From the NCBI GenBank assembly GCA_036522815.1, contig DATDFC010000118.1, forward strand, positions 1,306 to 65,305: DNA of 64,000 nucleotides, given 5' to 3'. This stretch comes from Gemmatimonadales bacterium. Its GTDB lineage: Bacteria > Gemmatimonadota > Gemmatimonadetes > Gemmatimonadales > GWC2-71-9. The first letter of the stretch is position 1. Each line of letters begins with the position of its first letter. A program made the translations under genes and the position numbers. Shown piece by piece: positions 1 to 64,000 of the stretch. The notes under the pieces were generated by a model that saw only the letters and a list, made by a program, of their open reading frames with translations, was not told the DNA's origin and did not search any database.

Positions 1-280
1 CGGCAACGACGACGCGATCCGGGCGGTCTCGCTGATCACCGCGGCGGTCTCGGACGTGATCGGCGAAGCGCGCCGCCAGATGCCGCTGCACGATGCGGCC
101 GAAGAGGGCGAGGGCGTGACCTACTCGACCGAGACGGGCGTCGAGGCGGAGGCGGAAGGCGATAAGAAGAAGAAGCCGGCGCGGCGCAAGCGGCGGCCCA
201 AGCCGGAGGCGATCGCGGCGCGGCTCAAGACGGAGGAGGGGCCGGCCCCAGCGGAATCGAGCGGCGGGGGTGAAGGCTAA
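1..280 (+). CDS. rpsB: 30S ribosomal protein S2, C-terminal fragment (5' end beyond window)
   Basis: Frame from nt 2 reads GNDDAIRAVSLITAAVSDVIGEARR (S2 C-terminal motif) then a charged tail, stop 278-280; directly upstream of tsf. Confidence 0.7.
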   Translation, partial: GNDDAIRAVSLITAAVSDVIGEARRQMPLHDAAEEGEGVTYSTETGVEAEAEGDKKKKPARRKRRPKPEAIAARLKTEEGPAPAESSGGGEG

Positions 281-368
281 CCGTCCGATCCGTTCCTGGT
301 GACAGCACTGACCGCCGCCCTCTCGAGCCCCACGGCGCGAGGGCGGCGTTTTTGCGAGGAGTGAGGAG

Positions 369-977
369 ATGGCGACGGTGAAAGAGATTCCGGCAAAACT
401 GGTGGCCGAGCTGCGCGCCCGTACCGGCGCCGGCATGATGGACTGCAAGAAGGCGCTGGAGGAGACCGGCGGCGACCTGGACAAGGCGGCGGAGGCACTG
501 CGCAAGAGCGGCGCCGTCAAGGCCGAGAAGCGCGCCGGTCGGGAAGCGACACAAGGGCTCATCGGGTCGTACGTGCACCACGACGGCTCGATCGGCGCGC
601 TGGTGGAGCTCAATTGCGAGACCGACTTCGTGGCGCGCACCCCGGAGTTCAAAGAGCTCGCCAAGGAGCTGGCCATGCACGTCGCCTCGGCGAAGCCACT
701 GGCCCTCCGGATCGAGGACTTGCCCGGGGACGTGGTGGAGCGCGAACGACGCGTCTACATGGAGCAGGTAGCGCAACAGAAAAAACCGGAGAACATCCGC
801 GCCAAGATCGTGGACGGCATGCTGAAGAAGTTCTACGAGGAGAACGTCCTGCTGGAGCAGCGGTACGTGCGCGACGACAAGCGCACCATCGGCGAGCTCG
901 TTAAGGAGTTGTCCGCCAAGACGGGCGAAAACGTGCAGCTGCGTCGTTTCGTCCGGTTCGAGCGCGGAGGGGTGTGA
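369..977 (+). CDS. tsf: translation elongation factor Ts (short form, 202 aa)
   Basis: N-terminal motif LRARTGAGMMDCKKALEETGGDLDKA; GAGGAG upstream; rpsB-tsf-pyrH-frr synteny. Confidence 0.95.
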   Translation: MATVKEIPAKLVAELRARTGAGMMDCKKALEETGGDLDKAAEALRKSGAVKAEKRAGREATQGLIGSYVHHDGSIGALVELNCETDFVARTPEFKELAKELAMHVASAKPLALRIEDLPGDVVERERRVYMEQVAQQKKPENIRAKIVDGMLKKFYEENVLLEQRYVRDDKRTIGELVKELSAKTGENVQLRRFVRFERGGV

Positions 978-1718
978 GTGGCGACGGCCCCCGCCCCCCG
1001 GGCGCGGCTCGCCTACCCGCGGGCGCTGCTCAAGCTCTCGGGTGAGGCGTTCGCGGGAGACCGGGGCGCGGGCGGCGGCATCGACTTCGGGGTGATCGAT
1101 CGCCTGGGCGACGAGCTCAAGGGCGTGGCCGCGCTGGGGGTGCAGCTGGGCCTGGTGGTGGGCGGCGGCAACATCCTGCGCGGCACGGCGGCGAGCGAGC
1201 AGGGAATGGATCGCGTCTCCGCGGATTACATGGGCATGCTCGCCACCGTGATCAACGCGCTCGCGCTGCAGGACATTCTCGAGAAGAAGGGCGTGGACAC
1301 GCGCGTCATGAGCGCGATCCGGATGGAAGAGCTGGCGGAGCCCTACATCCGGCGGCGCGCCGTGCGGCACCTCGAAAAGGGTCGGATGGTGATCTTCGCC
1401 GGCGGCACCGGGAACCCGTACTTTTCCACCGATACGGCGGCGGTGCTGCGGGCGCTCGAGGTCGAGGCGAAACTGATCCTCAAGGCGACCAACGTGGACG
1501 GCGTGTACACGGCGGATCCCAAGCAGGACCCCAAGGCAAAGTTTCTGCCGGAGCTCTCGTTCCGCGACGCGCTGGTGAACGGCTACGCCGTGATGGACGC
1601 GAACGCGTTCGGGCTGTGCAAGGAGAACAAGCTCCCCATCGTGGTGTTCAACATCAACCAGCCGGGCGCCACGGCCAGGGTGCTGGCCGGCGAGCGTGTC
1701 GGCACCATCGTGCAATGA
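978..1718 (+). CDS. pyrH: UMP kinase
   Basis: GTG start abutting tsf stop; [35 protein letters not shown]. Confidence 0.95.
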
Positions 1719-2275
1719 GCCCCTCCACCCTGGCGGACCACGTCAAGCAGGCCAAGCAGGCGATGGACAAGGCGGTGGACGCGGTAAAGCGGGAGTTCGC
1801 CACGGTGCGCACGGGGAAAGCGACGACCGCGCTGCTGGACCTGGTGCGGGTCGAGGCCTACGGGAACGAAATGCCGCTGAACCAGGTGGCGAGCGTGGCG
1901 GCGCCGGAGCCGAAGCTGCTCACCATCCAGCCCTGGGACAAGTCGCTCCTCAAAGCCGTGGAAAAAGCCATCCTCGCGTCCGACCTCGGTCTCACCCCCT
2001 CCAACGACGGCAACATCATCCGCATCCCGCTGCCGCCCCTCACCGAGGAGCGGCGCCGCGAGCTGGTGAAGGTGGTGCACAAGTTCGCCGAAGAGGGCCG
2101 CGTCGCCGTGCGGCACGCGCGCACCGAGGCGATCAGCCGCATCAAGAAGACCGAGCACGTCTCGGACGACGAGAAGAAGCACACCGAGAAGGACGTGCAG
2201 AAGGCCCACGACGAGCACCTCAAGCTCGTGGACGAGGCGGTCAAGGCGAAGGAAGCGGAGATCATGGAGGTCTAG
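1715..2275 (+). CDS. frr: ribosome recycling factor
   Basis: ATG 1715 overlaps pyrH stop (ATGA); [39 protein letters not shown]; ORF 1616..2275 trimmed. Confidence 0.95.
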
Positions 2276-2277
2276 CG

Positions 2278-3018
2278 ATGGCGGACGACCTGCTCGCGCA
2301 GATCCGCGGTAATGGGGTCGTCCCGCGCCACGTGGCCGTGATCATGGACGGCAACGGGCGCTGGGCCCGGGAGCGGAGCCTGCCGCGCCCGCTGGGCCAT
2401 CGGGCCGGGATGAAAGCGGTGCGCGAGGTGGTGGAGGGCGCGATCGACGCCGGCGTCGAAGTGCTCACGCTGTTCGCGTTCTCGGCCGAGAACTGGCAGC
2501 GCCCCGCGACCGAGATCTCGGCGCTGATGGAGCTGCTCGAGGAATACATCGCGCGCGAAGTGGCGGAGCTGCGGGAGCAGGGCGTGGCCGTGCACGTGCT
2601 GGGGGATCGCACCCGGCTCGCGCCCGGCGCCCGGGAAGCGGTGGAGCGCGTCGAGCACGAGACGCGCGACGGCGCCAAGCTGGCCCTGAACTTGTGCATC
2701 TCGTACTCGTCGCGCGCCGAGCTGACGCGCGCCGCGCGTCTCCTGGCCGAGGACGTGCTCAAGGGGGCGAAGCGGCTCGAGGACATCGGGGAAGACGCGG
2801 TGCGCGAGAAGTTGTACACCGCTCCCTGGGGGGACCCCGATCTGCTGATCCGCACGTCGGGCGAGTACCGGCTGTCGAACTTCCTGCTGTGGCAGCTCGC
2901 CTACACGGAGCTGTACGTCACGCCCGTCCTCTGGCCCGACGTCACGCGTCGCGACCTGTTCGGGGCCATCCTCGATTACCAGCGGCGGGACCGGCGCTTC
3001 GGAAAAGTCCCGGTGTGA
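2278..3018 (+). CDS. uppS: undecaprenyl diphosphate synthase
   Basis: HVAVIMDGNGRWA, TLFAFSAENWQRP, IRTSGEYRLSNFLLWQLAYTELY; ORF 1696..3018 trimmed to ATG 2278. Confidence 0.95.
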   Translation: MADDLLAQIRGNGVVPRHVAVIMDGNGRWARERSLPRPLGHRAGMKAVREVVEGAIDAGVEVLTLFAFSAENWQRPATEISALMELLEEYIAREVAELREQGVAVHVLGDRTRLAPGAREAVERVEHETRDGAKLALNLCISYSSRAELTRAARLLAEDVLKGAKRLEDIGEDAVREKLYTAPWGDPDLLIRTSGEYRLSNFLLWQLAYTELYVTPVLWPDVTRRDLFGAILDYQRRDRRFGKVPV

Positions 3019-3869
3019 TCTCGCGCAATCTGCTGGTCCGTATCGCTTTTGCCGTTCCGGCCATCGCCGCGACGCTGCTGCTGTTGCGGCTGGGCGGCTG
3101 GGCACTCGCCGGCGTGCTGGCGGTGCTGGGCGTGCTGGGCACGCGCGAGGTATACGACTTCGCGCGCGCGCAGGGCATCGAGCCGCTGGAATGGCCCGGC
3201 TTCATCGGCGCGGCCCTGTGCCCGCTCGCCGTCTACTGGGTGAAGGGCTACGCCGAGTGGGAGCCGGTGGTATACGTCGGCGCGGTGTGGCTGCTGGTGG
3301 TGCTGGTGGTGGGGGCCGCCCGCGGGCCGGACCATCGGCCCCTCACCGCGGTGGCCGTCACGGTGTTCGGAGGCATGTACGCGTCGGGGATGCTGTCGTT
3401 CATCGTGGCCATCCGGCACGGGCCGCACAGCGATGCCCACCAGCTCGGCTCGGTGGCCCTGGTCGTGCTGCCGCTCGTGGTGACCTGGATCTGCGACACC
3501 TGCGCGATGGCGGCGGGGACGCTGGTGGGCGGACCGAAGCTCGCGCCGGTGTTGTCACCGCGGAAGACGTGGGCCGGTGCCGTGGGAGGACTGGTGGGCG
3601 GGCTTGCCGCGGCGCTGGCATACGGGCCACTGGTGCTCGACCGCGTCGCCTTGCGGCTCGACGTGTGGCAGCTGGTGACGGTGGGCGTGGTGGTGGCGGT
3701 GGCCGCCCAGGTGGGCGACGTGACCGAGTCGCTGTTCAAGCGCGAAGCGGGTGTGAAGGATTCCTCCTCGCTCATTCCGGGTCACGGCGGCGTGCTCGAT
3801 CGGCTCGATTCGCTGTACTTCGTGCTGCCGCTCACGGCCGGCCTGTTCCGCATGTTCGGGGTCGCATGA
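3015..3869 (+). CDS. cdsA: phosphatidate cytidylyltransferase
   Basis: GTG 3015 overlaps uppS stop; multi-TM; signature SLFKREAGVKDSSSLIPGHGGVLDRLDS. Confidence 0.9.
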   Translation: MISRNLLVRIAFAVPAIAATLLLLRLGGWALAGVLAVLGVLGTREVYDFARAQGIEPLEWPGFIGAALCPLAVYWVKGYAEWEPVVYVGAVWLLVVLVVGAARGPDHRPLTAVAVTVFGGMYASGMLSFIVAIRHGPHSDAHQLGSVALVVLPLVVTWICDTCAMAAGTLVGGPKLAPVLSPRKTWAGAVGGLVGGLAAALAYGPLVLDRVALRLDVWQLVTVGVVVAVAAQVGDVTESLFKREAGVKDSSSLIPGHGGVLDRLDSLYFVLPLTAGLFRMFGVA

Positions 3870-4993
3870 GCGTCGGCGTGGCGATTCTGGGCTCGACCGG
3901 GTCGATCGGGTGCTCCACGCTGCAGGTGTTGGGGCGTCAGCGGGAACGGTTCCGGGTGACGGCGTTGACGGCGTACTCGAACGCGGAACTGCTCGAGCGT
4001 CAAGCAGCGGAGTGGAAACCGGCGTACCTGGGGCTGGTCAACGGCGGGAAAGGGGAAAGGGGAAAGGGGAAAGGGACGGCGTGTCTGGTCGAGGCCGCGA
4101 CGCATCCCGACGTGCAGATCGTGGTGAATGCGGTCGTGGGTGCGGCGGGGCTCGAGGCGACCCTGGCGGCACTCAAGGCCGGGAAGCGCGTGGCGCTCGC
4201 CAACAAGGAGACGCTGGTGATGGCGGGCGAGCTGGTCACCCGCACGGCGCGCGAGGGGGGCGGGGAGATCGTCCCGGTCGACTCGGAGCACAGCGCGGTG
4301 CTGCAGTGCGTCACCGGGCGGCAGCCGGCGGAGCTGGCCCGGCTCATCCTGACGGCATCGGGCGGGCCGTTCCGCACCTGGACGGCGGAGCGCGTGGCCG
4401 GCGCCACCGTGGACGAAGCGCTGCGCCACCCCACCTGGAAGATGGGGAAGAAGATCACCGTCGATTCCGCCACGCTCGTCAACAAGGCGCTCGAGGTGAT
4501 CGAGGCGCACTACCTGTTCCGCCTGCCGTACGACGCGGTGGAGGTGGTGGTGCATCCCCAGTCGGTGGTGCACGCCTTCGTCGAGTTCGTGGACGGCTCC
4601 GTGCTGGCCCAGGTGGGCTTCCCCACGATGGAGCTGCCGATTCTCTACGCTCTCACTCACCCGCGGCGCGTCCCGGACGCGGGCACGCGCCGGTTCGATC
4701 CGGTGGCGGCGGGGACGCTCACGTTCGAGCCCGTGTCGCCCGAGCTCTATCCTGCGTACCGGTTGGGGCGAGCGGCGGCGGGGGCGGGCGGCACCGCGGC
4801 GACGGCGTTCAACGCGGCCAACGAGGTGGCGGTAGAGCTGTTTCTCGCGGGAAAGATCCGCTTCGGCAAGATCGGCGAGACGATCGCGCGCGTGCTCGAC
4901 GGGCACCAGGCGGGCGATGCCGGGACGCTCGAGGCGGTACTCGCCGCCGACGCGGAGGCGCGCCGGTTGGCGCGGGAGGCCGCGTGCCGCTGA
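3866..4993 (+). CDS. dxr: 1-deoxy-D-xylulose 5-phosphate reductoisomerase
   Basis: ATG 3866 overlaps cdsA stop (ATGA); ILGSTGSIGCSTL, LANKETLV, PVDSEHSA, HPTWKMGKKITVDSATL. Confidence 0.95.
   Translation: MSVGVAILGSTGSIGCSTLQVLGRQRERFRVTALTAYSNAELLERQAAEWKPAYLGLVNGGKGERGKGKGTACLVEAATHPDVQIVVNAVVGAAGLEATLAALKAGKRVALANKETLVMAGELVTRTAREGGGEIVPVDSEHSAVLQCVTGRQPAELARLILTASGGPFRTWTAERVAGATVDEALRHPTWKMGKKITVDSATLVNKALEVIEAHYLFRLPYDAVEVVVHPQSVVHAFVEFVDGSVLAQVGFPTMELPILYALTHPRRVPDAGTRRFDPVAAGTLTFEPVSPELYPAYRLGRAAAGAGGTAATAFNAANEVAVELFLAGKIRFGKIGETIARVLDGHQAGDAGTLEAVLAADAEARRLAREAACR
4046..4075 (+). repeat. G-run heptad repeat GGG(G)AAA, five G-runs (G-quadruplex-type motif) inside dxr
   Basis: gggaaaggggaaaggggaaaggggaaaggg read directly; encodes GKGERGKGKG. 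Confidence 0.85.
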
Positions 4994-6360
4994 CGCTCGC
5001 CGCGTTCATCGTGGTGATCGGCGTGCTCATTTTCATTCACGAGGCGGGCCACTTCGTCGTCGCCAAGGTGGTCGGCATCCAGGTGCTGCGCTTCTCGCTC
5101 GGCTTCGGCCGGCCGATCCTGCGGTGGCGCCGCGGGGAGACGGAGTACTGGATCTCCTGGATTCCGTTCGGCGGCTACGTGAAGATGGCGGGGCTCGAAG
5201 ACGAAGGCATGGCGGGCGAGCTGGAAGGGGGCGCGAGCGCCGAGCCGATCGATCCCGCGCGCGCCTTCGACAAGAAGCCGGTGGCCGTCCGGCTGATGGT
5301 CGTGTGCGCCGGCGTGGCGATGAACGCGCTGCTGGCGTTCGTCATCTTCGCGGCGCTGGCCGGCAGCGTGGGCACGCCGGAGCTGAACACCACCCAGATC
5401 GACTCGGTGGTCACGGCGCGGCTCCCGGCCGGCGCGCGCGCGCTGGCATCGCTCGCGCCGGGCGACCGCATCGTGCGCATCAACGACGACACGATCCGCA
5501 CCTGGGACGACGTGGTGCGGCAGATCGTCAGCGGTCCCGCCGGGCTCAAGTTCCACGTCGCCGGGCGAGCCGAGCCGCTGGTGATCGACCTGGGGCAGGG
5601 AGGATTGGCGACGCGCCAGGCCGTGGCGGATGCGCTCGTACCCGAGGTTCCGGTCGTGGTGCAGCGCCTGGAAGAGGGGCGGCCGGCGCTACGCGCCGGG
5701 CTCAAACCGGGCGACGTGGTGGTCGCCCTGGACGGGGCGCCGGTACGGTCAGTCGAGCGCTTTCTCGAGCGCATCTGGATCAGCGGGGGACGGCCGATGG
5801 CGTTCCAGGTGCAGCGCGGCGACACGCGCCTCTCCTTCACGATCGTGCCCGACACCGCGACCGGGGTCGATCCCCAGTACCCCAAGCGTCCGCGCACCTA
5901 CGGATTCATCGGAGCGCAGCTAAAACCCGGCGTCACGCGGGTGCGCAAACCGCCGGGCGAGGCGATCGCGAGCGGGTGGCAGGAAACGACGCGCACCGCC
6001 GTCATCATCCTCGGCTTCCTCAAGGGGCTTGTCTTGGGTCAGATCTCGGTGCGCGACATCGGCGGACCGATCGGCGTGGCCCAGATGTCGGGCCAGGCGG
6101 CCCGACTCGGTCTCGACTGGCTGCTGCGCTTCATGGCGTTCTTCTCGATCAACCTGGCGATCCTCAATCTGCTGCCGATCCCGATCCTGGACGGCGGGCA
6201 GGTGGTGTTCCTCGTCGCCGAGGCGGTGCGGCGCAAGCCGCTGCCGCTCGAGCTGCGGCTGCGCCTCACGCAGATCGGGTTCGTGGTGCTGCTCGGCATC
6301 ATGATCCTCGCCACCTCGAACGACGTGTTGCGCTGGCTGGGGCATGTCTTCAAGCATTAG
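4984..6360 (+). CDS. rseP: site-2 (RIP) zinc metalloprotease RseP
   Basis: GTG 4984 overlaps dxr stop; HEAGHFVVAK (HExxH), PDZ-like middle, C-terminal NLLPIPILDGG. Confidence 0.9.
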   Translation: MPLTLAAFIVVIGVLIFIHEAGHFVVAKVVGIQVLRFSLGFGRPILRWRRGETEYWISWIPFGGYVKMAGLEDEGMAGELEGGASAEPIDPARAFDKKPVAVRLMVVCAGVAMNALLAFVIFAALAGSVGTPELNTTQIDSVVTARLPAGARALASLAPGDRIVRINDDTIRTWDDVVRQIVSGPAGLKFHVAGRAEPLVIDLGQGGLATRQAVADALVPEVPVVVQRLEEGRPALRAGLKPGDVVVALDGAPVRSVERFLERIWISGGRPMAFQVQRGDTRLSFTIVPDTATGVDPQYPKRPRTYGFIGAQLKPGVTRVRKPPGEAIASGWQETTRTAVIILGFLKGLVLGQISVRDIGGPIGVAQMSGQAARLGLDWLLRFMAFFSINLAILNLLPIPILDGGQVVFLVAEAVRRKPLPLELRLRLTQIGFVVLLGIMILATSNDVLRWLGHVFKH

Positions 6361-6721
6361 GCCGGAGCTGGAGGGCTTCGTCGCGGGGCGCGTGAAAGCG
6401 GAGCGGTTGGTGATCGCCGTCTCGGCGGCGTACTACCGGGACTCGAGAAACGGGAATCGGGAAACGTTACGCCCCCTGATCGATGTGATCGATCGCGCCT
6501 CGCCGGGGATCGTGGAGCTGGGGATCGTGGCGGGCGGGGCGGGGTTCGAGATCAGGCTGGCGGAGCGGCCGTTTCCGAAGGAACACGAATCGGAACTCAA
6601 GCGGGCTGCCGAGGCGGTACTCGCGGGAATGGGGAAAGGGGAAACGGGAAAGGTGGAGCCCACGAACGCCACCGGCCTCTGGTCTTGGATCCGCCGCCTG
6701 TTCAGCCGCGCGTCACCCTGA
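6344..6721 (+). CDS. hypothetical protein (125 aa)
   Basis: ORF overlapping rseP stop by 17 nt; no motif recognised; contains two G-run heptad stretches; 9-nt convergent overlap with kinase gene. Confidence 0.4.
   Translation: MSSSIRPELEGFVAGRVKAERLVIAVSAAYYRDSRNGNRETLRPLIDVIDRASPGIVELGIVAGGAGFEIRLAERPFPKEHESELKRAAEAVLAGMGKGETGKVEPTNATGLWSWIRRLFSRASP
6625..6648 (+). repeat. G-run repeat GGG-AAT-GGGG-AAA-GGGG-AAAC-GGG (G-quadruplex-type motif)
   Basis: Read directly; a related stretch aaacgggaatcgggaaacg lies at 6449-6466 in the same ORF. Confidence 0.8.
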
Positions 6722-7597
6722 CCACCAGCGCCGTAACCGACCCAGCAGCCCATCCGCCCCGCCGTCTTTCCCACCGAGGTCGGCGAGCAAATCGGCGGCA
6801 TCGCGATAGCGGTCGTCGGGATGCTTCGCCAGGCACTTCATCACCACACGCTCGAACCGCTTGGACAGCTCCGGGCGCTTCTTGCGGAGCGACGGGGGCG
6901 TGTCCTCCACGTGCATGCGCGCCAGCTCGAACCAGTCGTTCGACGTAAACGGCACCTCCCCCGTCGCCGCCTTGAAGAGCGTCACGCCGAGCGCGTAGAG
7001 ATCCACGCGCGCGTCGAGCGGGCGACCCTGGGCCTGCTCGGGAGACAGGTACTGCGGCGTCCCGATGGTCATGTTCACGCCGGTGGAGGCGACGTAGCCC
7101 GAGAGCGCGCGCGCGATGCCGAAGTCCGAGATCACGGCGCTGCCGTCGGAGTGGAGCAGGATGTTGTCGGGCTTCAGGTCGCGGTGGATCACGCCCTGCG
7201 CGTGGGCGAAGCCGAGCCCCTGGGCCACGTCGCCGGCGATGCGGACGATGTCCGCTTCGGGGAGCGGGCCCTCGCGCTGCAATCGCGCGGCGAGCGAATC
7301 GGCGCACAGGTCCATCCCGAAGTACACGTAGTTGCCGGAGCGCGCCACGAAGCGGATACGGATGATGTTGGGATGCTTGAGCTGCGCCGCGGTCTCGGCC
7401 TCGTTGCGGAAGCGGCGCTCGAACTGGGGGTCGCCGGCGTAGCGCGGCATCAGGACCTTCACGGCGACGGGGGACCCGTCCAGCTCATGGCCGCGGAACA
7501 CCCAGGCGAAGCCACCCTGGCCGAGCAGCCGCTCCAGGTCGTAGGGGCCGACGGTGCGTCCGACCAGGTCGGTGGGCGGCGGAGGCGCGTGGGTCAC
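6713..7597 (-). CDS. Ser/Thr protein kinase (kinase domain only, 294 aa)
   Basis: GQGGFAWVF glycine loop, VAVKVL, HRDLKPDNILL, DFGIA, GTPQYLSPE; GTG start. Confidence 0.85.
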   Translation of the reverse strand: MTHAPPPPTDLVGRTVGPYDLERLLGQGGFAWVFRGHELDGSPVAVKVLMPRYAGDPQFERRFRNEAETAAQLKHPNIIRIRFVARSGNYVYFGMDLCADSLAARLQREGPLPEADIVRIAGDVAQGLGFAHAQGVIHRDLKPDNILLHSDGSAVISDFGIARALSGYVASTGVNMTIGTPQYLSPEQAQGRPLDARVDLYALGVTLFKAATGEVPFTSNDWFELARMHVEDTPPSLRKKRPELSKRFERVVMKCLAKHPDDRYRDAADLLADLGGKDGGADGLLGRLRRWWSG

Positions 7598-7603
7598 GAG
7601 GCC

Positions 7604-7632
7604 TTTACAAATCAGTGCCGGCGGTCTAAGTT
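7604..7632 (+). promoter_or_regulatory. candidate sigma70-like promoter for rpsO (TTTACA-N17-TAAGTT)
   Basis: Hexamers read in the 68-nt gap between the divergent kinase gene and rpsO; spacing 17 nt; no experimental basis. Confidence 0.25.
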
Positions 7633-7665
7633 ACTGCGCTCTCAACAATTAGGGAACTGGAACAG

Positions 7666-7923
7666 ATGTACGACAAGACGACGCCGGTCAGGAAGTACGG
7701 GCGGCACGAGGGAGACACGGGGTCAGCCCCGGTCCAGATCGCGCTGCTCACCGAGCGGATCAACAGCCTCACCGACCACTTCCGGGTCCACGCCAAGGAC
7801 TTTCACGGGCAGCGCGGCCTGTTGCGTATGGTGTCGCAGCGCCGGCGCCTGCTCGAGTACCTGAAGCGCGCCGACCTGGAGCGGTATCGGCAGCTCATCG
7901 AAGAGCTGGGTCTCCGCCATTAA
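7666..7923 (+). CDS. rpsO: 30S ribosomal protein S15
   Basis: [51 protein letters not shown]; upstream of pnp. Confidence 0.95.
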
Positions 7924-7942
7924 TACCGCTGGCGTCGCGTTG

Positions 7943-7969
7943 GGCGCCCCGGAAGAGCACCGGGGCGCC
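7943..7969 (+). terminator. rpsO-pnp intergenic hairpin (10-bp GC stem, 7-nt loop), terminator/processing site
   Basis: ggcgccccgg-aagagca-ccggggcgcc followed by tcgcgcatttctttg; position equivalent to the pnp leader hairpin of other bacteria. Confidence 0.5.
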
Positions 7970-8001
7970 TCGCGCATTTCTTTGTGCTCTAGACAGGCAA
8001 T

Positions 8002-10107
8002 ATGGTGAAACACGTCGAACGCAATTTCGCCGGCCGTACTCTGAAGCTCGAGGCGGGACGGCTGGCCAAGCAGGCCGCCGGCTCGTGCCTCTTGCAGTTC
8101 GGGGAGACGGTGGTGCTGGCGGCGGTGACGGTGTCGGACAACGTCTCGACCCTCCCGTTCTTCCCCCTCACCGTCGAATACCGTGAAAAGAGCTACGCCG
8201 CCGGCAAGATCCCGGGCGGCTTCCTGAAGCGCGAGGGTCGCCCCTCCGACGAGGAGATCCTGTCCGCCAGAGTCACCGACCGCTCGGTCCGCCCGCTCTT
8301 CCCCGAAGGCTTCAAGAACGAGGTCCAGGTCTTCATCTACGTGCTGTCGGCCGATCAAGAGAACGACGCCGACGTGCTGGGCGTGACGGCGGCCTCCGCG
8401 GCGCTCACCATGTCCCAGGTGCCGTGGAACGGTCCCATCGCCGCGGTGCGCGTGGGTCGGGTGGAAGGCGCCTGGATTCTCAATCCCACGTTCCAGCAGC
8501 TCGAGTTCTCCGACGTGGACATGGTGGTGTCCGGCTCGGCGGACTCGATCGTGATGGTCGAGGGCGGCGCGCTGGAGCTGACCGAGGCCGAGATCGTCAA
8601 GGGCCTCGAAGTGGCGCACAAGGGCATCCGCGAGCTGCTCGAGGCGACGCAGGAGCTCGTCGCCGACATGCGGCAGCCCAAGATGGAGTGGACCAAGGTG
8701 GAGCCGCCGGCGGAGCTCGTGAGCCGCGTGAAGCAGCTCGCGGAGGCCCGGGTGTCGGAAGCCCTCAACCTGCCCGAGAAGGCCGAGCGGGCGCAGGCGC
8801 TGGCGGCACTCAAGGCGACCATTCAGGACCAGCTCGCGGCTGAGTTCCCCGAGAACGTCAAGGACGTCGCGAACACGATCGAAGAGATCGAGTACCGCAC
8901 CATGCGGGAGCAGGTGTTGACGCACGGCGAGCGGGTGGACGGGCGCGACCTGGATACCGTGCGGGCGATCAGCTGCGAGGTGGGTGTGCTGCCCCGCACG
9001 CATGGCTCGGCGCTGTTCACGCGCGGCCAGACGCAGGCGCTGGTGTCGGTGACGCTCGGCACGACGCGCGACGAGCAGCGCATCGATTCGATCGACGTGG
9101 CGCAGGAGACCACCAAGTCGTTCATGCTGCATTACAATTTTCCGCCGTTCTCGACGGGGGAAGTGAAGCCGATCCGCGGGACCTCGCGCCGCGAGGTGGG
9201 ACACGGGGCGCTCGCCGAGCGGGCGCTGCAGGCGCTGCTGCCGCCGTATGACCAGTTTCCCTATACCCTCCGCATCGTGTCCGACATCCTCGAGTCGAAC
9301 GGCTCGTCCTCGATGGCGACGGTATGCGGCGGCTCGCTGGCGCTGTTCGACGCGGGCGTGCCGATGACCGCCGCCTGCGCCGGCGTGGCGATGGGCCTGA
9401 TCAAAGAAGGCAAGCGCGTGGCGGTGCTCACGGACATCCTGGGCACGGAGGATCATCTGGGCGATATGGACTTCAAGGTGGCGGGCACGCGCCAGGGAGT
9501 CAGCTCGATCCAGATGGACATCAAGATCGAGGGGCTCGATTTCAGCATCATCAGCCAGGCGCTCGAGAAGGCGAAGCAGGCCCGGCTGCACATCCTCGAC
9601 ATCATGGACCAGGTGATGCCGCAGCCGCGCTCGCAGCTGTCCAAGTACGCGCCGCGCATCATCACGATCCAGATCCGCCCCGACAAGATCGGCGACCTGA
9701 TCGGGCCGAAAGGTAAGACCATCCGCGGCATCCAGGAGCAGACGGGCGCCGAGATCAACGTGGACGACAACGGCATGGTCACGATCTCCGCGGTGGGCGA
9801 AGGCGGCGAGCGGGCGCGCGACATGGTGCAGGCGCTGGTGCAGGAGCCCGAGGTGGGCAAGGTGTACGAGGGCGTCGTGAAGAGCACCACGGCGTTCGGC
9901 GCGTTCGTCGAGATCATCCCCGGCGTGGAGGGACTGCTGCATATCTCCGAGCTGCAGCACGGGCGCACGGAGCGCACCGAGGACGTCGTGAAGAAGGGGG
10001 ACCACGTGCGCGTGAAGCTGCTCGAGGTGGACGAGCGCGGTCGCATGCGGCTCTCCCGGAAGGCCCTGATGGACAAGCCCGAGGCGGCACCGGCGCGCTC
10101 GCACTGA
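8002..10107 (+). CDS. pnp: polyribonucleotide nucleotidyltransferase (PNPase)
   Basis: 701 aa; two RNase PH-like halves, KH (IGPKGKTIRGI) and S1 (GKVYEGVVKSTTAFGAFVEI) domains. Confidence 0.97.
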   Translation: MVKHVERNFAGRTLKLEAGRLAKQAAGSCLLQFGETVVLAAVTVSDNVSTLPFFPLTVEYREKSYAAGKIPGGFLKREGRPSDEEILSARVTDRSVRPLFPEGFKNEVQVFIYVLSADQENDADVLGVTAASAALTMSQVPWNGPIAAVRVGRVEGAWILNPTFQQLEFSDVDMVVSGSADSIVMVEGGALELTEAEIVKGLEVAHKGIRELLEATQELVADMRQPKMEWTKVEPPAELVSRVKQLAEARVSEALNLPEKAERAQALAALKATIQDQLAAEFPENVKDVANTIEEIEYRTMREQVLTHGERVDGRDLDTVRAISCEVGVLPRTHGSALFTRGQTQALVSVTLGTTRDEQRIDSIDVAQETTKSFMLHYNFPPFSTGEVKPIRGTSRREVGHGALAERALQALLPPYDQFPYTLRIVSDILESNGSSSMATVCGGSLALFDAGVPMTAACAGVAMGLIKEGKRVAVLTDILGTEDHLGDMDFKVAGTRQGVSSIQMDIKIEGLDFSIISQALEKAKQARLHILDIMDQVMPQPRSQLSKYAPRIITIQIRPDKIGDLIGPKGKTIRGIQEQTGAEINVDDNGMVTISAVGEGGERARDMVQALVQEPEVGKVYEGVVKSTTAFGAFVEIIPGVEGLLHISELQHGRTERTEDVVKKGDHVRVKLLEVDERGRMRLSRKALMDKPEAAPARSH

Positions 10108-11378
10108 TGGAGACGGTCCGGCTCGACCGGGACATCTTCCAGACTACCGCGCCCACCGGCGTGATCGTGTTGTCCGAGCGGGTCCCCAGCGTCCGCTCGG
10201 CGGCGGTGGGTATCTGGGTGCGGAGCGCCAGCGCCCACGAGCCCCGCCCCAAGATGGGCGTGTCGCACCTGCTCGAGCACATGGTGTTCAAGGGCACGGA
10301 GCGGCGCAGCGCGCAGGAGATCGCGCTGGCGCTCGAGTCGCGCGGTGGCTCGCTCGACGCTTACACCTCGCGCGACACCACCGCGTTCCAGGCGCGGGTG
10401 CTCGACACCGACCTGCCGCGAGCGCTCGACGTGCTCACCGACCTGGTGCGCAACCCGGTGCTCCGCAGCAACGACCTGGAACTCGAGCGCAACGTGGTGC
10501 TCGAGGAGATCAACACCGTCGAGGATACGCCGGACGACCAGGTGTACGATCTCTGCTACCAGACCTTGTGGCCCGAGCATCCCTACGGTTACAAGATCCT
10601 GGGCACGCGCGATACGGTCAGCGCCATTTCGACCGGCGACCTGAAGCACTTGCACCAGCGGGCGTACTTCCCCGCCAACTGTGTGATCGCCGCCGCCGGT
10701 AATCTCGATCATCAGCGGCTACTCGAAGACTTGGGCAAGCTCGGTTGGCTCGATCAGGCACCGGGCAACGGGCAACGGGCAACGCCTTCCGTTGCTCCGA
10801 TCCGCCCTGCTGTTCGGGGAGCGGAGGCGCGCCACTCCAAGGACACCGCTCAGACCCACATCGTCTTCGCCACCGACACCGTTCGCTACGCCGATTCCCG
10901 CAAGTACGCGCTGCTGGTGCTCGGCAACGTGTTCGGGGGCGGCATGTCGAGCCGGCTGTTCCAACGGATTCGGGAAGAGCTGGGCCTCGCCTATGCGATT
11001 TACGCGTTCACGAGCTTCTATCGCGACATGGGTGTGGCGGGCGTGTATGTCGGCACCCAGCCCAAGACCGCGAGCCAGGCCGCGGCGGCGATTCGAGAGG
11101 AGTACGGCAAGCTGGCGCGCGAGGCGCTTACCGGCGCGGCGCTCGCCGAGGCGAAACAGCAGACGCAGGGGCAGCTGATGTTGTCGCTGGAGAGTCCCAG
11201 CGCCCGGATGTATCGTTTGGCGACCTTTCCCATTTATGGGGAGCAGTATCGCAGTCTGGACGAAGTCATAGCGGCGGTGGCGGGCCTCACGGAAAAAGAG
11301 ATTGCCGATGTGGCAGCTGAGTTCTTCGCACCTGAACGACAGACGGTGGTTTGGCTTGGACCGGAAGAGCGACGCTAA
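10107..11378 (+). CDS. M16 (pitrilysin) family zinc peptidase
   Basis: ATG overlaps pnp stop by 1 nt; inverted zinc motif HLLEHMVFKGT; typical position after pnp. Confidence 0.85.
   Translation: METVRLDRDIFQTTAPTGVIVLSERVPSVRSAAVGIWVRSASAHEPRPKMGVSHLLEHMVFKGTERRSAQEIALALESRGGSLDAYTSRDTTAFQARVLDTDLPRALDVLTDLVRNPVLRSNDLELERNVVLEEINTVEDTPDDQVYDLCYQTLWPEHPYGYKILGTRDTVSAISTGDLKHLHQRAYFPANCVIAAAGNLDHQRLLEDLGKLGWLDQAPGNGQRATPSVAPIRPAVRGAEARHSKDTAQTHIVFATDTVRYADSRKYALLVLGNVFGGGMSSRLFQRIREELGLAYAIYAFTSFYRDMGVAGVYVGTQPKTASQAAAAIREEYGKLAREALTGAALAEAKQQTQGQLMLSLESPSARMYRLATFPIYGEQYRSLDEVIAAVAGLTEKEIADVAAEFFAPERQTVVWLGPEERR
10763..10783 (+). repeat. tandem heptamer (GGGCAAC)x3 inside the peptidase gene
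   Basis: gggcaacgggcaacgggcaac read directly; encodes GNGQRAT. Confidence 0.8.
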
Positions 11379-11435
11379 GACGCTACGTTGTACGACGGTA
11401 CTCCACTACGTCCCTAGGACGTACGACGTAGCGTC
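11379..11435 (+). promoter_or_regulatory. nested palindromes upstream of ald (terminator of peptidase gene or regulator binding region)
   Basis: gacgctacgt (11379-11388) is the exact inverse complement of acgtagcgtc (11426-11435); inner acgtccctaggacgt; direct repeat gacgcta x2. Confidence 0.35.
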
Positions 11436-11458
11436 GTAAGGCGTATGACGGAGAAATC

Positions 11459-12571
11459 ATGATTGTTGGGGTGCCCAAAGAGATCAAAACCGCCGAGAAC
11501 CGTGTGGCGTTGGTGCCCGCGGGGGTCGAGGCGTTGGTGGGCGACGGGCACGCGGTGCTGGTGGAGCAGGGGGCGGGGCTCGGGTCGGGGTTCGGCGATG
11601 AGACGTATGGCGCGGTGGGCGCCACGCTCGTGCCCAAGGCCGCGGACGTGTGGGCCCGGGCCGAGATGGTGGTAAAGGTCAAGGAGCCGATCGAGCCCGA
11701 GTGGCCGTGCATGCGCAAGGGCCAGGTGGTGTTCACCTACTTCCATTTCGCCGCCTCCGAGCCGCTCACGCGGGCGGTCATCAAGTCCGGCATCATCGCG
11801 ATCGCGTACGAGACGGTGCAGCTCGCTTCGGGCGAGCTGCCGCTGCTCACGCCGATGAGCGAGGTGGCAGGGCGGATGGCGGTGCAGGAGGGGGCGAAGT
11901 ACCTCGAGAAAGTCTATGGCGGCAGCGGCATCCTGCTGGGTGGGGTGCCGGGCGTGCTGCCGGCCGAGGTGGTCATCATCGGGGGCGGGGTGGTGGGCAC
12001 GAACGCCGCGCGCATGGCGGCGGGGCTCGCCGCCCACGTGACGCTGCTCGACCTCTCGCTCGACCGCCTGCGCTACCTGTCCGATGTGCTCCCGCCCAAT
12101 GTCGATCTCCTCTACTCGAACCGTCACAACCTGCTGGAGCAGCTGCGCAAGGCCGATCTGGTGATCGGGGCGGTGCTGTTGCCCGGCGCTAAGGCGCCCA
12201 AGCTGGTGCGGCGGGAAGATCTCAAACTGATGAAGCCGGGCTCGGTGATCGTCGATGTCGCGGTGGATCAAGGCGGGTGCATCGAGACCAGCAAGCCGAC
12301 CACGCACGAGAACCCCGTCTACCTGGTGGATGGGATCATTCACTATGCGGTGGCGAACATGCCGGGCGGTGTGCCGCGCACCTCCACCCTGGCGCTCACC
12401 AACGCGACGTTCCCCTATGCCAAGCGGCTGGCGCGGGGCGGCTGGAAGCAGGCGTGCCGCGACGACCCGGCGCTGTTCCAGGGATTGAACGTGATCGAGG
12501 GGAGCGTGGTCTATCCGGCGGTGGCCGAGTCGTTCGGGCTGTCGTTGGTGAACGCGAGGCAGCTGGTATGA
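11459..12571 (+). CDS. ald: alanine dehydrogenase
   Basis: [26 protein letters not shown] fold [12 protein letters not shown], 370 aa. Confidence 0.95.
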
Positions 12572-13152
12572 CCCCTATCGTCTCGGCACTCATGCTCCTG
12601 CTCCAGACCCAGGCGACGAGCGCCGAGCTGGGTTATCGCTTCACGCTGCCGAGCGGGTTCGCGGTGTTTCCCGAGGGACGTGGGCAGAAGGATATGGTGG
12701 ACTGTTGGAGCGAGGCGACGCCGGTGTCGGCGCATGGCGCGATGATTCTCTGCGTGCAGCGCATGCACGGCGTGTTGCCGCGGGACGCGATGAAGCCGGA
12801 GGATGTGCCCGCGACCACGCAGCTCGTGAGCTTCAAGTGGAAGGAGTTCGACCTCCAGGGCCTGCGGTCGCTGGTCTCGCAGGCGGGCGAGCAGGTGTTC
12901 GTGCTGGTGACGCAGGTGCCGCTGCGGGGCGAGGCGGTGCAGCTGCTCTTGAGCGGGCCGGCCGATCAGGAGACGCGGGGCCAGTCGCTCATGACCCAGA
13001 CACTGGCGTCGCTCGAGGGCGAGAGCAACTGGCTCACCGCGAGCGAGCGTGCGGGGCGCCTCGGCACGGCGGCGGGGTGGTGGATCGGCATCGCCGTGGC
13101 GGTGACCGCGGTGCTCGTGTGGCGCAAGCGGCGGCAAGCCCGGGCGGGTTGA
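12568..13152 (+). CDS. hypothetical secreted/membrane-anchored protein (194 aa)
   Basis: ATG 12568 overlaps ald stop (ATGA); N-terminal hydrophobic segment, C-terminal TM WWIGIAVAVTAVLVW then KRRQ. Confidence 0.5.
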   Translation: MTPIVSALMLLLQTQATSAELGYRFTLPSGFAVFPEGRGQKDMVDCWSEATPVSAHGAMILCVQRMHGVLPRDAMKPEDVPATTQLVSFKWKEFDLQGLRSLVSQAGEQVFVLVTQVPLRGEAVQLLLSGPADQETRGQSLMTQTLASLEGESNWLTASERAGRLGTAAGWWIGIAVAVTAVLVWRKRRQARAG

Positions 13153-13159
13153 CCCGGGC

Positions 13160-13612
13160 GTGACCAGGCGCGCGCCGGTTGTCCAGGTCCGGCGGCTGCC
13201 GCATCACGACGGATTGCCGTTGCCCAGCCGGCAGACCGCCGGGTCCGCCGGGTACGACGTGGCGAGCGCGGAGGGGGAGTTCACGTTGCAGCCGCTCGAG
13301 CGCCGACTGGTGCGCACCGGGTTGGCGTTGGCGATTCCCGCCGGATACGAAGCCCAAGTGCGGCCCCGCTCGGGGCTGGCGGTGAAGCATGGACTGACCC
13401 TGCCGAACGCTCCGGCCACGATCGATTCGGATTACCGCGGCGAGCTCATGATTCCCATGATCAATTTGGGCACCGAGCCCGTGGTGGTGGCGCGGGGGAC
13501 GCGCATCGCGCAGCTCGTGTTTCAGCGGGTGGAGGTGGTGGAGCTCGAGGAGGTGGTGGAGCTGCCGCCGAGCGCGCGCGGTGGGGGCGGGTTTGGGAGC
13601 ACGGGGGTGTGA
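13160..13612 (+). CDS. dut: dUTP diphosphatase
   Basis: GSAGYDV, RPRSGLAVKHG, IDSDYRGEL, ARGTRIAQLV, GGFGSTG. Confidence 0.95.
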   Translation: MTRRAPVVQVRRLPHHDGLPLPSRQTAGSAGYDVASAEGEFTLQPLERRLVRTGLALAIPAGYEAQVRPRSGLAVKHGLTLPNAPATIDSDYRGELMIPMINLGTEPVVVARGTRIAQLVFQRVEVVELEEVVELPPSARGGGGFGSTGV

Positions 13613-13694
13613 CCAACCCCGGCCAACTCGGGTATCCTCTCTCGAAGGGATCCCGTATGCCTGAGCCACGTCACTGCGCGCTGGTCTGCGTGTT

Positions 13695-14048
13695 ATGCGC
13701 ATTCCTATAATCGCGGCGGTACTCACGCTGTCGGTCACTGCGTGCGGTCATGAGTGCCTTCAGGCACCGTGTCCACTGCCCATCGCCCTGGCCGTGGAGG
13801 TGACCTCTGCGAATTCGGGAGCGGGCGTGGTCGCCTCTGTGGCGGTCACGGGCCCGTTTCAGTCTACTGTACCATGCGACTCCAGCTGCAGAATCCCCGG
13901 TTACGCTGGCACGTACACTCTCAATGTGACCGCCTCTGGCTACCAAAGCGCGGAACGCACAGTCCTCGTTCACGGGACCAGTCCTGCCTGCGGGTGCGCG
14001 TCAGCGGAGACGGAGGACGTCGTGTTCGCCCTCACGCCGACTCCCTAG
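13695..14048 (+). CDS. hypothetical lipoprotein (117 aa)
   Basis: Lipobox LTLSVTAC; Cys-rich; GYAGTYTLNVTASGYQSAERTVLV resembles a carboxypeptidase-regulatory-like fold; GC lower than the core. Confidence 0.5.
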   Translation: MRIPIIAAVLTLSVTACGHECLQAPCPLPIALAVEVTSANSGAGVVASVAVTGPFQSTVPCDSSCRIPGYAGTYTLNVTASGYQSAERTVLVHGTSPACGCASAETEDVVFALTPTP

Positions 14049-14116
14049 ATTTGCGCTCGCCCGCGCGGGAGCGCCCCTGAACATCCTGTCGCCGATTACT
14101 TAACCGAGGCAGAAGC

Positions 14117-14515
14117 ATGAAGAACGTTGCGAACTCCCGATTCGCCATCAAGAGCTGGGACGAGAAGCCGTATAGTGAGGGCAAGGACCTACCAAAGCTG
14201 ACGCGAGCCGCTGTCACGAAGACGTTCACGGGCGACATCGCCGGCGAGGGCCATGTCGAGTACTTGATGATGTACCGTAGCGACGGCTCGGCCACGTTCG
14301 TCGGCCTTGAGCGGGTCGTCGGGCACGTTGCAGGGAAAGCCGGCAGCTTTGTGCTGCAACGCACCGGCGCGTTCGAGAACGGGGTGGCGAAGGAGTCCTA
14401 TTTCGTGATCCCGGGCTCCGGCACCGGAGAGCTTCGGGGCCTGCGCGGCGAGGGCACATCGGCTGTGGGGCACGGGACTGAGCACCCTCTAACGCTGAAC
14501 TACGAGTTGGGGTGA
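14117..14515 (+). CDS. DUF3224-like protein (132 aa)
   Basis: FAIKSWDEKPY...TFTGDIAGEGHVEYLMMY...GSGTGELRGLRGEG pattern; stop overlaps an attC right-arm relic. Confidence 0.6.
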   Translation: MKNVANSRFAIKSWDEKPYSEGKDLPKLTRAAVTKTFTGDIAGEGHVEYLMMYRSDGSATFVGLERVVGHVAGKAGSFVLQRTGAFENGVAKESYFVIPGSGTGELRGLRGEGTSAVGHGTEHPLTLNYELG

Positions 14516-14531
14516 GCGCGATCCGTTACAG
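14514..14531 (+). repeat. attC right-arm relic
   Basis: gagcgcgatccgttacag matches consensus aagcgcgatccgttaggc at 14/18 positions. Confidence 0.4.
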
Positions 14532-14635
14532 GGCGGCCGCACTGAACGGGGTCATTGTCTGCGTGGAGGTTCTTGACCGTGATAGCGTCGGCGATAAGCT
14601 GCACGCTCTATTACCGTAGGCTCCAGTCGCGTGCA

Positions 14636-14736
14636 GCCTAACAAGCGCTTGAAGCTGGCGGCGCTGCTCTTAAAGGAAGCGTTATGTTGCCTGACGTTCG
14701 AGACGTTCGCCGCAGCTTAAGCGCGATCCGTTAGGC
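14636..14736 (+). repeat. attC site 1 (class D, 101 bp)
   Basis: R'' GCCTAAC 14636-14642, R' GTTAGGC 14730-14736, both arms conserved. Confidence 0.9.
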
Positions 14737-14754
14737 CGCCCCCGAGAGCATACG

Positions 14755-15351
14755 ATGCACTCGTTAAAGCTCAATTCCCGGTTCGGTCTTCTTGCTTCCG
14801 TTCTCACCGTCGTGGCCTGCAAAGCTTATCAAATGCCGAGTTCGAGCATGGAGCCCACCGTCTTGGCTGGGGACTACGTCCTCGCCCTGAGCAAGGTGAG
14901 ATCCCCTGCACGAGAGGAAGTCGTCATCTATAACCTCAAGGGACTCCCATATGTGAAACGGGTGCTTGGGTTACCGGGCGACACTTTGTCGATGCGCGAC
15001 GGGGTTCTCGTTGTGAATGGACAGCCAGTCGTGGAGCCCTACGCTTCGCACCGGACCGAGACCGCTCGTGTGGACTCGGCGTTCACGTGGCAACGCCGCT
15101 TTCTAGAGCGCGAACGGGACTCGACGATGTATCATCCAACGCTCACGGCGTGGGGTCCCATTGTGGTTCCTCCTGACAATTATTTCGTATTGGGCGACAA
15201 TCGAGGCGAGAGTGCCGACAGCAGGTATACAGGATTCGTGCGCAGGGCCGAGATCTTCGCGCGCCCTATGTTCATTTACTTCTCGCGTGATCGCCAAAGT
15301 GGCAAGATTAGGTGGGATCGAATTGGAATACGCCTGAGGGATAGCACCTAG
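14755..15351 (+). CDS. lepB: cassette ORF: signal peptidase I (S26 family)
   Basis: SSSMEPTVLAGDYVL (Ser box), YVKRVLGLPGD (Lys box), GDNRGESADSRY; ATG 18 nt after attC1. Confidence 0.8.
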   Translation: MHSLKLNSRFGLLASVLTVVACKAYQMPSSSMEPTVLAGDYVLALSKVRSPAREEVVIYNLKGLPYVKRVLGLPGDTLSMRDGVLVVNGQPVVEPYASHRTETARVDSAFTWQRRFLERERDSTMYHPTLTAWGPIVVPPDNYFVLGDNRGESADSRYTGFVRRAEIFARPMFIYFSRDRQSGKIRWDRIGIRLRDST

Positions 15352-15362
15352 GCGCGGGGGCG

Positions 15363-15499
15363 GCCTAACATGCGCTTGAAGCTGTCGGGCCTGCTCTCAA
15401 AGGAATCGGCCGTTGGCTAGCCTGGCCGTCGCCGCGGGGCGGGCCGGTCCCTTGCGCCCGCGCGCACGCTGCCCGCAGCTTAAGCGCGATTCGTTAGGC
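15363..15499 (+). repeat. attC site 2 (class B, 137 bp)
   Basis: GCCTAAC 15363 ... GTTAGGC ending 15499; core gctgtcgggcctgctctcaaaggaatcggcc. Confidence 0.9.
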
Positions 15500-15523
15500 T
15501 GCCCCGACAAGTCGGAGGACTAC

Positions 15524-15901
15524 GTGCAGAACTCGAAACGCATCGCTGGCCTCCTTGGCCCGACGCTCGTGGCGATGCTCATCTCCGAATTTCCGCTTGT
15601 CCAACCGCACCTTTATGACGCCCAGATCCCACCGGTCGTCTATCTCTCCGGAACCCTGATGTTCGTCGGTGGGCTCGCGATCGTCCGGGCGCACAACCAC
15701 TGGGCACGTGACTGGACCGTCCTGGTAACGCTGTCTGGTTGGTTTGGTCTGGTGCTTGGTCTGTTTCGCATGTTCGCAGCGGGCTTCTACCAAAGGGGCT
15801 CGGCGAGCGCCAGCGCCACGCTGTTCATGGTCTTGGAGGGCATCCTCCTAATCATTGGGCTCATCATGACGTTCAAGGCATACGCCCCCGATCGGGCCTA
15901 G
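15524..15901 (+). CDS. cassette ORF: hypothetical membrane protein
   Basis: GTG 15524, 25 nt after attC2 (track start 15413 lies inside attC); several hydrophobic helices. Confidence 0.5.
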   Translation: MQNSKRIAGLLGPTLVAMLISEFPLVQPHLYDAQIPPVVYLSGTLMFVGGLAIVRAHNHWARDWTVLVTLSGWFGLVLGLFRMFAAGFYQRGSASASATLFMVLEGILLIIGLIMTFKAYAPDRA

Positions 15902-15931
15902 CATGCCTGCTTCGTGACTCGACCGGGGGCA

Positions 15932-16072
15932 GCCTAACCAGCGCTTGAAGGTGGCGGGCGGTGATCGCTTTAAAGGAAGCGGACTGTTGTGCCCCTGGCG
16001 GGGCACGGCCTTCGGCCGCCACCCTTGCGCCAGCCAGCGAGTCGCCCGCAGCTTAAGCGCGATCCGTTAGGC
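15932..16072 (+). repeat. attC site 3 (class A, 141 bp)
   Basis: GCCTAAC 15932 ... GTTAGGC ending 16072; core ggtgatcgctttaaaggaagcgga. Confidence 0.9.
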
Positions 16073-16079
16073 AGCACGC

Positions 16080-16673
16080 GTGATGCGCACCCTATCAGCT
16101 GTGGCCACTCTGACCTGCCTCCTCGCGTGTCGTTCCCGCACCGAACACGTGGCGTCGGCTTTCTCACAGGTTCCGTTCCAGCCAGCGCCTCCATACGACT
16201 CCCTTGCCGATACTAGCCGCTGGCTTACATGGCGCACTCCCGACTTCACACTTCATTACCCCAAACGCGCCTCGGTCCTTCCGGACACGGATCGCTTCTC
16301 CGATCACATTGGCAGTGCGTTGGTGTGGCGGTTCTCGCAGATGCAATGGCTCCGCCTTGCTGTCGCGCGACTCCCCGGGGGTCCCGCATCTCGATTTGTG
16401 GCATTCGTGGACAGCATCCGACGGTCGCGCAACGCATCCCTCAATCCTGACTGGCGCATGGCCCCGGCTTCGGCGCTTCAGGTGAGCCACTACTCTGCGC
16501 TTGAGCTGCGGCCGGATTGTGGCGACTGTGACGCCCACGAGATTTATGTCGCGCTGCCGCAAACGCGCCTCGTCTTCAGCTTCAGTCTTGAGCAAGGGCT
16601 CAAATACACGTACACCCAACAGGAGCGGCTCTACCGCCTTATCCTTACCACGCTTAGTGAGCCGATCCCGTGA
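16080..16673 (+). CDS. cassette ORF: hypothetical lipoprotein (197 aa)
   Basis: GTG 8 nt after attC3; lipobox-like MMRTLSAVATLTCLLAC. Confidence 0.55.
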   Translation: MMRTLSAVATLTCLLACRSRTEHVASAFSQVPFQPAPPYDSLADTSRWLTWRTPDFTLHYPKRASVLPDTDRFSDHIGSALVWRFSQMQWLRLAVARLPGGPASRFVAFVDSIRRSRNASLNPDWRMAPASALQVSHYSALELRPDCGDCDAHEIYVALPQTRLVFSFSLEQGLKYTYTQQERLYRLILTTLSEPIP

Positions 16674-16685
16674 GCGACGCGTGCT

Positions 16686-16787
16686 GCCTAACATGCGCTT
16701 GCAGCTGGCGGCGCCCGCCTGTCAGGGTAGAATTCCATTTGTCATGAACCACTCCAGGCGCTGCAGCTGAAGCGCGATCCGTTAGGC
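16686..16787 (+). repeat. attC site 4 (class D, 102 bp)
   Basis: GCCTAAC 16686 ... GTTAGGC ending 16787; paired arm variant GCGCTTgCAGCTG / CAGCTGAAGCGC. Confidence 0.9.
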
Positions 16788-16801
16788 AGCGGCAACTCAT
16801 A

Positions 16802-17221
16802 ATGCCTCGTCGCCTACCTGGCCTGACGGCGCTGAGTGCCTTCTTCGCAGTCGGCGCAATCATCGCCATGCTCACGAGCATCGCCCTATTGGCTCCTGGG
16901 AGCGCCTTAGGGCCCGTCTGGCGGCTCAACCCGCACGCGCAAGGTGCCTTCCGGGCCATGGGGTCCTGGGCCATCGCGCTCATGCTGGCCGTGGCGGCGG
17001 CATGTGCCCTGTCCGCCGTGGGCCTCTGGCTCCGAGCTCGCTGGGGCCACCGTCTCGCGGTGGCACTCCTCGTCATCAATTTCTTCGGAGATGCGACGAA
17101 CGCGTTCGTGCGGGGCGACCTCCGGACCCTCATCGGCCTGCCGATCGCCGCGGGGCTCATTGTCTATCTGCTGAGCCCCAGGGTGCGGGACCACTTTACG
17201 GCGACCCATGCCGCTGCCTAA
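16802..17221 (+). CDS. cassette ORF: hypothetical membrane protein (139 aa)
   Basis: ATG 15 nt after attC4; about 4 TM-like segments; stop TAA lies inside R'' of attC5. Confidence 0.6.
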   Translation: MPRRLPGLTALSAFFAVGAIIAMLTSIALLAPGSALGPVWRLNPHAQGAFRAMGSWAIALMLAVAAACALSAVGLWLRARWGHRLAVALLVINFFGDATNAFVRGDLRTLIGLPIAAGLIVYLLSPRVRDHFTATHAAA

Positions 17222-17352
17222 CAAGCGCTTGAAGCTGGCGGGCGCTCTTGTGGGAAGAATTGCGTTCCCTCGCTGGCCCGCCTTTTGTCTGCCGTTCCGC
17301 CGCCTTGCGCCCGCGGGCACAGCGCCCGCAGCTTAAGCGCGATCCGTTAGGC
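17216..17352 (+). repeat. attC site 5 (class C, 137 bp)
   Basis: GCCTAAC 17216 ... GTTAGGC ending 17352; core gtgggaagaattgcgttccc. Confidence 0.9.
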
Positions 17353-17373
17353 AACCCCGCAACCCGGTTTCCC

Positions 17374-17946
17374 ATGCTACCTGTTGACCCATCGGTTGGG
17401 CGCGCCCGCTACAACGAAGATGGGTACTGCCTTCGGATCTCGTGGCCGCCCCAGCGTTCCCTGTTCGGGGGGTTGTTCATAACAGCTTGGCTCGGCGGAT
17501 GGTTCTTCGGTGAGAAATCCGCCATCCATGAGCTCACGAAGGGCCCGGCCCAGAATGATCGTGGTTTCTTGACCTTCTGGCTCGTCGCTTGGACGATTGG
17601 TGGCGCAGCTGCAGCCCTTTCTCTGATCTGGATGATGTTCGGGCGGGAAATAGTATCTGTCGGGCCAGACGGGCTTACCCTTCGGCGACAGATCTTCGGC
17701 CTCGGGATTACTCGTACGTACGATCCTCAGCACGTAACCCGCTTGCGGGTCGAACCAAGGCCGACCGATGCATTCGCGCTGCGGACGCGGGGCCTCGGCT
17801 GGGGCATCGGAGATGGCTCAGTGGCTTTCGACTATGGGGCCAAGACAGTCCGATGTGGAGGCGCTCTTGATGAAGCTGAGGCGCGGATCGTCGTCGCGCG
17901 GCTCATTCAGCGCGACCGCCGGTTGTCCACAGAGGGGGCTGCCTAA
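17374..17946 (+). CDS. cassette ORF: hypothetical membrane protein (190 aa)
   Basis: ATG 22 nt after attC5 (track start 17248 is inside attC); two TM-like segments; stop TAA inside R'' of attC6. Confidence 0.55.
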   Translation: MLPVDPSVGRARYNEDGYCLRISWPPQRSLFGGLFITAWLGGWFFGEKSAIHELTKGPAQNDRGFLTFWLVAWTIGGAAAALSLIWMMFGREIVSVGPDGLTLRRQIFGLGITRTYDPQHVTRLRVEPRPTDAFALRTRGLGWGIGDGSVAFDYGAKTVRCGGALDEAEARIVVARLIQRDRRLSTEGAA

Positions 17947-18081
17947 CATGCGCTTGAAGCTGGCGGGCGATGATCGCTTTAAGGGAAGCAGAGTGTTGTG
18001 CGCTGGCGCGCACGAACTATCGTTCAACGACACAGCGCCCTGCGGGCGAGTCGCCCGCAGCTTAAGCGCGATCCGTTAGGC
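17941..18081 (+). repeat. attC site 6 (class A, 141 bp)
   Basis: GCCTAAC 17941 ... GTTAGGC ending 18081. Confidence 0.9.
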
Positions 18082-18088
18082 GGCGCTA

Positions 18089-19165
18089 ATGCGTCAGCTA
18101 GTCGTCTGGGTCGTCATCGTTCTCACGCTTGCAAAATGTTCGGACGGGCCCACTGCGCCGCCGGGGCCATTTCGACTTACCATCCTGACCGCCACCGGCT
18201 CGTCCAGTCCCGTCTACAACGGCATCACATACCAGAGCTACGCATACGACATCAACGCGACCGGCCAAATCGTTGGGAAGGCAGAAACCCCTGAGCCAGG
18301 CGACGCCTTCTATCCCGCGTTGTGGCCGACGGGCGGAGGAGGAGCGGCGATCCGGTTGGAGTCAAACGGGAACGGCTTCGACATGGCCTTTGGCATCAAT
18401 GGACAAGGCCAGGCGGTCGGCCAGGGATCCTGTGGCGGCCTTGGTATGGCGTGCTTCTGGGACGGGCATCAGGTCACGAACCTGGGCTGGCTGGACTACG
18501 CCGTTTATGATGGCCATGGCCAACCACTCGCGATCAACGACAGCGGCGTCGCGGTCGGGTGGGCGGACGCCGCACCGGACGGCTTTGACCACGCCGTCAT
18601 GTGGCGCAATGGCGTCGCAAGCGACCTCGGCACCCTAGGAGGTCTCCAGAGTGAGGCGCTGAACATCAACAATCACGGTCTCATTGTGGGATGGTCCCGC
18701 ATCCGGCGGCCCGATTCTTCACTCGCGTTGGATCGGCATGCCTTTGTCTGGCAGAATGGCTCGATGACGGATCTCGATCCCGGGCAGGACGAGGAAACCA
18801 TCGCGTACGCGATCAATGACAGTGGCGTGATCGCAGGCCGTCTGGGCGGCACGGCAGGCAGAGCAGTCATCTGGCAAAACGGAAAGATGAGTTTCCTGCC
18901 TGGTGCCGAGCCCAGCCAGGCGTTTGGCATCAATAACGGGGGTGAAGTCGTCGGGACGTACATTCCGAGTGGAACGACATTCCATGCGGCTCTGTGGCGG
19001 GATGGCGTGCGCTACGATCTGAACGACGTCGTGGGGGACCCTCGGTTGGGTCTCCATTGGGCGAACGCGATCAACGACGCTGGACAGATCGTCGGTTTCG
19101 GCGTGTGGAAAAGTGACCCGACCCGCGAGGTCGCCTTCTTGCTGACGCCGACTGGTACCCACTGA
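18089..19165 (+). CDS. cassette ORF: secreted HAF-type repeat protein (358 aa)
   Basis: Signal/lipobox VVIVLTLAKC; repeated INDSGVAVGW / INNHGLIVGW / INDSGVIAGR / INNGGEVVGT / INDAGQIVGF. Confidence 0.7.
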   Translation: MRQLVVWVVIVLTLAKCSDGPTAPPGPFRLTILTATGSSSPVYNGITYQSYAYDINATGQIVGKAETPEPGDAFYPALWPTGGGGAAIRLESNGNGFDMAFGINGQGQAVGQGSCGGLGMACFWDGHQVTNLGWLDYAVYDGHGQPLAINDSGVAVGWADAAPDGFDHAVMWRNGVASDLGTLGGLQSEALNINNHGLIVGWSRIRRPDSSLALDRHAFVWQNGSMTDLDPGQDEETIAYAINDSGVIAGRLGGTAGRAVIWQNGKMSFLPGAEPSQAFGINNGGEVVGTYIPSGTTFHAALWRDGVRYDLNDVVGDPRLGLHWANAINDAGQIVGFGVWKSDPTREVAFLLTPTGTH

Positions 19166-19192
19166 AGGGCGCATCCATCACAATTGGGCGCC

Positions 19193-19282
19193 GCCTAACA
19201 CGCGCTTGAAGCTGACGGCGCGCGTAGATTAAGGAATGAATCTTTCTTCAGCGCGCCGCAGCTTAAGCGCATTCCGTTAGGC
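19193..19282 (+). repeat. attC site 7 (class E, 90 bp)
   Basis: GCCTAAC 19193 ... GTTAGGC ending 19282; core gcgcgtagattaaggaatgaatc. Confidence 0.9.
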
Positions 19283-19423
19283 GGCATCCACGTCCCGCTG
19301 ATCGCCGCGCAGCAACATGGGAGCACTGGCACCTGCCCATGTTCCCTAAGCATGCTTAATCAACATGGTGGCGGCGCACGCATCAGATTCGATAGACAAA
19401 CGTATTCACGGAGGGCCCTAATA

Positions 19424-19672
19424 ATGACACGCTGGCTCATTGGGCTCGGCGCTGGTCTGTTCGTGTTGGGGGCGATGGGAATGCGGACGAGGCCAGAGAG
19501 AGGTACTTGGGAATACCTTGTCTGGGATCGCACCGACAAGTCCGGGATCGACACCAAGAAGTTTCCCGTTCAACTGGACTCTCTCGGGTCGCAAGGTTGG
19601 GAGCTCGTGCAAATAGCCATCTGGCCGATGCAGGGCGGCGGAATCGTGATTCTGAAACGGAGAGCCCAATAG
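19424..19672 (+). CDS. cassette ORF: small TM + DUF4177-like protein
   Basis: ATG 19424 preferred over 19352; MTRWLIGLGAGLFVLGAMG helix, then WEYLVW...LDSLGSQGWELVQI. Confidence 0.5.
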   Translation: MTRWLIGLGAGLFVLGAMGMRTRPERGTWEYLVWDRTDKSGIDTKKFPVQLDSLGSQGWELVQIAIWPMQGGGIVILKRRAQ

Positions 19673-19727
19673 CAACCACGGCAGGGCCCTTCTCGCCATT
19701 CATTCAATTGCGGCCGCCACGGATGCC

Positions 19728-19868
19728 GCCTAACAAGCGCTTGAAGCTGGCGGGCGCTCACAAGTAGGGAGGAATTGCGTTCCCTCGCCGGCCACCCTTC
19801 TTGTCTGCGGCTCCACCGCCTTGCGCCTGCGGGCCTTGCGCCCGCAGCTTAAGCGTGATCCGTTAGGC
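19728..19868 (+). repeat. attC site 8 (class C, 141 bp)
   Basis: GCCTAAC 19728 ... GTTAGGC ending 19868. Confidence 0.9.
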
Positions 19869-19887
19869 GGCGACCCGGCTTCGACCC

Positions 19888-20124
19888 ATGAACCTCGACG
19901 ACCTTCCGGCACACGTTAACCAGTCGGTACGCCTGACATTCGAGGACGGAGAGATCGTTGATGCATTGTTGCTGGGGGTGGACCTGAATCGCGATCGTGA
20001 CTTGACTTATGAAGTCCGCCGCATCGTGCGTGCTGCGTCTCCTCCGACTCGTGGCACGGCGATCGGGGCGACCGTGATCGCTCAAGTTCATGACCTCTCA
20101 TCGTGCGTGCCGGTCATCGAATGA
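19888..20124 (+). CDS. cassette ORF: hypothetical protein (78 aa)
   Basis: ATG 20 nt after attC8, stop 7 nt before attC9; no motif recognised. Confidence 0.45.
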   Translation: MNLDDLPAHVNQSVRLTFEDGEIVDALLLGVDLNRDRDLTYEVRRIVRAASPPTRGTAIGATVIAQVHDLSSCVPVIE

Positions 20125-20130
20125 GCCGCT

Positions 20131-20232
20131 GCCTAACAAGCGCTTGAAGCTGGCAGCGCCTGCTGTCAAAGGAAGCGTTATGTTTGTGATCATTCGAGTT
20201 GCGCGCCGCAGCTTAAGCGCGGTCCGTTAGGC
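20131..20232 (+). repeat. attC site 9 (class D, 102 bp)
   Basis: GCCTAAC 20131 ... GTTAGGC ending 20232. Confidence 0.9.
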
Positions 20233-20401
20233 AGCGCGGACGTGGACCTTGCCATAAACACGACCTTCTACCATCTCGTTGGGCAGAGGTATGCATCGTT
20301 GCGCGTCCGCGACACCGCGACCGGCACGACCGGGATTGCCTCTTTGCACAAACCTCTCATAGGTTGAAACGATAGTTTGCTCCCCCGTGCCAGGAGGATT
20401 C

Positions 20402-20980
20402 ATGCGCTCGGCTTCCCTGTTGCTCGTCGCGACCAGTCTCGCGTCTTCGTCGCTCCTCGCGCAACAACCGCCGAAACTCGCTCCCTTTGCTCTCGCTGTC
20501 GGTCCGGCCTGGAGTGCCCAGCTCACCGGCCTGCATTTCCGCGCGGAGTACTATCTCATCCGCGACCGCTGGTTCGGCCTTCAGGTGGATGCGGGCGGTT
20601 TGTGGACTCCAACGCAGACCCGTTCCGTTCCCTCCATCCTCTATGGGGATGGCGGACGCTATGAGGGCGTGGCCCAAGCCGCCGATCTCCATTTCGGGTT
20701 CGCCGCCATCCTTACCCCATGGCCCCGCGCGCGCATCTCACCGTACCTCGTCACCGGCGTGGCAGCGGTGCAATCATGGAGCACCGGCCAGGGCGACTAC
20801 CGCAATGCCGACGGTTCCTTAGCCCAGCCCGTCCCGCGACACTCCTTTACGCGCGGCGACTTCGTTGCCGTTACTGGCTTCGGACTTCGCGGACGTGTCG
20901 GCAGTCATCCGATTCAGCTTGAGCTCCGTCGCTACGGAGGCACGAACGCCTTCACGCTCGGTACCGCCCTCCGCTTCTAG
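20402..20980 (+). CDS. cassette ORF: putative outer-membrane beta-barrel protein
   Basis: ATG 20402 with AGGAGG upstream; signal peptide LLLVATSLASSSLLAQQ; alternating strand pattern; C-terminal ...GTALRF (terminal Phe). Confidence 0.6.
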   Translation: MRSASLLLVATSLASSSLLAQQPPKLAPFALAVGPAWSAQLTGLHFRAEYYLIRDRWFGLQVDAGGLWTPTQTRSVPSILYGDGGRYEGVAQAADLHFGFAAILTPWPRARISPYLVTGVAAVQSWSTGQGDYRNADGSLAQPVPRHSFTRGDFVAVTGFGLRGRVGSHPIQLELRRYGGTNAFTLGTALRF

Positions 20981-20990
20981 CGGCCGCGCT

Positions 20991-21132
20991 GCCTAACAAG
21001 CGCTTGAAGCTGGCGGGCGGTGATCGCCTTAAGGGAAGCGGAGTGTTTGCGCCCTGGCGGACCGCGGACTGTCGTCCAACGACCTTGCGCCAGCGGGCGA
21101 GTCGCCCGCAGCTTAAGCGCGATCCGTTAGGC
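20991..21132 (+). repeat. attC site 10 (class A, 142 bp)
   Basis: GCCTAAC 20991 ... GTTAGGC ending 21132. Confidence 0.9.
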
Positions 21133-21147
21133 AGATACTGCCGGAGG

Positions 21148-21435
21148 ATGCAGTCCATGACTGAACACGACACCGTAGCCTGGCGCTGCCGTCTGCTGGC
21201 GGCGGCGGCTTGGATCGTTACGGCGGGGTGGTTCTACTTCGTTCTAGTCCTAGCTTGGGGCGGTATGCTCCCTTCCCTTGTCTTATGGGTTCCCATCGCG
21301 TTTCTGCTGGCCCGGCAAACGCGTCGCTGGCTCACGGGAGCTGACCGTCGTGGAACGGGGACCGGTCTGCTCATTGTCGCCCCGCTGGCGGTGCTCGCGG
21401 TCGCCATTGTGTTTCCCGTACAGTCATCGGATTGA
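21148..21435 (+). CDS. cassette ORF: small membrane protein (95 aa)
   Basis: ATG with GGAGG RBS 16 nt after attC10; three TM-like segments. Confidence 0.5.
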   Translation: MQSMTEHDTVAWRCRLLAAAAWIVTAGWFYFVLVLAWGGMLPSLVLWVPIAFLLARQTRRWLTGADRRGTGTGLLIVAPLAVLAVAIVFPVQSSD

Positions 21436-21549
21436 CGGCAGCGCCTTGCCTGGATACTGTTGTACGCGACGGTGGGAATCTCAGGGCTCGGAGTTGCAGT
21501 AAGTCTCTTGGGTGGATTCGGACGAGCGAGTTCAAATCGAGCACCATCT

Positions 21550-21690
21550 GCCTAACATGCGCTTGCAGCTGGCGGGCGCGATCGTTTTAATGGAGACTGT
21601 TGGGTCGTGCCCTGGCGGGCACGAGGTTTCGTCCACTGTTGACTGCGCAGGCGCGCCAGTCGCCCGCAGCTGAAGCGCGATCCGTTAGGC
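21550..21690 (+). repeat. attC site 11 (class A variant, 141 bp)
   Basis: GCCTAAC 21550 ... GTTAGGC ending 21690; paired arm variant GCGCTTgCAGCTG / CAGCTGAAGCGC. Confidence 0.9.
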
Positions 21691-21771
21691 CGACGGGCGC
21701 AGAAAAAGACGAGCGCGCGGAAAGTACGCATCGGCGTCCATTCACAACTCAATCGGCAAGCCTTACACAGA

Positions 21772-22446
21772 ATGAAGCGTGTATCACTGGTCGGTACTGT
21801 GCACGCGGAGGCCGGCTTCGCCAGTGTCTATGAGTTGTTGGCTATCCTGGAGCGGATCAAACCAGAAGTAATCTTTCTGGAGATTCCTTCTGCGGCTTTC
21901 GACGACTATTTCACCGGAACCCGCGGGGGCCTTGAATCCTCCGCGGTTCGGCGATATCGCGAGATTCATAACGTTGACTTGGTTCCAGTGGACCTACCTA
22001 CACCAGAGCCCGACTTTTTCAAGAATAGTCAGGATCTGCACGAGCGAATCGAGAAAAGAAGTCCTGAGTACTGTCGATTGATGGATTGCCACAGCCAAAA
22101 CGTGCGTGCGTATGGATTTGCCTATCTGAATAGCGAACACTGCAGCACACATTGGTCCAAACTTCGTGAAGCGATGCTAACTGCAATCGAAGAGGTCGCC
22201 GATCGCGGGCTCGCTGAGCTCTACGAATTATGGGTTGCAACGAATGAGCACCGTGACAAGGAAATGATGAAGAGAATAGGCGAATATTGCAGGAAGACCT
22301 CGTTTAGCAAAGGTGCTTTTCTGGTGGGTGCTGCACACAGGCAATCAATAATCGACAAAGCACGAGGGCAACGCGGTGCTGTGTCTGCCACAATCCAGTG
22401 GGATTTAGCCGGATTCTTAACGACGAACCTTGACACGGTAAGATGA
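21772..22446 (+). CDS. cassette ORF: TraB/GumN-like protein (224 aa)
   Basis: N-terminal LVGTVHAE ... EVIFLEIP and C-terminal FLVGAAHRQS resemble the bipartite TraB/GumN signature; visibly AT-richer than neighbours. Confidence 0.5.
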   Translation: MKRVSLVGTVHAEAGFASVYELLAILERIKPEVIFLEIPSAAFDDYFTGTRGGLESSAVRRYREIHNVDLVPVDLPTPEPDFFKNSQDLHERIEKRSPEYCRLMDCHSQNVRAYGFAYLNSEHCSTHWSKLREAMLTAIEEVADRGLAELYELWVATNEHRDKEMMKRIGEYCRKTSFSKGAFLVGAAHRQSIIDKARGQRGAVSATIQWDLAGFLTTNLDTVR

Positions 22447-22506
22447 GCGAGCGGCAGCGGCATAACGAGCAGTTGCTGCTGACGGCGCGACACCGATAGG
22501 CCGCAG

Positions 22507-23076
22507 GTGAACGCTCCGCAGAAGTCTCAGGGCTACGCGCTATTTTGGAAAGGGAAATATTGGGGTTCCCTCACCACGGGACAGCTCCGCCCTGACGGAA
22601 CGCATGACTTGTACCTGGGCGTCGCCGGGCATGACACTCACGAACACGTTTGGGTCAAGGTCACGCCCGAAGGTCTGGGCGCAATTGGTTCTCGGCTCAA
22701 GGACCGGGGCAAGCACATCGGCGGTGGCTCGAGTCCGTCCTTCACGACCCAGGCAGTTGCTCGGGTGAACCTTCGAGCGGATCAAGCGGGGAATGTCGTC
22801 ACCGCCCTCGCTGACGTCTTTTCAGGCAGCGTAATCTCCGCCGCTCCGCTGGCCACCACTCGCGACAGCAGCAAGCGTCAGCCGGTCAGAATCAATCTCA
22901 CGGTGCCAGACGCGGCTCGCAGCGTCGACTGTGAGTTTGCAGTAGTTCAGCGTGCCTCAGTTGGCGAGTCTTCCAACTCAACATCTGGCCCGGTCTTCCT
23001 ACCGTTCAGTGATCCAAGTCCACTCGGAATGACCGTTCAAGTGAGGAAATGGAGTACCAGTGAGCCCGCGGCCTAA
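22507..23076 (+). CDS. cassette ORF: hypothetical protein (189 aa), second gene of the same cassette
   Basis: GTG 60 nt after the previous stop, no attC between; stop TAA inside R'' of attC12; no motif recognised. Confidence 0.5.
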   Translation: MNAPQKSQGYALFWKGKYWGSLTTGQLRPDGTHDLYLGVAGHDTHEHVWVKVTPEGLGAIGSRLKDRGKHIGGGSSPSFTTQAVARVNLRADQAGNVVTALADVFSGSVISAAPLATTRDSSKRQPVRINLTVPDAARSVDCEFAVVQRASVGESSNSTSGPVFLPFSDPSPLGMTVQVRKWSTSEPAA

Positions 23077-23212
23077 CAAGCGCTTGAAGCTGCCGGGCGG
23101 TGATCGCCTAAAGGGAAGCGGAGTGTTGTAGCGCTGGCGCGCACGAACTATCGTTCAACGGCACGGCGCGCGGCGGGCAAGTCGCCCGCAGCTTAAGCGC
23201 GATCCGTTAGGC
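23071..23212 (+). repeat. attC site 12 (class A, 142 bp)
   Basis: GCCTAAC 23071 ... GTTAGGC ending 23212. Confidence 0.9.
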
Positions 23213-23227
23213 CGCGGTTGTCCTACG

Positions 23228-23767
23228 ATGAAGACCATAGAAGACATTCGTAACGAACTCGCAGCTATCGCCGCCGAGCTGCGTGCCGAGGACGCAGGTG
23301 CTGCAAATGACCTCGATCAGCTCAATAACACGTTCTATACCACTACCACCGAATACCTGGTCGAGATGATGGGTCTGATTCAACGCTTGCAGGGGCGGGG
23401 AGGTTCTCCGGCGCGGTTCGGCGGGTTAGGACGGTTCGGTGGTGCAGGGGGCGAGTCCCCGCTGGGCGTCAGGATTGGCCTCGAGCGATCACCGGTGGGC
23501 GCCCGGCGTGCCTCCAGCAGTGCAGGGATCGGCCTTGGGCGTTGCGCTCCGGTTTCCGACCGGGTGATGGTCAGCGCCCTCTCATGGCCCTGCCGCAGGG
23601 TGAGTCCCGTGGCGGTGAGCGTGGGCGAGCATCGGCCTAACAAGCGCTTGAAGCTGCCGGGCGCTCAAGTGGGAAGAATTGCGTTCACCCGCCTGCAAGC
23701 TTCATCGGCGGTTCACCTGCCTTGCGCCGGCGACCATTGCGCCCGCAGCTTAAGCGCTGTCCGTTAG
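23228..23767 (+). CDS. hypothetical small protein whose ORF has no stop before attC13 and reads through it
   Basis: First ~55 codons look protein-like (MKTIEDIRNELAAIAAELRAED...EYLVEMMGLI); the rest is Gly/Arg-rich and ends in attC-encoded PNKRLKLPG; true 3' end uncertain. Confidence 0.3.
   Translation: MKTIEDIRNELAAIAAELRAEDAGAANDLDQLNNTFYTTTTEYLVEMMGLIQRLQGRGGSPARFGGLGRFGGAGGESPLGVRIGLERSPVGARRASSSAGIGLGRCAPVSDRVMVSALSWPCRRVSPVAVSVGEHRPNKRLKLPGAQVGRIAFTRLQASSAVHLPCAGDHCARSLSAVR
23379..23431 (+). repeat. possible collapsed attC relic
   Basis: ttcaacgcttgcaggggcgg...ggcgggttagga resembles gcctaacgagcgcttgcagctggcgg-gttaggc of site 41329-41361; weak. Confidence 0.3.
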
Positions 23768-23769
23768 GC
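23635..23769 (+). repeat. attC site 13 (class C, 135 bp)
   Basis: GCCTAAC 23635 ... GTTAGGC ending 23769. Confidence 0.9.
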
Positions 23770-23792
23770 TGCAGCCAGGTTTACACGAAACG

Positions 23793-24290
23793 ATGCGCAT
23801 GATTTCAGCCTCGTGCGGCTTGGTAGTTCTCGCCTGCACGCTAACGGCCTCTGCCTCCGCTCAGACGCGCGCTGCAGTTGACGCTGCGGATCCATTGCGA
23901 CGCTGTGCCATTGCGCGCGACTCCGCCGAGCCCGCCGATCAATTTGCGGTCCGCTGCGCCGAGCGTTTCGTGGTCGAGCAGGGCTACACTGAGCTGTCTG
24001 GCCTCACCGACACAACTCTCATTGTTCCTGAGGGCATCGAGTGGAGTTCGTCAAAGGCGGGATGGCGCTCTCAACGTCATGGTTCCCTCGAGCCCCGGGC
24101 TGTAGGCGTCTGCACGGACCACAAGGACTATCCGTATACCGTCGTCTTCCACTATAGGAAGGCGCGCGGGGCACGGGGTGTAACCTTGGATACGGCCTTC
24201 GGCTCCCTTCGCATGCAACATCGGGACTTCCGTCTTGACGCGGTGGCGAAACGACTCTACGGGTGCCGACCCGTCACAAATAGGCAATAG
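23793..24290 (+). CDS. cassette ORF: hypothetical secreted protein (165 aa)
   Basis: Signal peptide MRMISASCGLVVLACTLTASASAQ; ATG 24 nt after attC13. Confidence 0.55.
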   Translation: MRMISASCGLVVLACTLTASASAQTRAAVDAADPLRRCAIARDSAEPADQFAVRCAERFVVEQGYTELSGLTDTTLIVPEGIEWSSSKAGWRSQRHGSLEPRAVGVCTDHKDYPYTVVFHYRKARGARGVTLDTAFGSLRMQHRDFRLDAVAKRLYGCRPVTNRQ

Positions 24291-24309
24291 CACGGTGCGA
24301 CTTGCTGGA

Positions 24310-24450
24310 GCCTAACATGCGCTTGAAGCTGGCGGGCGCTGATGGCTTTAATGGAAGCGGAGTGTTTGCGCCCTGGCGGCCGCAGACGTTCGCCCACTAC
24401 TCTTGCGCCGGCGAGCGGGTCGCCCGCAGCTTAAGCGCGATCCGTTAGGC
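24310..24450 (+). repeat. attC site 14 (class A, 141 bp)
   Basis: GCCTAAC 24310 ... GTTAGGC ending 24450. Confidence 0.9.
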
Positions 24451-24463
24451 GGCTCGGCTAAGC

Positions 24464-24934
24464 ATGCGCCCACTCGCGATAGCTGTATCACTACTCGTCG
24501 CTGGGTGCGACCCCGGTTGGACGTATCATGTGGCAACCGATCGAATGCCCCCCGTTCCGACAGCCCCTACGCCGGCCGACTCGGCGCCTTTGTCCCTAGA
24601 ACTTCTGGAGGCGCGACTCTTCTCACTCGGACTGCACGTCCGGGTGGCGATCCTGAACGCATCGACGCACGGTCTCACCCTAGACTCTGCCTCGCTGGGA
24701 GTACTTGATCGCGATAGCAGGCCCCTCCCGCTCGCTCTCGTTGGCGGCTGTGCCATCGGATATCCGAAGGCCCACCTGTCGACGTGCAGTCCCTGGGGCG
24801 ATTTCTCGGTCCACCCGACGACCCGATTCTTTCGCCCTAACCCAACTCTTCAGGAACTCACGGTTCGAGTGGAGGCTACGACACAGGTGGGCAAACACCT
24901 CACGCTAACGCTTCCTCTAACCTGGGATAGATGA
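24464..24934 (+). CDS. cassette ORF: hypothetical lipoprotein (156 aa)
   Basis: Lipobox MRPLAIAVSLLVAGC; ATG 14 nt after attC14. Confidence 0.55.
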   Translation: MRPLAIAVSLLVAGCDPGWTYHVATDRMPPVPTAPTPADSAPLSLELLEARLFSLGLHVRVAILNASTHGLTLDSASLGVLDRDSRPLPLALVGGCAIGYPKAHLSTCSPWGDFSVHPTTRFFRPNPTLQELTVRVEATTQVGKHLTLTLPLTWDR

Positions 24935-24955
24935 TCGAAATGCCGAAGCCGAGCC

Positions 24956-25093
24956 GCCTAACATACGCTTGAAGGTGTCGGGCCTGCTCTTAAAGGAATC
25001 GGCCGTTGCCTCGCCGGGCTCGCCTCCGCGCGGGCGGCCGGTCCCTTGCGCCCGCGAGCACGCCGCCCGCAGCTTAAGCGCGATCCGTTAGGC
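24956..25093 (+). repeat. attC site 15 (class B, 138 bp)
   Basis: GCCTAAC 24956 ... GTTAGGC ending 25093. Confidence 0.9.
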
Positions 25094-25242
25094 AGAACGC
25101 GCGGGCACTATGTCACCTTTCGGTACGCCTGAAACGAATCCAGTCGTGCGAGGACCCCACCTCTTTCTCCGGCGCCCCCGACAACGGGCCAAGTGCGCCC
25201 GGCCGGCCGCGGGGCTGAGTATGCCACGCAAGGACGTGACAG

Positions 25243-26160
25243 ATGAAGGCGATAGTGGTGACGGACCAGGCTGCGGGAACGGCCAGGATGAAGCTGGTGG
25301 AGCGGCCCGAGCCGCAGCCATCGATCAGCGACGTTGTCGTTCAGGTTTATGCCTCGGGATTCGTTAACACTGAGCTGGGTTGGCCTTCGACCTGGACCGA
25401 TCGCCTCGACCGTGACCGAACGCCCTCGATCCCCGGGCACGAGCTGGCCGGAGTGGTCACCGCCCTTGGTTATGGCACCACGGGGCTCTCGGTCGGACAG
25501 CGGGTGTTCGGCCTCACGGACTGGTATCGCGACGGCACCCTGGCCGAGTACGCGGCCGTCGAAGCACGCAACCTCGCGCCGCTGCCGGGCGACGTCGACT
25601 TCACGGTGGGCGCGAGCCTGCCGATCTCGGGCCTCACTGCGTGGCAGGGACTGTTCGAGCACGGCCGCCTTCGGGCAGGGCAGAGCGTCATCGCGCACGG
25701 CGCGGCCGGCGCAGTCGGGTCAATGGTGACGCAACTCGCACGCTTGGCGGGCGCGTACGTCATCGGCACCGGACGCGCCGCCGATCGTCAGAAGGCGCTC
25801 GACTTCGGCGCGAACGAATTCATCGACCTCGACACCGAGGTCCTGGAAGACGTCGGCGGAGTCGATCTCGTGTTCGATCTCATTGGCGGCGACATCGGGA
25901 AGCGGTCCGCGCGCCTGGTTCGAGCCGGAGGAACGCTCGTGTCCATCGTCGGACCGGTCGAGGCGCGGCCCGCCGACGGCTTGGCGGTCGACTTCGTCGT
26001 CGAATCCGATCGCCCCCAACTGAGCGAGATCGTTCAGCGAGTGCGGGACGGACGGCTGCGCACGAACATCGGCACCGTCTCCGCCCTCGACGATGCCGTC
26101 GCTGCCTTCAACTCGACCGAACGACGCCCGGGGAAGACGATCATCCGCGTTCATCTGTGA
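25243..26160 (+). CDS. cassette ORF: MDR-family NAD(P)H:quinone oxidoreductase / Zn-type alcohol dehydrogenase-like
   Basis: MKAIVV..., IPGHELAGVV, GQSVIAHGAAGAVGSMVTQLARLAGAYVIGTGR (Rossmann fold), 305 aa. Confidence 0.85.
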   Translation: MKAIVVTDQAAGTARMKLVERPEPQPSISDVVVQVYASGFVNTELGWPSTWTDRLDRDRTPSIPGHELAGVVTALGYGTTGLSVGQRVFGLTDWYRDGTLAEYAAVEARNLAPLPGDVDFTVGASLPISGLTAWQGLFEHGRLRAGQSVIAHGAAGAVGSMVTQLARLAGAYVIGTGRAADRQKALDFGANEFIDLDTEVLEDVGGVDLVFDLIGGDIGKRSARLVRAGGTLVSIVGPVEARPADGLAVDFVVESDRPQLSEIVQRVRDGRLRTNIGTVSALDDAVAAFNSTERRPGKTIIRVHL

Positions 26161-26194
26161 GGATACAGGGAAGGCTCGGTATCGTCGCGCGTCT

Positions 26195-26293
26195 GCGTAA
26201 CAAGCGGCTGGAGCTGACGCCGCCCGTCGTATGTAGAATTGCTTTTGTGAACAACACAGCACGGCGGCGCAGCTCAGCCGCTTCTCGTTAGAC
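26195..26293 (+). repeat. attC site 16 (class D variant, 99 bp; boxes GCGTAAC / GTTAGAC)
   Basis: Arms AAGCGGCTgGAGCTG ... CAGCTCAGCCGCTT differ from consensus by reciprocal (compensatory) changes. Confidence 0.8.
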
Positions 26294-26405
26294 GGCCCCC
26301 ACGCCCTTCGTTCGCCACGCCGTTTTCATCGTTTCGTAATCTGTGCCATACGTGCGGTCCATCGCGGCTTTCTAGCATTGGTGAAGCACGTCACACGAGG
26401 ATCCA

Positions 26406-26906
26406 ATGTTCGGATCGCGCGTCATCCAGTTGGCGAGTATGGGGTGGTCTCTCTCGGTTGTTGCTCTCGTGCTGAAATCAGGGCTGCTAGTGGCGCTCGT
26501 CGCACCTCCCGACGGCAAACAAGACCCTCTGAGTGTCTCGATCCCGGTGCTCAAGCAGTCAGAGGTTTTCAAGGCAGCCGCAGTCGGCGAAGCCGGCATC
26601 ACACCCAATGAAGTGTTGGCTTGGCGCGTGATTTTCAACAGTCCAGATCGATATTCGGTCTTTCGCGACCTCCTTGCCACAGGTTCAACGTCTGGACGGT
26701 TGTACGCGTTAGCCAGGCTGTGGTTCGGAAACGCCGATGAGTTTGTAGCTGGCGCCAAGAAGCTGCGCACGGAGGGCGGCATGATTACCACTGTTAGAGG
26801 CTGCATCGTCAGCTCGGAGTCACTTGGCGGGTTGATCGACGAAATTGCGGCGGGCGACTGGAGCCGGGAGTTTCTGGCAGCAGGTCGGGTGATAATGGTA
26901 CGGTAG
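26406..26906 (+). CDS. cassette ORF: hypothetical protein (166 aa)
   Basis: N-terminal hydrophobic segment; no motif recognised; cassette bounded by variant boxes GTTAGAC / GTCTAAC. Confidence 0.45.
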   Translation: MFGSRVIQLASMGWSLSVVALVLKSGLLVALVAPPDGKQDPLSVSIPVLKQSEVFKAAAVGEAGITPNEVLAWRVIFNSPDRYSVFRDLLATGSTSGRLYALARLWFGNADEFVAGAKKLRTEGGMITTVRGCIVSSESLGGLIDEIAAGDWSREFLAAGRVIMVR

Positions 26907-26910
26907 GGCC

Positions 26911-27000
26911 GTCTAACACGCGCTTGAAGCTGGCGGCGCGCGTAGATTAAGGAATGAATCGTTTTTTAGCGCGCGGCAGCTTAAGCGCGATCCGTTAGGC
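26911..27000 (+). repeat. attC site 17 (class E, 90 bp; R'' GTCTAAC)
   Basis: GTCTAAC 26911 ... GTTAGGC ending 27000; core gcgcgtagattaaggaatgaatc as in site 7. Confidence 0.9.
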
Positions 27001-27030
27001 GCACGCCAAACACCTGGTAGGTCATGTCTC

Positions 27031-27387
27031 GTGCCAGCCAGCTCGAGCTTCCGAACCTTTGTCATCGACCAGCTGAGTCGCGTGATCCCACGCGTCCGCG
27101 CCCGGAGCATGTTCGGCGGTGTCGGCATCTACGCGAGCGATCGCTTTTTCGCCCTGATCGCCGATGACACGCTCTACTTGAAGGTGGATGAGTCCAATCG
27201 CCCGGACTTCGAGACGCGCGGCATGGGCCCATTCCGACCGTACGGTGAGCATGGGGAGGTCATGCAGTATTACGAGGTGCCCGCCGAGCTCCTCGACGAC
27301 CCGGAGGCACTGCGCCCGTGGGCTGAGAAGGCGATCGCTGCGGCAGGGCGGAAGAAGGTCAAGCGTTCGGGTCGCGGCGGCGCCTAA
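27031..27387 (+). CDS. cassette ORF: TfoX N-terminal domain protein (118 aa)
   Basis: FRTFVIDQLS...ARSMFGGVGIYASDRFFALIADDTLYLKVDE...; stop TAA inside R'' of attC18. Confidence 0.75.
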   Translation: MPASSSFRTFVIDQLSRVIPRVRARSMFGGVGIYASDRFFALIADDTLYLKVDESNRPDFETRGMGPFRPYGEHGEVMQYYEVPAELLDDPEALRPWAEKAIAAAGRKKVKRSGRGGA

Positions 27388-27518
27388 CATGCGCTTGAAG
27401 CTGCCGGCCGCTCACAAGTGGGCAGAATTGCGTTCTCTCGCCCGTCAGCCTCGTCGGCGGCTCGATCCCCTTGCGCCGGCGCTCATTGCGCCCGCAGCCT
27501 AAGCGCGATCCGTTAGGC
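27382..27518 (+). repeat. attC site 18 (class C, 137 bp)
   Basis: GCCTAAC 27382 ... GTTAGGC ending 27518. Confidence 0.9.
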
Positions 27519-27532
27519 GGCGTGCGCCGACC

Positions 27533-27685
27533 ATGAAGCCAGATTGGGTCGGTTGGATCGTTGCGAGCGTACTTGCACTGTTGGGCGCTTGGATAATCAT
27601 CTTCAACTACGCGACAGTCATCAGGTGGTATCGCCACCGTGCGGCCTCGTCTCGCAGGCGAGCAGCACCGGCGTATGACGGTTAG
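27533..27685 (+). CDS. possible small membrane protein (50 aa; below ORF-track cut-off)
   Basis: My translation: MKPDWVGWIVASVLALLGAWIIIFNYATVIRWYRHRAASSRRRAAPAYDG; ATG 15 nt after attC18. Confidence 0.35.
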   Translation: MKPDWVGWIVASVLALLGAWIIIFNYATVIRWYRHRAASSRRRAAPAYDG

Positions 27686-27733
27686 CTTGAGGGTGACCCG
27701 TCCGATTCTGAGCACTCTTCACAAGAGGAGAAC

Positions 27734-28180
27734 ATGTCATCTCACGGAGGTTCGGTTCCTTGCCAGACCGGTCCCATTCTGGTCGGCATCCTCTTCGCGC
27801 TCGTCACGCCGCTTATCGGACAAGGGACGCCAGGCCACTTCTATCACGTCAATTACTATCAGGTCCAACAAGGCCAGGAGAAGGTATACGACTCCGCCCT
27901 CGCGCACGTCGTCTCCCCGGTGTTCGACGAAATGGTGAAGCGCAAAGCCGCCGTATCATACCTGTTGCTGAAAAAGGTCGCCGGCTCTGGCGACTACACC
28001 CATCTCGTGATTGTCGAGGTGGCAAAGCCATCTGCTGCTGAGGGCAGTTTTCAGCAGCAACTGGACGCAGCGTCGCAAGCGACGTTGCATCGGTCCTGGA
28101 ACGATGCGACTGCGGGATTCCCGGAGCTGCGGCGCTTCGTCCACGCCGAGCAGTACACGACCGTGGGCCAAGGGCACTGA
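27734..28180 (+). CDS. cassette ORF: hypothetical secreted protein (148 aa)
   Basis: GAGGAG RBS; hydrophobic N-terminus ILVGILFALVTPLIGQG; followed by a 215-nt ORF-poor tail before attC19. Confidence 0.5.
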   Translation: MSSHGGSVPCQTGPILVGILFALVTPLIGQGTPGHFYHVNYYQVQQGQEKVYDSALAHVVSPVFDEMVKRKAAVSYLLLKKVAGSGDYTHLVIVEVAKPSAAEGSFQQQLDAASQATLHRSWNDATAGFPELRRFVHAEQYTTVGQGH

Positions 28181-28395
28181 GATACGCAGCGCATCGGCAA
28201 GGTCGGGTATCGAGCTCAAGGCGAGTCCCGATGCGCCGTGCCCGGGCGCATCGAAGAGCGATGGCCTCGCGCAGCCCGCGGGACCCGAGGGTGGCGCGGT
28301 AGGCGTGGGTTCCGTAGTGATCGACTTGGGGTGTCTGGCAATGGTAGTGGACGCAGAGATATGGCAGCAGCTATTGAGGAAGTGAAGGGCACGCC

Positions 28396-28537
28396 GCCTA
28401 ACAAGCGCTTGAAGCTGACGGGCGGTGACCGCTTTAAGGGAAGCGGAGTGTTGTGCCCCTAGCGGGGCACGGACTGCGTCCGCCACCCTTGCGCCAGCGG
28501 GCGGGTCGCCCGCAGCTTAAGCTGCGATCCGTTAGGC
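28396..28537 (+). repeat. attC site 19 (class A, 142 bp)
   Basis: GCCTAAC 28396 ... GTTAGGC ending 28537. Confidence 0.9.
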
Positions 28538-28566
28538 AGCGTGCCTCGCCTCGTGGAATACACTCT

Positions 28567-29493
28567 GTGCTCTTTGTGTCAGGTGTAGTCACCCGAATCG
28601 GCCGGTTCCTGATCGCGGCTACGCTCTGGACGGGACGGGGCGTCCCGGCTCAGGCACAGGACTCGCTGCGACTAGGGGCACCGTCCGGACTGCAGCTCTT
28701 GGTCGATGAGCACAATACCGCGCCCACGCTGCGCGTGGTATTGCCAGGTCGCCCCGCATCGGACTCCTCCATCAAGGTTCTGTTTCCGGAGCACGTGACA
28801 GCGGTGCGGCATGGAGATGCCGATGGGCAGCGCCTGTACCTGTGGGAACCGGGCACCCGAGCTCACCGACCCGTGTGGCGACGCCTTCGCAACGCGCTTG
28901 AGTATGAGCGCGACTTGCCCGGGTCTGTGCGCGTTGTTGCCCGCGCCACACTCGACTCTGATGGAGTGCTCTTTCGGTACGAGTTTCGCAATGGCTCAGC
29001 GACCGCGTACGACATGATCTACGCGGTCACCGATCCGCGGTTGACCTCCCTGTTCCACGATGTGCGCCTCGAGCGAACTTACGTGCATTATGCGTCCGGC
29101 TTGGAGCTGCTGGGCGCAGAGACGCCTGCGCGTCTGACTGTCCCTTTGGAGCAGTGGCTGCCGGCAAGGTATCTCGCCTCGTTTACGTGGCCCGTGCCAC
29201 CCCAGCGGGTCGAGCGCCGAGAAGACGGGATCACATATTACCACACGACGCGTCGCGTTGACGAGCCCTTCATCGCGACGGTCTCTTCCGATACCGCTTG
29301 GGTGGTCGCGAGCTTCACTCGGAGCACCGGGAATGTATGGAGCAATCCCGCGCTCACGTGCCAGCACGTGGATCCGCAGACAGCACTCCCGCCTGGTGCG
29401 ACCGCGGTCACCGAAATCAAGCTGCTGGTCGTCCGCGGGTCGCTCCGCAGCGCCTTTCAGCAGATGCTACTGCAGCGTCACCTGTTGCACTAG
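28567..29493 (+). CDS. cassette ORF: hypothetical secreted protein (~308 aa)
   Basis: In-frame GTGs at 28567/28576/28588 after attC19 (track start 28453 lies in attC); signal-like RFLIAATLWTGRGVPAQAQ. Confidence 0.5.
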   Translation: MLFVSGVVTRIGRFLIAATLWTGRGVPAQAQDSLRLGAPSGLQLLVDEHNTAPTLRVVLPGRPASDSSIKVLFPEHVTAVRHGDADGQRLYLWEPGTRAHRPVWRRLRNALEYERDLPGSVRVVARATLDSDGVLFRYEFRNGSATAYDMIYAVTDPRLTSLFHDVRLERTYVHYASGLELLGAETPARLTVPLEQWLPARYLASFTWPVPPQRVERREDGITYYHTTRRVDEPFIATVSSDTAWVVASFTRSTGNVWSNPALTCQHVDPQTALPPGATAVTEIKLLVVRGSLRSAFQQMLLQRHLLH

Positions 29494-29522
29494 GGAGCAA
29501 CCGCTCGCGATGCTGGCACGCT

Positions 29523-29660
29523 GCCTAACATGCGCTTGAGGCTGTCGGGCCTGTTCTTAAAGGAATCGGCCCTTGCCTCGCCTGGCGCGCCTCTGCGGCG
29601 CAGGCTGGTGCCTTGCGCCCGCCCGCACGCCGCCCGCAGCTTAAGCGCGATCCGTTAGGC
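29523..29660 (+). repeat. attC site 20 (class B, 138 bp)
   Basis: GCCTAAC 29523 ... GTTAGGC ending 29660. Confidence 0.9.
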
Positions 29661-29695
29661 CGCGCGGCGACTATCGTTCAAAGGAGGGCCTCTCT

Positions 29696-29878
29696 ATGGC
29701 TAAGCAGCTTGCATGTAACGATCTCATGAAGGGCTGCAAGTTCGTCGCCAAGGCGCCCAATGAACAGGAACTCTTGAAACAAGTAGCCTCCCATGCCGCA
29801 CAAGCACATGGTGTCAAAGAGATCACCCCCGACCTGCTCGCAAAGGTACGATCGGCAATGAAGGAAGTCCCCGCGTGA
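29696..29878 (+). CDS. cassette ORF: DUF1059-like small protein (60 aa)
   Basis: MAKQLACNDLMKGCKFVAKAPNEQELLKQVASHAAQAHGV; AAGGAGGG RBS. Confidence 0.7.
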   Translation: MAKQLACNDLMKGCKFVAKAPNEQELLKQVASHAAQAHGVKEITPDLLAKVRSAMKEVPA

Positions 29879-29897
29879 CGGAGATCCCGGACGCGCG

Positions 29898-29999
29898 GCC
29901 TACCAAGCGCTTGAAGCTGGCGGGCCCGGCTCTTAGGGGAAGAATTATGTTTGTGAACCTCAAGCCTGCGCGCCGCAGCTGAAGCGCGATCCGTTAGGC
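29898..29999 (+). repeat. attC site 21 (class D, 102 bp; R'' GCCTACC)
   Basis: GCCTACC 29898 ... GTTAGGC ending 29999. Confidence 0.85.
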
Positions 30000-30011
30000 G
30001 GCGGCTCGAGC

Positions 30012-30437
30012 ATGGCCAGTCAGCGTCGTACAGCAAGCACCGCTGCTCGTGGTGTCCGGGTCCAGGACGCGCGGCGATTGCTGCTTGGCCTTCCGAAGGT
30101 CATCGAGGGCCGGTCTTATGGCATGCCTTCCTTCCTGCTCAATGGCCGGTTTCTCGCGCGATTGCGCGACGATGATACGGTTCTGGTGCTGCAGTTAGCG
30201 ACGATTGCTGAGCGCGAAGTTCTCATGCAGCTGGAGCCGGAAGCGTTCTTCTTCACCGAACACTACCGTAATTACCCCGCGGTGCTGATTCGTTTAGCGG
30301 AAGTTCCGCGCTCGCTGTTGGCCGACGTCGTGGCAGAATCGTGGCGCCATGTAGAGGCAATGCCACCAGGCCGGCGGCGGCCAAAACCTGCGCCAGCCCG
30401 AAAGCGCCCTCGCCGCACGTCGCGGCGCCCGCGATGA
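30012..30437 (+). CDS. cassette ORF: MmcQ/YjbR-like protein (141 aa)
   Basis: LLLGLPKVIEGRSYGMPSFLLNGRFLARL...FFFTEHYRNYPAVLIRL pattern; basic C-terminal tail. Confidence 0.65.
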   Translation: MASQRRTASTAARGVRVQDARRLLLGLPKVIEGRSYGMPSFLLNGRFLARLRDDDTVLVLQLATIAEREVLMQLEPEAFFFTEHYRNYPAVLIRLAEVPRSLLADVVAESWRHVEAMPPGRRRPKPAPARKRPRRTSRRPR

Positions 30438-30497
30438 TCACGAGTGGGTCTCATTAGGCCGCCGGCACCGTTAAGGACACCGATAGGGTCGGGGGAC

Positions 30498-30974
30498 ATG
30501 ACTCGGTCGCTCACCAGCGTGCAGTACCGCGAGGCTGCCGCCGCAGACGTACCAGCCATGGTCCGTAGTCGCCTAGCGGATCCCGCGGCGGGCGTGGCCG
30601 ACCCCCGGATGGCGGCATACCTCGATGGCCAACACCACCCGCAGCAAGCTCTACCACGCCGCGTCAGCTACGTTGCAGAAGCGGGGGACGCCGTGGTCGG
30701 CTACATCGCTGGACACCTCAGCCATCGGTATGAATGCGAGGGCGAGCTGCAATACCTCTTTGTCGCTCCCCAGTATCGGAGAACGGGAATAGCCTCGGAG
30801 CTGTTCCGCCTGCTGGCGCGTTGGTTCAGCCACCAGGGCGCACGGCGAATCTGCGTGAACGTTGAACCCGATAACGCCGGCGCCCGTGCTTTCTACCGGC
30901 GTCACGGCGCCATTACGCTACACCCGTTCTGGCTTGTGTGGAGCGACATTCGCGCTACCATCGGTGCAGCCTAA
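30498..30974 (+). CDS. GNAT family N-acetyltransferase (158 aa)
   Basis: ATG 30498; acetyl-CoA motif LFVAPQYRRTGIASELFRLL...FYRRHG; no attC separates it from the previous ORF; stop TAA inside R'' of attC22. Confidence 0.8.
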   Translation: MTRSLTSVQYREAAAADVPAMVRSRLADPAAGVADPRMAAYLDGQHHPQQALPRRVSYVAEAGDAVVGYIAGHLSHRYECEGELQYLFVAPQYRRTGIASELFRLLARWFSHQGARRICVNVEPDNAGARAFYRRHGAITLHPFWLVWSDIRATIGAA

Positions 30975-31103
30975 CAAGCGCTTGAGCCTGGCGGGCGCTC
31001 GGGTGGGAAGAATTGCGTTCCCCCGCCGGCGGGCTCGTTCAGCGGCTCCACCTCCTTGCGACCTCGGGCGTTGCGCCCGCAGCTGAGGCGTGATCCGTTA
31101 GGC
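30969..31103 (+). repeat. attC site 22 (class C, 135 bp)
   Basis: GCCTAAC 30969 ... GTTAGGC ending 31103. Confidence 0.9.
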
Positions 31104-31127
31104 GGCCACCTACACTTACCGAGCGGC

Positions 31128-32393
31128 ATGCGAATACTGAGGCTTGCAGTTCTCCTCTTCGGCGCATACGCCTGCACAAGGCCCTCGCCCCCCGGGCCAC
31201 CCGTACGCCTCGCCGGCGACATCTCCGACACGATCATCGTCAATAGCCGCTGGCCGAAGCGCCTTCCCGTGCACGCATTCGACGCGAAGGGCCGGGCCAT
31301 CGTGGGGGCGCCCATCCGCTTCGACCGGCTGGACGGCGCCGAGGTGCCAATCACGAGCGCGGGAGCGGTGCAGTGCACGAAATCCGGAGACTTCAGCGTG
31401 CAGGCCGTCCTGGATAGCCTCACGACCCGCGTGTTCGTGCGCTGCCGGCTCGTCGATATCGTGCAGGTCCAGGGGCCGATCCAGTTCGTGCTCGGCGACT
31501 CGGAGCTTGGCCGGCCACGTGCCGTTCCGCTCGGAGTGTACAGTTCGGACGGGCGCCCCGTCTCGCTCTACACTGCAAGCATCTTCTTGGCGGACAGTGA
31601 CGTTGCTACGCTCCGCGGGACCACCATCTACCCTCTATCACCTGGCCCAACAGTCGTGGGCGTGCACATCGGTGACCGGGATGGGGGCACCGGAGTGCAC
31701 ATCTACCAGCGCGTGGACGGACTGGCCGCGCTCGATACACTCCTGCGTGTGCACCCAGGGCGGCGAGCCTTCGCCGTGCCACTCCGCATGGAAAGCGGCA
31801 CCCAATATCGGCAGGGCCTTCCACCAGGCGGTTGGATGCTCACGGTGCTCCCCCGCGAGCAAAGCGGTCCGAATCCAATCCGCATGTTCGTGGACGGCGC
31901 AGCCTGTGATTCAAACCTCCTCAATGATCCCGGACGCCTCGGCTGCGGAGCAGGGTCGCGCGCCAGCATAATTGTCTACCGTCCGTTCTCGAGGCGTCCC
32001 TCGAAACCCGCGACCGCGTATCTCCTCGTCCGAGGAATGGGAAGCGGAGATCCGAGGCGCTTCGTCCCGCGAGTCCGAGCGACACCAGGAGACCTGATTT
32101 GCGTCAAGAAGTTGCTGCGAGCACGCGGTTACGATCTGCAGCTGAAATCCCCCGACGACCAGTTGCTCCAAATGGGCCGTCGCGGGCAACTGGGCACCGA
32201 CGCTCGGCGCGAGTGGATCGAGGTTCGATTCGTGCCGGATGAGTCTGAACCCACCCTCCGGGGCAGAGCCTGGGCGCTAGATTCCTACCCGACAGAGCGG
32301 TCTCTCGAGCGCAATCCTGTCGTTGTGCAGCCTGCGGAGGTGACGCTTACGGATGCGCGCGAGGTGTTGCAACGGTGTGGCCGCGATCGATGA
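31128..32393 (+). CDS. cassette ORF: lipoprotein with Ig-like (Big_2-like) segments (421 aa)
   Basis: Lipobox MRILRLAVLLFGAYAC; ADSDVATLRGTTIYPLSPGPTVVGVHIGD resembles Big_2 repeats. Confidence 0.5.
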   Translation: MRILRLAVLLFGAYACTRPSPPGPPVRLAGDISDTIIVNSRWPKRLPVHAFDAKGRAIVGAPIRFDRLDGAEVPITSAGAVQCTKSGDFSVQAVLDSLTTRVFVRCRLVDIVQVQGPIQFVLGDSELGRPRAVPLGVYSSDGRPVSLYTASIFLADSDVATLRGTTIYPLSPGPTVVGVHIGDRDGGTGVHIYQRVDGLAALDTLLRVHPGRRAFAVPLRMESGTQYRQGLPPGGWMLTVLPREQSGPNPIRMFVDGAACDSNLLNDPGRLGCGAGSRASIIVYRPFSRRPSKPATAYLLVRGMGSGDPRRFVPRVRATPGDLICVKKLLRARGYDLQLKSPDDQLLQMGRRGQLGTDARREWIEVRFVPDESEPTLRGRAWALDSYPTERSLERNPVVVQPAEVTLTDAREVLQRCGRDR

Positions 32394-32428
32394 CAGGTGC
32401 GCCTCACGCGCTAACAATGACGGGTGGC

Positions 32429-32442
32429 CGCCTAACATGGCG
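32429..32442 (+). repeat. attC relic (R'' box plus a few nt)
   Basis: gcctaacatggcgg; rest of the site absent. Confidence 0.4.
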
Positions 32443-32522
32443 GACAGGCAGGCACCACTCACTCTTTGTGACGCGGAGAGCCTCCCCTAGGTAAACACAT
32501 ATGGTCGATACATCACGCTAAG

Positions 32523-33020
32523 GTGCCCGATTCCGGAGCCCCCATGTCGCGTATTTCCCCAACACTCCCGTCGCGCGCCGCCCCGATACTCCTCCTAGCG
32601 AGCACCACCCTTACCTGCGGTCAGCCCCTAGCCCCCAGTGCCCTCGCCGGTTCGTACGTACTGGAGAGCGTCGCGCTCGAGCCGATCCCGACGGTGCTCT
32701 TCAGCAGTTCGGATGTCACCATTCGGGTGCTCGCTGATACCCTGCGGTTCCATGGCACGGGCACCGGTACGCAAACGGGGCTCCAAGTGGTCCAGTCTCA
32801 GAGTTCGCCAAGCCTCACGGACACCGTGGCTGTGAACAACCAGTTTGCCTTTCAGGTCGTAGATAGTCGATTTGAAATCACCTACGCGTGTCCGATCACC
32901 GCTAACTGTGTGCCAGGCCCGCACCTCGTCGGCCAGCCTCTCGCCGATGGCCTACGAGTGGACCACGCCCTGGGCGACCGAGTTCCCCTCATTTATGGGC
33001 GCCTCGGAAGCCGGCCATGA
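32523..33020 (+). CDS. hypothetical lipoprotein-like protein (165 aa)
   Basis: GTG 32523 or ATG 32544; LLLASTTLTCGQP lipobox-like. Confidence 0.45.
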   Translation: MPDSGAPMSRISPTLPSRAAPILLLASTTLTCGQPLAPSALAGSYVLESVALEPIPTVLFSSSDVTIRVLADTLRFHGTGTGTQTGLQVVQSQSSPSLTDTVAVNNQFAFQVVDSRFEITYACPITANCVPGPHLVGQPLADGLRVDHALGDRVPLIYGRLGSRP

Positions 33021-33037
33021 AGGGTCCGGAGGCGCCT

Positions 33038-33137
33038 GCCTAACAAGCGCTTGAAGCTGGCGGGCGCTATCGCTTTAAGGGAAACGGAGTGTTTGCCGCC
33101 CTGCCGGGCGCGGAGGTACGTCCGACCGCCTTGCGCC
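33038..33137 (+). repeat. attC site 23, 3'-truncated (class A left part, right arm and R' missing)
   Basis: GCCTAAC 33038, consensus continues to ccttgcgcc (33137), then unrelated sequence. Confidence 0.7.
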
Positions 33138-33337
33138 TCATGTTGGCGCCAGCTGTCCATCGCTACGTGCTTGCACAGGATGCCCAGGACGGTGCTGGGC
33201 ACGTCCAACGGAGGGCGGCTCTTTAGTAGTAGCTTTCGTGGAGCGGCCGCCACGAACTAGGATCATCTCTGCCAGACTCGCCACCAGACGCGAGCGCCAT
33301 GACTAGGCGGCATGACACGAGTGGAGTTGGACACGCG

Positions 33338-33733
33338 ATGACCATAGCCACCACTAAGCCCCGTGTGACATCATTGGCCCCCCAGTTCCTCGTGGACGAT
33401 CTTCGGCGCTCGATCGTATTCTACGAGAAGCTAGGTTTCGCATTCGGCGAACCCTGGGATGGGTTTTACGTGATCGGCCACTTAGACGGTCTGGAGCTCC
33501 ACCTGAAGGAAGCGCCGAAGTACGAGCCGGAGCGCCGTTTTCGGCGGGAGCACGAGCATCTGGACGCTGCGGCGGGCGTGGACGGCATTGAGGCGTTCTA
33601 CGCTCAATGCGTGGCCAATGGTGCAACGATTACCAAGCCGCTCACGCCCACCCCATGGGGCACAAAGGACTTCTACGTAGAGGACCCGGACGGCTACATC
33701 CTCTGCTTTGGTGGTCGCTCCGCCGGAGGGTGA
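33338..33733 (+). CDS. VOC (glyoxalase/bleomycin-resistance) family protein
   Basis: FLVDDLRRSIVFYEKLGFAF...LELHLKE...KDFYVEDPDGYILCFG; ATG 33338 preferred over 33299. Confidence 0.75.
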   Translation: MTIATTKPRVTSLAPQFLVDDLRRSIVFYEKLGFAFGEPWDGFYVIGHLDGLELHLKEAPKYEPERRFRREHEHLDAAAGVDGIEAFYAQCVANGATITKPLTPTPWGTKDFYVEDPDGYILCFGGRSAGG

Positions 33734-33769
33734 CGCGCAGGCTGTTTCTGTTGGGGAGGTTGTCATGCC

Positions 33770-33871
33770 GCCTAACATGCGCTTGAAGGTGGCGGCGCCC
33801 CTCGTCTGTGGTAAACTTGCGTTTGTGATCATTCCAGTCAGGCGCCGCAGCTTAAGCGCGATCCGTTAGGC
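33770..33871 (+). repeat. attC site 24 (class D, 102 bp)
   Basis: GCCTAAC 33770 ... GTTAGGC ending 33871. Confidence 0.9.
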
Positions 33872-33921
33872 GCCGGCCAGTCGCGCGCTGCTCGAGTCTC
33901 ACGCACACGCCTACGGGCAGG

Positions 33922-34353
33922 ATGTGGCAAATGTCGAGGCTCAACTGGAGTCGCGCTCTGCTGGGTGGTGTCTTAGCCGGGGTGCTTTGGGGCATCCTGT
34001 ATGCGCCTGTGCACCCGCTCGTCGAGGTGCATACCACCCTTGGTCGACCCGTACTTCCAATCACGCCGTTTCGGGGCGCAGCGCCTCTTCTACGTGTCCT
34101 TGTCGTCTTTACAGGGTTCGTGCAGGGGATCGCAACGGTGTGCCTCTACGCGGCCATTCGCCCGCGCTTCGGTGCAGGCCCGAGTACCGCGGCCATCGCT
34201 GCCTTGAGTGTCTGGTTTCTCACCAGTTGGATGCATCTGGTGTGGGCCGTGTTCACGGCTGTCCCAATCGCCGAGGCGCTGGTGCCCCTTGGGGTCAACC
34301 TGCCGCTGGTGGTGCTCGCGGGGCTGGCGGGAGCATGGCTTTATAGAGAATGA
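33922..34353 (+). CDS. cassette ORF: hypothetical membrane protein (143 aa)
   Basis: Four TM-like segments; ATG 51 nt after attC24. Confidence 0.55.
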   Translation: MWQMSRLNWSRALLGGVLAGVLWGILYAPVHPLVEVHTTLGRPVLPITPFRGAAPLLRVLVVFTGFVQGIATVCLYAAIRPRFGAGPSTAAIAALSVWFLTSWMHLVWAVFTAVPIAEALVPLGVNLPLVVLAGLAGAWLYRE

Positions 34354-34390
34354 CCCGAGCCTGTGGTCGCAGCCGTCGGCTTCGGCCGGC

Positions 34391-34531
34391 GCCTAACAAG
34401 CGCTTGACGCTGACGGGCCTATCGCTTTAAGGGAAGCGGAGCGGTTGTAGCCCTGGCACGCACGCACTATGGTTCAATAGCAGCGCCTCCTGCGGGCATG
34501 TCGCCCGCAGCGTAAGCGCGATCCGTTAGGC
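34391..34531 (+). repeat. attC site 25 (class A, 141 bp)
   Basis: GCCTAAC 34391 ... GTTAGGC ending 34531. Confidence 0.9.
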
Positions 34532-34624
34532 AGCGACACGTTCTACCGAAGGGGAGCCCGCCTGCCGCCGAAAGTACCGCCTCCTAGGCTATTCCTGCTT
34601 CTCGCGCGCGAGGCACCGCGTGCG

Positions 34625-35428
34625 GTGGTTTTACGCCGCGGTCCATCAAAGTGGGTCGAGGTCATTGCCTGGGACACGCACCGTGACACGTTCGACCACG
34701 GGGCATGGTTTCACGGACGGATCTATCAACGTCGTTCGGATCTCTCTCCCGATGGAACGAAGCTGGTCTACTTCGCCAGCAAATTCACTTCCAAGACCGT
34801 CAACGACCCTGAATACACGTACGCATGGACTGCAGTGAGCAAGGTACCCTACCTAACAGCCCTGGCCCTTTGGCCAAAGGGCGACTGCTGGTGGGGTGGG
34901 GGCTTGTTCCAAGACAACTACACCGTGTTCCTCAATCATCGACCGTCAGAGGCTACTCCTCATCCGCGCCACCTACCGCAACGCCTCCGTGTGATTCCCA
35001 ATCCAGACGCAGCTGGAGAAGACGATCCACTGTACTCGCAGCGCCTCACCCGCGATGGATGGCAGATACGGCAAGAGTGGCAATGGGAACATCTTGGCTG
35101 GGACGGCTATCGTACGACGACCCCCGAACTCCGTACCCGAGCCCATCCTAATGGACGCCTTAGGCTCGTCCTCGAAAGACGACTGGACGGCCTTCGTTAT
35201 CGCGAGCGTTTCTCCATCGAGGCACCGGTTGCCCGTCGCCCGATCGACCTGGAAGGCGCCGAATCGGTCGACTGGGACCAGGCCGGCCGACTCGTTTTTC
35301 TTCGCAGGGGTATCGTGTGGGCGTCGACAGTACAAGGGTCCGCGATTGGAGAACCGAACCCCCTAATCGACCTCACGGCAGATCAGCCTACGCCGCGCCA
35401 GACACCCCGCTGGGCCGAGGCTTGGTAG
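34625..35428 (+). CDS. cassette ORF: hypothetical protein (267 aa)
   Basis: GTG start; Trp-rich, no signal peptide, no motif recognised. Confidence 0.5.
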   Translation: MVLRRGPSKWVEVIAWDTHRDTFDHGAWFHGRIYQRRSDLSPDGTKLVYFASKFTSKTVNDPEYTYAWTAVSKVPYLTALALWPKGDCWWGGGLFQDNYTVFLNHRPSEATPHPRHLPQRLRVIPNPDAAGEDDPLYSQRLTRDGWQIRQEWQWEHLGWDGYRTTTPELRTRAHPNGRLRLVLERRLDGLRYRERFSIEAPVARRPIDLEGAESVDWDQAGRLVFLRRGIVWASTVQGSAIGEPNPLIDLTADQPTPRQTPRWAEAW

Positions 35429-35438
35429 TCATGTCGCT

Positions 35439-35515
35439 GCCTAACAAGCTTGAAGCTGGCGGGACTCTTGCGCCGGCGGGCTCGCCGCCCGCAGCTTAAC
35501 CGGGATCCGTTAGGC
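35439..35515 (+). repeat. attC site 26 (class S, 77 bp)
   Basis: GCCTAAC 35439 ... GTTAGGC ending 35515; central part deleted. Confidence 0.85.
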
Positions 35516-35526
35516 CGCACGCTCCT

Positions 35527-36039
35527 ATGCTGACAAGGTTTACTGTCCGTCTCGTCGGCCTCGCCTCGCTCGTCCTCGCGAGCTGTCGCCGCGCTGCGCC
35601 TCCAGTTCAAAGCGCCCACGATCCTTCGGCCATCTCACCTCCGTCTGCGACGCAGCGTGGGGCAGCGGCCGTTTGCGACAGCGTCGCGATCCTTTGGCGG
35701 GCCACTCGGCGTGCGACCGTTCGCTCGGCCGATACGACCGCGTCTGTACTGTCTGATTCCCAACCACAGCATGGATGCGCTGTCGTCGTCGCTGCGTCGC
35801 TGGGTCTCGATAGCGCGCAGTCGACGCACCTGTACTGGTCCTACCACGGGCGGCCTGGCTGGACGGATCTCTCGACGTTCGATGCCGATGGGCCAGACGG
35901 GTATAGTCGCGTCCGCGAGCGGGGTGACACTCGTTGCCAGGTCGACTTCACCCAAGATGGGGGCGACGATAGCGACTCGACATATGTGCCGAGTCCTGCG
36001 GTAGGTGAGGTGACCTTTTGCTGGCGACGCGTCCAGTAG
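35527..36039 (+). CDS. cassette ORF: hypothetical lipoprotein (170 aa)
   Basis: Lipobox LVGLASLVLASC; ATG 12 nt after attC26. Confidence 0.55.
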   Translation: MLTRFTVRLVGLASLVLASCRRAAPPVQSAHDPSAISPPSATQRGAAAVCDSVAILWRATRRATVRSADTTASVLSDSQPQHGCAVVVAASLGLDSAQSTHLYWSYHGRPGWTDLSTFDADGPDGYSRVRERGDTRCQVDFTQDGGDDSDSTYVPSPAVGEVTFCWRRVQ

Positions 36040-36058
36040 CTGTGAGGAGGGACGTACG

Positions 36059-36199
36059 GCCTGACATGTGCTTGCAGCTGACGGGCGGTGATCGCCTTAA
36101 GGGAAGCGGAGCGTTGTGCGCTGGCGCGCACGAACTAACGTTGAACTGCGGGGCGCCCTGCGGCCATGCTGCCAGCAGCATAAGCGCGACCGGTTAGGC
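36059..36199 (+). repeat. attC site 27 (class A, degenerate, 141 bp; R'' GCCTGAC)
   Basis: GCCTGAC 36059 ... GTTAGGC ending 36199; several arm substitutions. Confidence 0.75.
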
Positions 36200-36212
36200 G
36201 CCATCACAGGAG

Positions 36213-36689
36213 ATGCACACTTTCACCTTCCGTTACACCCGTCCCTTCCTCCGTCGCTTTTACATGGCCGAGCTTTGGCGTACGCACGGAGGGTTCCTCA
36301 TTGCGCTTCCGATTGCCCTGGCGGTTATCCTCCTGATGGCACGCAGTCAGGATCTCTGGTGGATGAGCGGTTTCTTCGCGGGGCTGATTATTGCCTACGT
36401 CCTCCTGTTGCACAGCAGTTATCAACGACTCCGAAGAGAGATGTCAGATCGCTCCGTTCACGCGACGGCTTCAGAAGCCGGACTCGAGTTCGACGTTGAA
36501 TCGGTGACGTCAAACGCGCCGTGGGCGCAAATTCGGTTGATGCGGAGAACAGCTCATGCGGTCGTTCTTAACCTCCGACCGGTCGCCAGACCGATCGTGG
36601 TGCCGAGGGATGCTCTATCGGCGGAGGTGTACGCCTTCATGCAGCGTAGCGTCAGCGCCGCTGGCGGTACCGTACGTGATGGCGGCTAA
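36213..36689 (+). CDS. cassette ORF: hypothetical membrane protein (158 aa)
   Basis: Two TM-like segments after FLRRFYMAELW; stop TAA sits in an R'' relic (ggctaacaag). Confidence 0.5.
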   Translation: MHTFTFRYTRPFLRRFYMAELWRTHGGFLIALPIALAVILLMARSQDLWWMSGFFAGLIIAYVLLLHSSYQRLRREMSDRSVHATASEAGLEFDVESVTSNAPWAQIRLMRRTAHAVVLNLRPVARPIVVPRDALSAEVYAFMQRSVSAAGGTVRDGG

Positions 36690-36693
36690 CAAG
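36685..36693 (+). repeat. attC relic (R'' box only)
   Basis: gctaacaag then GTG start of the next gene; whole attC otherwise deleted. Confidence 0.35.
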
Positions 36694-37601
36694 TGAACCG
36701 GTCTCCGTACGCCCGCCTCCTCGCTCTTGTCGCAGCCAGCTGTTCACCCTCTAGGCCAGCCACACATGAATTCGATGGGGCCGCCGCTTTCCAGTACCTG
36801 CGATCGCAAATCCACTTCGGACCCCGGATTCCCAACACCGGACCGCACGACCAATGTGGGGCATGGATACTCGGTCACGTAAGGACAACGGCCGATACAG
36901 TGATCGTTCAAGGGTTCACGGCCCGCACCGCGAAGGGTCAACAGTTGCACCTCCACAATTACCTCGCCCGGTTCAGTCCTCAAGCGCCCGAACGAGTACT
37001 CTACCTCGCTCACTGGGATACTCGCCCACACGCCGAGAAGACCGCAAACCCCCTCGACAGAGCCAAACCCGTCCTGGGAGCTAACGACGGAGCCTCGGGA
37101 GTCGCTGTTCTTCTGGCTCTTGCCGATGCCCTGAAGAAAGCTGCGCCACGCATAGGAGTTGACCTCCTGTTCACGGACGGTGAGGACTACGGCGACTTCA
37201 GCGACACGACCGAGACATTGCTCGGTGCCCGCTACTTCGCCGCGCACTTGCCCGCCGGCTACCCACCTCTGTATGCGGTTCTGTGGGATATGGTCGGGGA
37301 CAAGGATCTCGATATCTCGATCGAGCCCAATTCCCGCGCGTTTGCGCCGGAGGTCACCAGTCTCGTATGGCGTGCTGCGGACTCCCTTGGCTACGGTAGG
37401 ACATTCTTATCACAGCTTGGTCAGCCGCTGATTGATGACCATATTCCGCTGCAGGCAGTGGGGATCCATGCGATTGACGTTGTGGACTTCGACTACGGTC
37501 CCGGTAACAGTTACCACCACACCACCTACGATACGTTGGACAAGGTCTCGGCCCAGTCTCTACAAACGGTTGGGGACGTGGCTCTGGCGCTGGTCCGATG
37601 A
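36693..37601 (+). CDS. M28 family peptidase / glutaminyl-cyclase-like protein (302 aa)
   Basis: ANDGASGVAVLLALADAL, VDLLFTDGEDYG, IDDHIPLQAVGIHAIDVVDF, YHHTTYDTLDKVS. Confidence 0.8.
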   Translation: MNRSPYARLLALVAASCSPSRPATHEFDGAAAFQYLRSQIHFGPRIPNTGPHDQCGAWILGHVRTTADTVIVQGFTARTAKGQQLHLHNYLARFSPQAPERVLYLAHWDTRPHAEKTANPLDRAKPVLGANDGASGVAVLLALADALKKAAPRIGVDLLFTDGEDYGDFSDTTETLLGARYFAAHLPAGYPPLYAVLWDMVGDKDLDISIEPNSRAFAPEVTSLVWRAADSLGYGRTFLSQLGQPLIDDHIPLQAVGIHAIDVVDFDYGPGNSYHHTTYDTLDKVSAQSLQTVGDVALALVR

Positions 37602-37685
37602 GATCGGTGCGGGAGTTGCCTAGCCCGCATTCAGCGTGCATCACGCACTTGGCAGATTGGACGCTACCCTCGGGCACCTAACAGA

Positions 37686-38147
37686 ATGATCGACACTATC
37701 GGACACGAAGCTGCCATTCCGAACCCCACCTTAGAGCCGCTGAGCTTCTTAGTCGGCGAGTGGAGCACTGTGGGCTCGCACCCCCAGCTCCCGGGCAAGG
37801 TCCTTCGCGGCCGCACGAGCTTCGCCTGGCTTGACGGCGGGGCATTCCTTGTCATGCGCTCGGAGATCGACGAGCCCGAGATCCCGAGCGGGATCGCGAT
37901 ACTTGGTACAGACGTCGACGCCAATGAATGCGCTATGCTGTACTTTGACGAACGCGGCGTCTCGCGCCGCTACAGCGTGGCACTACGAAGCGACCAGTGG
38001 CATTGGTGGCGAGACAGCGCGGGCTTCTCCCAGCGCTTCACCGCGCAGCTGGTCGATCGCGGCAAGCGCATGGTTGGTCAGGGTGAGCTGAATCGCGGTA
38101 ACGGCTGGGAGCCAGATCTGCAGCTCACGTACACCCGCCTCAGGTAG
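37686..38147 (+). CDS. hypothetical protein (153 aa)
   Basis: LSFLVGEWSTVGSHPQLPGKVLRGRTSFAWLDGGAFLV; beta-rich, no firm family call. Confidence 0.5.
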   Translation: MIDTIGHEAAIPNPTLEPLSFLVGEWSTVGSHPQLPGKVLRGRTSFAWLDGGAFLVMRSEIDEPEIPSGIAILGTDVDANECAMLYFDERGVSRRYSVALRSDQWHWWRDSAGFSQRFTAQLVDRGKRMVGQGELNRGNGWEPDLQLTYTRLR

Positions 38148-38329
38148 TCGAGGTGGCAGCCGGTCTGAATACGGCCATCTCTCCTCGCCACTTGGCCGAC
38201 GGCGGCGGAGTCCTCTTCGGTCATCAGTTCAAATCGCCGTTGCCACCGCAACCGGACTCGTCTTTTGGTGGTTATCTCCACCGGTTGCCCTCGTTGTCAC
38301 TTGTGCGTTGACAGGAAACTGTCCCTGAT

Positions 38330-38437
38330 GCCTAGCGCGCTCGCGCGCTTGGGTCGTCCCCTGGCGGCACGGGACGTTCGTCCACTCCTCTTGCGCCGGT
38401 GGGCGCGTCGTCCGCAGCTTAACCGCGATCCCATGGT
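38330..38437 (+). repeat. attC site 28, degenerate (108 bp)
   Basis: gcctagc ... cttgcgccggtgggcgcgtcgtccgcagcttaaccgcgatcccatggtc; R' replaced by CCATGGTC. Confidence 0.55.
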
Positions 38438-38975
38438 CCCCGCCATCCTCTTTGTCCTCGGCGCATCAGGTGCTGGTAAGACGAGCGCGCTCGGAATCCT
38501 CGCGGGACGCCGATTACAAGGCGTCTCCTGTTACCACTTTGATAGCATTGGCGTGCCGTCGGCGGCCGTTATGGAGCGGGAGTGGGGCTCGGGCGAACGG
38601 TGGCAAGAAGAGATGACAAAACACTGGATCGAACGGCTGGCGGCCAATGCGGACGGCGCGCGCGTTGTTGTACTCGAAGGGCAAACACGTCCCTCTTACA
38701 TGGAGCCGCATGCGAGCCGTTACGGCGTGCGCCACTACCGGATTGTGTTACTGGATTGTCTGCCTGCCGTGCGCGCGAGTCGTCTGCATGGGCCGAGAGG
38801 TCAACCGGAGTTGGCCAGCCCAAGCATGGACGCCTGGGCGGCGTACCTCCGCGGCCAGGCGGATGCCTTGGGACTCGCTGTCGTCGATACGTCGAGCCGC
38901 TCGGTCGAGCAAGTCGCCGATGGCCTGCAAGAGCTGATCGAGGAATTGCGAGAGGTTGCCGGTGCCGCTGCCTAA
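38433..38975 (+). CDS. P-loop NTPase / small-molecule or nucleotide kinase-like protein (180 aa)
   Basis: Walker A LFVLGASGAGKTSAL; ATG lies in the mutated R' box of site 28; stop TAA inside R'' of the next site. Confidence 0.6.
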   Translation: MVPAILFVLGASGAGKTSALGILAGRRLQGVSCYHFDSIGVPSAAVMEREWGSGERWQEEMTKHWIERLAANADGARVVVLEGQTRPSYMEPHASRYGVRHYRIVLLDCLPAVRASRLHGPRGQPELASPSMDAWAAYLRGQADALGLAVVDTSSRSVEQVADGLQELIEELREVAGAAA

Positions 38976-38996
38976 CAGCGCTTGAAGCTGGCGGGG
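38970..38996 (+). repeat. attC site 29, truncated (left arm only)
   Basis: gcctaacagcgcttgaagctggcgggg then unrelated sequence. Confidence 0.6.
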
Positions 38997-39052
38997 CCCG
39001 TCCCCATTCGAGTCTTGGATCGCTACCGAACCTCCCCAAGGTGCCGCCTCCC

Positions 39053-39349
39053 ATGTATCGCGCCATGTCCATCTTCATCGAGTACCCGCTGCTTGCGGTG
39101 CTCCCGTCCGTTGCTTTCCTCGGCTTGTACCGGGTTACACGCCGCCCGTTTGTCGTCGTTGTGGCTCTCGCCTGGCTGCTCTACGGTATCTACGAGTACG
39201 CGATGCGTGAACGGATCCTCTGCTCCGGGGAGTGCAACATTCGGGTCGATCTCCTCGCGATCTACCCGGCTTTGGTGGTGGCTTCAGTTGCAGCACTGGC
39301 TGTCGCCGCGGTGGGTCTGCGCGCGCGGCTTCGCCGCCCTGGTTCATGA
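39053..39349 (+). CDS. hypothetical membrane protein (98 aa)
   Basis: ATG 39053 within track ORF 38582..39349; three TM-like segments. Confidence 0.45.
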   Translation: MYRAMSIFIEYPLLAVLPSVAFLGLYRVTRRPFVVVVALAWLLYGIYEYAMRERILCSGECNIRVDLLAIYPALVVASVAALAVAAVGLRARLRRPGS

Positions 39350-39373
39350 CTCTCAGTGGTGCGGCGAAGTTGC

Positions 39374-39425
39374 CCCTAACAACCGCTTGAGGCTGTCGGG
39401 CCTGCTCTTAAGGGAATCGGCCGTT
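39374..39425 (+). repeat. attC site 30, truncated (class B left part; R'' CCCTAAC)
   Basis: ccctaacaaccgcttgaggctgtcgggcctgctcttaagggaatcggccgtt then unrelated sequence. Confidence 0.6.
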
Positions 39426-39467
39426 CCCTTAGGTTGAACCCCGACCTTTCGTGTAACTTTAGGAACG

Positions 39468-39875
39468 ATGAAACCGCCGCCCTTCGCGACACCCGAGGAC
39501 GAACCGGAGCCAGTCCGGATTCCGGAAGAGCGCGGCCAGCTCCTTCCGCCGGCCCGTCGCCCTCCCACCGCAGTCGCGACGGCTACCCCCCGTCCGCGCG
39601 ACCCGTCCGGACCGCCGATCCGACCGAAAGTGAGCCGTCTCACTCGAATCGCCCACTCCATGTTCGGGACGGGCCTACTTGTGGGTGGGATTGCCCTGGC
39701 AACGCTGCCGGCCCTCGCCGGCGCGCTCGGGGTGGGGATGGCCTTGCTGGGTGCTGATGTGATCGCACGCGCCGCGACTGATCGCGGACTGATCATTGCT
39801 TGGCGATCGCGCGGGCGCCGCCATGCACTAATCCCAGGGGAGCGCACGACCCGCTCCCTGCGGCGGTCAGCCTAA
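39468..39875 (+). CDS. hypothetical Pro-rich, membrane-anchored protein (135 aa)
   Basis: Pro/Arg-rich N-terminus, TM GLLVGGIALATLPALAGALGVGMALLG; stop TAA inside the mini-attC. Confidence 0.4.
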   Translation: MKPPPFATPEDEPEPVRIPEERGQLLPPARRPPTAVATATPRPRDPSGPPIRPKVSRLTRIAHSMFGTGLLVGGIALATLPALAGALGVGMALLGADVIARAATDRGLIIAWRSRGRRHALIPGERTTRSLRRSA

Positions 39876-39888
39876 CAAGGGCTTAGGC
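39870..39888 (+). repeat. mini-attC (class M, 19 bp)
   Basis: GCCTAAC-AAGGG-CTTAGGC. Confidence 0.5.
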
Positions 39889-40006
39889 GGCACCGAGCCG
39901 CGGATGTGACCCGTCCGCGCCTCTAGGGGGTCTAAGGTGTGGAGCCACCTCCGGCCGCGTCGGCTCCTGACCCGGAGCGCCTCATGCGACTTTTCCCTGT
40001 CTTACG

Positions 40007-40303
40007 GTGAGAGAAATACTTCGCACTTCAAGCATCTCCTTCGCTGAGAGCCTCCGCCTTGCTCTAGAAGCTGAGGACATCCCAGCCTTCGTTAGCAACG
40101 AGAACCTCGGTGGCCTTCCTCCCGGAGCCATCAGCGTCGTGGTCGCTGACGACGCAGACTATGACCGTGGTCTCACGGTCCTACGCTCCTTGGAACCGCC
40201 AGCACCGAAACCCGCAAGGAATAGCCGGCGGGTCCTGTGGGTTCTGCTCATTATTCTCTTCGGCGCTTTCGCCACCCTCTGCGTGAGTATTGCCTGGCCG
40301 TGA
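40007..40303 (+). CDS. hypothetical protein, DUF2007-like N-terminus plus C-terminal TM (98 aa)
   Basis: GTG start; AESLRLALEAEDIPAFVSNENLGGLPPGAISVVVADDADYDRGLTVL; TM VLWVLLIILFGAFATLCV. Confidence 0.45.
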   Translation: MREILRTSSISFAESLRLALEAEDIPAFVSNENLGGLPPGAISVVVADDADYDRGLTVLRSLEPPAPKPARNSRRVLWVLLIILFGAFATLCVSIAWP

Positions 40304-40320
40304 CGCAGGTGCGCTACGCT

Positions 40321-40359
40321 GCCTCACATGGGCTTGAAGCTGGCGGGCGCTCACAAGTG
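40321..40359 (+). repeat. attC site 31, truncated (class C left part; R'' GCCTCAC)
   Basis: gcctcacatgggcttgaagctggcgggcgctcacaagtg then unrelated sequence. Confidence 0.6.
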
Positions 40360-40524
40360 AAGTACATGGTCACGCAATGCGCGTTGCGTTGGATCAGCCG
40401 ATCGATTTCAAACTCGCGCCCTGCACGGCAGCAAACGATCAGTCAGCGACAATGGAGACCCGGACGAGAAGCCATACTCTAGAATGTGCGCTCGCGCACC
40501 ATGCAAGACCGGACGATCCGACCC

Positions 40525-40926
40525 TTACCGTGGTGGTACCATGCGCATGGTGCCTGGCATGCCATTGGGGCCTGTACATGTCCCGGCATATGAGCGGTCA
40601 GGCTGACGCAGCATCATGCACTTGGCCCCCCAGACAGGCGCCAAGGTGTCGGCGTCGGCCGACCGCGGTGCTGGTTGAAACGCGAACCGCAGGGTATCGT
40701 CGTTGAGACGAATGTTGTCGAGCCGAAAAGCGCCGCTTGGCATCGTGTGGAGAATGATCCGCAGGGAGTCGCTGACCAAAGTCACGTCGAACGTGAGCGG
40801 AACGTCCCTATGATCCGCCGCCAATGCTGAGCCGGTCCAACGGCCCAGCGGGAAGGCCTGAGCTCGACAGGGTTCGGAGTCCACAAGGACGAGCAGCAAC
40901 ACGGTAACCCCGGCAAGGCGGCTCAT
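40525..40926 (-). CDS. hypothetical secreted protein (133 aa); only reverse-oriented ORF in the array
   Basis: Track ORF 40525..41295 trimmed to Met 40926: MSRLAGVTVLLLVLVDSEPCRAQA signal peptide. Confidence 0.45.
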   Translation of the reverse strand: MSRLAGVTVLLLVLVDSEPCRAQAFPLGRWTGSALAADHRDVPLTFDVTLVSDSLRIILHTMPSGAFRLDNIRLNDDTLRFAFQPAPRSADADTLAPVWGAKCMMLRQPDRSYAGTCTGPNGMPGTMRMVPPR

Positions 40927-41322
40927 ATGAGAGAGCTCTGCCTTCGTATCCTGATTGTCATCGCCCTGGGTGCGCCAGCTCAGGCTGCCGATGCGCAGCG
41001 CCTCGCGCCCGGATTCCCGAGCGCCGACGCCAGTCCCTTTCTCACTACCGCCGCCTTCTCGAGCGCCGGTGGGAGACTCAGGTACCAACCGCGCGACTGC
41101 CGCTTCCATCCCGTCCTGCTTGCAGCAGCCGGCGGCCTGGGAGGTGCCGCCGGTGGCTGGCTTGCGTACGAGCTGACCATCGGGATCTGGGCCTCGGGGG
41201 AGACAGGTAACGCCGCTCCGGATGCCACGTTCCGTCGCATTCGCGGTACGCTCATTGTCACCGGCGCGATCATTGGTGTTGTGAGAGCGGTGCATATTTC
41301 CAAGCAGTGCCGCTCGGGCTAG
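40927..41322 (+). CDS. hypothetical secreted/membrane protein (131 aa)
   Basis: MRELCLRILIVIALGAPAQA signal peptide, Gly/Ala-rich TM segments; start abuts the divergent ORF (CATATG). Confidence 0.4.
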   Translation: MRELCLRILIVIALGAPAQAADAQRLAPGFPSADASPFLTTAAFSSAGGRLRYQPRDCRFHPVLLAAAGGLGGAAGGWLAYELTIGIWASGETGNAAPDATFRRIRGTLIVTGAIIGVVRAVHISKQCRSG

Positions 41323-41328
41323 GCGGGC

Positions 41329-41361
41329 GCCTAACGAGCGCTTGCAGCTGGCGGGTTAGGC
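41329..41361 (+). repeat. mini-attC (class M, 33 bp)
   Basis: GCCTAAC-GAGCGCTTGCAGCTGGCGG-GTTAGGC. Confidence 0.55.
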
Positions 41362-41377
41362 GGCGGCGCAATCGTCC

Positions 41378-41459
41378 GTCTAACAAGCATTTGGTCTGCG
41401 GGTTCAACTCCTTGCGCCCGCGGTCATTGCGCCCGCAGCTTGAGCGCGATCCGTCACGC
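41378..41459 (+). repeat. attC site 32 (class S, 82 bp; boxes GTCTAAC / GTCACGC)
   Basis: gtctaacaagcatttgg...ccttgcgcccgcggtcattgcgcccgcagcttgagcgcgatccgtcacgc. Confidence 0.6.
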
Positions 41460-41469
41460 AGCAACGACC

Positions 41470-42501
41470 ATGGTGTGCCAGAAGCGCTCGATGAAGCCTG
41501 TCATCGCAACGGTGCTTCTCCTGCTGCCGCCCAGACTCCTCGCTCAGGCGAACAGTTCCACCGACGCTCATGGCCTGCGTGACGGTCCGCACCAGGTCGT
41601 CATCAACAACGTACGGCTGTGGTATCGCGTCGCCGGACGGACCGCTCCTAGAGTTCCACCCGTAGTTTTTCTGCACGGAGGGCCAGGACAGGGCAGCTAT
41701 CATTTCGCTGCCCTCGTTGGTCCTTCACTTGAGCATTCCCTTCGCATGGTGTACTTCGACCAGCGGGGCAGCGGTAACTCCGAGCGGCCGTGGACCGGAG
41801 AATACTCCATGGCCACGTTGGTCGAAGATATCGAAGGGTTACGACGCGAGCTCGGTGTGCCACAGATCGCGTTAGTCGGCCATTCTTTCGGCGGGGCCCT
41901 CGCCCTGGAATATGCGGCTGCCTATCCTGCCCGCGTCGCGCGGATTGTCATTGTGTCCGGCATGTGGAGTATGGCCGTGCTGGGCCACTATCAATGCGAG
42001 CGGATCAGGGCTGTGTATCCCGCCCTTGCCCGTGCCGCCGACACGGCAGCCACTGGACCCGACGACCGCTGTCAGTGGTTCTGGAACCTGCCAGCATCAC
42101 AGCGTACCCCGCTTTACGAGGCGCTCATGTTTCCCGATTCCATCGTACATGCTCGGCTAGACAGCACCGTGGCAGCCAGTCACCTTCCGAACACGGGGGA
42201 GTTGTCGGCGGCCTTGTGGCGCGCAGGAATGAGTCAGTATCAGTTTACTTCCTTCACCAAAGTCACGATGCCGACCTTGGTGATCGCAGGTCACCTAGAT
42301 GGAGCGGTCGTTCCCAAGGGACTTCAGGAGCTCACGCAACGGTTGCCCAATGCCACCTTCCTCGAATACGAACGGAGTGGGCATTTTGTCTACCTCGACG
42401 AGCCCGACCGTTTCGTGCGAGACGTGACATCGTTTATCGCCGCTCGACCCGCCCGCAGCCACGATGAGCCATTGCCGTCGTTGCTGCCTAACAAGCCATG
42501 A
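41470..42501 (+). CDS. alpha/beta hydrolase (proline iminopeptidase-like)
   Basis: Start ATG 41470 or 41491 (signal-like MKPVIATVLLLLPPRLLAQA); VVFLHGGPG, YFDQRGSGNS, nucleophile elbow GHSFGG. Confidence 0.8.
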   Translation: MVCQKRSMKPVIATVLLLLPPRLLAQANSSTDAHGLRDGPHQVVINNVRLWYRVAGRTAPRVPPVVFLHGGPGQGSYHFAALVGPSLEHSLRMVYFDQRGSGNSERPWTGEYSMATLVEDIEGLRRELGVPQIALVGHSFGGALALEYAAAYPARVARIVIVSGMWSMAVLGHYQCERIRAVYPALARAADTAATGPDDRCQWFWNLPASQRTPLYEALMFPDSIVHARLDSTVAASHLPNTGELSAALWRAGMSQYQFTSFTKVTMPTLVIAGHLDGAVVPKGLQELTQRLPNATFLEYERSGHFVYLDEPDRFVRDVTSFIAARPARSHDEPLPSLLPNKP

Positions 42502-42522
42502 AGCTGGCGGCGCGCGTAGATT
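42486..42522 (+). repeat. attC site 33, truncated (class E left part)
   Basis: gcctaacaagccatgaagctggcggcgcgcgtagatt then unrelated; overlaps stop of the hydrolase gene. Confidence 0.6.
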
Positions 42523-42568
42523 GCTTGGGGTGTTGCGACCTTTCGGTACCTGACGTAGCGAGGCTCAC

Positions 42569-42949
42569 ATGTCCTACAACTCAATACCGCTCGGGCTTAT
42601 AGTCCTGGTCGCGTGCTCGGGGAGCCCCGCAGAACCGATCGACTACACCGTGTCCGTGGCGCCCCTGCTGGGTCCGCTCTACGGCCCCGATCTTTGGAGA
42701 GCCACGGACTCCGCGGCTCCTGCCCTGTGGTCCGCTCCAGCTCAAGGCTGGCAGACCCTGAACCAGTCCTGGTGCATCCATATTCCAACGACGGAGACTG
42801 TCGTGGCAGTCACCGACTCTCAGCCAGGGGGCGGCTTGGCTCAACCTCAAAGCTGGGTCGGCTATTTGCATCCGTCGACCCAAGCGGCGAGTTGGAGCGC
42901 GCGCGACTCGGGAGGGAAGGTAGTATTCGCCCCTGCCTCGCGTTGCTAG
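42569..42949 (+). CDS. hypothetical lipoprotein (126 aa)
   Basis: Lipobox LGLIVLVACSG. Confidence 0.5.
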   Translation: MSYNSIPLGLIVLVACSGSPAEPIDYTVSVAPLLGPLYGPDLWRATDSAAPALWSAPAQGWQTLNQSWCIHIPTTETVVAVTDSQPGGGLAQPQSWVGYLHPSTQAASWSARDSGGKVVFAPASRC

Positions 42950-42970
42950 GACGGACCTCGTTCGCCGGCC

Positions 42971-42991
42971 GCCTAACAAGCGCCGTTAGGC
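42971..42991 (+). repeat. mini-attC (class M, 21 bp)
   Basis: GCCTAAC-AAGCGCC-GTTAGGC. Confidence 0.55.
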
Positions 42992-43007
42992 GGCATCACC
43001 CGATCTC

Positions 43008-43276
43008 ATGACACGTTTCGTTTGCGCAATCGTTCTCGGGTTCATCCTCTCGTGGGGTGCAGCACACGCGATGTTCCTGCAGTGGTGGACGCCCGTGCCC
43101 TGGGACTCGCCGGCATCGCGCTCGGCTACCGAGGGATGAGGGGGCAGGCGATGATGGCGGGGGCGCTTTACCGGTTCGTGCTGTGCTTCATGTTCACGCT
43201 GCTGGGCTACGGCGGGGCGGCGCCGCTGGTCAGGCGGGTGCCCTTTTTCACCGTCTTAGGCTTGGATGCTCGTTAA
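43008..43276 (+). pseudogene. possible frameshifted small membrane protein gene
   Basis: ATG 43008 gives MTRFVCAIVLGFILSWGAAHAMFLQWW... stop 43137-43139; hydrophobic continuation (ALGLAGIALGY...FVLCFMFTLLGYGG) is in the frame of ORF 43022..43276. Confidence 0.3.
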
Positions 43277-43646
43277 GTCCTGCATTCCGGTCATACCCAG
43301 CGCCGATCTGGAGAAGAGTCTGCGCTTCTGGCGGGACGCGCTCGGGCTGTCCGTGGATCGGGCCATGCGGCAGGACGGTCGCCTCGTCGGATGCATGGTC
43401 CATAACGAGCGTCTGTATGTCTGGCTCAATCAACGCGCTGGTTCTCCGACCAAGCCGGATGATTATGAGGGCATACGACTCTACTGGGCGCCGGATGACA
43501 TTAGGGCGCTCAGAGAGCGCCTCTTGCAACACGGGTACTCAGTTTCTGAGATAGTGGATCGCGACTACGGACAGACCGAGTTCGTTGTCACGGACGATGA
43601 CGGCTACTCCCATTGCTTCGGAGTTGCGACCACTAAGAGCGGCTAA
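43266..43646 (+). CDS. VOC family protein, bleomycin-binding (Ble)-like pattern (126 aa)
   Basis: IPVIPSADLEKSLRFWRDALGLS ... YGQTEFVVTDDDGYSHCFG. Confidence 0.7.
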   Translation: MLVKSCIPVIPSADLEKSLRFWRDALGLSVDRAMRQDGRLVGCMVHNERLYVWLNQRAGSPTKPDDYEGIRLYWAPDDIRALRERLLQHGYSVSEIVDRDYGQTEFVVTDDDGYSHCFGVATTKSG

Positions 43647-43669
43647 CCTACGACCACAAGACTGCTGCC

Positions 43670-43731
43670 GCCTAACATGCGCCTTGCGCTAGCAGCCAGT
43701 GCGCCTGCACCGTAAGCGCGATCCGTTAGGC
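43670..43731 (+). repeat. attC site 34 (class S, 62 bp)
   Basis: GCCTAAC 43670 ... GTTAGGC ending 43731. Confidence 0.8.
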
Positions 43732-43754
43732 AGCTTGCGCTGGAGTGCCGTCAC

Positions 43755-44303
<549 letters not shown>

Positions 44304-44336
44304 CCGTTAGGCAACAGCCAGTCATGGCGATGTGAC

Positions 44337-44700
44337 GTGTTGAGCGAGCCCGCCGAGCTCTACGACCTGATCTACTCGCGGTGCAAGGATTACCCGGCCG
44401 AGACGCACCAGCTTGCAGAGCTCCTGGGTAAGGTTCACGCGCGCTGCCGCACCATACTCGATGTGGCCTGCGGCACTGCGGAACACGCCTATCTGCTCGC
44501 TACACATCATGGCTTCGAGGTTGACGGCTGTGTCGGCACTACGACGCGGTGATATGCTTGTTCAGCTCCATCGGGTATGTGCGCACCCTGGCGCAGGGCG
44601 GCGGGCGCTGGAGTGCTTTCGCGAGCACATCGCCGACGATGGCGTCGTGATCGTGGAGCCGTGGTTCACGCCCGTGGTTTGTATGTCGCGAAGGCTGCTG
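44337..44700 (+). pseudogene. class I SAM-dependent methyltransferase, disrupted (internal deletion, frameshifts, 3' truncation)
   Basis: Frame 1 YDLIYSRCKDYPAE...ILDVACGTAEH; another frame YDAVICLFSSIGYVRTLAQ; third frame CFREHIADDGVVIVEPWFTP; ends at attC 35. Confidence 0.6.
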
Positions 44701-44755
44701 TCTAAACTTGCGCCCGCGGGCGGGTCGCCCGCAGCTTAAGGGCGATCCGTTCGAC
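44700..44755 (+). repeat. attC site 35 (class S, 56 bp; boxes GTCTAAA / GTTCGAC)
   Basis: gtctaaacttgcgcccgcgggcgggtcgcccgcagcttaagggcgatccgttcgac. Confidence 0.6.
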
Positions 44756-44762
44756 AGCGGCA

Positions 44763-45110
44763 TTGCCTGTGAGCGTTCCCCTGCGCTGGTCCACAATCGC
44801 GGTTGCCTTTACAGTGCGGTGCTGCCGACCTGTGCCTTCGAGGAGATTGCCATCGTACGAGCCCATAAAAAGATGGGGTTCGTCTCAGGGGACGCGGTGC
44901 CGCTCGATATCGCCGGGCAGGTATACGAATCGGTTCGCAACGCGATTATCTATTATGCCGGGATCCATTATGAGGGGAGTGGCCATCGCGAGTGGGTGCA
45001 TAGCGTCGAACGGCGTACGCACATTGCGGGACGAATTCGACAAGGTCGCCGCTCATAATGAGCATCACCTGAGTCAAATCAGGTCGGCGCTTGGCCGTGC
45101 AGCCGTCTAA
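44763..45110 (+). CDS. hypothetical protein, possibly frameshifted
   Basis: TTG start; C-terminus DEFDKVAAHNEHHLSQIRSAL looks protein-like, but the N-terminal half looks better in the frame of ORF 44708..45058; stop TAA in GTCTAAC box. Confidence 0.3.
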   Translation: MPVSVPLRWSTIAVAFTVRCCRPVPSRRLPSYEPIKRWGSSQGTRCRSISPGRYTNRFATRLSIMPGSIMRGVAIASGCIASNGVRTLRDEFDKVAAHNEHHLSQIRSALGRAAV

Positions 45111-45130
45111 CATGCTGTTGTAGGTACGGG
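45105..45130 (+). repeat. attC relic, truncated (R'' GTCTAAC plus degenerate left arm)
   Basis: gtctaacatgctgttgtaggtacggg vs class B gcctaacatgcgcttgaggctgtcggg. Confidence 0.45.
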
Positions 45131-45140
45131 ACCGCCCAAA

Positions 45141-45470
45141 ATGGCCTTCGACGAACGATTAGCGGAACGAATTCGCGGCTCGCTTGGTCGGCGCAAGGGC
45201 TTCGCTGAGAAGAAGATGTTCGGCGGAGTGGGGTTCCTCCTGAATGGCAATATGTGCGTGGGCCTGCACGGTGCCGAGCTGATCGTACGACTGGCCCCCG
45301 AAGATACCGACCGGGCGCTCAAGCAAGCCAATACCCGGCGCTTCGATCTTACCGGGCGGCCGATGAAAGGCTGGATTCTGGTGAAGCCGGCAGGCCTCAA
45401 GACCGACGCCCAGCTGGGCAAGTGGATTGCGGTGGCGGTCGCGTTTGCGGGCAGGTTGCGGGCCAAGTAG
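45141..45470 (+). CDS. TfoX N-terminal domain protein (109 aa)
   Basis: LAERIRGSLGRRKGFAEKKMFGGVGFLLNGNMCVGLHGAELIVRL...GRPMKGWILV. Confidence 0.75.
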   Translation: MAFDERLAERIRGSLGRRKGFAEKKMFGGVGFLLNGNMCVGLHGAELIVRLAPEDTDRALKQANTRRFDLTGRPMKGWILVKPAGLKTDAQLGKWIAVAVAFAGRLRAK

Positions 45471-45618
45471 GGCTTGTCTTGGGGGTGTCGTTGTTCCTGG
45501 GCGCGCGCGGGATCGCACGCTTGTGGACACTTGCTCGATCCGCTGGCGTCAGCCGGTCGTGAACCCTAGCTCACCTGTGACGCCCTTTGCCGGGCGAGGG
45601 TATACACACAGACCACCC

Positions 45619-46065
45619 ATGCTACGACACGCTCGCATCTCCCTCATTCTCGGCTCGCTGCTTGGGGCATGCCGGTCACCGCTGGACCCGTCCCGCCTCG
45701 ACGTCGAGATTCGCACCGCGCAGGCCGTGTACCGCCCGCTGGATCTTGCGGTCGCTAGGATCACGAACCGCTCCGGTGTCACAATCTTCCGTGATCTGTG
45801 CTCAGGTCAGATCGAGGGTCGCCGTAGCCCCGCGGACGACTGGAATGGCAGCTACGGTAGTGGCCGCGCGTGCGCGCTGCTTGCCGGCGTACGGTACCCG
45901 GAACCCCAGCGGATCGCGCCGGGCGAGACCGTATCGGACACGTTGCCGATCAACGCCGATGCTTACACCGGCGAGTGGCGGTTCCAGTACTTCCTCTACG
46001 ACGAGGCGGGCCAGCTATTGCCTCTCGAGCAGCGTATCTCCAACGTGTTCCGCGTCCTTCGGTAG
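45619..46065 (+). CDS. hypothetical lipoprotein (148 aa)
   Basis: ATG 45619 in track ORF 45427..46065; lipobox ISLILGSLLGAC. Confidence 0.5.
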   Translation: MLRHARISLILGSLLGACRSPLDPSRLDVEIRTAQAVYRPLDLAVARITNRSGVTIFRDLCSGQIEGRRSPADDWNGSYGSGRACALLAGVRYPEPQRIAPGETVSDTLPINADAYTGEWRFQYFLYDEAGQLLPLEQRISNVFRVLR

Positions 46066-46146
46066 TTCGGCTGGGCCTCTCGGCAGCTTGCGACTTTCAC
46101 CGCCGCCGCATGAGCGCCCTGACACCCAGCTCGACTCGAGTCCAAG

Positions 46147-46728
46147 ATGGATCTGTTCGCTGGAAGCAATCGCTCGGTCGTCGCCCGCTATCTCGCTGGT
46201 GAGGTATCGCTCGATTCTGCTGCGAGCGAGTTGGCGGAGCTATGGAAAGAGTTGGCGCGGGCGGGGGGACCGGCACAGCAGCGGATGCGCAGCCGTTTGC
46301 CGGGCGAGGCGTACGAGCTCAGCGACAAGGATATCCCTAAGCTGCGGGCGCTCATGGAGCGCGTTGAAGCCAACATGGACCTCGTTGGTGAAGGCGCCCG
46401 ACGATACCTCAAGGAGCCCCGCACTTCGCCATTCGACGATACTGTGCGTCTGCTTGCGCGCGATGTCGCTAGAACGCTCGGGGTTGAGCAAGTCCCGGTC
46501 GTATGGTACTTCGCCGATAACGTGCGGCACCTCGAGAGCCGTCATTCAGAAGACAAGTGCATCGAGGACGTTCAGCAGTACTTCCAGGATACCTTCGTGG
46601 ACACCACATGGCCTGCCTGCCCGCGCCATCCAAACCACCCACTCGACCACGTCGATGGTGCCTGGTGCTGTCCACGCGACCGAGCTGCCGTGGCGCGCCT
46701 CGGCGAGTTACCCCATCGCTCCGGGTAG
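46147..46728 (+). CDS. hypothetical protein (193 aa)
   Basis: Cytoplasmic; C-terminal Cys/His cluster WPACPRHPNHPLDHVDGAWCCP; no family recognised. Confidence 0.5.
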   Translation: MDLFAGSNRSVVARYLAGEVSLDSAASELAELWKELARAGGPAQQRMRSRLPGEAYELSDKDIPKLRALMERVEANMDLVGEGARRYLKEPRTSPFDDTVRLLARDVARTLGVEQVPVVWYFADNVRHLESRHSEDKCIEDVQQYFQDTFVDTTWPACPRHPNHPLDHVDGAWCCPRDRAAVARLGELPHRSG

Positions 46729-46734
46729 CGTGCC

Positions 46735-46790
46735 GCCTACTCTTGCGCCGGCGGGCGGGTCGCCCGCAGCTTGAACGCGATCCGTTAGGC
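46735..46790 (+). repeat. attC site 36 (class S, 56 bp; R'' GCCTAC-)
   Basis: gcctactcttgcgccggcgggcgggtcgcccgcagcttgaacgcgatccgttaggc. Confidence 0.7.
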
Positions 46791-46805
46791 GGCGTCCGAT
46801 ACGCT

Positions 46806-47315
46806 ATGAGCGCGTCTCGTGCCAGAAGACGTGCGACTCCGCTCTCTGCGGCGGTCTGCGCGTTAGCGCTGATACCCGTTCGGGGATCAGGGCAGGCGCC
46901 GCCGTCTGCGCGGGCGCAAGTCGTCTGGCATTGGTTCGGTGGCTGTGTGGGTCCTGACTCGCTGGTTCTCGAGTTTCATGTCGATGGCAAAATGGTCTAC
47001 AGTGCGACGTTCCCCGTCTGCCAGATGCGTCGCGCCGACATCCGTCCGGAGCCGCAGCAGCGCGTGCTGACGTTCCACTTCGACGCGGCACCCCATCGGT
47101 TCGGGAGTCAGTATCGAGCGCTTGAGCCCGAGCCGATCACCGGCAATGTCTGGGAGGCGGGTGGGCGGCAGACGGCGGTGGTGTTGGGCGTTTCGTTCGC
47201 CACTGCGGAACGCGTGCTGTTGAACACGCGTCATGCGGCGCGTCCCGATCGCCCGGCTCGGTCGGAATGGATTCGGGGGCTTGAGCTGATCACACGACCC
47301 GCCCGGCGGAGCTGA
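46806..47315 (+). CDS. hypothetical secreted protein (169 aa)
   Basis: ATG 16 nt after attC36; signal peptide LSAAVCALALIPVRGSGQA. Confidence 0.5.
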   Translation: MSASRARRRATPLSAAVCALALIPVRGSGQAPPSARAQVVWHWFGGCVGPDSLVLEFHVDGKMVYSATFPVCQMRRADIRPEPQQRVLTFHFDAAPHRFGSQYRALEPEPITGNVWEAGGRQTAVVLGVSFATAERVLLNTRHAARPDRPARSEWIRGLELITRPARRS

Positions 47316-47442
47316 GCGGAGGCTGATGTGGCTCGCGGCGCTCGGCGTCCTACCATCGGGCCGAAAGGTCGTCGACACGGTGCGGGCACGGCTGTCGCCC
47401 ACGTAACTGCGGACTCTCGTTCATGTTCAAAAGGGGGCTTAC

Positions 47443-47940
47443 GTGCGCTGTCGTCTGCACCTGCTACTCGCCACCGTCCTGCTGGCCGGCAGCTTTCCCC
47501 TGCATGCTCAAGCACCGGTTGTCGGTGCGAGCGATCCGGACGCCCTGTTCCGCAGCAGTGACCCAAAGCTCAATGCAAACAAGCAGGCTGCCTACCACAT
47601 CGTCAAAGAGCTGCTCGAGGCGGGCCACTGGGAGCTGGCGGACAGGTATTTGACGGAGCGCTACATCCAGCACAATCCTAACGCTCGGTCGGGACGCGAG
47701 GGTGTGGTGAGATTCTTCACCGAGGTCAGGAAGGTCAAACCCACGCCGCTCCCGGAGAAGATCAGGACCAAGGTCGTATCGGTGGTGGCCGAGGGCGATC
47801 TCGTCGTGGTCGCGTACGTACAGGAGGTGAAGGACGCCAAGGATCCGTCGAAGAGCTACAGCACGACGTGGTTCGATATGTGGCGTTTCGAGGATGGCAA
47901 AGCGGACGAACATTGGGATCCGGCGACGCGGATGCAATGA
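47443..47940 (+). CDS. secreted SnoaL-like / NTF2-fold protein (165 aa)
   Basis: GTG start; signal peptide LLLATVLLAGSFPLHAQ; YLTERYIQHNPNARSGREGVVRFF ... WFDMWRFEDGKADEHWD. Confidence 0.7.
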   Translation: MRCRLHLLLATVLLAGSFPLHAQAPVVGASDPDALFRSSDPKLNANKQAAYHIVKELLEAGHWELADRYLTERYIQHNPNARSGREGVVRFFTEVRKVKPTPLPEKIRTKVVSVVAEGDLVVVAYVQEVKDAKDPSKSYSTTWFDMWRFEDGKADEHWDPATRMQ

Positions 47941-47943
47941 CTC

Positions 47944-48258
47944 ATGACTGCTGTGCGCCCTCTTGCCCTGACGCTCGTGCTGTTTGCTGCCTGCGGTGGG
48001 AACCCACTTCCCGAGTGGAAGACCTCTCCGACCCCAGGGCCCAACGCGAGGCGCGTCGATCGCCTCGAGAGGTTCATCAACGCGCAGGCCTGGCACCGCT
48101 CACCGTATTCCCGCGTGAACGACCCCGTAGACTCCCCGATCTACCTGATCGTGGCCGATGATGGCACCGCATGCATTGCGCCCGCGGAGGATTGGACGAT
48201 TGCAGCGCGCGGCGATTTCTACCCGTGTCCCGGCGCCTGGCGAATCGCCCAGCGATGA
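47944..48258 (+). CDS. hypothetical lipoprotein (104 aa)
   Basis: Lipobox LTLVLFAACGG; starts 4 nt after the previous stop. Confidence 0.5.
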   Translation: MTAVRPLALTLVLFAACGGNPLPEWKTSPTPGPNARRVDRLERFINAQAWHRSPYSRVNDPVDSPIYLIVADDGTACIAPAEDWTIAARGDFYPCPGAWRIAQR

Positions 48259-48278
48259 TCACCGATGATGATTGACAG

Positions 48279-48372
48279 GTCTACCTGCTGGCGCGAACTG
48301 GGAGCGGCATGTTTCGCCATGCCGATGAGGCGGCGAGCGAGTCGCCCGCAGCTTAGGCCCGATCCGTTAGGC
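48279..48372 (+). repeat. attC site 37, degenerate (94 bp; R'' GTCTACC), last site with an R' box
   Basis: gtctacctgctggcgcgaac...ggcgagcgagtcgcccgcagcttaggcccgatccGTTAGGC. Confidence 0.65.
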
Positions 48373-48482
48373 CGCAGCGCGAGGCTTCGCCCCTCGGTGC
48401 TTCCAGCATCTGGGAGTATCATGCTGGAATTCACCGTTGAGTGGCTTGCCGGGTCGTGATCTCGCAGGTGAAGGAGCCGTAA

Positions 48483-49085
48483 ATGCGAGTGGTGGTCCAC
48501 GAGTTCATCACCCTTGACGGCGTGGTGCAGGGGCCCGGTAAGTCAGGTGGCCTGGGTGAGGACACCATCGGCGGCTTCCGTCACGGTGGCTGGTCGGTGC
48601 CGTACAACGACTCGGAGGTTTGGGCCGCCATAAACCGTTTCGCCGAGCGCAGCGGCGCCGTGCTGTTGGGGCGGAGCACTTATCGATCGGGCGCGACCGT
48701 CTGGCCAGACCGCCCGGGCCCGTTCGCCGACTGGATCAACCGCGCCCAGAAGTATGTCGTATCACGCACCCTCTCCGGATCCGACGACACGCCATGGAAG
48801 CCGACAACCATCATCCGGGGTGCCGACCTTCTGAAGGAGGTGGCGCGGCTGCGCGACCAGCCGGGCGGCGACATCTACGTCTACGGCAGCTTGAGCGTCG
48901 TGCGGGCGCTGCTGGCCGCCGGACTGGTCGACGAGCTCGTCCTCATGATCGAGCCGATCACGCTCGGCGGCGGAACGACGCTGTTCCCCACCGACGGCGA
49001 AGCGCGACCGTTGAAGCTCATCTCGGCCACCACCACCGGTACGGGTGTGCAGATCTGCCGTTACCAGCCCGCGCGCCGATCATGA
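48483..49085 (+). CDS. dihydrofolate reductase-like (RibD C-terminal domain) family protein
   Basis: VVVHEFITLDGVVQGPG, VLLGRSTYRS, KYVVSRTL, IYVYGSLSVVRALLAAGLVDELVLMIEP. Confidence 0.8.
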   Translation: MRVVVHEFITLDGVVQGPGKSGGLGEDTIGGFRHGGWSVPYNDSEVWAAINRFAERSGAVLLGRSTYRSGATVWPDRPGPFADWINRAQKYVVSRTLSGSDDTPWKPTTIIRGADLLKEVARLRDQPGGDIYVYGSLSVVRALLAAGLVDELVLMIEPITLGGGTTLFPTDGEARPLKLISATTTGTGVQICRYQPARRS

Positions 49086-49134
49086 TCCCTCTCGGTGTCG
49101 CGCTCGTGCGGTGGCCGGCGGCCGCCGAAGCGGC

Positions 49135-49797
49135 ATGACCACCAGCGCGTCCGTCACTCGAAGTCGTGCCGTGCGGCAGGGCCAATGGCTCACGTGGACC
49201 ACGATCGGCTACAACAGCCTCGAGGGCATCCTCTCCGTCGTTGCAGGACTGCTGGCCGGCAGCGTGGCTCTCGTGGGATTCGGTGTTGACAGCGTCATCG
49301 AGGTTACGGCGAGTTTCGCTGCCATCTGGCGCCTGCGGGTGGACGCCGACCCGGCCCGGCGTGCCGTTGCCGAACGGCGAGCTCTGCGCGTAATCGGGTG
49401 GTGCTTTTTGGCGCTGGCGACGTACGTGGCAATTGACGCCGGTGGGTCGCTACTGGGGCGAGCCGCAGCGGAAGCGACCTTCCTCGGCATGGCGATCGCG
49501 ATTGCCTCACTCGTCGTGATGCCCTTACTGGCGCGGGCCAAACGCAAGGTAGCCACGACCCTCGGTAGCCAGGCGATTCGTGCCGAGGCGCGGCAGACCG
49601 ATATCTGCATGTATCTGTCGATGATCCTCCTGGGTGGTCTGGGATTCAATGCGCTGCTCGGCTGGTGGTGGGCAGATCCAGTCGCGGCTCTGTGCATGGT
49701 CCCGCTTATCGGCTGGGAGGGTCGGGAAGCACTGCGGGGCCGTGCCGCCTGCGATGATTGCGTTGATGCCGCGCGACGGGTCGATATCGACGTATAA
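49135..49797 (+). CDS. cation diffusion facilitator-like membrane protein (TM domain only, 220 aa)
   Basis: ATG 49135; [36 protein letters not shown], later [12 protein letters not shown]. Confidence 0.6.
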
Positions 49798-49798
49798 G

Positions 49799-50569
49799 GT
49801 GCTGCCTAGCGTGGCTCATGCGGTCTTTGCCGTGACCATGATCGCCCTCGGAGTCCTGGGCCTGATCACGGGTGATTTCACCCCGATCTGGCTGCCCGCG
49901 CCTGGCGGCGTACTCCGCGCGCTCCTCGTCTATCTCTGCGCCATCGTCCCGCTGGCCTCCGGCGTCGGGCTGCTCTGGCCGGGAGCCGCCGCCGTCGCTT
50001 CCCGTGGGCTGGTCGGCCTGCTCCTGGCCTGGCTGCTGCTATGGGATGTGCCCCACCTCGTCCTCCATCCCGGGATGGAGCTTACGTGGGCAGTCGCGAA
50101 AAGCGCGGCGCTGGTGGCGCCCGCCTGGGTGCTGTACGTCTGGTTCGCGGGCGAGCGGGATCGGCCGCGGCTCGGCTTCGTCACTGGCGACGCGGGACTG
50201 CGCATCGCGCGGGCGCTGTACGGCCTGGCCTTGATCGTTTTCGGCCTCGCCCATTTCACCTATATCGAGCGAACCACGTCGATGGTGCCCGGTTGGCTGC
50301 CATGGCATCTGGCCTGGGCGTACTTCTTCGGCTGTACCTTTATCGCGGGGGGCGTAGCGGTGCTCATCGGCGTGTATGCACGGCTGGCAGCCATGCTCAC
50401 GGTGCTGCAGCTGGGTATGTTCACCCTGCTGGTGTGGATACCCGTCGTGGTGGCGAGACCCAGCGCCTCCGATTGGAGCGAGTTCGTCGTCTCTTGGGCG
50501 TTGACGGCCGCCGCTGGGGTGGTGGCGGACTCTTACGGCGGCATGCCGGCGGCCTCCCAGAACCCATGA
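49799..50569 (+). CDS. DoxX-like multi-pass membrane protein
   Basis: GTG 49799 right after the previous stop (in-frame ATG alternatives at 49754/49766); about 6 TM segments. Confidence 0.45.
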
Positions 50570-51204
50570 TCTCAGGTCAGCAAGCACTCGTGCAGTTGCG
50601 AGAAGGCAACCGTCGCTTTGTTGCCAGCATTCGCGACCCGGCTGCTCCGCTCAGCCAACCCCGCCCCGTGCGGCTCCCGCTTGCCCAAGAGCCGTTTGCC
50701 ATTGTGCTCGGGTGTTCTGACGCTCGTGTTCCCGCAGAGCTCGTTTTCGGGCAGGGGTTTGGCGACCTCTTCGTGATCCGGGTAGCTGGCAATATTGTGG
50801 CGCCCTCCCAGGTCGGCAGCGTCGAGTTTGCGGCTGCGCGCTTCGGCACGCGTCTGGCGGTCGTGCTGGGGCACACGCAGTGTGGCGCCATCGCGGCTAC
50901 GGTAGAGGAGCTCCGCCAGCCCGCCTCGCATCAGTCCCCCAATCTCCGCTCCATCGTGGACCGGATCCGCCCCTCGGTCGAGCCTCTGCTCGCCACGGCC
51001 GTGGGGCTCGAGCCCGAGGCCTTGCTCGCGCACGCAGTCCGCGCCAACATCCGGGCGGCCGCGGATCATTTGCGACATGGGTCCGGGGTTCTGGAGCGGC
51101 TCGTCGACCGCGACGGGCTGCTGATCGTCGGCGCAGAGTACTGTCTCGAAACTGGGGTCGTGGACTTTTTCGATGGTGTGCCGGAGGCTGGATCGCGCGG
51201 ATGA
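50566..51204 (+). CDS. beta-class carbonic anhydrase
   Basis: ATG overlaps previous stop (ATGA); [39 protein letters not shown]. Confidence 0.85.
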
Positions 51205-51216
51205 GGAGGGCAGCTC

Positions 51217-51762
51217 ATGACGACGCGCCGCAACGTCATCGTCCACATCGCCGCCAGCGCGGACGGCTACATCGCCCGCCCCGACGGTGACATCGACTGG
51301 CTGACGTCCCGCCCCGCTCCCAAAGGTTTCTATGGCATGAACACCTTCATGAAGTCGATCGACACGATGCTGCTGGGGCGGAAGACCTACGAGGCGAGCG
51401 TGCGCATGGGGGCGAAGTTCGATTCGAAGGGTCGGCACATCGTCTTCTCGCAACAGGCGCCACCCGCGGACGTCCCACCAGGCGTGGAGTTCGTAAACAC
51501 TGCAATCGGCTCATTCCTGAGTCGTCTGCGGGAGCGGCCCGGCAAGGATATCTGGCTGATGGGCGGCGGCGAGCTCATCGCCTCCTTTCTTGACGAACAC
51601 GCGATCGACGAGTTCGTCATCAGTGTGGTCCCGGTGTTCATTGGGGATGGCATCCCACTCATCGCGCGGCGTCACCGCCACGTGCCCATGGATTTGCGCT
51701 CCGTCGAACGGTTCGACGATGGGGTGGTGCAACTGCGTTACCGTGTCCCGAACGACGCCTGA
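51217..51762 (+). CDS. dihydrofolate reductase-like (RibD C-terminal domain) family protein
   Basis: VIVHIAASADGYIARPDG, MLLGRKTYE, IWLMGGGELIASFLDEHAIDEFVISVVP. Confidence 0.8.
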   Translation: MTTRRNVIVHIAASADGYIARPDGDIDWLTSRPAPKGFYGMNTFMKSIDTMLLGRKTYEASVRMGAKFDSKGRHIVFSQQAPPADVPPGVEFVNTAIGSFLSRLRERPGKDIWLMGGGELIASFLDEHAIDEFVISVVPVFIGDGIPLIARRHRHVPMDLRSVERFDDGVVQLRYRVPNDA

Positions 51763-51769
51763 TACCCCC

Positions 51770-52467
51770 GTGAAATCGTTCTTCGTTGTGTTGGGCATCG
51801 TGTCTGCGTCGTGCGGTCTCCATGCGCAGGCGCCTGGCTGGCAGCCGTCGCCAGGACATGCGCAGACTCCGACAGTGGCGCTGCGGTCGTGGTCTTTCCC
51901 GGCGGCGGCTATCAGATTCTGGCCATCGACCTCGAAGGCACGGAGGTCTGTGACTGGCTGACATCCAGGGGGATCACGTGCGTGCTGCTCAAGTATCGTG
52001 TACCCAAGGTCGGACCGTCTTGGAACCAGCCGTGCGGTTGTGACCGCAAGACCGGAGCATCCATGCCGCTCGAAGATGCGCAGCGGACGGTCGGGCTGGT
52101 GCGCTTTCACGCCGCGGAGTGGCACATCGACCCACGCAAAATCGGGGTGCTCGGGTTTTCAGCAGGTGGGCACCTGGTCGCCGCAGTGAGCACGCATTGT
52201 GACGCCCGAGTGTATCCGGCGGTGGATGCTGCCGACCGGGAGAGCTGCCGTCCGGATTTCGCGGTAGCGCTGTCTGACAACGTGGACGACATGCGCAATT
52301 CGCTGGTTTACTACATTGCCCTGAAGAACGCCGGCGTGCCGGCGGAATTGCATCTGTACGCGGAAGGGGGACACGCCTTTGGCCTGCGGCGAACAGAGCG
52401 TCCGATTACGGCATGGCCTCGGCTGGTCGAAACGTGGCTCAAGACCATCGGGATGATTTCGGACTAG
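51770..52467 (+). pseudogene. secreted alpha/beta hydrolase (esterase), apparently frameshifted with internal deletions
   Basis: GTG 51770 frame gives signal peptide VKSFFVVLGIVSASCGLHAQA; catalytic domain (AAVVVFPGGGY, GFSAGGHL, LYAEGGHAFG) is in the frame of ORF 51811..52467. Confidence 0.45.
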
Positions 52468-52474
52468 GTGTCTT

Positions 52475-52771
52475 GTGCCCCGGCGACCCATGGTTCACAA
52501 CGCCATCGAGCGGCTCGCGAAGCTGTTTCGTGACGCTGGCGCGGCCCATGAGAAAGCATTTGCCGCCACCAACGGCCAAGACCCGGAGTGGGCACGCTGG
52601 TATGCCCGCTACCTCGCGCCGCGGCTGCAGCAGGAGCTTGGCGGTCAGGTGGACCAGGAGGCGCTGGCCGCGGATCTCAGTCAGGTGGACAGCGATTATC
52701 GAGCTGGTGAGGGCAGGGAGCCGTGGCCGGAGTTCTACGCGCGGTGGTTCATCCGCCGGCGGCAGCAGTGA
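52475..52771 (+). CDS. hypothetical protein (98 aa)
   Basis: AHEKAFAATNGQDPEWARWYARYLAP...; no family recognised. Confidence 0.45.
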   Translation: MPRRPMVHNAIERLAKLFRDAGAAHEKAFAATNGQDPEWARWYARYLAPRLQQELGGQVDQEALAADLSQVDSDYRAGEGREPWPEFYARWFIRRRQQ

Positions 52772-52786
52772 CCAACGGGGGGATCG

Positions 52787-53293
52787 GTGAACCCAGAGCA
52801 GGCCCTGCTGACGCACTTCCTTGCCGCCATCGCGTATCGCACGCAGAAGGCGCTACGAGAAGCGCCGCCGCACTTCGCCCAGTTTGCGGCGGGACACCAG
52901 GTGCGCACGCCCGGTGAGATCCTCCGGCACATGACAAGCCTCATGGGCTACACACGCACGCTGTTCCTCGGCGGCACCTACCCCGTCAAACCGGAGCCGC
53001 TGGCCACACTTGCCGACGAGATCAAGCGGTTCCACGATATGCTCGCGGAGGTTGGTCGTCTGCTGGCGGCCGGAACGCCGTTACGCGAGATCTCTCATCA
53101 GCAGCTCCTCCAGGGCCCGTTTGCCGATTGTATGACGCATGTCGGGCAGCTGGCATTGCTACGGCGACTTGCCGATGCGCCCGTGGCGCCGGAGAATTTC
53201 GTGTACGCCGACATCCACCGCGACCGCCTCGGTCCTGACCAAGCCATGCCGGCGCGTCCAGATCGACATTGGCCCGAGCGGCCGACGAGCTAG
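52787..53293 (+). CDS. DinB-superfamily-like protein (168 aa)
   Basis: Helical, spaced His residues (HFLAAIAYRT, ILRHMTSLMGY, CMTHVGQLALLRR). Confidence 0.5.
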   Translation: MNPEQALLTHFLAAIAYRTQKALREAPPHFAQFAAGHQVRTPGEILRHMTSLMGYTRTLFLGGTYPVKPEPLATLADEIKRFHDMLAEVGRLLAAGTPLREISHQQLLQGPFADCMTHVGQLALLRRLADAPVAPENFVYADIHRDRLGPDQAMPARPDRHWPERPTS

Positions 53294-53308
53294 AAGGAGC
53301 AAGTGAGT

Positions 53309-53592
53309 ATGGTGCACGTGAACCATGTTGCAGTTGTTGTGGCGGCCGTCGCCGTGTTGGTGCTGGGCTGGCTCTCGCCTACTTACTCGCGTGCCTCGCG
53401 GTCCTCGTCGGCGTCGGCAGCTGCATGAGCGCGATACAGTTCGGCCTCTTCTTGTGGATCGGGTTCCCGGTGATCCTCCTCGCCGGATCGGTGCTCTGGG
53501 GGAACGTCCCGTGGAGGGTGGCCGCCATCCATGCCGGTGACTGGCTCGTGAAGTCGCTGGTGATAGCGATCATCGTGAGCGTGTGGCATTGA
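53309..53592 (+). pseudogene. DUF1761-like membrane protein gene with internal deletion/frameshift
   Basis: GAAGGAG RBS + ATG 53309: MVHVNHVAVVVAAVAVLVLGWL then stop after 39 codons; C-terminal half (LWIGFPVILLAG...VIAIIVSVWH) in the frame of ORF 53269..53592. Confidence 0.5.
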
Positions 53593-53613
53593 GAGAGTGA
53601 CGCGATTCCTCCC

Positions 53614-54204
53614 ATGCGCATTCTCCTGATCGGTGCCACCGGCACCATCGGCAAGGCCATCGCCGCCGCGCTCAGCCCGCGACATGACGTCCTGCGCGCG
53701 AGTCGCCAGCAGGCCCCGCTCCACGTCGACTTAGCCGACCCGGCATCGATCCGGGCCTTGTACGCGAAGGTCGGCAAGGTCGGCGCCGTGATCAGCGCCG
53801 CCGGTCAGGCCAGCTTCAAGCCCCTCGACGAGCTCTCGGATGCTGATTTCCGTTTCAGCCTCGACAACAAGCTCATGGGGCAGGTCAACGTGGTCAGGTA
53901 TGGATTCGACCGCGTCGACGACAACGGCTCGATCACCATTACCAGCGGCATTCTGGCCCAGCGGCCAGCGCGCGGCAGCGGTGCCGTGAGCCTCGTGAAC
54001 GCCGGCCTCGAGGGCTTTGCCCGAGCGGCCGCGCTCGAGGCCCCCCGAGGCATTCGGATCAATGTGGTGAGCCCACCCTGGGTTACCGAGACGCTGCAGG
54101 CACTCGGGATGCCGCTCCAAGGCGGCTTGCCAGCTGCCACGGTGGCACAAGCGTACGTGGGCAGCGTCGAAGGGACGGCGACCGGTCAAGTCATTTCTCC
54201 GTAG
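53614..54204 (+). CDS. short-chain dehydrogenase/reductase (196 aa)
   Basis: MRILLIGATGTIGKAI NAD(P) motif; ITSGILAQ...; RINVVSPPWV. Confidence 0.8.
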   Translation: MRILLIGATGTIGKAIAAALSPRHDVLRASRQQAPLHVDLADPASIRALYAKVGKVGAVISAAGQASFKPLDELSDADFRFSLDNKLMGQVNVVRYGFDRVDDNGSITITSGILAQRPARGSGAVSLVNAGLEGFARAAALEAPRGIRINVVSPPWVTETLQALGMPLQGGLPAATVAQAYVGSVEGTATGQVISP

Positions 54205-54214
54205 GAGGATCCCG

Positions 54215-54610
54215 ATGCCGCAGCGACTCCGACTCTTCTATTCGACTCTTACCGGCGTCCTGCTCCTAATCCCCGCTCTGGCGCTGTACCGCAACCTGTC
54301 CGGGCCCGCGGACATATGGTGGACGCCCCCTGCCATGGCCTTGTCCCTCAGCGAGAGCCAGGATCGCGTGCAGATCTACGCTCGTGGCCGGCCGCTGGCA
54401 GCGCTGCTGGACGCGAAGCTACTGTGGGTCAAGGACGAGGCAGCATCCACGCCTCTGGGCGCGCATGAGATCGGCCTCCGCCTCAACAACTGGGACCGCG
54501 TTCGAGCGGCGCGACTCCCTGTTTTGCTGATCTACGCCGCGGCGTGCGGAGGTGGCGTGGTGCTGCTGCTCGTCATCGCGACCGGACGGCTGACCTATCG
54601 GGAGGTCTGA
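54215..54610 (+). CDS. hypothetical membrane protein (131 aa)
   Basis: N- and C-terminal TM segments. Confidence 0.5.
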   Translation: MPQRLRLFYSTLTGVLLLIPALALYRNLSGPADIWWTPPAMALSLSESQDRVQIYARGRPLAALLDAKLLWVKDEAASTPLGAHEIGLRLNNWDRVRAARLPVLLIYAAACGGGVVLLLVIATGRLTYREV

Positions 54611-54645
54611 GCGCCTTTCGTTCGGCGGCAGGGCACCAGAAGCTG

Positions 54646-54690
54646 CTTGCGCGCGCCACCGCATCGCCCGCAGCTTAAGCGCGATCCTAT
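54646..54690 (+). repeat. attC right-arm relic
   Basis: cttgcgcgcgccaccgcatcgcccgcagcttaagcgcgatcctat; R' box replaced, next ORF starts at 54691. Confidence 0.5.
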
Positions 54691-54951
54691 ATGCCCGCTT
54701 TCGCGTTCATCGGCGCGTTCATCCCATTCCTCGCGATGCTTCCACCGTCCATCGCCGCCGTGTGGATTGCCCATCGCTGGCTCAAGACCCGAGGGGCTGG
54801 TTCGGAGCTGCACGCCGAGGTCGCTGCGCTCAAAGACGAGGTGGCCGCGCTGCGCCAAACCCAGGCCGAGTTGCAAGAGCGAGTCGATTTCGCGGAGCGC
54901 ATGCTGGCCCAGGTCCGCGAAGGGCCTCGTTTGCCGAACGCCTCGTCCTAG
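54691..54951 (+). CDS. small TM + coiled-coil protein, ERLDF-motif family, paralog 1 (86 aa)
   Basis: TM FAFIGAFIPFLAMLPPSIAAVWIA; C-terminus LRQTQAELQERVDFAERMLAQ. Confidence 0.55.
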   Translation: MPAFAFIGAFIPFLAMLPPSIAAVWIAHRWLKTRGAGSELHAEVAALKDEVAALRQTQAELQERVDFAERMLAQVREGPRLPNASS

Positions 54952-54970
54952 GCCGCAGGGGAGCCCTGGT

Positions 54971-55486
54971 TTGCCTCCGTCGCCCGATCTCCGAAGCACG
55001 CTCCTCGCCGCCTGGAGAACGAGCAATCGCGTCACCGTTTCTCTCGTCGCGCAGCTGCCCGCCGCGCTCTGGGACGTCGTCGTTCCCGGATCACCTCGAC
55101 GCACGATCCGAGCGGTTGCGGCGCACCTTCACAACGCGAGATGCATGTGGGTCAAGACACTCGGCCGGGAGCACGGCATCGCCACTCCGCTGCGCGTCGA
55201 TTATCGACGCGTCGCGCGGCGCGAACTGGTCGCGGCCCTGAAACGCAGTAGCGACGGGATCGAGGCTTTGCTCACGCTGGGCCTCGAGTCCCAGGGCCAG
55301 GTGCCGCCGTCCAAGGGGTACGTATGGCGCAACTTGGCCCTCGACGTGAACCATGTGCTCACCTACTTCGTGGCGCATGAGGCTCATCACCGCGGGCAGA
55401 TCGTCATGGTCGCTCGCCAGACGGGCCACCGGTTGCCGCGCGCGGTTATTGACGGGCTCTGGCAATGGAAAGGGCGTCCTTCATGA
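54971..55486 (+). CDS. DinB family protein
   Basis: TTG 54971 (start uncertain); AAHLHNARCMWV ... YFVAHEAHHRGQIVMVARQTG. Confidence 0.7.
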   Translation: MPPSPDLRSTLLAAWRTSNRVTVSLVAQLPAALWDVVVPGSPRRTIRAVAAHLHNARCMWVKTLGREHGIATPLRVDYRRVARRELVAALKRSSDGIEALLTLGLESQGQVPPSKGYVWRNLALDVNHVLTYFVAHEAHHRGQIVMVARQTGHRLPRAVIDGLWQWKGRPS

Positions 55487-55893
55487 CGCGATACAAGACC
55501 GCACAAATCCTCGCGGGAGTGTCCGCCGTTGGCTTCTTGCTCGCGGCCGGACTGCACACGACCGATTATCGGCGGGTGGTGCTGCGGGCGCAGCAGGGGT
55601 TTTCCGGGCTGGCTCCCCTGGTGGCCACGCTGTGGCTGACGTTCGCCGCCGCCCTGGTGATTCTCGGGTTGATCGTGACGCTGGTCGCGTTCGGCCACGT
55701 GACCCCCGGGCGCTCGATTCTGGCGCTGGCGGGCTGTTTCCCGGCAATAACCGTGGTCCTGCAACTGCGGTTTCTCGGGTTCACGCCGCCGGTCGCGGTC
55801 TTCTCGGCCATCGCGGCGCTGAATTTCGCCGCGGCGCTGACCTTCCCGACCGCCCGGCGGCTTGCGCCCCCACAGACGTCGCCCGCACCTTAA
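55483..55893 (+). CDS. hypothetical membrane protein (136 aa)
   Basis: ATG 55483 overlaps DinB stop (ATGA); four TM-like segments; 3' end runs into an attC relic. Confidence 0.55.
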   Translation: MTRYKTAQILAGVSAVGFLLAAGLHTTDYRRVVLRAQQGFSGLAPLVATLWLTFAAALVILGLIVTLVAFGHVTPGRSILALAGCFPAITVVLQLRFLGFTPPVAVFSAIAALNFAAALTFPTARRLAPPQTSPAP

Positions 55894-55905
55894 GCACGAT
55901 CTCGC
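55861..55905 (+). repeat. attC right-arm relic
   Basis: cttgcgcccccacagacgtcgcccgcaccttaagcacgatctcgc vs consensus ccttgcgcc...gtcgcccgcagcttaagcgcgatcc. Confidence 0.45.
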
Positions 55906-55918
55906 CCCGGAAGGCCAC

Positions 55919-56155
55919 GTGGACCCTGTCGTGTTTCTCCTCGCCCTCCTGATATTCGTGGGGATTCCGGCCCTCACGGTGATCAAGGTCGCGCGGCTAC
56001 GTGCCGGGCGTCCCCAGTCGCTCTCGGCCGACGCCATAGCGCGCCTCGAGGCACTGGAACGTGGCGTCCAGGATCTCCAGAAGGAACTGGCGGAAACACA
56101 CGAGCGGCTGGATTTCACCGAGCGCTTGCTCACCAAGGCCCGGGAAGAGCGATGA
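55919..56155 (+). CDS. small TM + coiled-coil protein, ERLDF-motif family, paralog 2 (78 aa)
   Basis: GTG 55919; TM VVFLLALLIFVGIPALTVI; LQKELAETHERLDFTERLLTKA. Confidence 0.5.
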   Translation: MDPVVFLLALLIFVGIPALTVIKVARLRAGRPQSLSADAIARLEALERGVQDLQKELAETHERLDFTERLLTKAREER

Positions 56156-56853
56156 CCGATCGACGATACAACGACAAAGAGATTGCGGCGATCTTTCGCG
56201 CCGCGTCGGAAGGGCCGCTCAGTCCCCAGCGGGAAGTGCCGCCGGAGGAGGGCTTGACGCTCGCCGATCTACAGGCCATCGGCCGTGAAGTCGGCATCTC
56301 GCCCGTCGCCGTTGCGCAAGCGGCGCAAGCCCTCGATATCCGACGAGAGGCCGCAGCGCGGACGTTTTTCGGACTTCCGATCGGCGTGGCACGCACGGTG
56401 AACCTCAACCGTCGGCTCAGCGATCCCGAGTGGGAGCGGCTGGTCGTGCAGTTTCGCGAAGTGTTCAACGCACGGGGCACCACGCGCTCGGACGGCTCAT
56501 TGCGGCAGTGGACGAACGGGAACTTGCAGGTGCTCCTCGAACCGACCGAAACGGGTCACCGGCTGCGTTTCAGAACCCTGCACGGCGCGGCGCGCGCGTC
56601 CATTGGAGCGGGGTTGGCGGCCCTCGGTGTGACGGCGACGGTCGCCGTCGCGACCGCAATCAGCGGCCACCTTTACGACGCCATTCCGGGAATCGTGTTC
56701 CTGCTGGCCACGGGCCTGGCAATGATTGTGAACGGCGCGCTTCGCTTACCGCGGTGGGCGCGTCTGCGCGGGCGCCAGATGGAGGCCCTTGCGGCGCAGC
56801 TGGCAAGCGCTCCGACTGAGCGTTCTCAACACGCGCGCAGCGGTGAACCGTAG
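56152..56853 (+). CDS. hypothetical protein with C-terminal double TM (233 aa)
   Basis: ATG overlaps previous stop (ATGA); soluble N-domain, TMs GAGLAALGVTATVAVATAI and IVFLLATGLAMIVNGAL. Confidence 0.55.
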   Translation: MTDRRYNDKEIAAIFRAASEGPLSPQREVPPEEGLTLADLQAIGREVGISPVAVAQAAQALDIRREAAARTFFGLPIGVARTVNLNRRLSDPEWERLVVQFREVFNARGTTRSDGSLRQWTNGNLQVLLEPTETGHRLRFRTLHGAARASIGAGLAALGVTATVAVATAISGHLYDAIPGIVFLLATGLAMIVNGALRLPRWARLRGRQMEALAAQLASAPTERSQHARSGEP

Positions 56854-56858
56854 ACGAT

Positions 56859-57323
56859 ATGAACGTGTTCCCGATCGCGCCGGCGGAGAGCCGTTACCTG
56901 TGGCTCCTCATTCCCGTGACCGTACTGCTCCTGGCCGTTCTCATTGGAGGCGTGGGGCTGCTCGCGACCTCTGTGCGCGGCGCGCATGCGTCGCGTTTCG
57001 AAATCGCGGGCGACGGCCTCCGCCTGGTGGGCGATCTGTACGGCCGTGTCGTTCCCAAGCGGGATATCCGTGTGGATGGGGCCCGCCGGGTCGATCTCGC
57101 TCGCGAAGCAGGGCTGCAGCCGAAATGGCGTCGCATCGGAACCGCGCTCCCTGGCTACCAAGCCGGGTGGTTCCGGTTGCGAAACGGAGAGAAGGCGTTG
57201 CTGTACCTCACCGACCGCACGCGGGCGGTCTACATTCCGACCACCGCCGGATACAGCTTGCTGCTGAGTCCGGCGGACCCCGACGCGTTCCTGTCGCGCT
57301 TACGTGCCGTGTTGGGCTCCTGA
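56859..57323 (+). CDS. membrane-anchored bacterial PH-domain-like protein (154 aa)
   Basis: TM YLWLLIPVTVLLLAVLIGGVGLLA; then FEIAGDGLRLVGDLYG...GWFRLRNGEKALLYLTDRTRAVYIPT. Confidence 0.5.
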   Translation: MNVFPIAPAESRYLWLLIPVTVLLLAVLIGGVGLLATSVRGAHASRFEIAGDGLRLVGDLYGRVVPKRDIRVDGARRVDLAREAGLQPKWRRIGTALPGYQAGWFRLRNGEKALLYLTDRTRAVYIPTTAGYSLLLSPADPDAFLSRLRAVLGS

Positions 57324-57328
57324 GCGTC

Positions 57329-57841
57329 GTGCGCCGCAAGCGTCTGCTGCTCGTCCTCGTGCTCGGCGTCGCGGCCGGGCTCGTCGTCGTGCTGGGACGG
57401 CGTGCGCCCACCACCAGCAATCCCGCAGCCCGTCCGGTCGCACCTGCCGTGGAGACGCGTAAGCCGGCCCTGCAGGCCGACGCCGAGGGCTACTATGTCC
57501 CGGGCTATGAATTCACGGTGAACCGGTTCCGGTTCACCGGATTCAGCCTCCGCCCCGACGCCCTCGTCACCTTCGCCCAGACCGGCACTGGTACCGAGCA
57601 GGCCATGGCCTGTCTGGACGTCCTCGTTAGAGCGGATACCGTCCACCTGCGCTGCGACGACCCGCAGGTGGGCACCGTGACGGTCGACGGCAAGTTCCGC
57701 ACGCGCGTGGCGACCAATCAACTGGATACGGCGGTGTTGGTCGCGGTCGTAACGGTTCGCAGCGGGAGCGGCGAGATCCTGTACCGGGCGCGAGACTCGT
57801 TCAAGTGGCACCCGCGTGATTCCGGCGAGCCCGGGACCTGA
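57329..57841 (+). CDS. hypothetical membrane-anchored protein (170 aa)
   Basis: GTG 57329, 6 nt after the previous stop; VRRKRLLLVLVLGVAAGLVVVLG anchor. Confidence 0.5.
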   Translation: MRRKRLLLVLVLGVAAGLVVVLGRRAPTTSNPAARPVAPAVETRKPALQADAEGYYVPGYEFTVNRFRFTGFSLRPDALVTFAQTGTGTEQAMACLDVLVRADTVHLRCDDPQVGTVTVDGKFRTRVATNQLDTAVLVAVVTVRSGSGEILYRARDSFKWHPRDSGEPGT

Positions 57842-57868
57842 ACCGCACGGGAGTCGCGCGTGGATCCA

Positions 57869-58636
57869 TCACAAACCCGGCAACCCGTCGCTGTGAGCAG
57901 CGCGATTCAAGTGAACGAACGCTTCGGCGGCGGGCACACCGACTTCCCGTCCGCGCCATTGCGCCATGATCTCGTGATGCTCCCGCCAGATGCCCCGGCC
58001 ATCCTGGCTCGCGTGCGCGAACAGGGCGGCCTTTTTCTGCTCGACCACCGGCGAGATGTCCACGTAGGTATTGGGCAAAAAGCCTTCCGTTTGACTGCCG
58101 CTGTTGACCTCAAAGAAGTAGAGGCGCGACGTGCGGGGATCGCCCTCCATCCACGCGCGGATCGTGAGCACGCTCGCGACCTGATGATCCATATGCGTGT
58201 CCACCGGCCAATGCGTGAACACCACATCGGGATTGGCCGCGGAGAGGAGGCGCCGCATCGCGTCCACGTGCGCTCGCGTGACCTCGGTCGCACCGTCGAT
58301 CTGGCCGAAGAACACGGGCTTTGCGCCCATGATCTTGCAGGCGGCCGCGCACTCGGCGGAGCGAATGTTGGCCGCCTCGTCCAGCGACTTGCCAGAGATG
58401 CCGCGCTCGCCGCGCGTGAGATAGACGACCGTCACTGCGTGCCCCAATGCGGCATACCGCGCCAGTGTCCCGCCGCACCCCGACTCCGGATCGTCCGGGT
58501 GCCCGCCCACGCACACGACCGTCAAGCGCGCCGCGCCCGAGTCCGCCAGCGGTGGCACCAACGGCAGCGCGCTCGCGGCCGCCACCACCCGTACAAAGCC
58601 GCGACGCGTGACGTCTCGTTCGTTCATGGAACCCAC
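57869..58636 (-). CDS. PIG-L (LmbE-like) family deacetylase with twin-arginine-type signal
   Basis: MNERDVTRRGFVRVVAAASALPLV; VVCVGGHPDDPESGCGGTLA; HMDHQV. Confidence 0.85.
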   Translation of the reverse strand: MGSMNERDVTRRGFVRVVAAASALPLVPPLADSGAARLTVVCVGGHPDDPESGCGGTLARYAALGHAVTVVYLTRGERGISGKSLDEAANIRSAECAAACKIMGAKPVFFGQIDGATEVTRAHVDAMRRLLSAANPDVVFTHWPVDTHMDHQVASVLTIRAWMEGDPRTSRLYFFEVNSGSQTEGFLPNTYVDISPVVEQKKAALFAHASQDGRGIWREHHEIMAQWRGREVGVPAAEAFVHLNRAAHSDGLPGL

Positions 58637-58656
58637 CTGGTAGAGTCTCGATCAAT

Positions 58657-59076
58657 ATGAAGCTCGACATCTATCTCAACTACGGCGGGAATTGCGAGCA
58701 CGCATTCCGCTTCTACGAGCAGGAGCTCGGCGGCAAGATCACGATGATGATGCGGCATGGCGAGCAGCCCAATGCAGTACACGTGCCGGCCAACTGGAAG
58801 AACGCCATCCTGCACGCCCGCATCGAGTTCGGAAAGACGGTGCTCATGGGGGCGGACATTCCGCCGGACCGGTTCCAACCCATGCGCAGTGCCTATCTTA
58901 CGCTCACCGCGGATAGCGCCGAGCAAGCGGAGCGCCTGTACGCCCTGCTCGCCGACGGCGGTCAGATCTTCATGAAGATGGAGGAGACCTTCTTCGCGTC
59001 GCGCTTTGCCATGCTCAGGGACAAGTTCGGCACGTCGTGGATGCTGCTCCACGAGCGTCCGGAGGGCCTGCCATGA
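58657..59076 (+). CDS. VOC superfamily, PhnB/YjdN-like protein (139 aa)
   Basis: MKLDIYLNYGGNCEHAFRFYEQELGG...FFASRFAMLRDKFGTSWML. Confidence 0.8.
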   Translation: MKLDIYLNYGGNCEHAFRFYEQELGGKITMMMRHGEQPNAVHVPANWKNAILHARIEFGKTVLMGADIPPDRFQPMRSAYLTLTADSAEQAERLYALLADGGQIFMKMEETFFASRFAMLRDKFGTSWMLLHERPEGLP

Positions 59077-59627
59077 CCGCCGTTCCCGGTGACCGCATCC
59101 GCGCCCAGCTCGCGACCGTGGAGGAACACGTTGGCCGCGAGAACGCCCACGACCTGCCGGGGATCATGGCCACTTTCGGTGCCGGGGCGTGGTACGACGA
59201 CGAGCCCTGGGGTGAGCACCACGAGGGACGCGATGCGGTGCACCACTATTACGCGGATCTCCTCACCTCGCTTCCGGATCTGCACATCGACGTCACCCAT
59301 TGCCTCGCGGCGGAGGACGGGGTGGCGCTGGAGGTGCGCATCAGCGGTACGCACCTCGGCGCCTGGCGCGGTCTCCCCCCCACGGGCCGGCGAGTGTCGT
59401 TCCCCCTGTGCGGGATCTTTACGTTCGATGCAGGCGGCAAGCTCGCCGGAGAGCGCATCTACTACGACCGCGCAGGCGTGCTGCGACAGGTGGGGCTGTA
59501 CCGCGATCCGCATACGCTGCTCGGTCGCCTCGAGACCCTGCTGGCACATCCGATCACGGTCGCCGGAGCCTATGCCCGCAAGCTCGCCAGGCCCGCCACT
59601 GACACGCATCGGAAGCCGGCGACGTAG
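59073..59627 (+). CDS. SnoaL-like ester cyclase / NTF2-fold protein
   Basis: ATG 59073 overlaps previous stop (ATGA); HVGRENAHDLPGIMATF ... GTHLGAWRGLPPTGRRVSFPLCGIFTF. Confidence 0.7.
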   Translation: MTAVPGDRIRAQLATVEEHVGRENAHDLPGIMATFGAGAWYDDEPWGEHHEGRDAVHHYYADLLTSLPDLHIDVTHCLAAEDGVALEVRISGTHLGAWRGLPPTGRRVSFPLCGIFTFDAGGKLAGERIYYDRAGVLRQVGLYRDPHTLLGRLETLLAHPITVAGAYARKLARPATDTHRKPAT

Positions 59628-59634
59628 GGGAGCC

Positions 59635-59967
59635 ATGACCTTCAAGTCCGCGACCTGGTACCCCATCGCCGTCGTGTTGAGCGGTGTCAACGCGGTCGCG
59701 GCCTGGTTCGCGGCCACGCAAGCGGAACCCACGCATGCCGCGGTGCACGTCGCCCTCGCCATCGGATTCGGGCTCTGGGCCCAGCGCCTGCGGCCGCTTC
59801 GAGCCCGGCCCGAAACGCTGGACGGGGTGCAGGCTCAGTTCGAAGCGCTCGAGCTCGAAGTCAGCAAGCTGCAGCGTGAGCTCACCGAGACGCAGGAGCG
59901 CCTCGACTTCGTAGAGCGGATGCTGGCGCAGGAGCGAGAAAAGCCCCGAGTGGGGCCGCAGCGTTAA
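59635..59967 (+). CDS. small TM + coiled-coil protein, ERLDF-motif family, paralog 3 (110 aa)
   Basis: Two TM-like segments; LQRELTETQERLDFVERMLAQE; 3' end overlaps an attC relic. Confidence 0.55.
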   Translation: MTFKSATWYPIAVVLSGVNAVAAWFAATQAEPTHAAVHVALAIGFGLWAQRLRPLRARPETLDGVQAQFEALELEVSKLQRELTETQERLDFVERMLAQEREKPRVGPQR

Positions 59968-59980
59968 GCCTCCGTACCGC
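59955..59980 (+). repeat. attC right-arm relic
   Basis: gccgcagcgttaagcctccgtaccgc vs cccgcagcttaagcgcgatccgttaggc. Confidence 0.35.
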
Positions 59981-60055
59981 ATGATCGTGCGCGATGTCAC
60001 TCCCAAGGACGCGTCCGCCTGGGTCAACCTGAGGCGCGCGTTGTGGCCCGGTGAG
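59981..60055 (+). pseudogene. 5' remnant of a GNAT (AAC(6')-like) acetyltransferase gene
   Basis: MIVRDVTPKDASAWVNLRRALWPGE matches the typical N-terminus of that family; the rest of ORF 59981..60754 is Arg/Gly-rich noise. Confidence 0.35.
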
Positions 60056-60302
60056 CGCCTCTCGTGCCGTGACGCTGTTGGTTCTCTTCGCCATCACGGC
60101 CGCGGTGGCCGTGACGCACATGGACAATACCCTTGCCTTCATCGTGATCGCCCCCGGCTACCTGGTCCAAGCGTGGCTGTTCGAGACCCACCGAGCGCTC
60201 GGCGGGCTGGGCTATCAAGTGACGATGGTCGGGGTGTCTGCTCTCGTGTGGACGCTGATCAGCCTCGGCCTGGGCGCGACATATCGGCTGCTGCGACCTT
60301 GA
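60051..60302 (+). CDS. hypothetical membrane protein (83 aa)
   Basis: GTG start; three TM-like segments; stop lies in an attC left-arm relic. Confidence 0.45.
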   Translation: MSASRAVTLLVLFAITAAVAVTHMDNTLAFIVIAPGYLVQAWLFETHRALGGLGYQVTMVGVSALVWTLISLGLGATYRLLRP

Positions 60303-60344
60303 AGCCGGCGGGGAGTGGTCGTAGTATCGTTCCCGCACCCGGCC
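60298..60344 (+). repeat. attC left-arm relic (class C-like)
   Basis: cttgaagccggcggggagtggtcgtagtatcgttcccgcacccggcc vs cttgaagctggcgggcgctcttgtgggaagaattgcgttccctcgctggcc. Confidence 0.4.
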
Positions 60345-60365
60345 ATGTGAGAGGCCCAAACGTTC

Positions 60366-60836
60366 GTGCTTGCGCGTGCAGCGACGTACGGCACCCTGTT
60401 CGTCGGGTTGCTGCTCGTCTTCCTCCCGAGACGCATCCTCCAATCGTCGGGCATCGTTGCGCCCGCGACACTCGGGCTCGCGCAGGTCGCGGGATTGCTC
60501 GTCGGCGTGGCGGGTGGCGCCCTCGCGCTCTGGTGTGTCCTGACGTTCGCCCTGGTCGGGAAGGGCACACCCGCCCCGTTCGATCCGCCGCGGCAGCTCG
60601 TGGTCGGCGGACCGTATCGGTACGTGCGCAATCCCATGTACTACGGCGCGGCGCTCGCCCTGGCCGGCGCCGCCATGTTCTACGGATCGCTGCGCCTGCT
60701 CGGCTACGTGGGTGTGTTCCTGCTCGCCGCCCACACGTTCGTCGTGCTGTATGAGGAGCCGACGCTGCTGCGGCTGTTCGGGGAGCCGTACCGGGCCTAC
60801 CAGACACGCGTGCGGCGATGGCTACCGAGGATGTGA
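60366..60836 (+). CDS. membrane methyltransferase (ICMT/PEMT-like family)
   Basis: GTG start; multi-TM; GGPYRYVRNPMYYGAALALAG ... EEPTLLRLFGEPYRAYQTRVRRW. Confidence 0.75.
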   Translation: MLARAATYGTLFVGLLLVFLPRRILQSSGIVAPATLGLAQVAGLLVGVAGGALALWCVLTFALVGKGTPAPFDPPRQLVVGGPYRYVRNPMYYGAALALAGAAMFYGSLRLLGYVGVFLLAAHTFVVLYEEPTLLRLFGEPYRAYQTRVRRWLPRM

Positions 60837-61366
60837 TGGAGATGCTCGACACCGCGCGCCTGACCCTGCTGCCGTGCACGCCGGCGCACCTGCTCGCATT
60901 GATCGAGCGACCCGAGGATTTTGAGCGGCTCGTGGGCCTGCCCGTGGCCGATGGCCTCCACGGATTCTACGCGTCGTCTGACGTATCGCAGGACTGGCTC
61001 GACATGCTGCGCAGCTCTTCCCAGCCGGATCCGTGGCGCCACGGCTTTTTCGTGGTGCACCGCGACGCCCGATGCGTGATCGGCAGCGCCGGGTTCAAGG
61101 GTCCGCCGGACTCGGCCGGGATGGTCGAGATCGCCTACGGCATCGTGCCGAGCTTCGAGGGCCAGGGCTACGCCACCGAAGCCGCCGCCGAGCTCGTCCG
61201 CTTTGCGCTCGCGAGCGGGGGAATCCGGCTGCTGCGGGCGCATACCCTGCCGGTCGCGAACGCCTCCACCCGGGTGCTGGCGAAGTGCGGGTTTCATCAT
61301 ACCGGCACCGTGGTCGACCCGGACGATGGACCGGTGTGGCGTTGGGAGCGGGCCCCCTCGCCATGA
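60818..61366 (+). CDS. GNAT family N-acetyltransferase (RimJ/RimL-like)
   Basis: RLTLLPCTPAHL...; MVEIAYGIVPSFEGQGYATEAAAELVRFAL...VANASTRVLAKCGF. Confidence 0.8.
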   Translation: MATEDVMEMLDTARLTLLPCTPAHLLALIERPEDFERLVGLPVADGLHGFYASSDVSQDWLDMLRSSSQPDPWRHGFFVVHRDARCVIGSAGFKGPPDSAGMVEIAYGIVPSFEGQGYATEAAAELVRFALASGGIRLLRAHTLPVANASTRVLAKCGFHHTGTVVDPDDGPVWRWERAPSP

Positions 61367-61788
61367 CCTTCGTCCTCGCCGCCTTGCTGCTCGCCACCTC
61401 GGCGCCGCAAGACACCGAGCCGCGCGTGCTGCTGCGCCTGGAGGACGAGTGGGCGCTCGCCTTGATCCAGCGTGACGGCGCGGTGTTTCGCCGCCTCCTG
61501 GCCGATCGCTTCATTTACACCGAAGACGACCGCACCATGAGTCGGGACGATGTCCTGCACGAGGTCGTGGCCGGCGCCGATACGGTCAAGGCGGCGCACA
61601 ACGAGGACATGCGCGTCCACCGCTTCGGAGAGACCGCGGTCGTGACGGGCTGGCTGGTGGTCGCGGGCCAGGGGCCGAGTGGACCCTTCGATCGCCGGTA
61701 CCGATTTACCGACACGTGGGTGAGGCGCGGCGGGCGGTGGCAGATCGTCGCGGCGCACGATTACCTTGTCCCGGCACCACACCGGTAG
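61363..61788 (+). CDS. DUF4440 / NTF2-fold protein with signal peptide
   Basis: ATG overlaps previous stop (ATGA); LEDEWALALIQRDGAVFRRLLADRFIYT ... RFTDTWVRRGGRWQIVAAH. Confidence 0.7.
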   Translation: MTFVLAALLLATSAPQDTEPRVLLRLEDEWALALIQRDGAVFRRLLADRFIYTEDDRTMSRDDVLHEVVAGADTVKAAHNEDMRVHRFGETAVVTGWLVVAGQGPSGPFDRRYRFTDTWVRRGGRWQIVAAHDYLVPAPHR

Positions 61789-61800
61789 GGGAGGATTCGG

Positions 61801-62250
61801 ATGACCGTACTATCGCGCATCGTATTCTTGGCCTCGTTTCCCGCGGCCCTCGTCGCAGCGTCGCTCGCCGGTCAAACACCCGTCGACACGGCGGCGACGC
61901 TCCGCACCGCCGACACGGCCGCGCATACGTGGCTGGCCCTGGTGGACAAGGGCGAGATCGCGAGGGGCTGGGATGAGGGTGCGCTCGTCTTGCAGCTCGG
62001 CGTCACGAAGACCAAGTGGGAGCAGCTCGTGCGCAGCGCGCGCGCGCCGTTCGAGCCATTCGGGGCACGGCATCAGATCATGGCGCGCTACACCACGGAT
62101 CCTCCCAACGCGCCACCCGGACAGTATGTGCTGCTGCAATACGAGACCGACGTCTCCGGTGGTCGGCATGTGGTGGAGACGGTGGTGCCGACCCTCGACG
62201 GCAAGCGGGGGTGGCGCGTGTCCGGGTACTTCGTGCGGCTGGAGCAATGA
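61801..62250 (+). CDS. DUF4019-like secreted protein (149 aa)
   Basis: Signal peptide; AHTWLALVDKGEIARGWDEGALVLQ ... GQYVLLQYETD ... GWRVSGYFV. Confidence 0.65.
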   Translation: MTVLSRIVFLASFPAALVAASLAGQTPVDTAATLRTADTAAHTWLALVDKGEIARGWDEGALVLQLGVTKTKWEQLVRSARAPFEPFGARHQIMARYTTDPPNAPPGQYVLLQYETDVSGGRHVVETVVPTLDGKRGWRVSGYFVRLEQ

Positions 62251-62603
62251 GCAGCGCCGTCGAGGTGGTGCAGCGATTCAACGAGGCCTTCAATCGTCAT
62301 GACGTCGACGTCGTTATGGCGCTCATGAGCGATGACTGCGTCTTCGAGAATACGCGCCCAGTGCCGGACGGTGAGCGCGTCGAGGGACAGCAGCGCGTCA
62401 GGGCCGCGTGGGAGCAGCTCTTCGCCCGCTCGCCGCACGCTCATTTCCACACCGAGGAGATATTCGCCGCCGGCGATCGCTGCGTCGTCCGCTGGGTGTA
62501 CTCCTGGGTCAAGGACGGGAAGCGCGGCCATGTGCGGGGCGTCGACGTGTTGCGCGTGCGGGACGGGCGGGTCGCCGAAAAGCTGTCCTACGTCAAAGGG
62601 TGA
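62247..62603 (+). CDS. SnoaL-like / NTF2-fold protein (118 aa)
   Basis: ATG overlaps previous stop (ATGA); VVQRFNEAFNRHDVDVVMALMSDDCVFENT ... GVDVLRVRDGRVAEKLSYVKG. Confidence 0.7.
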   Translation: MSSAVEVVQRFNEAFNRHDVDVVMALMSDDCVFENTRPVPDGERVEGQQRVRAAWEQLFARSPHAHFHTEEIFAAGDRCVVRWVYSWVKDGKRGHVRGVDVLRVRDGRVAEKLSYVKG

Positions 62604-62604
62604 C

Positions 62605-63711
62605 ATGACCAAGGTGAAAGTCGGGATCATCGGCTCCCGCTTTCAGGCGGACTGCATCGCAGGGGCCGTGCGGGCCGTGCCGGACGAAGCCGAGGTCGTC
62701 GCCGTCGCGTCGCCGACGCGCGGACACGCCGCGAGCTTCGCACAGCGGCACGCCATTCCGCGCTCGTACACCGATTACGCTGACCTGCTGCGCGACCGCG
62801 ACGTCGAGCTGATCTCGATCACCGCCCCCAATCGGCTGCACGCCCAGATCACGATCGACGCCGCCAAGGCCGGGAAGCACGTGGTGTGCGAGAAGCCGCT
62901 GTGTCTGACCCTCGAAGAAGCCGACGCGATGATCGACGCGTGCCGCCGGGCGGGCGTGCTGCTCTTGTACGCGGAAGAGCTGTTCTTCGCCCCCAAGTAT
63001 GTGAAGGCGAAGCAGCTGGCGGACGAAGGGGCGTTCGGCCGGGTCCACCTGGTGAAGCAGGGCGAGAAGCACTCGGGTCCGCACTCCGACTGGTTCTGGG
63101 ACGTGGAGCAGTCGGGCGGCGGCGCGGTGATGGACCTGGGGTGCCACGGGATCGCGTTCTGCTGGTGGTTCCTCGGCAAGCCGCAGGTCAGGAGCGTCTA
63201 CTCCCACATGGCGACGCAGCAGCACCAGGCACGCACCCAGGGCGACGACGAAGCGGTCACGATCATCGAATTCGCCAGCGGCGCCGTGGGGATGGTCGAG
63301 AGCAGCTGGAATCGCCCGGGCGGGATGGACGACTGCATCGAGGTGTTCGGCGACAAGGGCCAGACCTACGCCGATCTGCTCATGGGCAACGCGTTAGCGA
63401 CGTACTCGGAAGTCGGGTTCGGCTACGCCGTCGAAAAGGCCGCGACGACTCGAGGATGGACGTACCCAGTGTTCGAGGAGCACTGGAACTACGGCTTTCC
63501 CCAGGAGATGCGCCATTTCGCGCGGTGTGTGCGCGGCAAGGAGGCGCCCATCTCCGACGGCGAGACGGGGCGCCTGGTGCAAGAGGTCCTGTATGCCGCG
63601 TACGCGTCCGCCGGCCTGGGTCGCAAGATCGTGCTGCCGTTCCGCCCCAGCGGGATCGCCAAGCCGATCGACCTCTGGAAAACGCCGGACCTCGCCAGGG
63701 CCGCCCACTGA
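62605..63711 (+). CDS. Gfo/Idh/MocA family oxidoreductase (368 aa)
   Basis: KVGIIGSRFQA Rossmann start, HVVCEKPL, 2 nt after the previous stop. Confidence 0.85.
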   Translation: MTKVKVGIIGSRFQADCIAGAVRAVPDEAEVVAVASPTRGHAASFAQRHAIPRSYTDYADLLRDRDVELISITAPNRLHAQITIDAAKAGKHVVCEKPLCLTLEEADAMIDACRRAGVLLLYAEELFFAPKYVKAKQLADEGAFGRVHLVKQGEKHSGPHSDWFWDVEQSGGGAVMDLGCHGIAFCWWFLGKPQVRSVYSHMATQQHQARTQGDDEAVTIIEFASGAVGMVESSWNRPGGMDDCIEVFGDKGQTYADLLMGNALATYSEVGFGYAVEKAATTRGWTYPVFEEHWNYGFPQEMRHFARCVRGKEAPISDGETGRLVQEVLYAAYASAGLGRKIVLPFRPSGIAKPIDLWKTPDLARAAH

Positions 63712-63726
63712 ACCCGCAGCCGCCGA

Positions 63727-64000
63727 TGCAGCGCCGGTTCGGCCTGCTGCACGCCACGGCGCTCAACATGACGAACATGATCGGGATCGGACCGTTCATC
63801 ACTATCCCGCTCCTCATGTCGGCGCTGGGTGGCCCCCAGGCGATGCTGGGCTGGGTCGTCGCCCTGGTGATTGTGGTGTGCGACGGGATGGTGTGGAGCG
63901 AGCTGGGGGCGGCGCTGCCGGGGTCGGGCGGCTCGTTCGGGTATCTGCGCCATGGCTACGGGCCCGCGACGGTTGGCCGCCTGATGGGCTTTCTCTTCGT
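63727..64000 (+). CDS. APC-superfamily amino acid permease, 5' fragment (runs off the window)
   Basis: My translation: MQRRFGLLHATALNMTNMIGIGPFITIPLLMSALGGPQAMLGWVVALVIVVCDGMVWSELGAALPGSGGSFGYL. Confidence 0.7.

Follow-up and report, generated by a model that had tools for sequence, protein, structure and literature searches.

Bulged hairpin repeats in a Gemmatimonadales gene array with the geometry of integron attC sites and C as an unpaired base

Organization and ends of the repeat array

The window, which is the whole 64-kb stretch of Gemmatimonadales DNA that was analyzed, contains 26 complete copies of a repeat of 77 to 142 nt between positions 14636 and 36199, each an imperfect palindrome and all on the + strand. 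Both arm motifs occur in 27 copies each, again all on the + strand, where dinucleotide shuffles gave an expectation of 0. There is one + strand open reading frame per repeat unit, and Pfam matches among these genes include S26 peptidase, Zn-ADH, and DUF3466. The terminal boxes match the attC pattern RYYYAAC/GTTRRRY, and the repeat family is widespread among soil Gemmatimonadota metagenome-assembled genomes (MAGs). Very probably, the repeats are the attC sites in a chromosomal array of integron cassettes, and their bottom (−) strand would be folded and recombined by a cognate IntI. No integrase, attI, or tyrosine recombinase was found in the 64-kb window, which covers about 14.6 kb upstream of the array and about 15 kb past the last arm remnant. 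As an array lacking an integrase in the window, it is a CALIN, and without integrase or attI there its current activity is unproven.

Site 1 (14636 to 14736, 101 nt) has the consensus arms. Site 7 (19193 to 19282, 90 nt) forms the cleanest hairpin (bottom-strand z = −6.2), and site 17 (26911 to 27000, 90 nt) is 91% identical to it. The array also includes sites 2 (15363 to 15499, 137 nt), 5 (17216 to 17352, 137 nt), 6 (17941 to 18081, 141 nt), 8 (19728 to 19868, 141 nt), 9 (20131 to 20232, 102 nt), 10 (20991 to 21132, 142 nt), 12 (23071 to 23212, 142 nt), 13 (23635 to 23769, 135 nt), and 14 (24310 to 24450, 141 nt).

The left end of the array is truncated within a cassette. This leftmost cassette (14117 to 14529, + strand) comprises a DUF3224 open reading frame (14117 to 14515), after which nothing but an L'-R' remnant, AGCGCGATCCGTTAC (14515 to 14529), is left; in three related loci this gene forms a cassette flanked by attC sites. 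The long "cassette" at 31104 to 33769 contains two decayed sites (32430 to 33150, + strand): at 32430 just an R'' box remains, and the other, from 33038, has its left arm and core but no right arm. From 35 kb onward, attC erosion is progressive. Site 25 (35439 to 35515, 77 nt), which has lost most of its core and carries a 2-nt deletion in its left arm, and site 26 (36059 to 36199, 141 nt), heavily substituted and with no canonical fold, are degenerate. The array does not stop at 36199, the end of the range given in the sequence-only reading; eroded sites run on to 48372. This continuation (38970 to 48372, + strand) holds left arms only at 38970, 39374, 39870, 40321, and 42486, a degenerate full site at 41329 to 41459, a collapsed site, GCCTAACAAGCGCCGTTAGGC, at 42971 to 42991, a short site of 62 nt at 43670 to 43731, and right arms only at 44732, 46767, and 48349. 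Positions 48400 to 61800 (+ strand) contain homologs of cassette genes without attC sites, 72 to 87% identical at the nucleotide level to cassettes of related arrays. A right-arm remnant at 54671 to 54694 is the sole recognizable attC trace there, and the region probably represents a fossilized stretch of the array. The truncated left end, the erosion, the attC-less homologs, and the lack of intI in the window all fit a dead relic, whose hairpins are conserved only as recent copies of one sequence and whose compensatory changes predate integrase loss; we consider this reading unlikely, though it deserves serious weight.

Hairpin geometry and covariation

As single-stranded DNA, the − strand folds from a 5' half reading 5'-GCCTAAC (R')-GGATC-GCGCTT-AAGCTG-CGGGCG, followed by a variable terminal structure, onto a 3' half reading CGCCCG-[N]-CAGCTT-[C]-AAGCGC-WT-GTTAGGC (R'')-3', in which the bracketed bases are unpaired. 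The pairings GCCTAAC/GTTAGGC, GCGCTT/AAGCGC (stem A), and AAGCTG/CAGCTT (stem B) that the sequence-only reading proposed are real, as are the unpaired G it placed between GCGCTT and AAGCTG (C on the − strand) and its asymmetric box-proximal spacers, which are 2 nt (AW) and 5 nt (GATCC). The GCGG/CCGC pairing that it added had counted the same C twice. The arms really read CCGCAGCTT on the right (9 nt) and AAGCTGGCGG on the left (10 nt), so that a second base is unpaired, at position 23. Both unpaired bases belong to the R''-L'' arm, where, counted from the bottom-strand 3' end, they occupy positions 16 and 23. A 6-bp stem separates them, and in the window sites the second is followed by a GC stem of 5 to 8 bp. 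This is the fully canonical geometry of attC extrahelical bases, which integron integrases use to choose the bottom strand (PMC5027507).

A geometry-only scan of the family sample, consisting of the window and 117 related loci, recovered 333 sites with the 2/5 spacers and with bulges 16 and 23 on the top-strand 5' arm; four alternative geometries gave 0 sites in the same loci. Base 16 on the − strand is C in 25 of the 26 window sites and in 331 of the 333 family sites (G on the top strand). Base 23 is variable, with top-strand counts of G15/A5/T3/C3 in the window and G157/A102/C55/T19 in the family, the latter corresponding to C 47%, T 31%, G 17%, and A 6% on the bottom strand. The earlier claim of a C instead of the classical extrahelical G (and T) is thus borne out for the C, whereas the classical T bulge does have an equivalent here, at position 23, where only the identity of the base varies.

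Folding of both strands with DNA parameters, as had been suggested, gave stable hairpins. Bottom-strand folds of 14 sites had z scores of −1.8 to −6.2 relative to dinucleotide shuffles, with the predicted stems and bulges present, and unconstrained minimum free energy (MFE) structures contained the position-16 bulge in 19 of 26 sites, or 20 counting site 16, in which the bulge can occupy either of two neighboring Cs. In the covariation check, also suggested earlier, 147 distinct arm pairs from the family sample had 158 cells altered on both sides, compared with 50.8 ± 4.6 in shuffles (0/500), and a covariation score of 0.144 versus 0.053, with slid controls at or below 0.035. When the arms were detected independently, stems A and B showed 87 double-sided changes, 83 of which retained pairing. 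These results support selection on the hairpin structure. The original wording, "structure rather than sequence," is overstated, because covariation is absent from the R boxes and the arms of many MAGs are about 90% identical.

The compensatory variants that had been quoted hold, namely, CAGCTG/CAGCTG in sites 4 (16686 to 16787, 102 nt) and 11 (21550 to 21690, 141 nt) and three compensated pairs in site 16 (26195 to 26293, 99 nt; GCGGCT/AGCCGC and GAGCTG/CAGCTC), the R boxes of which are mismatched (GCGTAAC/GTTAGAC). Site 24 (34391 to 34531, 141 nt) adds ACGCTG/CAGCGT. The generalization that variants preserve the pairing fails for the degenerate sites 25 and 26 and for several others. Sites 3 (15932 to 16072, 141 nt), 15 (24956 to 25093, 138 nt), and 23 (33770 to 33871, 102 nt) have a G.G mismatch without compensation in their stem B (AAGGTG/CAGCTT), accompanied in site 15 by A.C in stem A; stem B contains an A.C mismatch in site 18 (27382 to 27518, 137 nt) and an A.G mismatch in site 21 (29898 to 29999, 102 nt), where R'' is GCCTACC; site 22 (30969 to 31103, 135 nt) has multiple mismatches and a noncanonical MFE structure; and the right arm of site 19 (28396 to 28537, 142 nt) has a 1-nt insertion (AAGCTGC). 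Site 20 (29523 to 29660, 138 nt) has a G.T wobble in stem B. Uncompensated mismatches or indels affect about one-fourth of the window sites. The damage to 6 or 7 of the 26 would suit a relic, but canonical folding persists in 19 or 20.

Covariation does not separate DNA hairpins from RNA hairpins, every site is intergenic and oriented like the genes, and an Rfam search matched no family, all of which is compatible with non-integron repeats, such as REP/BIME-like elements, MITEs, or RNA-level terminator or stabilizer hairpins between cotranscribed genes. Such an origin is nevertheless extremely improbable: the RYYYAAC/GTTRRRY boxes and the exact 16/23 bulge geometry are integron specific, as are the one-ORF-per-unit layout, the shuffling of cassettes between genomes, and the adjacency of IntI and attI in six loci, and the transcribed strand shows no G.U wobble preference. 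Any RNA side effect of attC hairpins would be secondary.

Strand choice, cassettes, and integrases of related loci

Four independent lines concur in supporting the − strand as the bottom strand, as the sequence-only reading had held. First, the unpaired bases occupy the arm that faces the 5'-AAC of the − strand, an arrangement that marks the bottom strand (PMC5027507). Second, the − strand base directly after AAC is G in more than 90% of sites (column 55 of A1, more than 90% C on the top strand), and a G at this point, corresponding to G122, is found in most attCs (PMC2727003). Third, the + strand holds the longest open reading frame in 23 of 26 cassettes, and in 15 of 16 homologous cassette pairs the resemblance is greater between the downstream attC cores than between the upstream ones, with no pair sharing only the upstream core. 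Fourth, intI and attI lie to the left of the cassettes in six related loci.

Thermodynamics and substitution patterns do not pick a strand, since the two strands fold equally well in the window (−33.2 versus −33.1 kcal/mol) and wobble pairs are symmetric (27 versus 28). The top strand has a slightly positive GC skew, there is no bottom-strand purine enrichment, and the family-wide stability advantage of the bottom strand is just 0.54 kcal/mol, compared with 2.12 kcal/mol in mobile attCs (PMC5027507). Linkage between open reading frame and attC is not absolute, because in 4 or 5 of the 16 pairs the downstream attCs differ in length class; some homologous open reading frames have unrelated attC cores on both sides. 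Those unrelated cores, the weakness of the usual biases, and the purine G bulge of the + strand could reflect relaxed or reversed strand choice, with the + strand or both strands being recombined. We regard this as very unlikely, as the unpaired bases of the + strand share an arm with its 5'-AAC, which disfavors integrase binding (PMC5027507, PMC2727003), and the G after AAC belongs to the − strand. The downstream linkage described above also opposes it, and the first junction past intI is a bare GTTAGRC, as an R' crossover predicts.

From the observed fold, covariation, geometry, cassette organization, and intI/attI linkage in relatives, we infer that recombination takes place at the sites and that it uses the − strand. 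The folded bottom strand would be bound by a cognate IntI, whose gene lies elsewhere in the genome or has been lost, and would be cut at the A-C step of R' (5'-GCCTAA↓C), with one strand exchanged; a cassette would therefore be TTAGGC-ORF-attC-G. In the six related loci, the gene for an integron integrase that contains the IntI-specific domain lies upstream of and codirectional with the same repeat family. The full-length L020 integrase matches VchIntIA (2A3V) with an E value of 1.5e-85, the relatives' integrase retains IntI1-like contact residues, and the attI-like GTTAGRC junction lies 110 to 250 nt past the intI stop codon. The same cassettes recur, at 87 to 95% identity, in the arrays of other MAGs, where their context is different, indicating recent mobility within the lineage. 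This mobility argues against a dead relic, as does the finding that half of known CALINs are in replicons encoding IntI elsewhere (PMC4889954).

Comparison with known attC sites and integrons

Like attCaadA7 and VCR, the window sites are imperfect palindromes with RYYYAAC/GTTRRRY boxes and conserved AAC/GTT, and they share the bottom-strand G after AAC, the variable terminal structure, which accounts for the total lengths of 77 to 142 nt, and an open reading frame upstream of its own attC. Unpaired bases occur on the R''-L'' arm at 16 and 23 in attCaadA7, with a 6-bp stem, or at 16 and 24 in VCR (PMC5027507, PMC2727003). The spacers here, of 5 nt next to R' and 2 nt next to R'', form a 5x2 loop, whereas classical spacers are about 5 to 6 nt on each side, and 6 bp precede the first bulge here versus 3 to 4 bp in classical attCs. 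The bottom strand folds with an advantage of −0.5 kcal/mol, compared with −2.1 in mobile attCs (PMC5027507), and base 23 is variable where classical attCs have a conserved T; the purine enrichment of classical bottom strands is absent.

With at least 26 co-oriented attC sites and no tyrosine recombinase in the window, the array resembles CALINs as defined previously (PMC4889954), of which 83% contain fewer than 6 sites (PMC4889954). The array is far larger than a typical CALIN and has a clear gradient of attC erosion along its length. An "inverted" integron arrangement, with intI codirectional with the cassettes, has been described for Treponema. The six related Gemmatimonadota loci resemble it, with intI upstream on the same strand and an attI-like junction after the stop codon, a likeness that rests on the relatives, as intI is absent from the window.

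Base 16 is C here (99%), whereas it is "almost exclusively" G in hundreds of classical attCs (PMC2727003). The C is rare but has precedent, and earlier mutagenesis showed that it is nearly neutral (PMC2727003, PMC3053210). The G16C change in VCR lowered attI x attC recombination 2.7-fold and raised attC x attC recombination 1.2-fold (PMC2727003), and IntI1, IntI2*179E, IntI3, and SonIntIA excised T-N6-C and A-N6-C substrates at least as well as their G counterparts (PMC3053210). Natural sites with C as the L''-proximal unpaired base include attCdfrA1 of the class 2 integron and the blaVIM-2 attC. These are isolated exceptions among mobile cassettes, attCdfrA1 having A-N7-8-C spacing, whereas C with N6 spacing is fixed over the hundreds of sites of this lineage-specific family. 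In other respects these are ordinary attC hairpins, their one quirk being C as the flipped-out base, fixed across the lineage.

Structure of the attC sites

The window contains 26 complete repeat units of 77 to 142 nt between 14636 and 36199, all on the + strand and numbered here from left to right as sites 1 to 26. The left-arm pattern GCCTAACNNGCGCTTGNAGCTG and the right-arm pattern CAGCTNAAGCGCNNNNCGTTAGGC each had 27 matches in the window with no more than two mismatches, exclusively on the + strand, whereas dinucleotide shuffles gave an expectation of 0 matches for either pattern. GC content is approximately 67% outside the cassette array and approximately 61 to 65% inside it. The numbering and positions agree with those of an earlier sequence-only reading (site 16 at 26195-26293; sites 4 and 11 at 16686 and 21550), which had proposed a bulged attC hairpin with compensatory substitutions. 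That reading was accurate and careful and described a real attC family, apart from one pairing error, and its interpretation holds.

The top-strand (+ strand) consensus of the window sites is GCCTAAC-AW-GCGCTT-[G]-AAGCTG-[N]-CGGGCG ... CGCCCG-CAGCTT-AAGCGC-GATCC-GTTAGGC. The error lay in pairing AAGCTG with CAGCTT together with GCGG with CCGC; because the right arm reads CCGCAGCTT, one C was counted twice, and this hid a second unpaired base located directly 3' of AAGCTG and followed by a GC-rich stem of 5 to 8 bp and a variable terminal structure. Numbered inward from the outer end of R'', the two unpaired bases are 16 and 23, and a 6-bp stem separates them. On the top strand, base 16 is G in 25 of the 26 sites, the exception being the indel-damaged site 25, and base 23 is G in 15 sites, A in 5, T in 3, and C in 3. 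The 2-nt spacer is AA (13 sites), AT (10), AC (2), or CA (1), and the 5-nt spacer is GATCC in 20 of 26. The terminal structures (for example, the cores at 15960-16040, 17970-18050, and 21020-21100) comprise a few conserved modules, and the sites fall accordingly into lengths of about 90, 101, 137, and 141 nt; one example contains TTAAGGGAAGCGGAGTGTTGTGC and folds into branched sub-hairpins. These modules are kept between genomes to a greater degree than a purely "variable" loop would need.

Folding with DNA parameters bore out the hairpin, which was predicted on both strands of nearly all 26 sites, consistent with the imperfect palindromes that fold as single-stranded hairpins in attC sites. 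Fourteen bottom (-) strands had z scores of -1.8 to -6.2 relative to dinucleotide shuffles, and the minimum free energy (MFE) structures of these 14 contain the R stem, an asymmetric internal loop, two 6-bp stems, and the bulges. The unconstrained MFE structure includes the position-16 bulge in 19 of the 26 sites, or 20 if site 16 is counted, where either of two adjacent Cs can be unpaired, and the second bulge in 17 of 26. Noncanonical MFE structures were obtained for the sites at 27382, 29523, 29898, 30969, 35439, and 36059, which carry uncompensated mismatches or indels.

Conserved geometry and covariation in related genomes

An exact scan with the 18-mer AAGCGCGATCCGTTAGGC, using one genome per species, identified at least 117 loci, and nearly all of those listed are soil Gemmatimonadota/Gemmatimonadales MAGs. 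A scan for geometry only (AAC/GTT plus the 2/5 spacer, 6 bp, bulge, 6 bp, bulge, and 5 bp) recovered 333 sites in the window and in the loci among the matches listed, whereas the same set yielded 0 sites for four other layouts (bulges moved to the opposite arm, bulges absent, 5/5 spacers, and 5/2 spacers). Base 16 is G on the top strand and C on the bottom strand in 331 of the 333 sites. Base 23 varies, with top-strand counts of G157/A102/C55/T19 (C157/T102/G55/A19 on the bottom strand), and site lengths cluster near 90, 100, 137, and 141 nt. All 333 sites fit bulges at 16 and 23 with 6 bp between them, in keeping with the two or three extrahelical bases, at 16 and 23/24 on the R''-L'' arm with a 6-bp stem from first to last, described for attC sites (PMC5027507). 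Their outer boxes correspond to the attC forms RYYYAAC (R'') and GTTRRRY (R') with the conserved AAC/GTT triplets: GCCTAAC is present in 285 of 333 and GTTAGGC in 293 of 333, and the variants GTCTAAC and GTTAGAC fit equally well.

No described attC family from Gemmatimonadota was found in the literature, which names the phylum only as one that carries integrons, and a published set of 11 taxon attC models includes none for it (PMC8352920). The sites belong to a large family common to many soil Gemmatimonadota MAGs, between which cassettes have been exchanged at 87 to 95% identity, and the arm consensus could serve to build a taxon-specific attC model. Short contigs with the same family were also binned outside the phylum, including L003 (a "Ca. 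Nitrosopolaris" archaeal MAG, with a cassette 94% identical to window 27001-27381), L064 (a Mycobacterium MAG), L027 and L032 (Acidobacteria MAGs), L061 and L072 (Deltaproteobacteria/Polyangiaceae MAGs), and L065; these represent either mis-binned mobile DNA or real cross-phylum spread. On a 1.9-Mb Acidobacteriota contig (L006, 6902-7012, - strand), a site with strongly diverged but fully compensated stems (GCAATT/AATTGC) keeps the geometry and the unpaired G (top) or C (bottom), so that, judging from this sequence, a C-type base 16 may extend beyond the Gemmatimonadota family.

Covariation was evaluated in arms that were detected independently by similarity (406 sites, 263 distinct arm pairs) and that were therefore not selected for pairing. 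Among the 263 arm pairs, changes on both sides kept the pairing in 49 of 50 cases in stem A (GCGCTT/AAGCGC) and in 34 of 37 cases in stem B (AAGCTG/CAGCTT). Position A14 shows T-A, C-G, A-T, and G-C pairs, and the R boxes show one-sided changes only. When 147 distinct arm pairs were aligned without gaps, 95.4% of cells were paired (90.0 ± 0.3% after shuffling), 158 cells were changed on both sides (50.8 ± 4.6), and the covariation score was 0.144 (0.053 ± 0.003); none of 500 shuffles reached the observed value for any of the three, and slid controls scored no higher than 0.035. Covariation was seen at 8 of the 17 pairs of the L stem and at none in the R boxes; the L stem is conserved by compensatory change, as expected of an attC site.

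Since covariation exceeds both the shuffles and the slid controls, the compensatory substitutions quoted in the sequence-only reading are real and form part of a wider pattern. Its statement that selection acts on structure rather than sequence stands as far as structure is concerned; sequence is conserved as well, the arms being approximately 90% identical across genomes. That variants preserve the pairing is likewise true of most double-sided changes but not of several window sites with uncompensated changes. Sites 3, 15, and 23 (15932, 24956, and 33770) share a C-to-G change in stem B that places AAGGTG opposite CAGCTT, with a G.G mismatch; the reciprocal CACCTT occurs in relatives opposite AAGCTG and is never paired with AAGGTG.

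The cassette array, the integrases of related loci, and decay

In 23 of the 26 cassettes, the longest open reading frame (ORF) is on the + strand and fills nearly all of the interval between one R' and the next R''; Pfam matches, among them S26 signal peptidase, Zn-dependent dehydrogenase, and DUF3466, back several of these ORFs. As expected for integron cassettes, an ORF in the same orientation precedes the site and moves with it as a unit, with some exceptions. No tyrosine recombinase was found in the window by a six-frame motif scan or by Pfam scans of 20 flanking ORFs, and the window contains neither integrase nor attI. An Rfam scan of the window gave 0 hits; Rfam is without an attC family. 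The array has the makeup of a CALIN, defined as at least two attC sites with no intI nearby, where IntegronFinder clusters elements within 4 kb.

Integrase and attI, absent from the window, do accompany this attC family in six related loci (L015, L020, L069, L083, L111, and L112). In each, an integron integrase is encoded upstream of the attC sites on the same strand, co-directional with the cassettes, which is the less common arrangement, and an attI-like GTTAGRC junction without a preceding L' arm follows 110 to 250 nt after the intI stop, ahead of the first cassette. The intI genes of L015 and L111 look frameshifted. The window therefore holds a CALIN, one that belongs to what is predicted to be a functional integron family.

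The full-length L020 integrase aligns to residues 6-318 of VchIntIA (PDB 2A3V; E = 1.5e-85), including the IntI-specific insertion. At the positions that contact the first extrahelical base, where VchIntIA has Q145, W157, K209, Y210, and W219, it has K, R, K, Y, and W, as does IntI1, and its P, H, and H residues align with P232, H240, and H241 of the distal-base pocket; by alignment, it therefore has both the IntI-specific domain and the residues listed as contacting the extrahelical bases (PMC3053210). The proteins of L069 and L111 have a shorter version of the hairpin that holds the distal base in VchIntIA (P232, H240, and H241), and the HH pair (H240, H241) is YH in those of L083, L111, and L112. 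These changes in integrase sequence might relate to the nonconserved base 23.

The left flank of the array consists of housekeeping genes, encoding polynucleotide phosphorylase (PNPase; 8002-10107), an M16 peptidase, alanine dehydrogenase (AlaDH; 11459-12571), and a dUTPase (13160-13612), that abut the array. The leftmost cassette, DUF3224 (14117-14515), is truncated at both ends relative to its homologues in three other MAG loci (L034, L089, and L008), where attC sites flank it; in the window, the upstream boundary has been lost, and all that is left of its attC is AGCGCGATCCGTTAC at 14515-14529. Sites degrade after about 35 kb, sites 25 and 26 being damaged, and the array continues far beyond site 26. 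It is progressively eroded from 36200 to 48372, what remains between 38970 and 48372 being isolated arms, one collapsed site (42971-42991), and one site of 62 nt (43670-43731), and it is probably represented from about 48400 to 61800 by genes without attC that are 72 to 87% identical to cassettes of related arrays. Decay therefore increases from left to right, and the array is accordingly older or less maintained with distance from the former attI end.

The probable recombined strand and the extrahelical C

The sequence-only reading had assigned the bottom, recombined strand to the - strand from hairpin geometry, and four independent lines of sequence evidence point to the same strand. First, the - strand carries its unpaired bases in the 3' arm, across from the 5'-AAC triplet, and the bulge arm relative to AAC is a published determinant of bottom-strand recognition (PMC5027507, PMC2727003). 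Second, AAC on the - strand is followed by G in more than 90% of the 147 aligned arm pairs (top-strand column 55 is C), and AAC on the + strand by A or C; G in this position of R' on the bottom strand is found in most attC sites (G122; PMC2727003). Third, ORF orientation and the position of intI and attI in relatives define the + strand as top. Fourth, homologous cassettes share their downstream sites. From 294 cassettes between two full sites, 18 homologous pairs were obtained, 2 of which were syntenic and were excluded; in 15 of the remaining 16, similarity was higher between the downstream attC cores than between the upstream ones (sign test, P of about 5e-4), and four pairs have downstream cores at least 88% identical with unrelated upstream cores, the reverse occurring in none. 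Such linkage places the predicted crossover in R' and hence cleavage on the bottom strand. Single comparisons had hinted at ORFs moving together with the upstream attC, as would be the case with a recombinogenic + strand, but this was rejected by the systematic comparison of the 18 pairs.

Some cassette ORFs are 87 to 95% identical between genomes, yet the next attC differs in length class and has an unrelated core (window 27031-27387 and 33922-34353; L003, L031, L033, L049, L012/L028, L024/L082, L028/L055, and L101/L105). This uncoupling possibly reflects exchange within the conserved 30-nt arms or rare top-strand events.

Folding itself says little about the strand. G.T wobbles are symmetric (27 versus 28) and uninformative, and the energy difference between strands is nil as an indicator in the window and offers weak support family-wide (-0.54 kcal/mol). 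The bottom strand is favored by 0.12 kcal/mol in the window and by 0.54 kcal/mol across the family, compared with 2.12 kcal/mol in mobile attC sites (PMC5027507); in contrast to classical attCs, purine and stability biases toward the bottom strand are nearly absent. The unpaired central spacer also departs from the usual 5 to 6 nt per arm: on the bottom strand, it measures 5 nt (GGATC) next to R' and 2 nt (WT) next to R''. The distance along the R''-L'' arm as far as base 16 is canonical.

The family has one notable point, namely that its first extrahelical base is fixed as C across the lineage. The bottom-strand layout is N-N6-C, compared with T-N6-G in classical attCs, in which the first extrahelical base has been described as "almost exclusively a G" in hundreds of sites, with a conserved T as the distal base (PMC2727003, PMC5027507, PMC7439510). 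To have C in 99% of its sites, the bulged C noticed in the sequence-only reading, therefore makes this family unusual, and it has neither the typical G in the L'' box nor the conserved distal T. Base identity is treated here as a typical and not a defining feature of attC because recombination proceeds without it in experiments (PMC2727003, PMC3053210). A G16C change in VCR lowered attI x attC recombination 2.7-fold and raised attC x attC deletion 1.2-fold (PMC2727003), four integrases excised T-N6-C and A-N6-C substrates at least as well as the G versions, and attCdfrA1 and the blaVIM-2 attC carry C naturally (PMC3053210). Given these results and the IntI1-like residues of the L020 integrase, C at base 16 is not mechanistically challenging, and nothing indicates a changed mode of recognition.

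It is improbable that Gemmatimonadota-type integrons instead form a distinct specificity class, in which C16, a free base 23, the 5x2 spacer, and weak strand bias would be co-adapted with co-directional integrases, making the systems partly orthogonal to class 1 and looser in strand or crossover control. Some integrases, with YH replacing HH or with the beta-4,5 hairpin shortened where the distal base is held, would fit such a class, and, if true, the looser control would also explain homologous ORFs with unrelated attC cores. The family leaves the accepted view of how integrons work unchanged. Its C16 is a natural, lineage-wide counterexample to "almost exclusively G" at the first extrahelical base and supports the experimental view that the position of the unpaired bases, and not their identity, drives recognition of attC.
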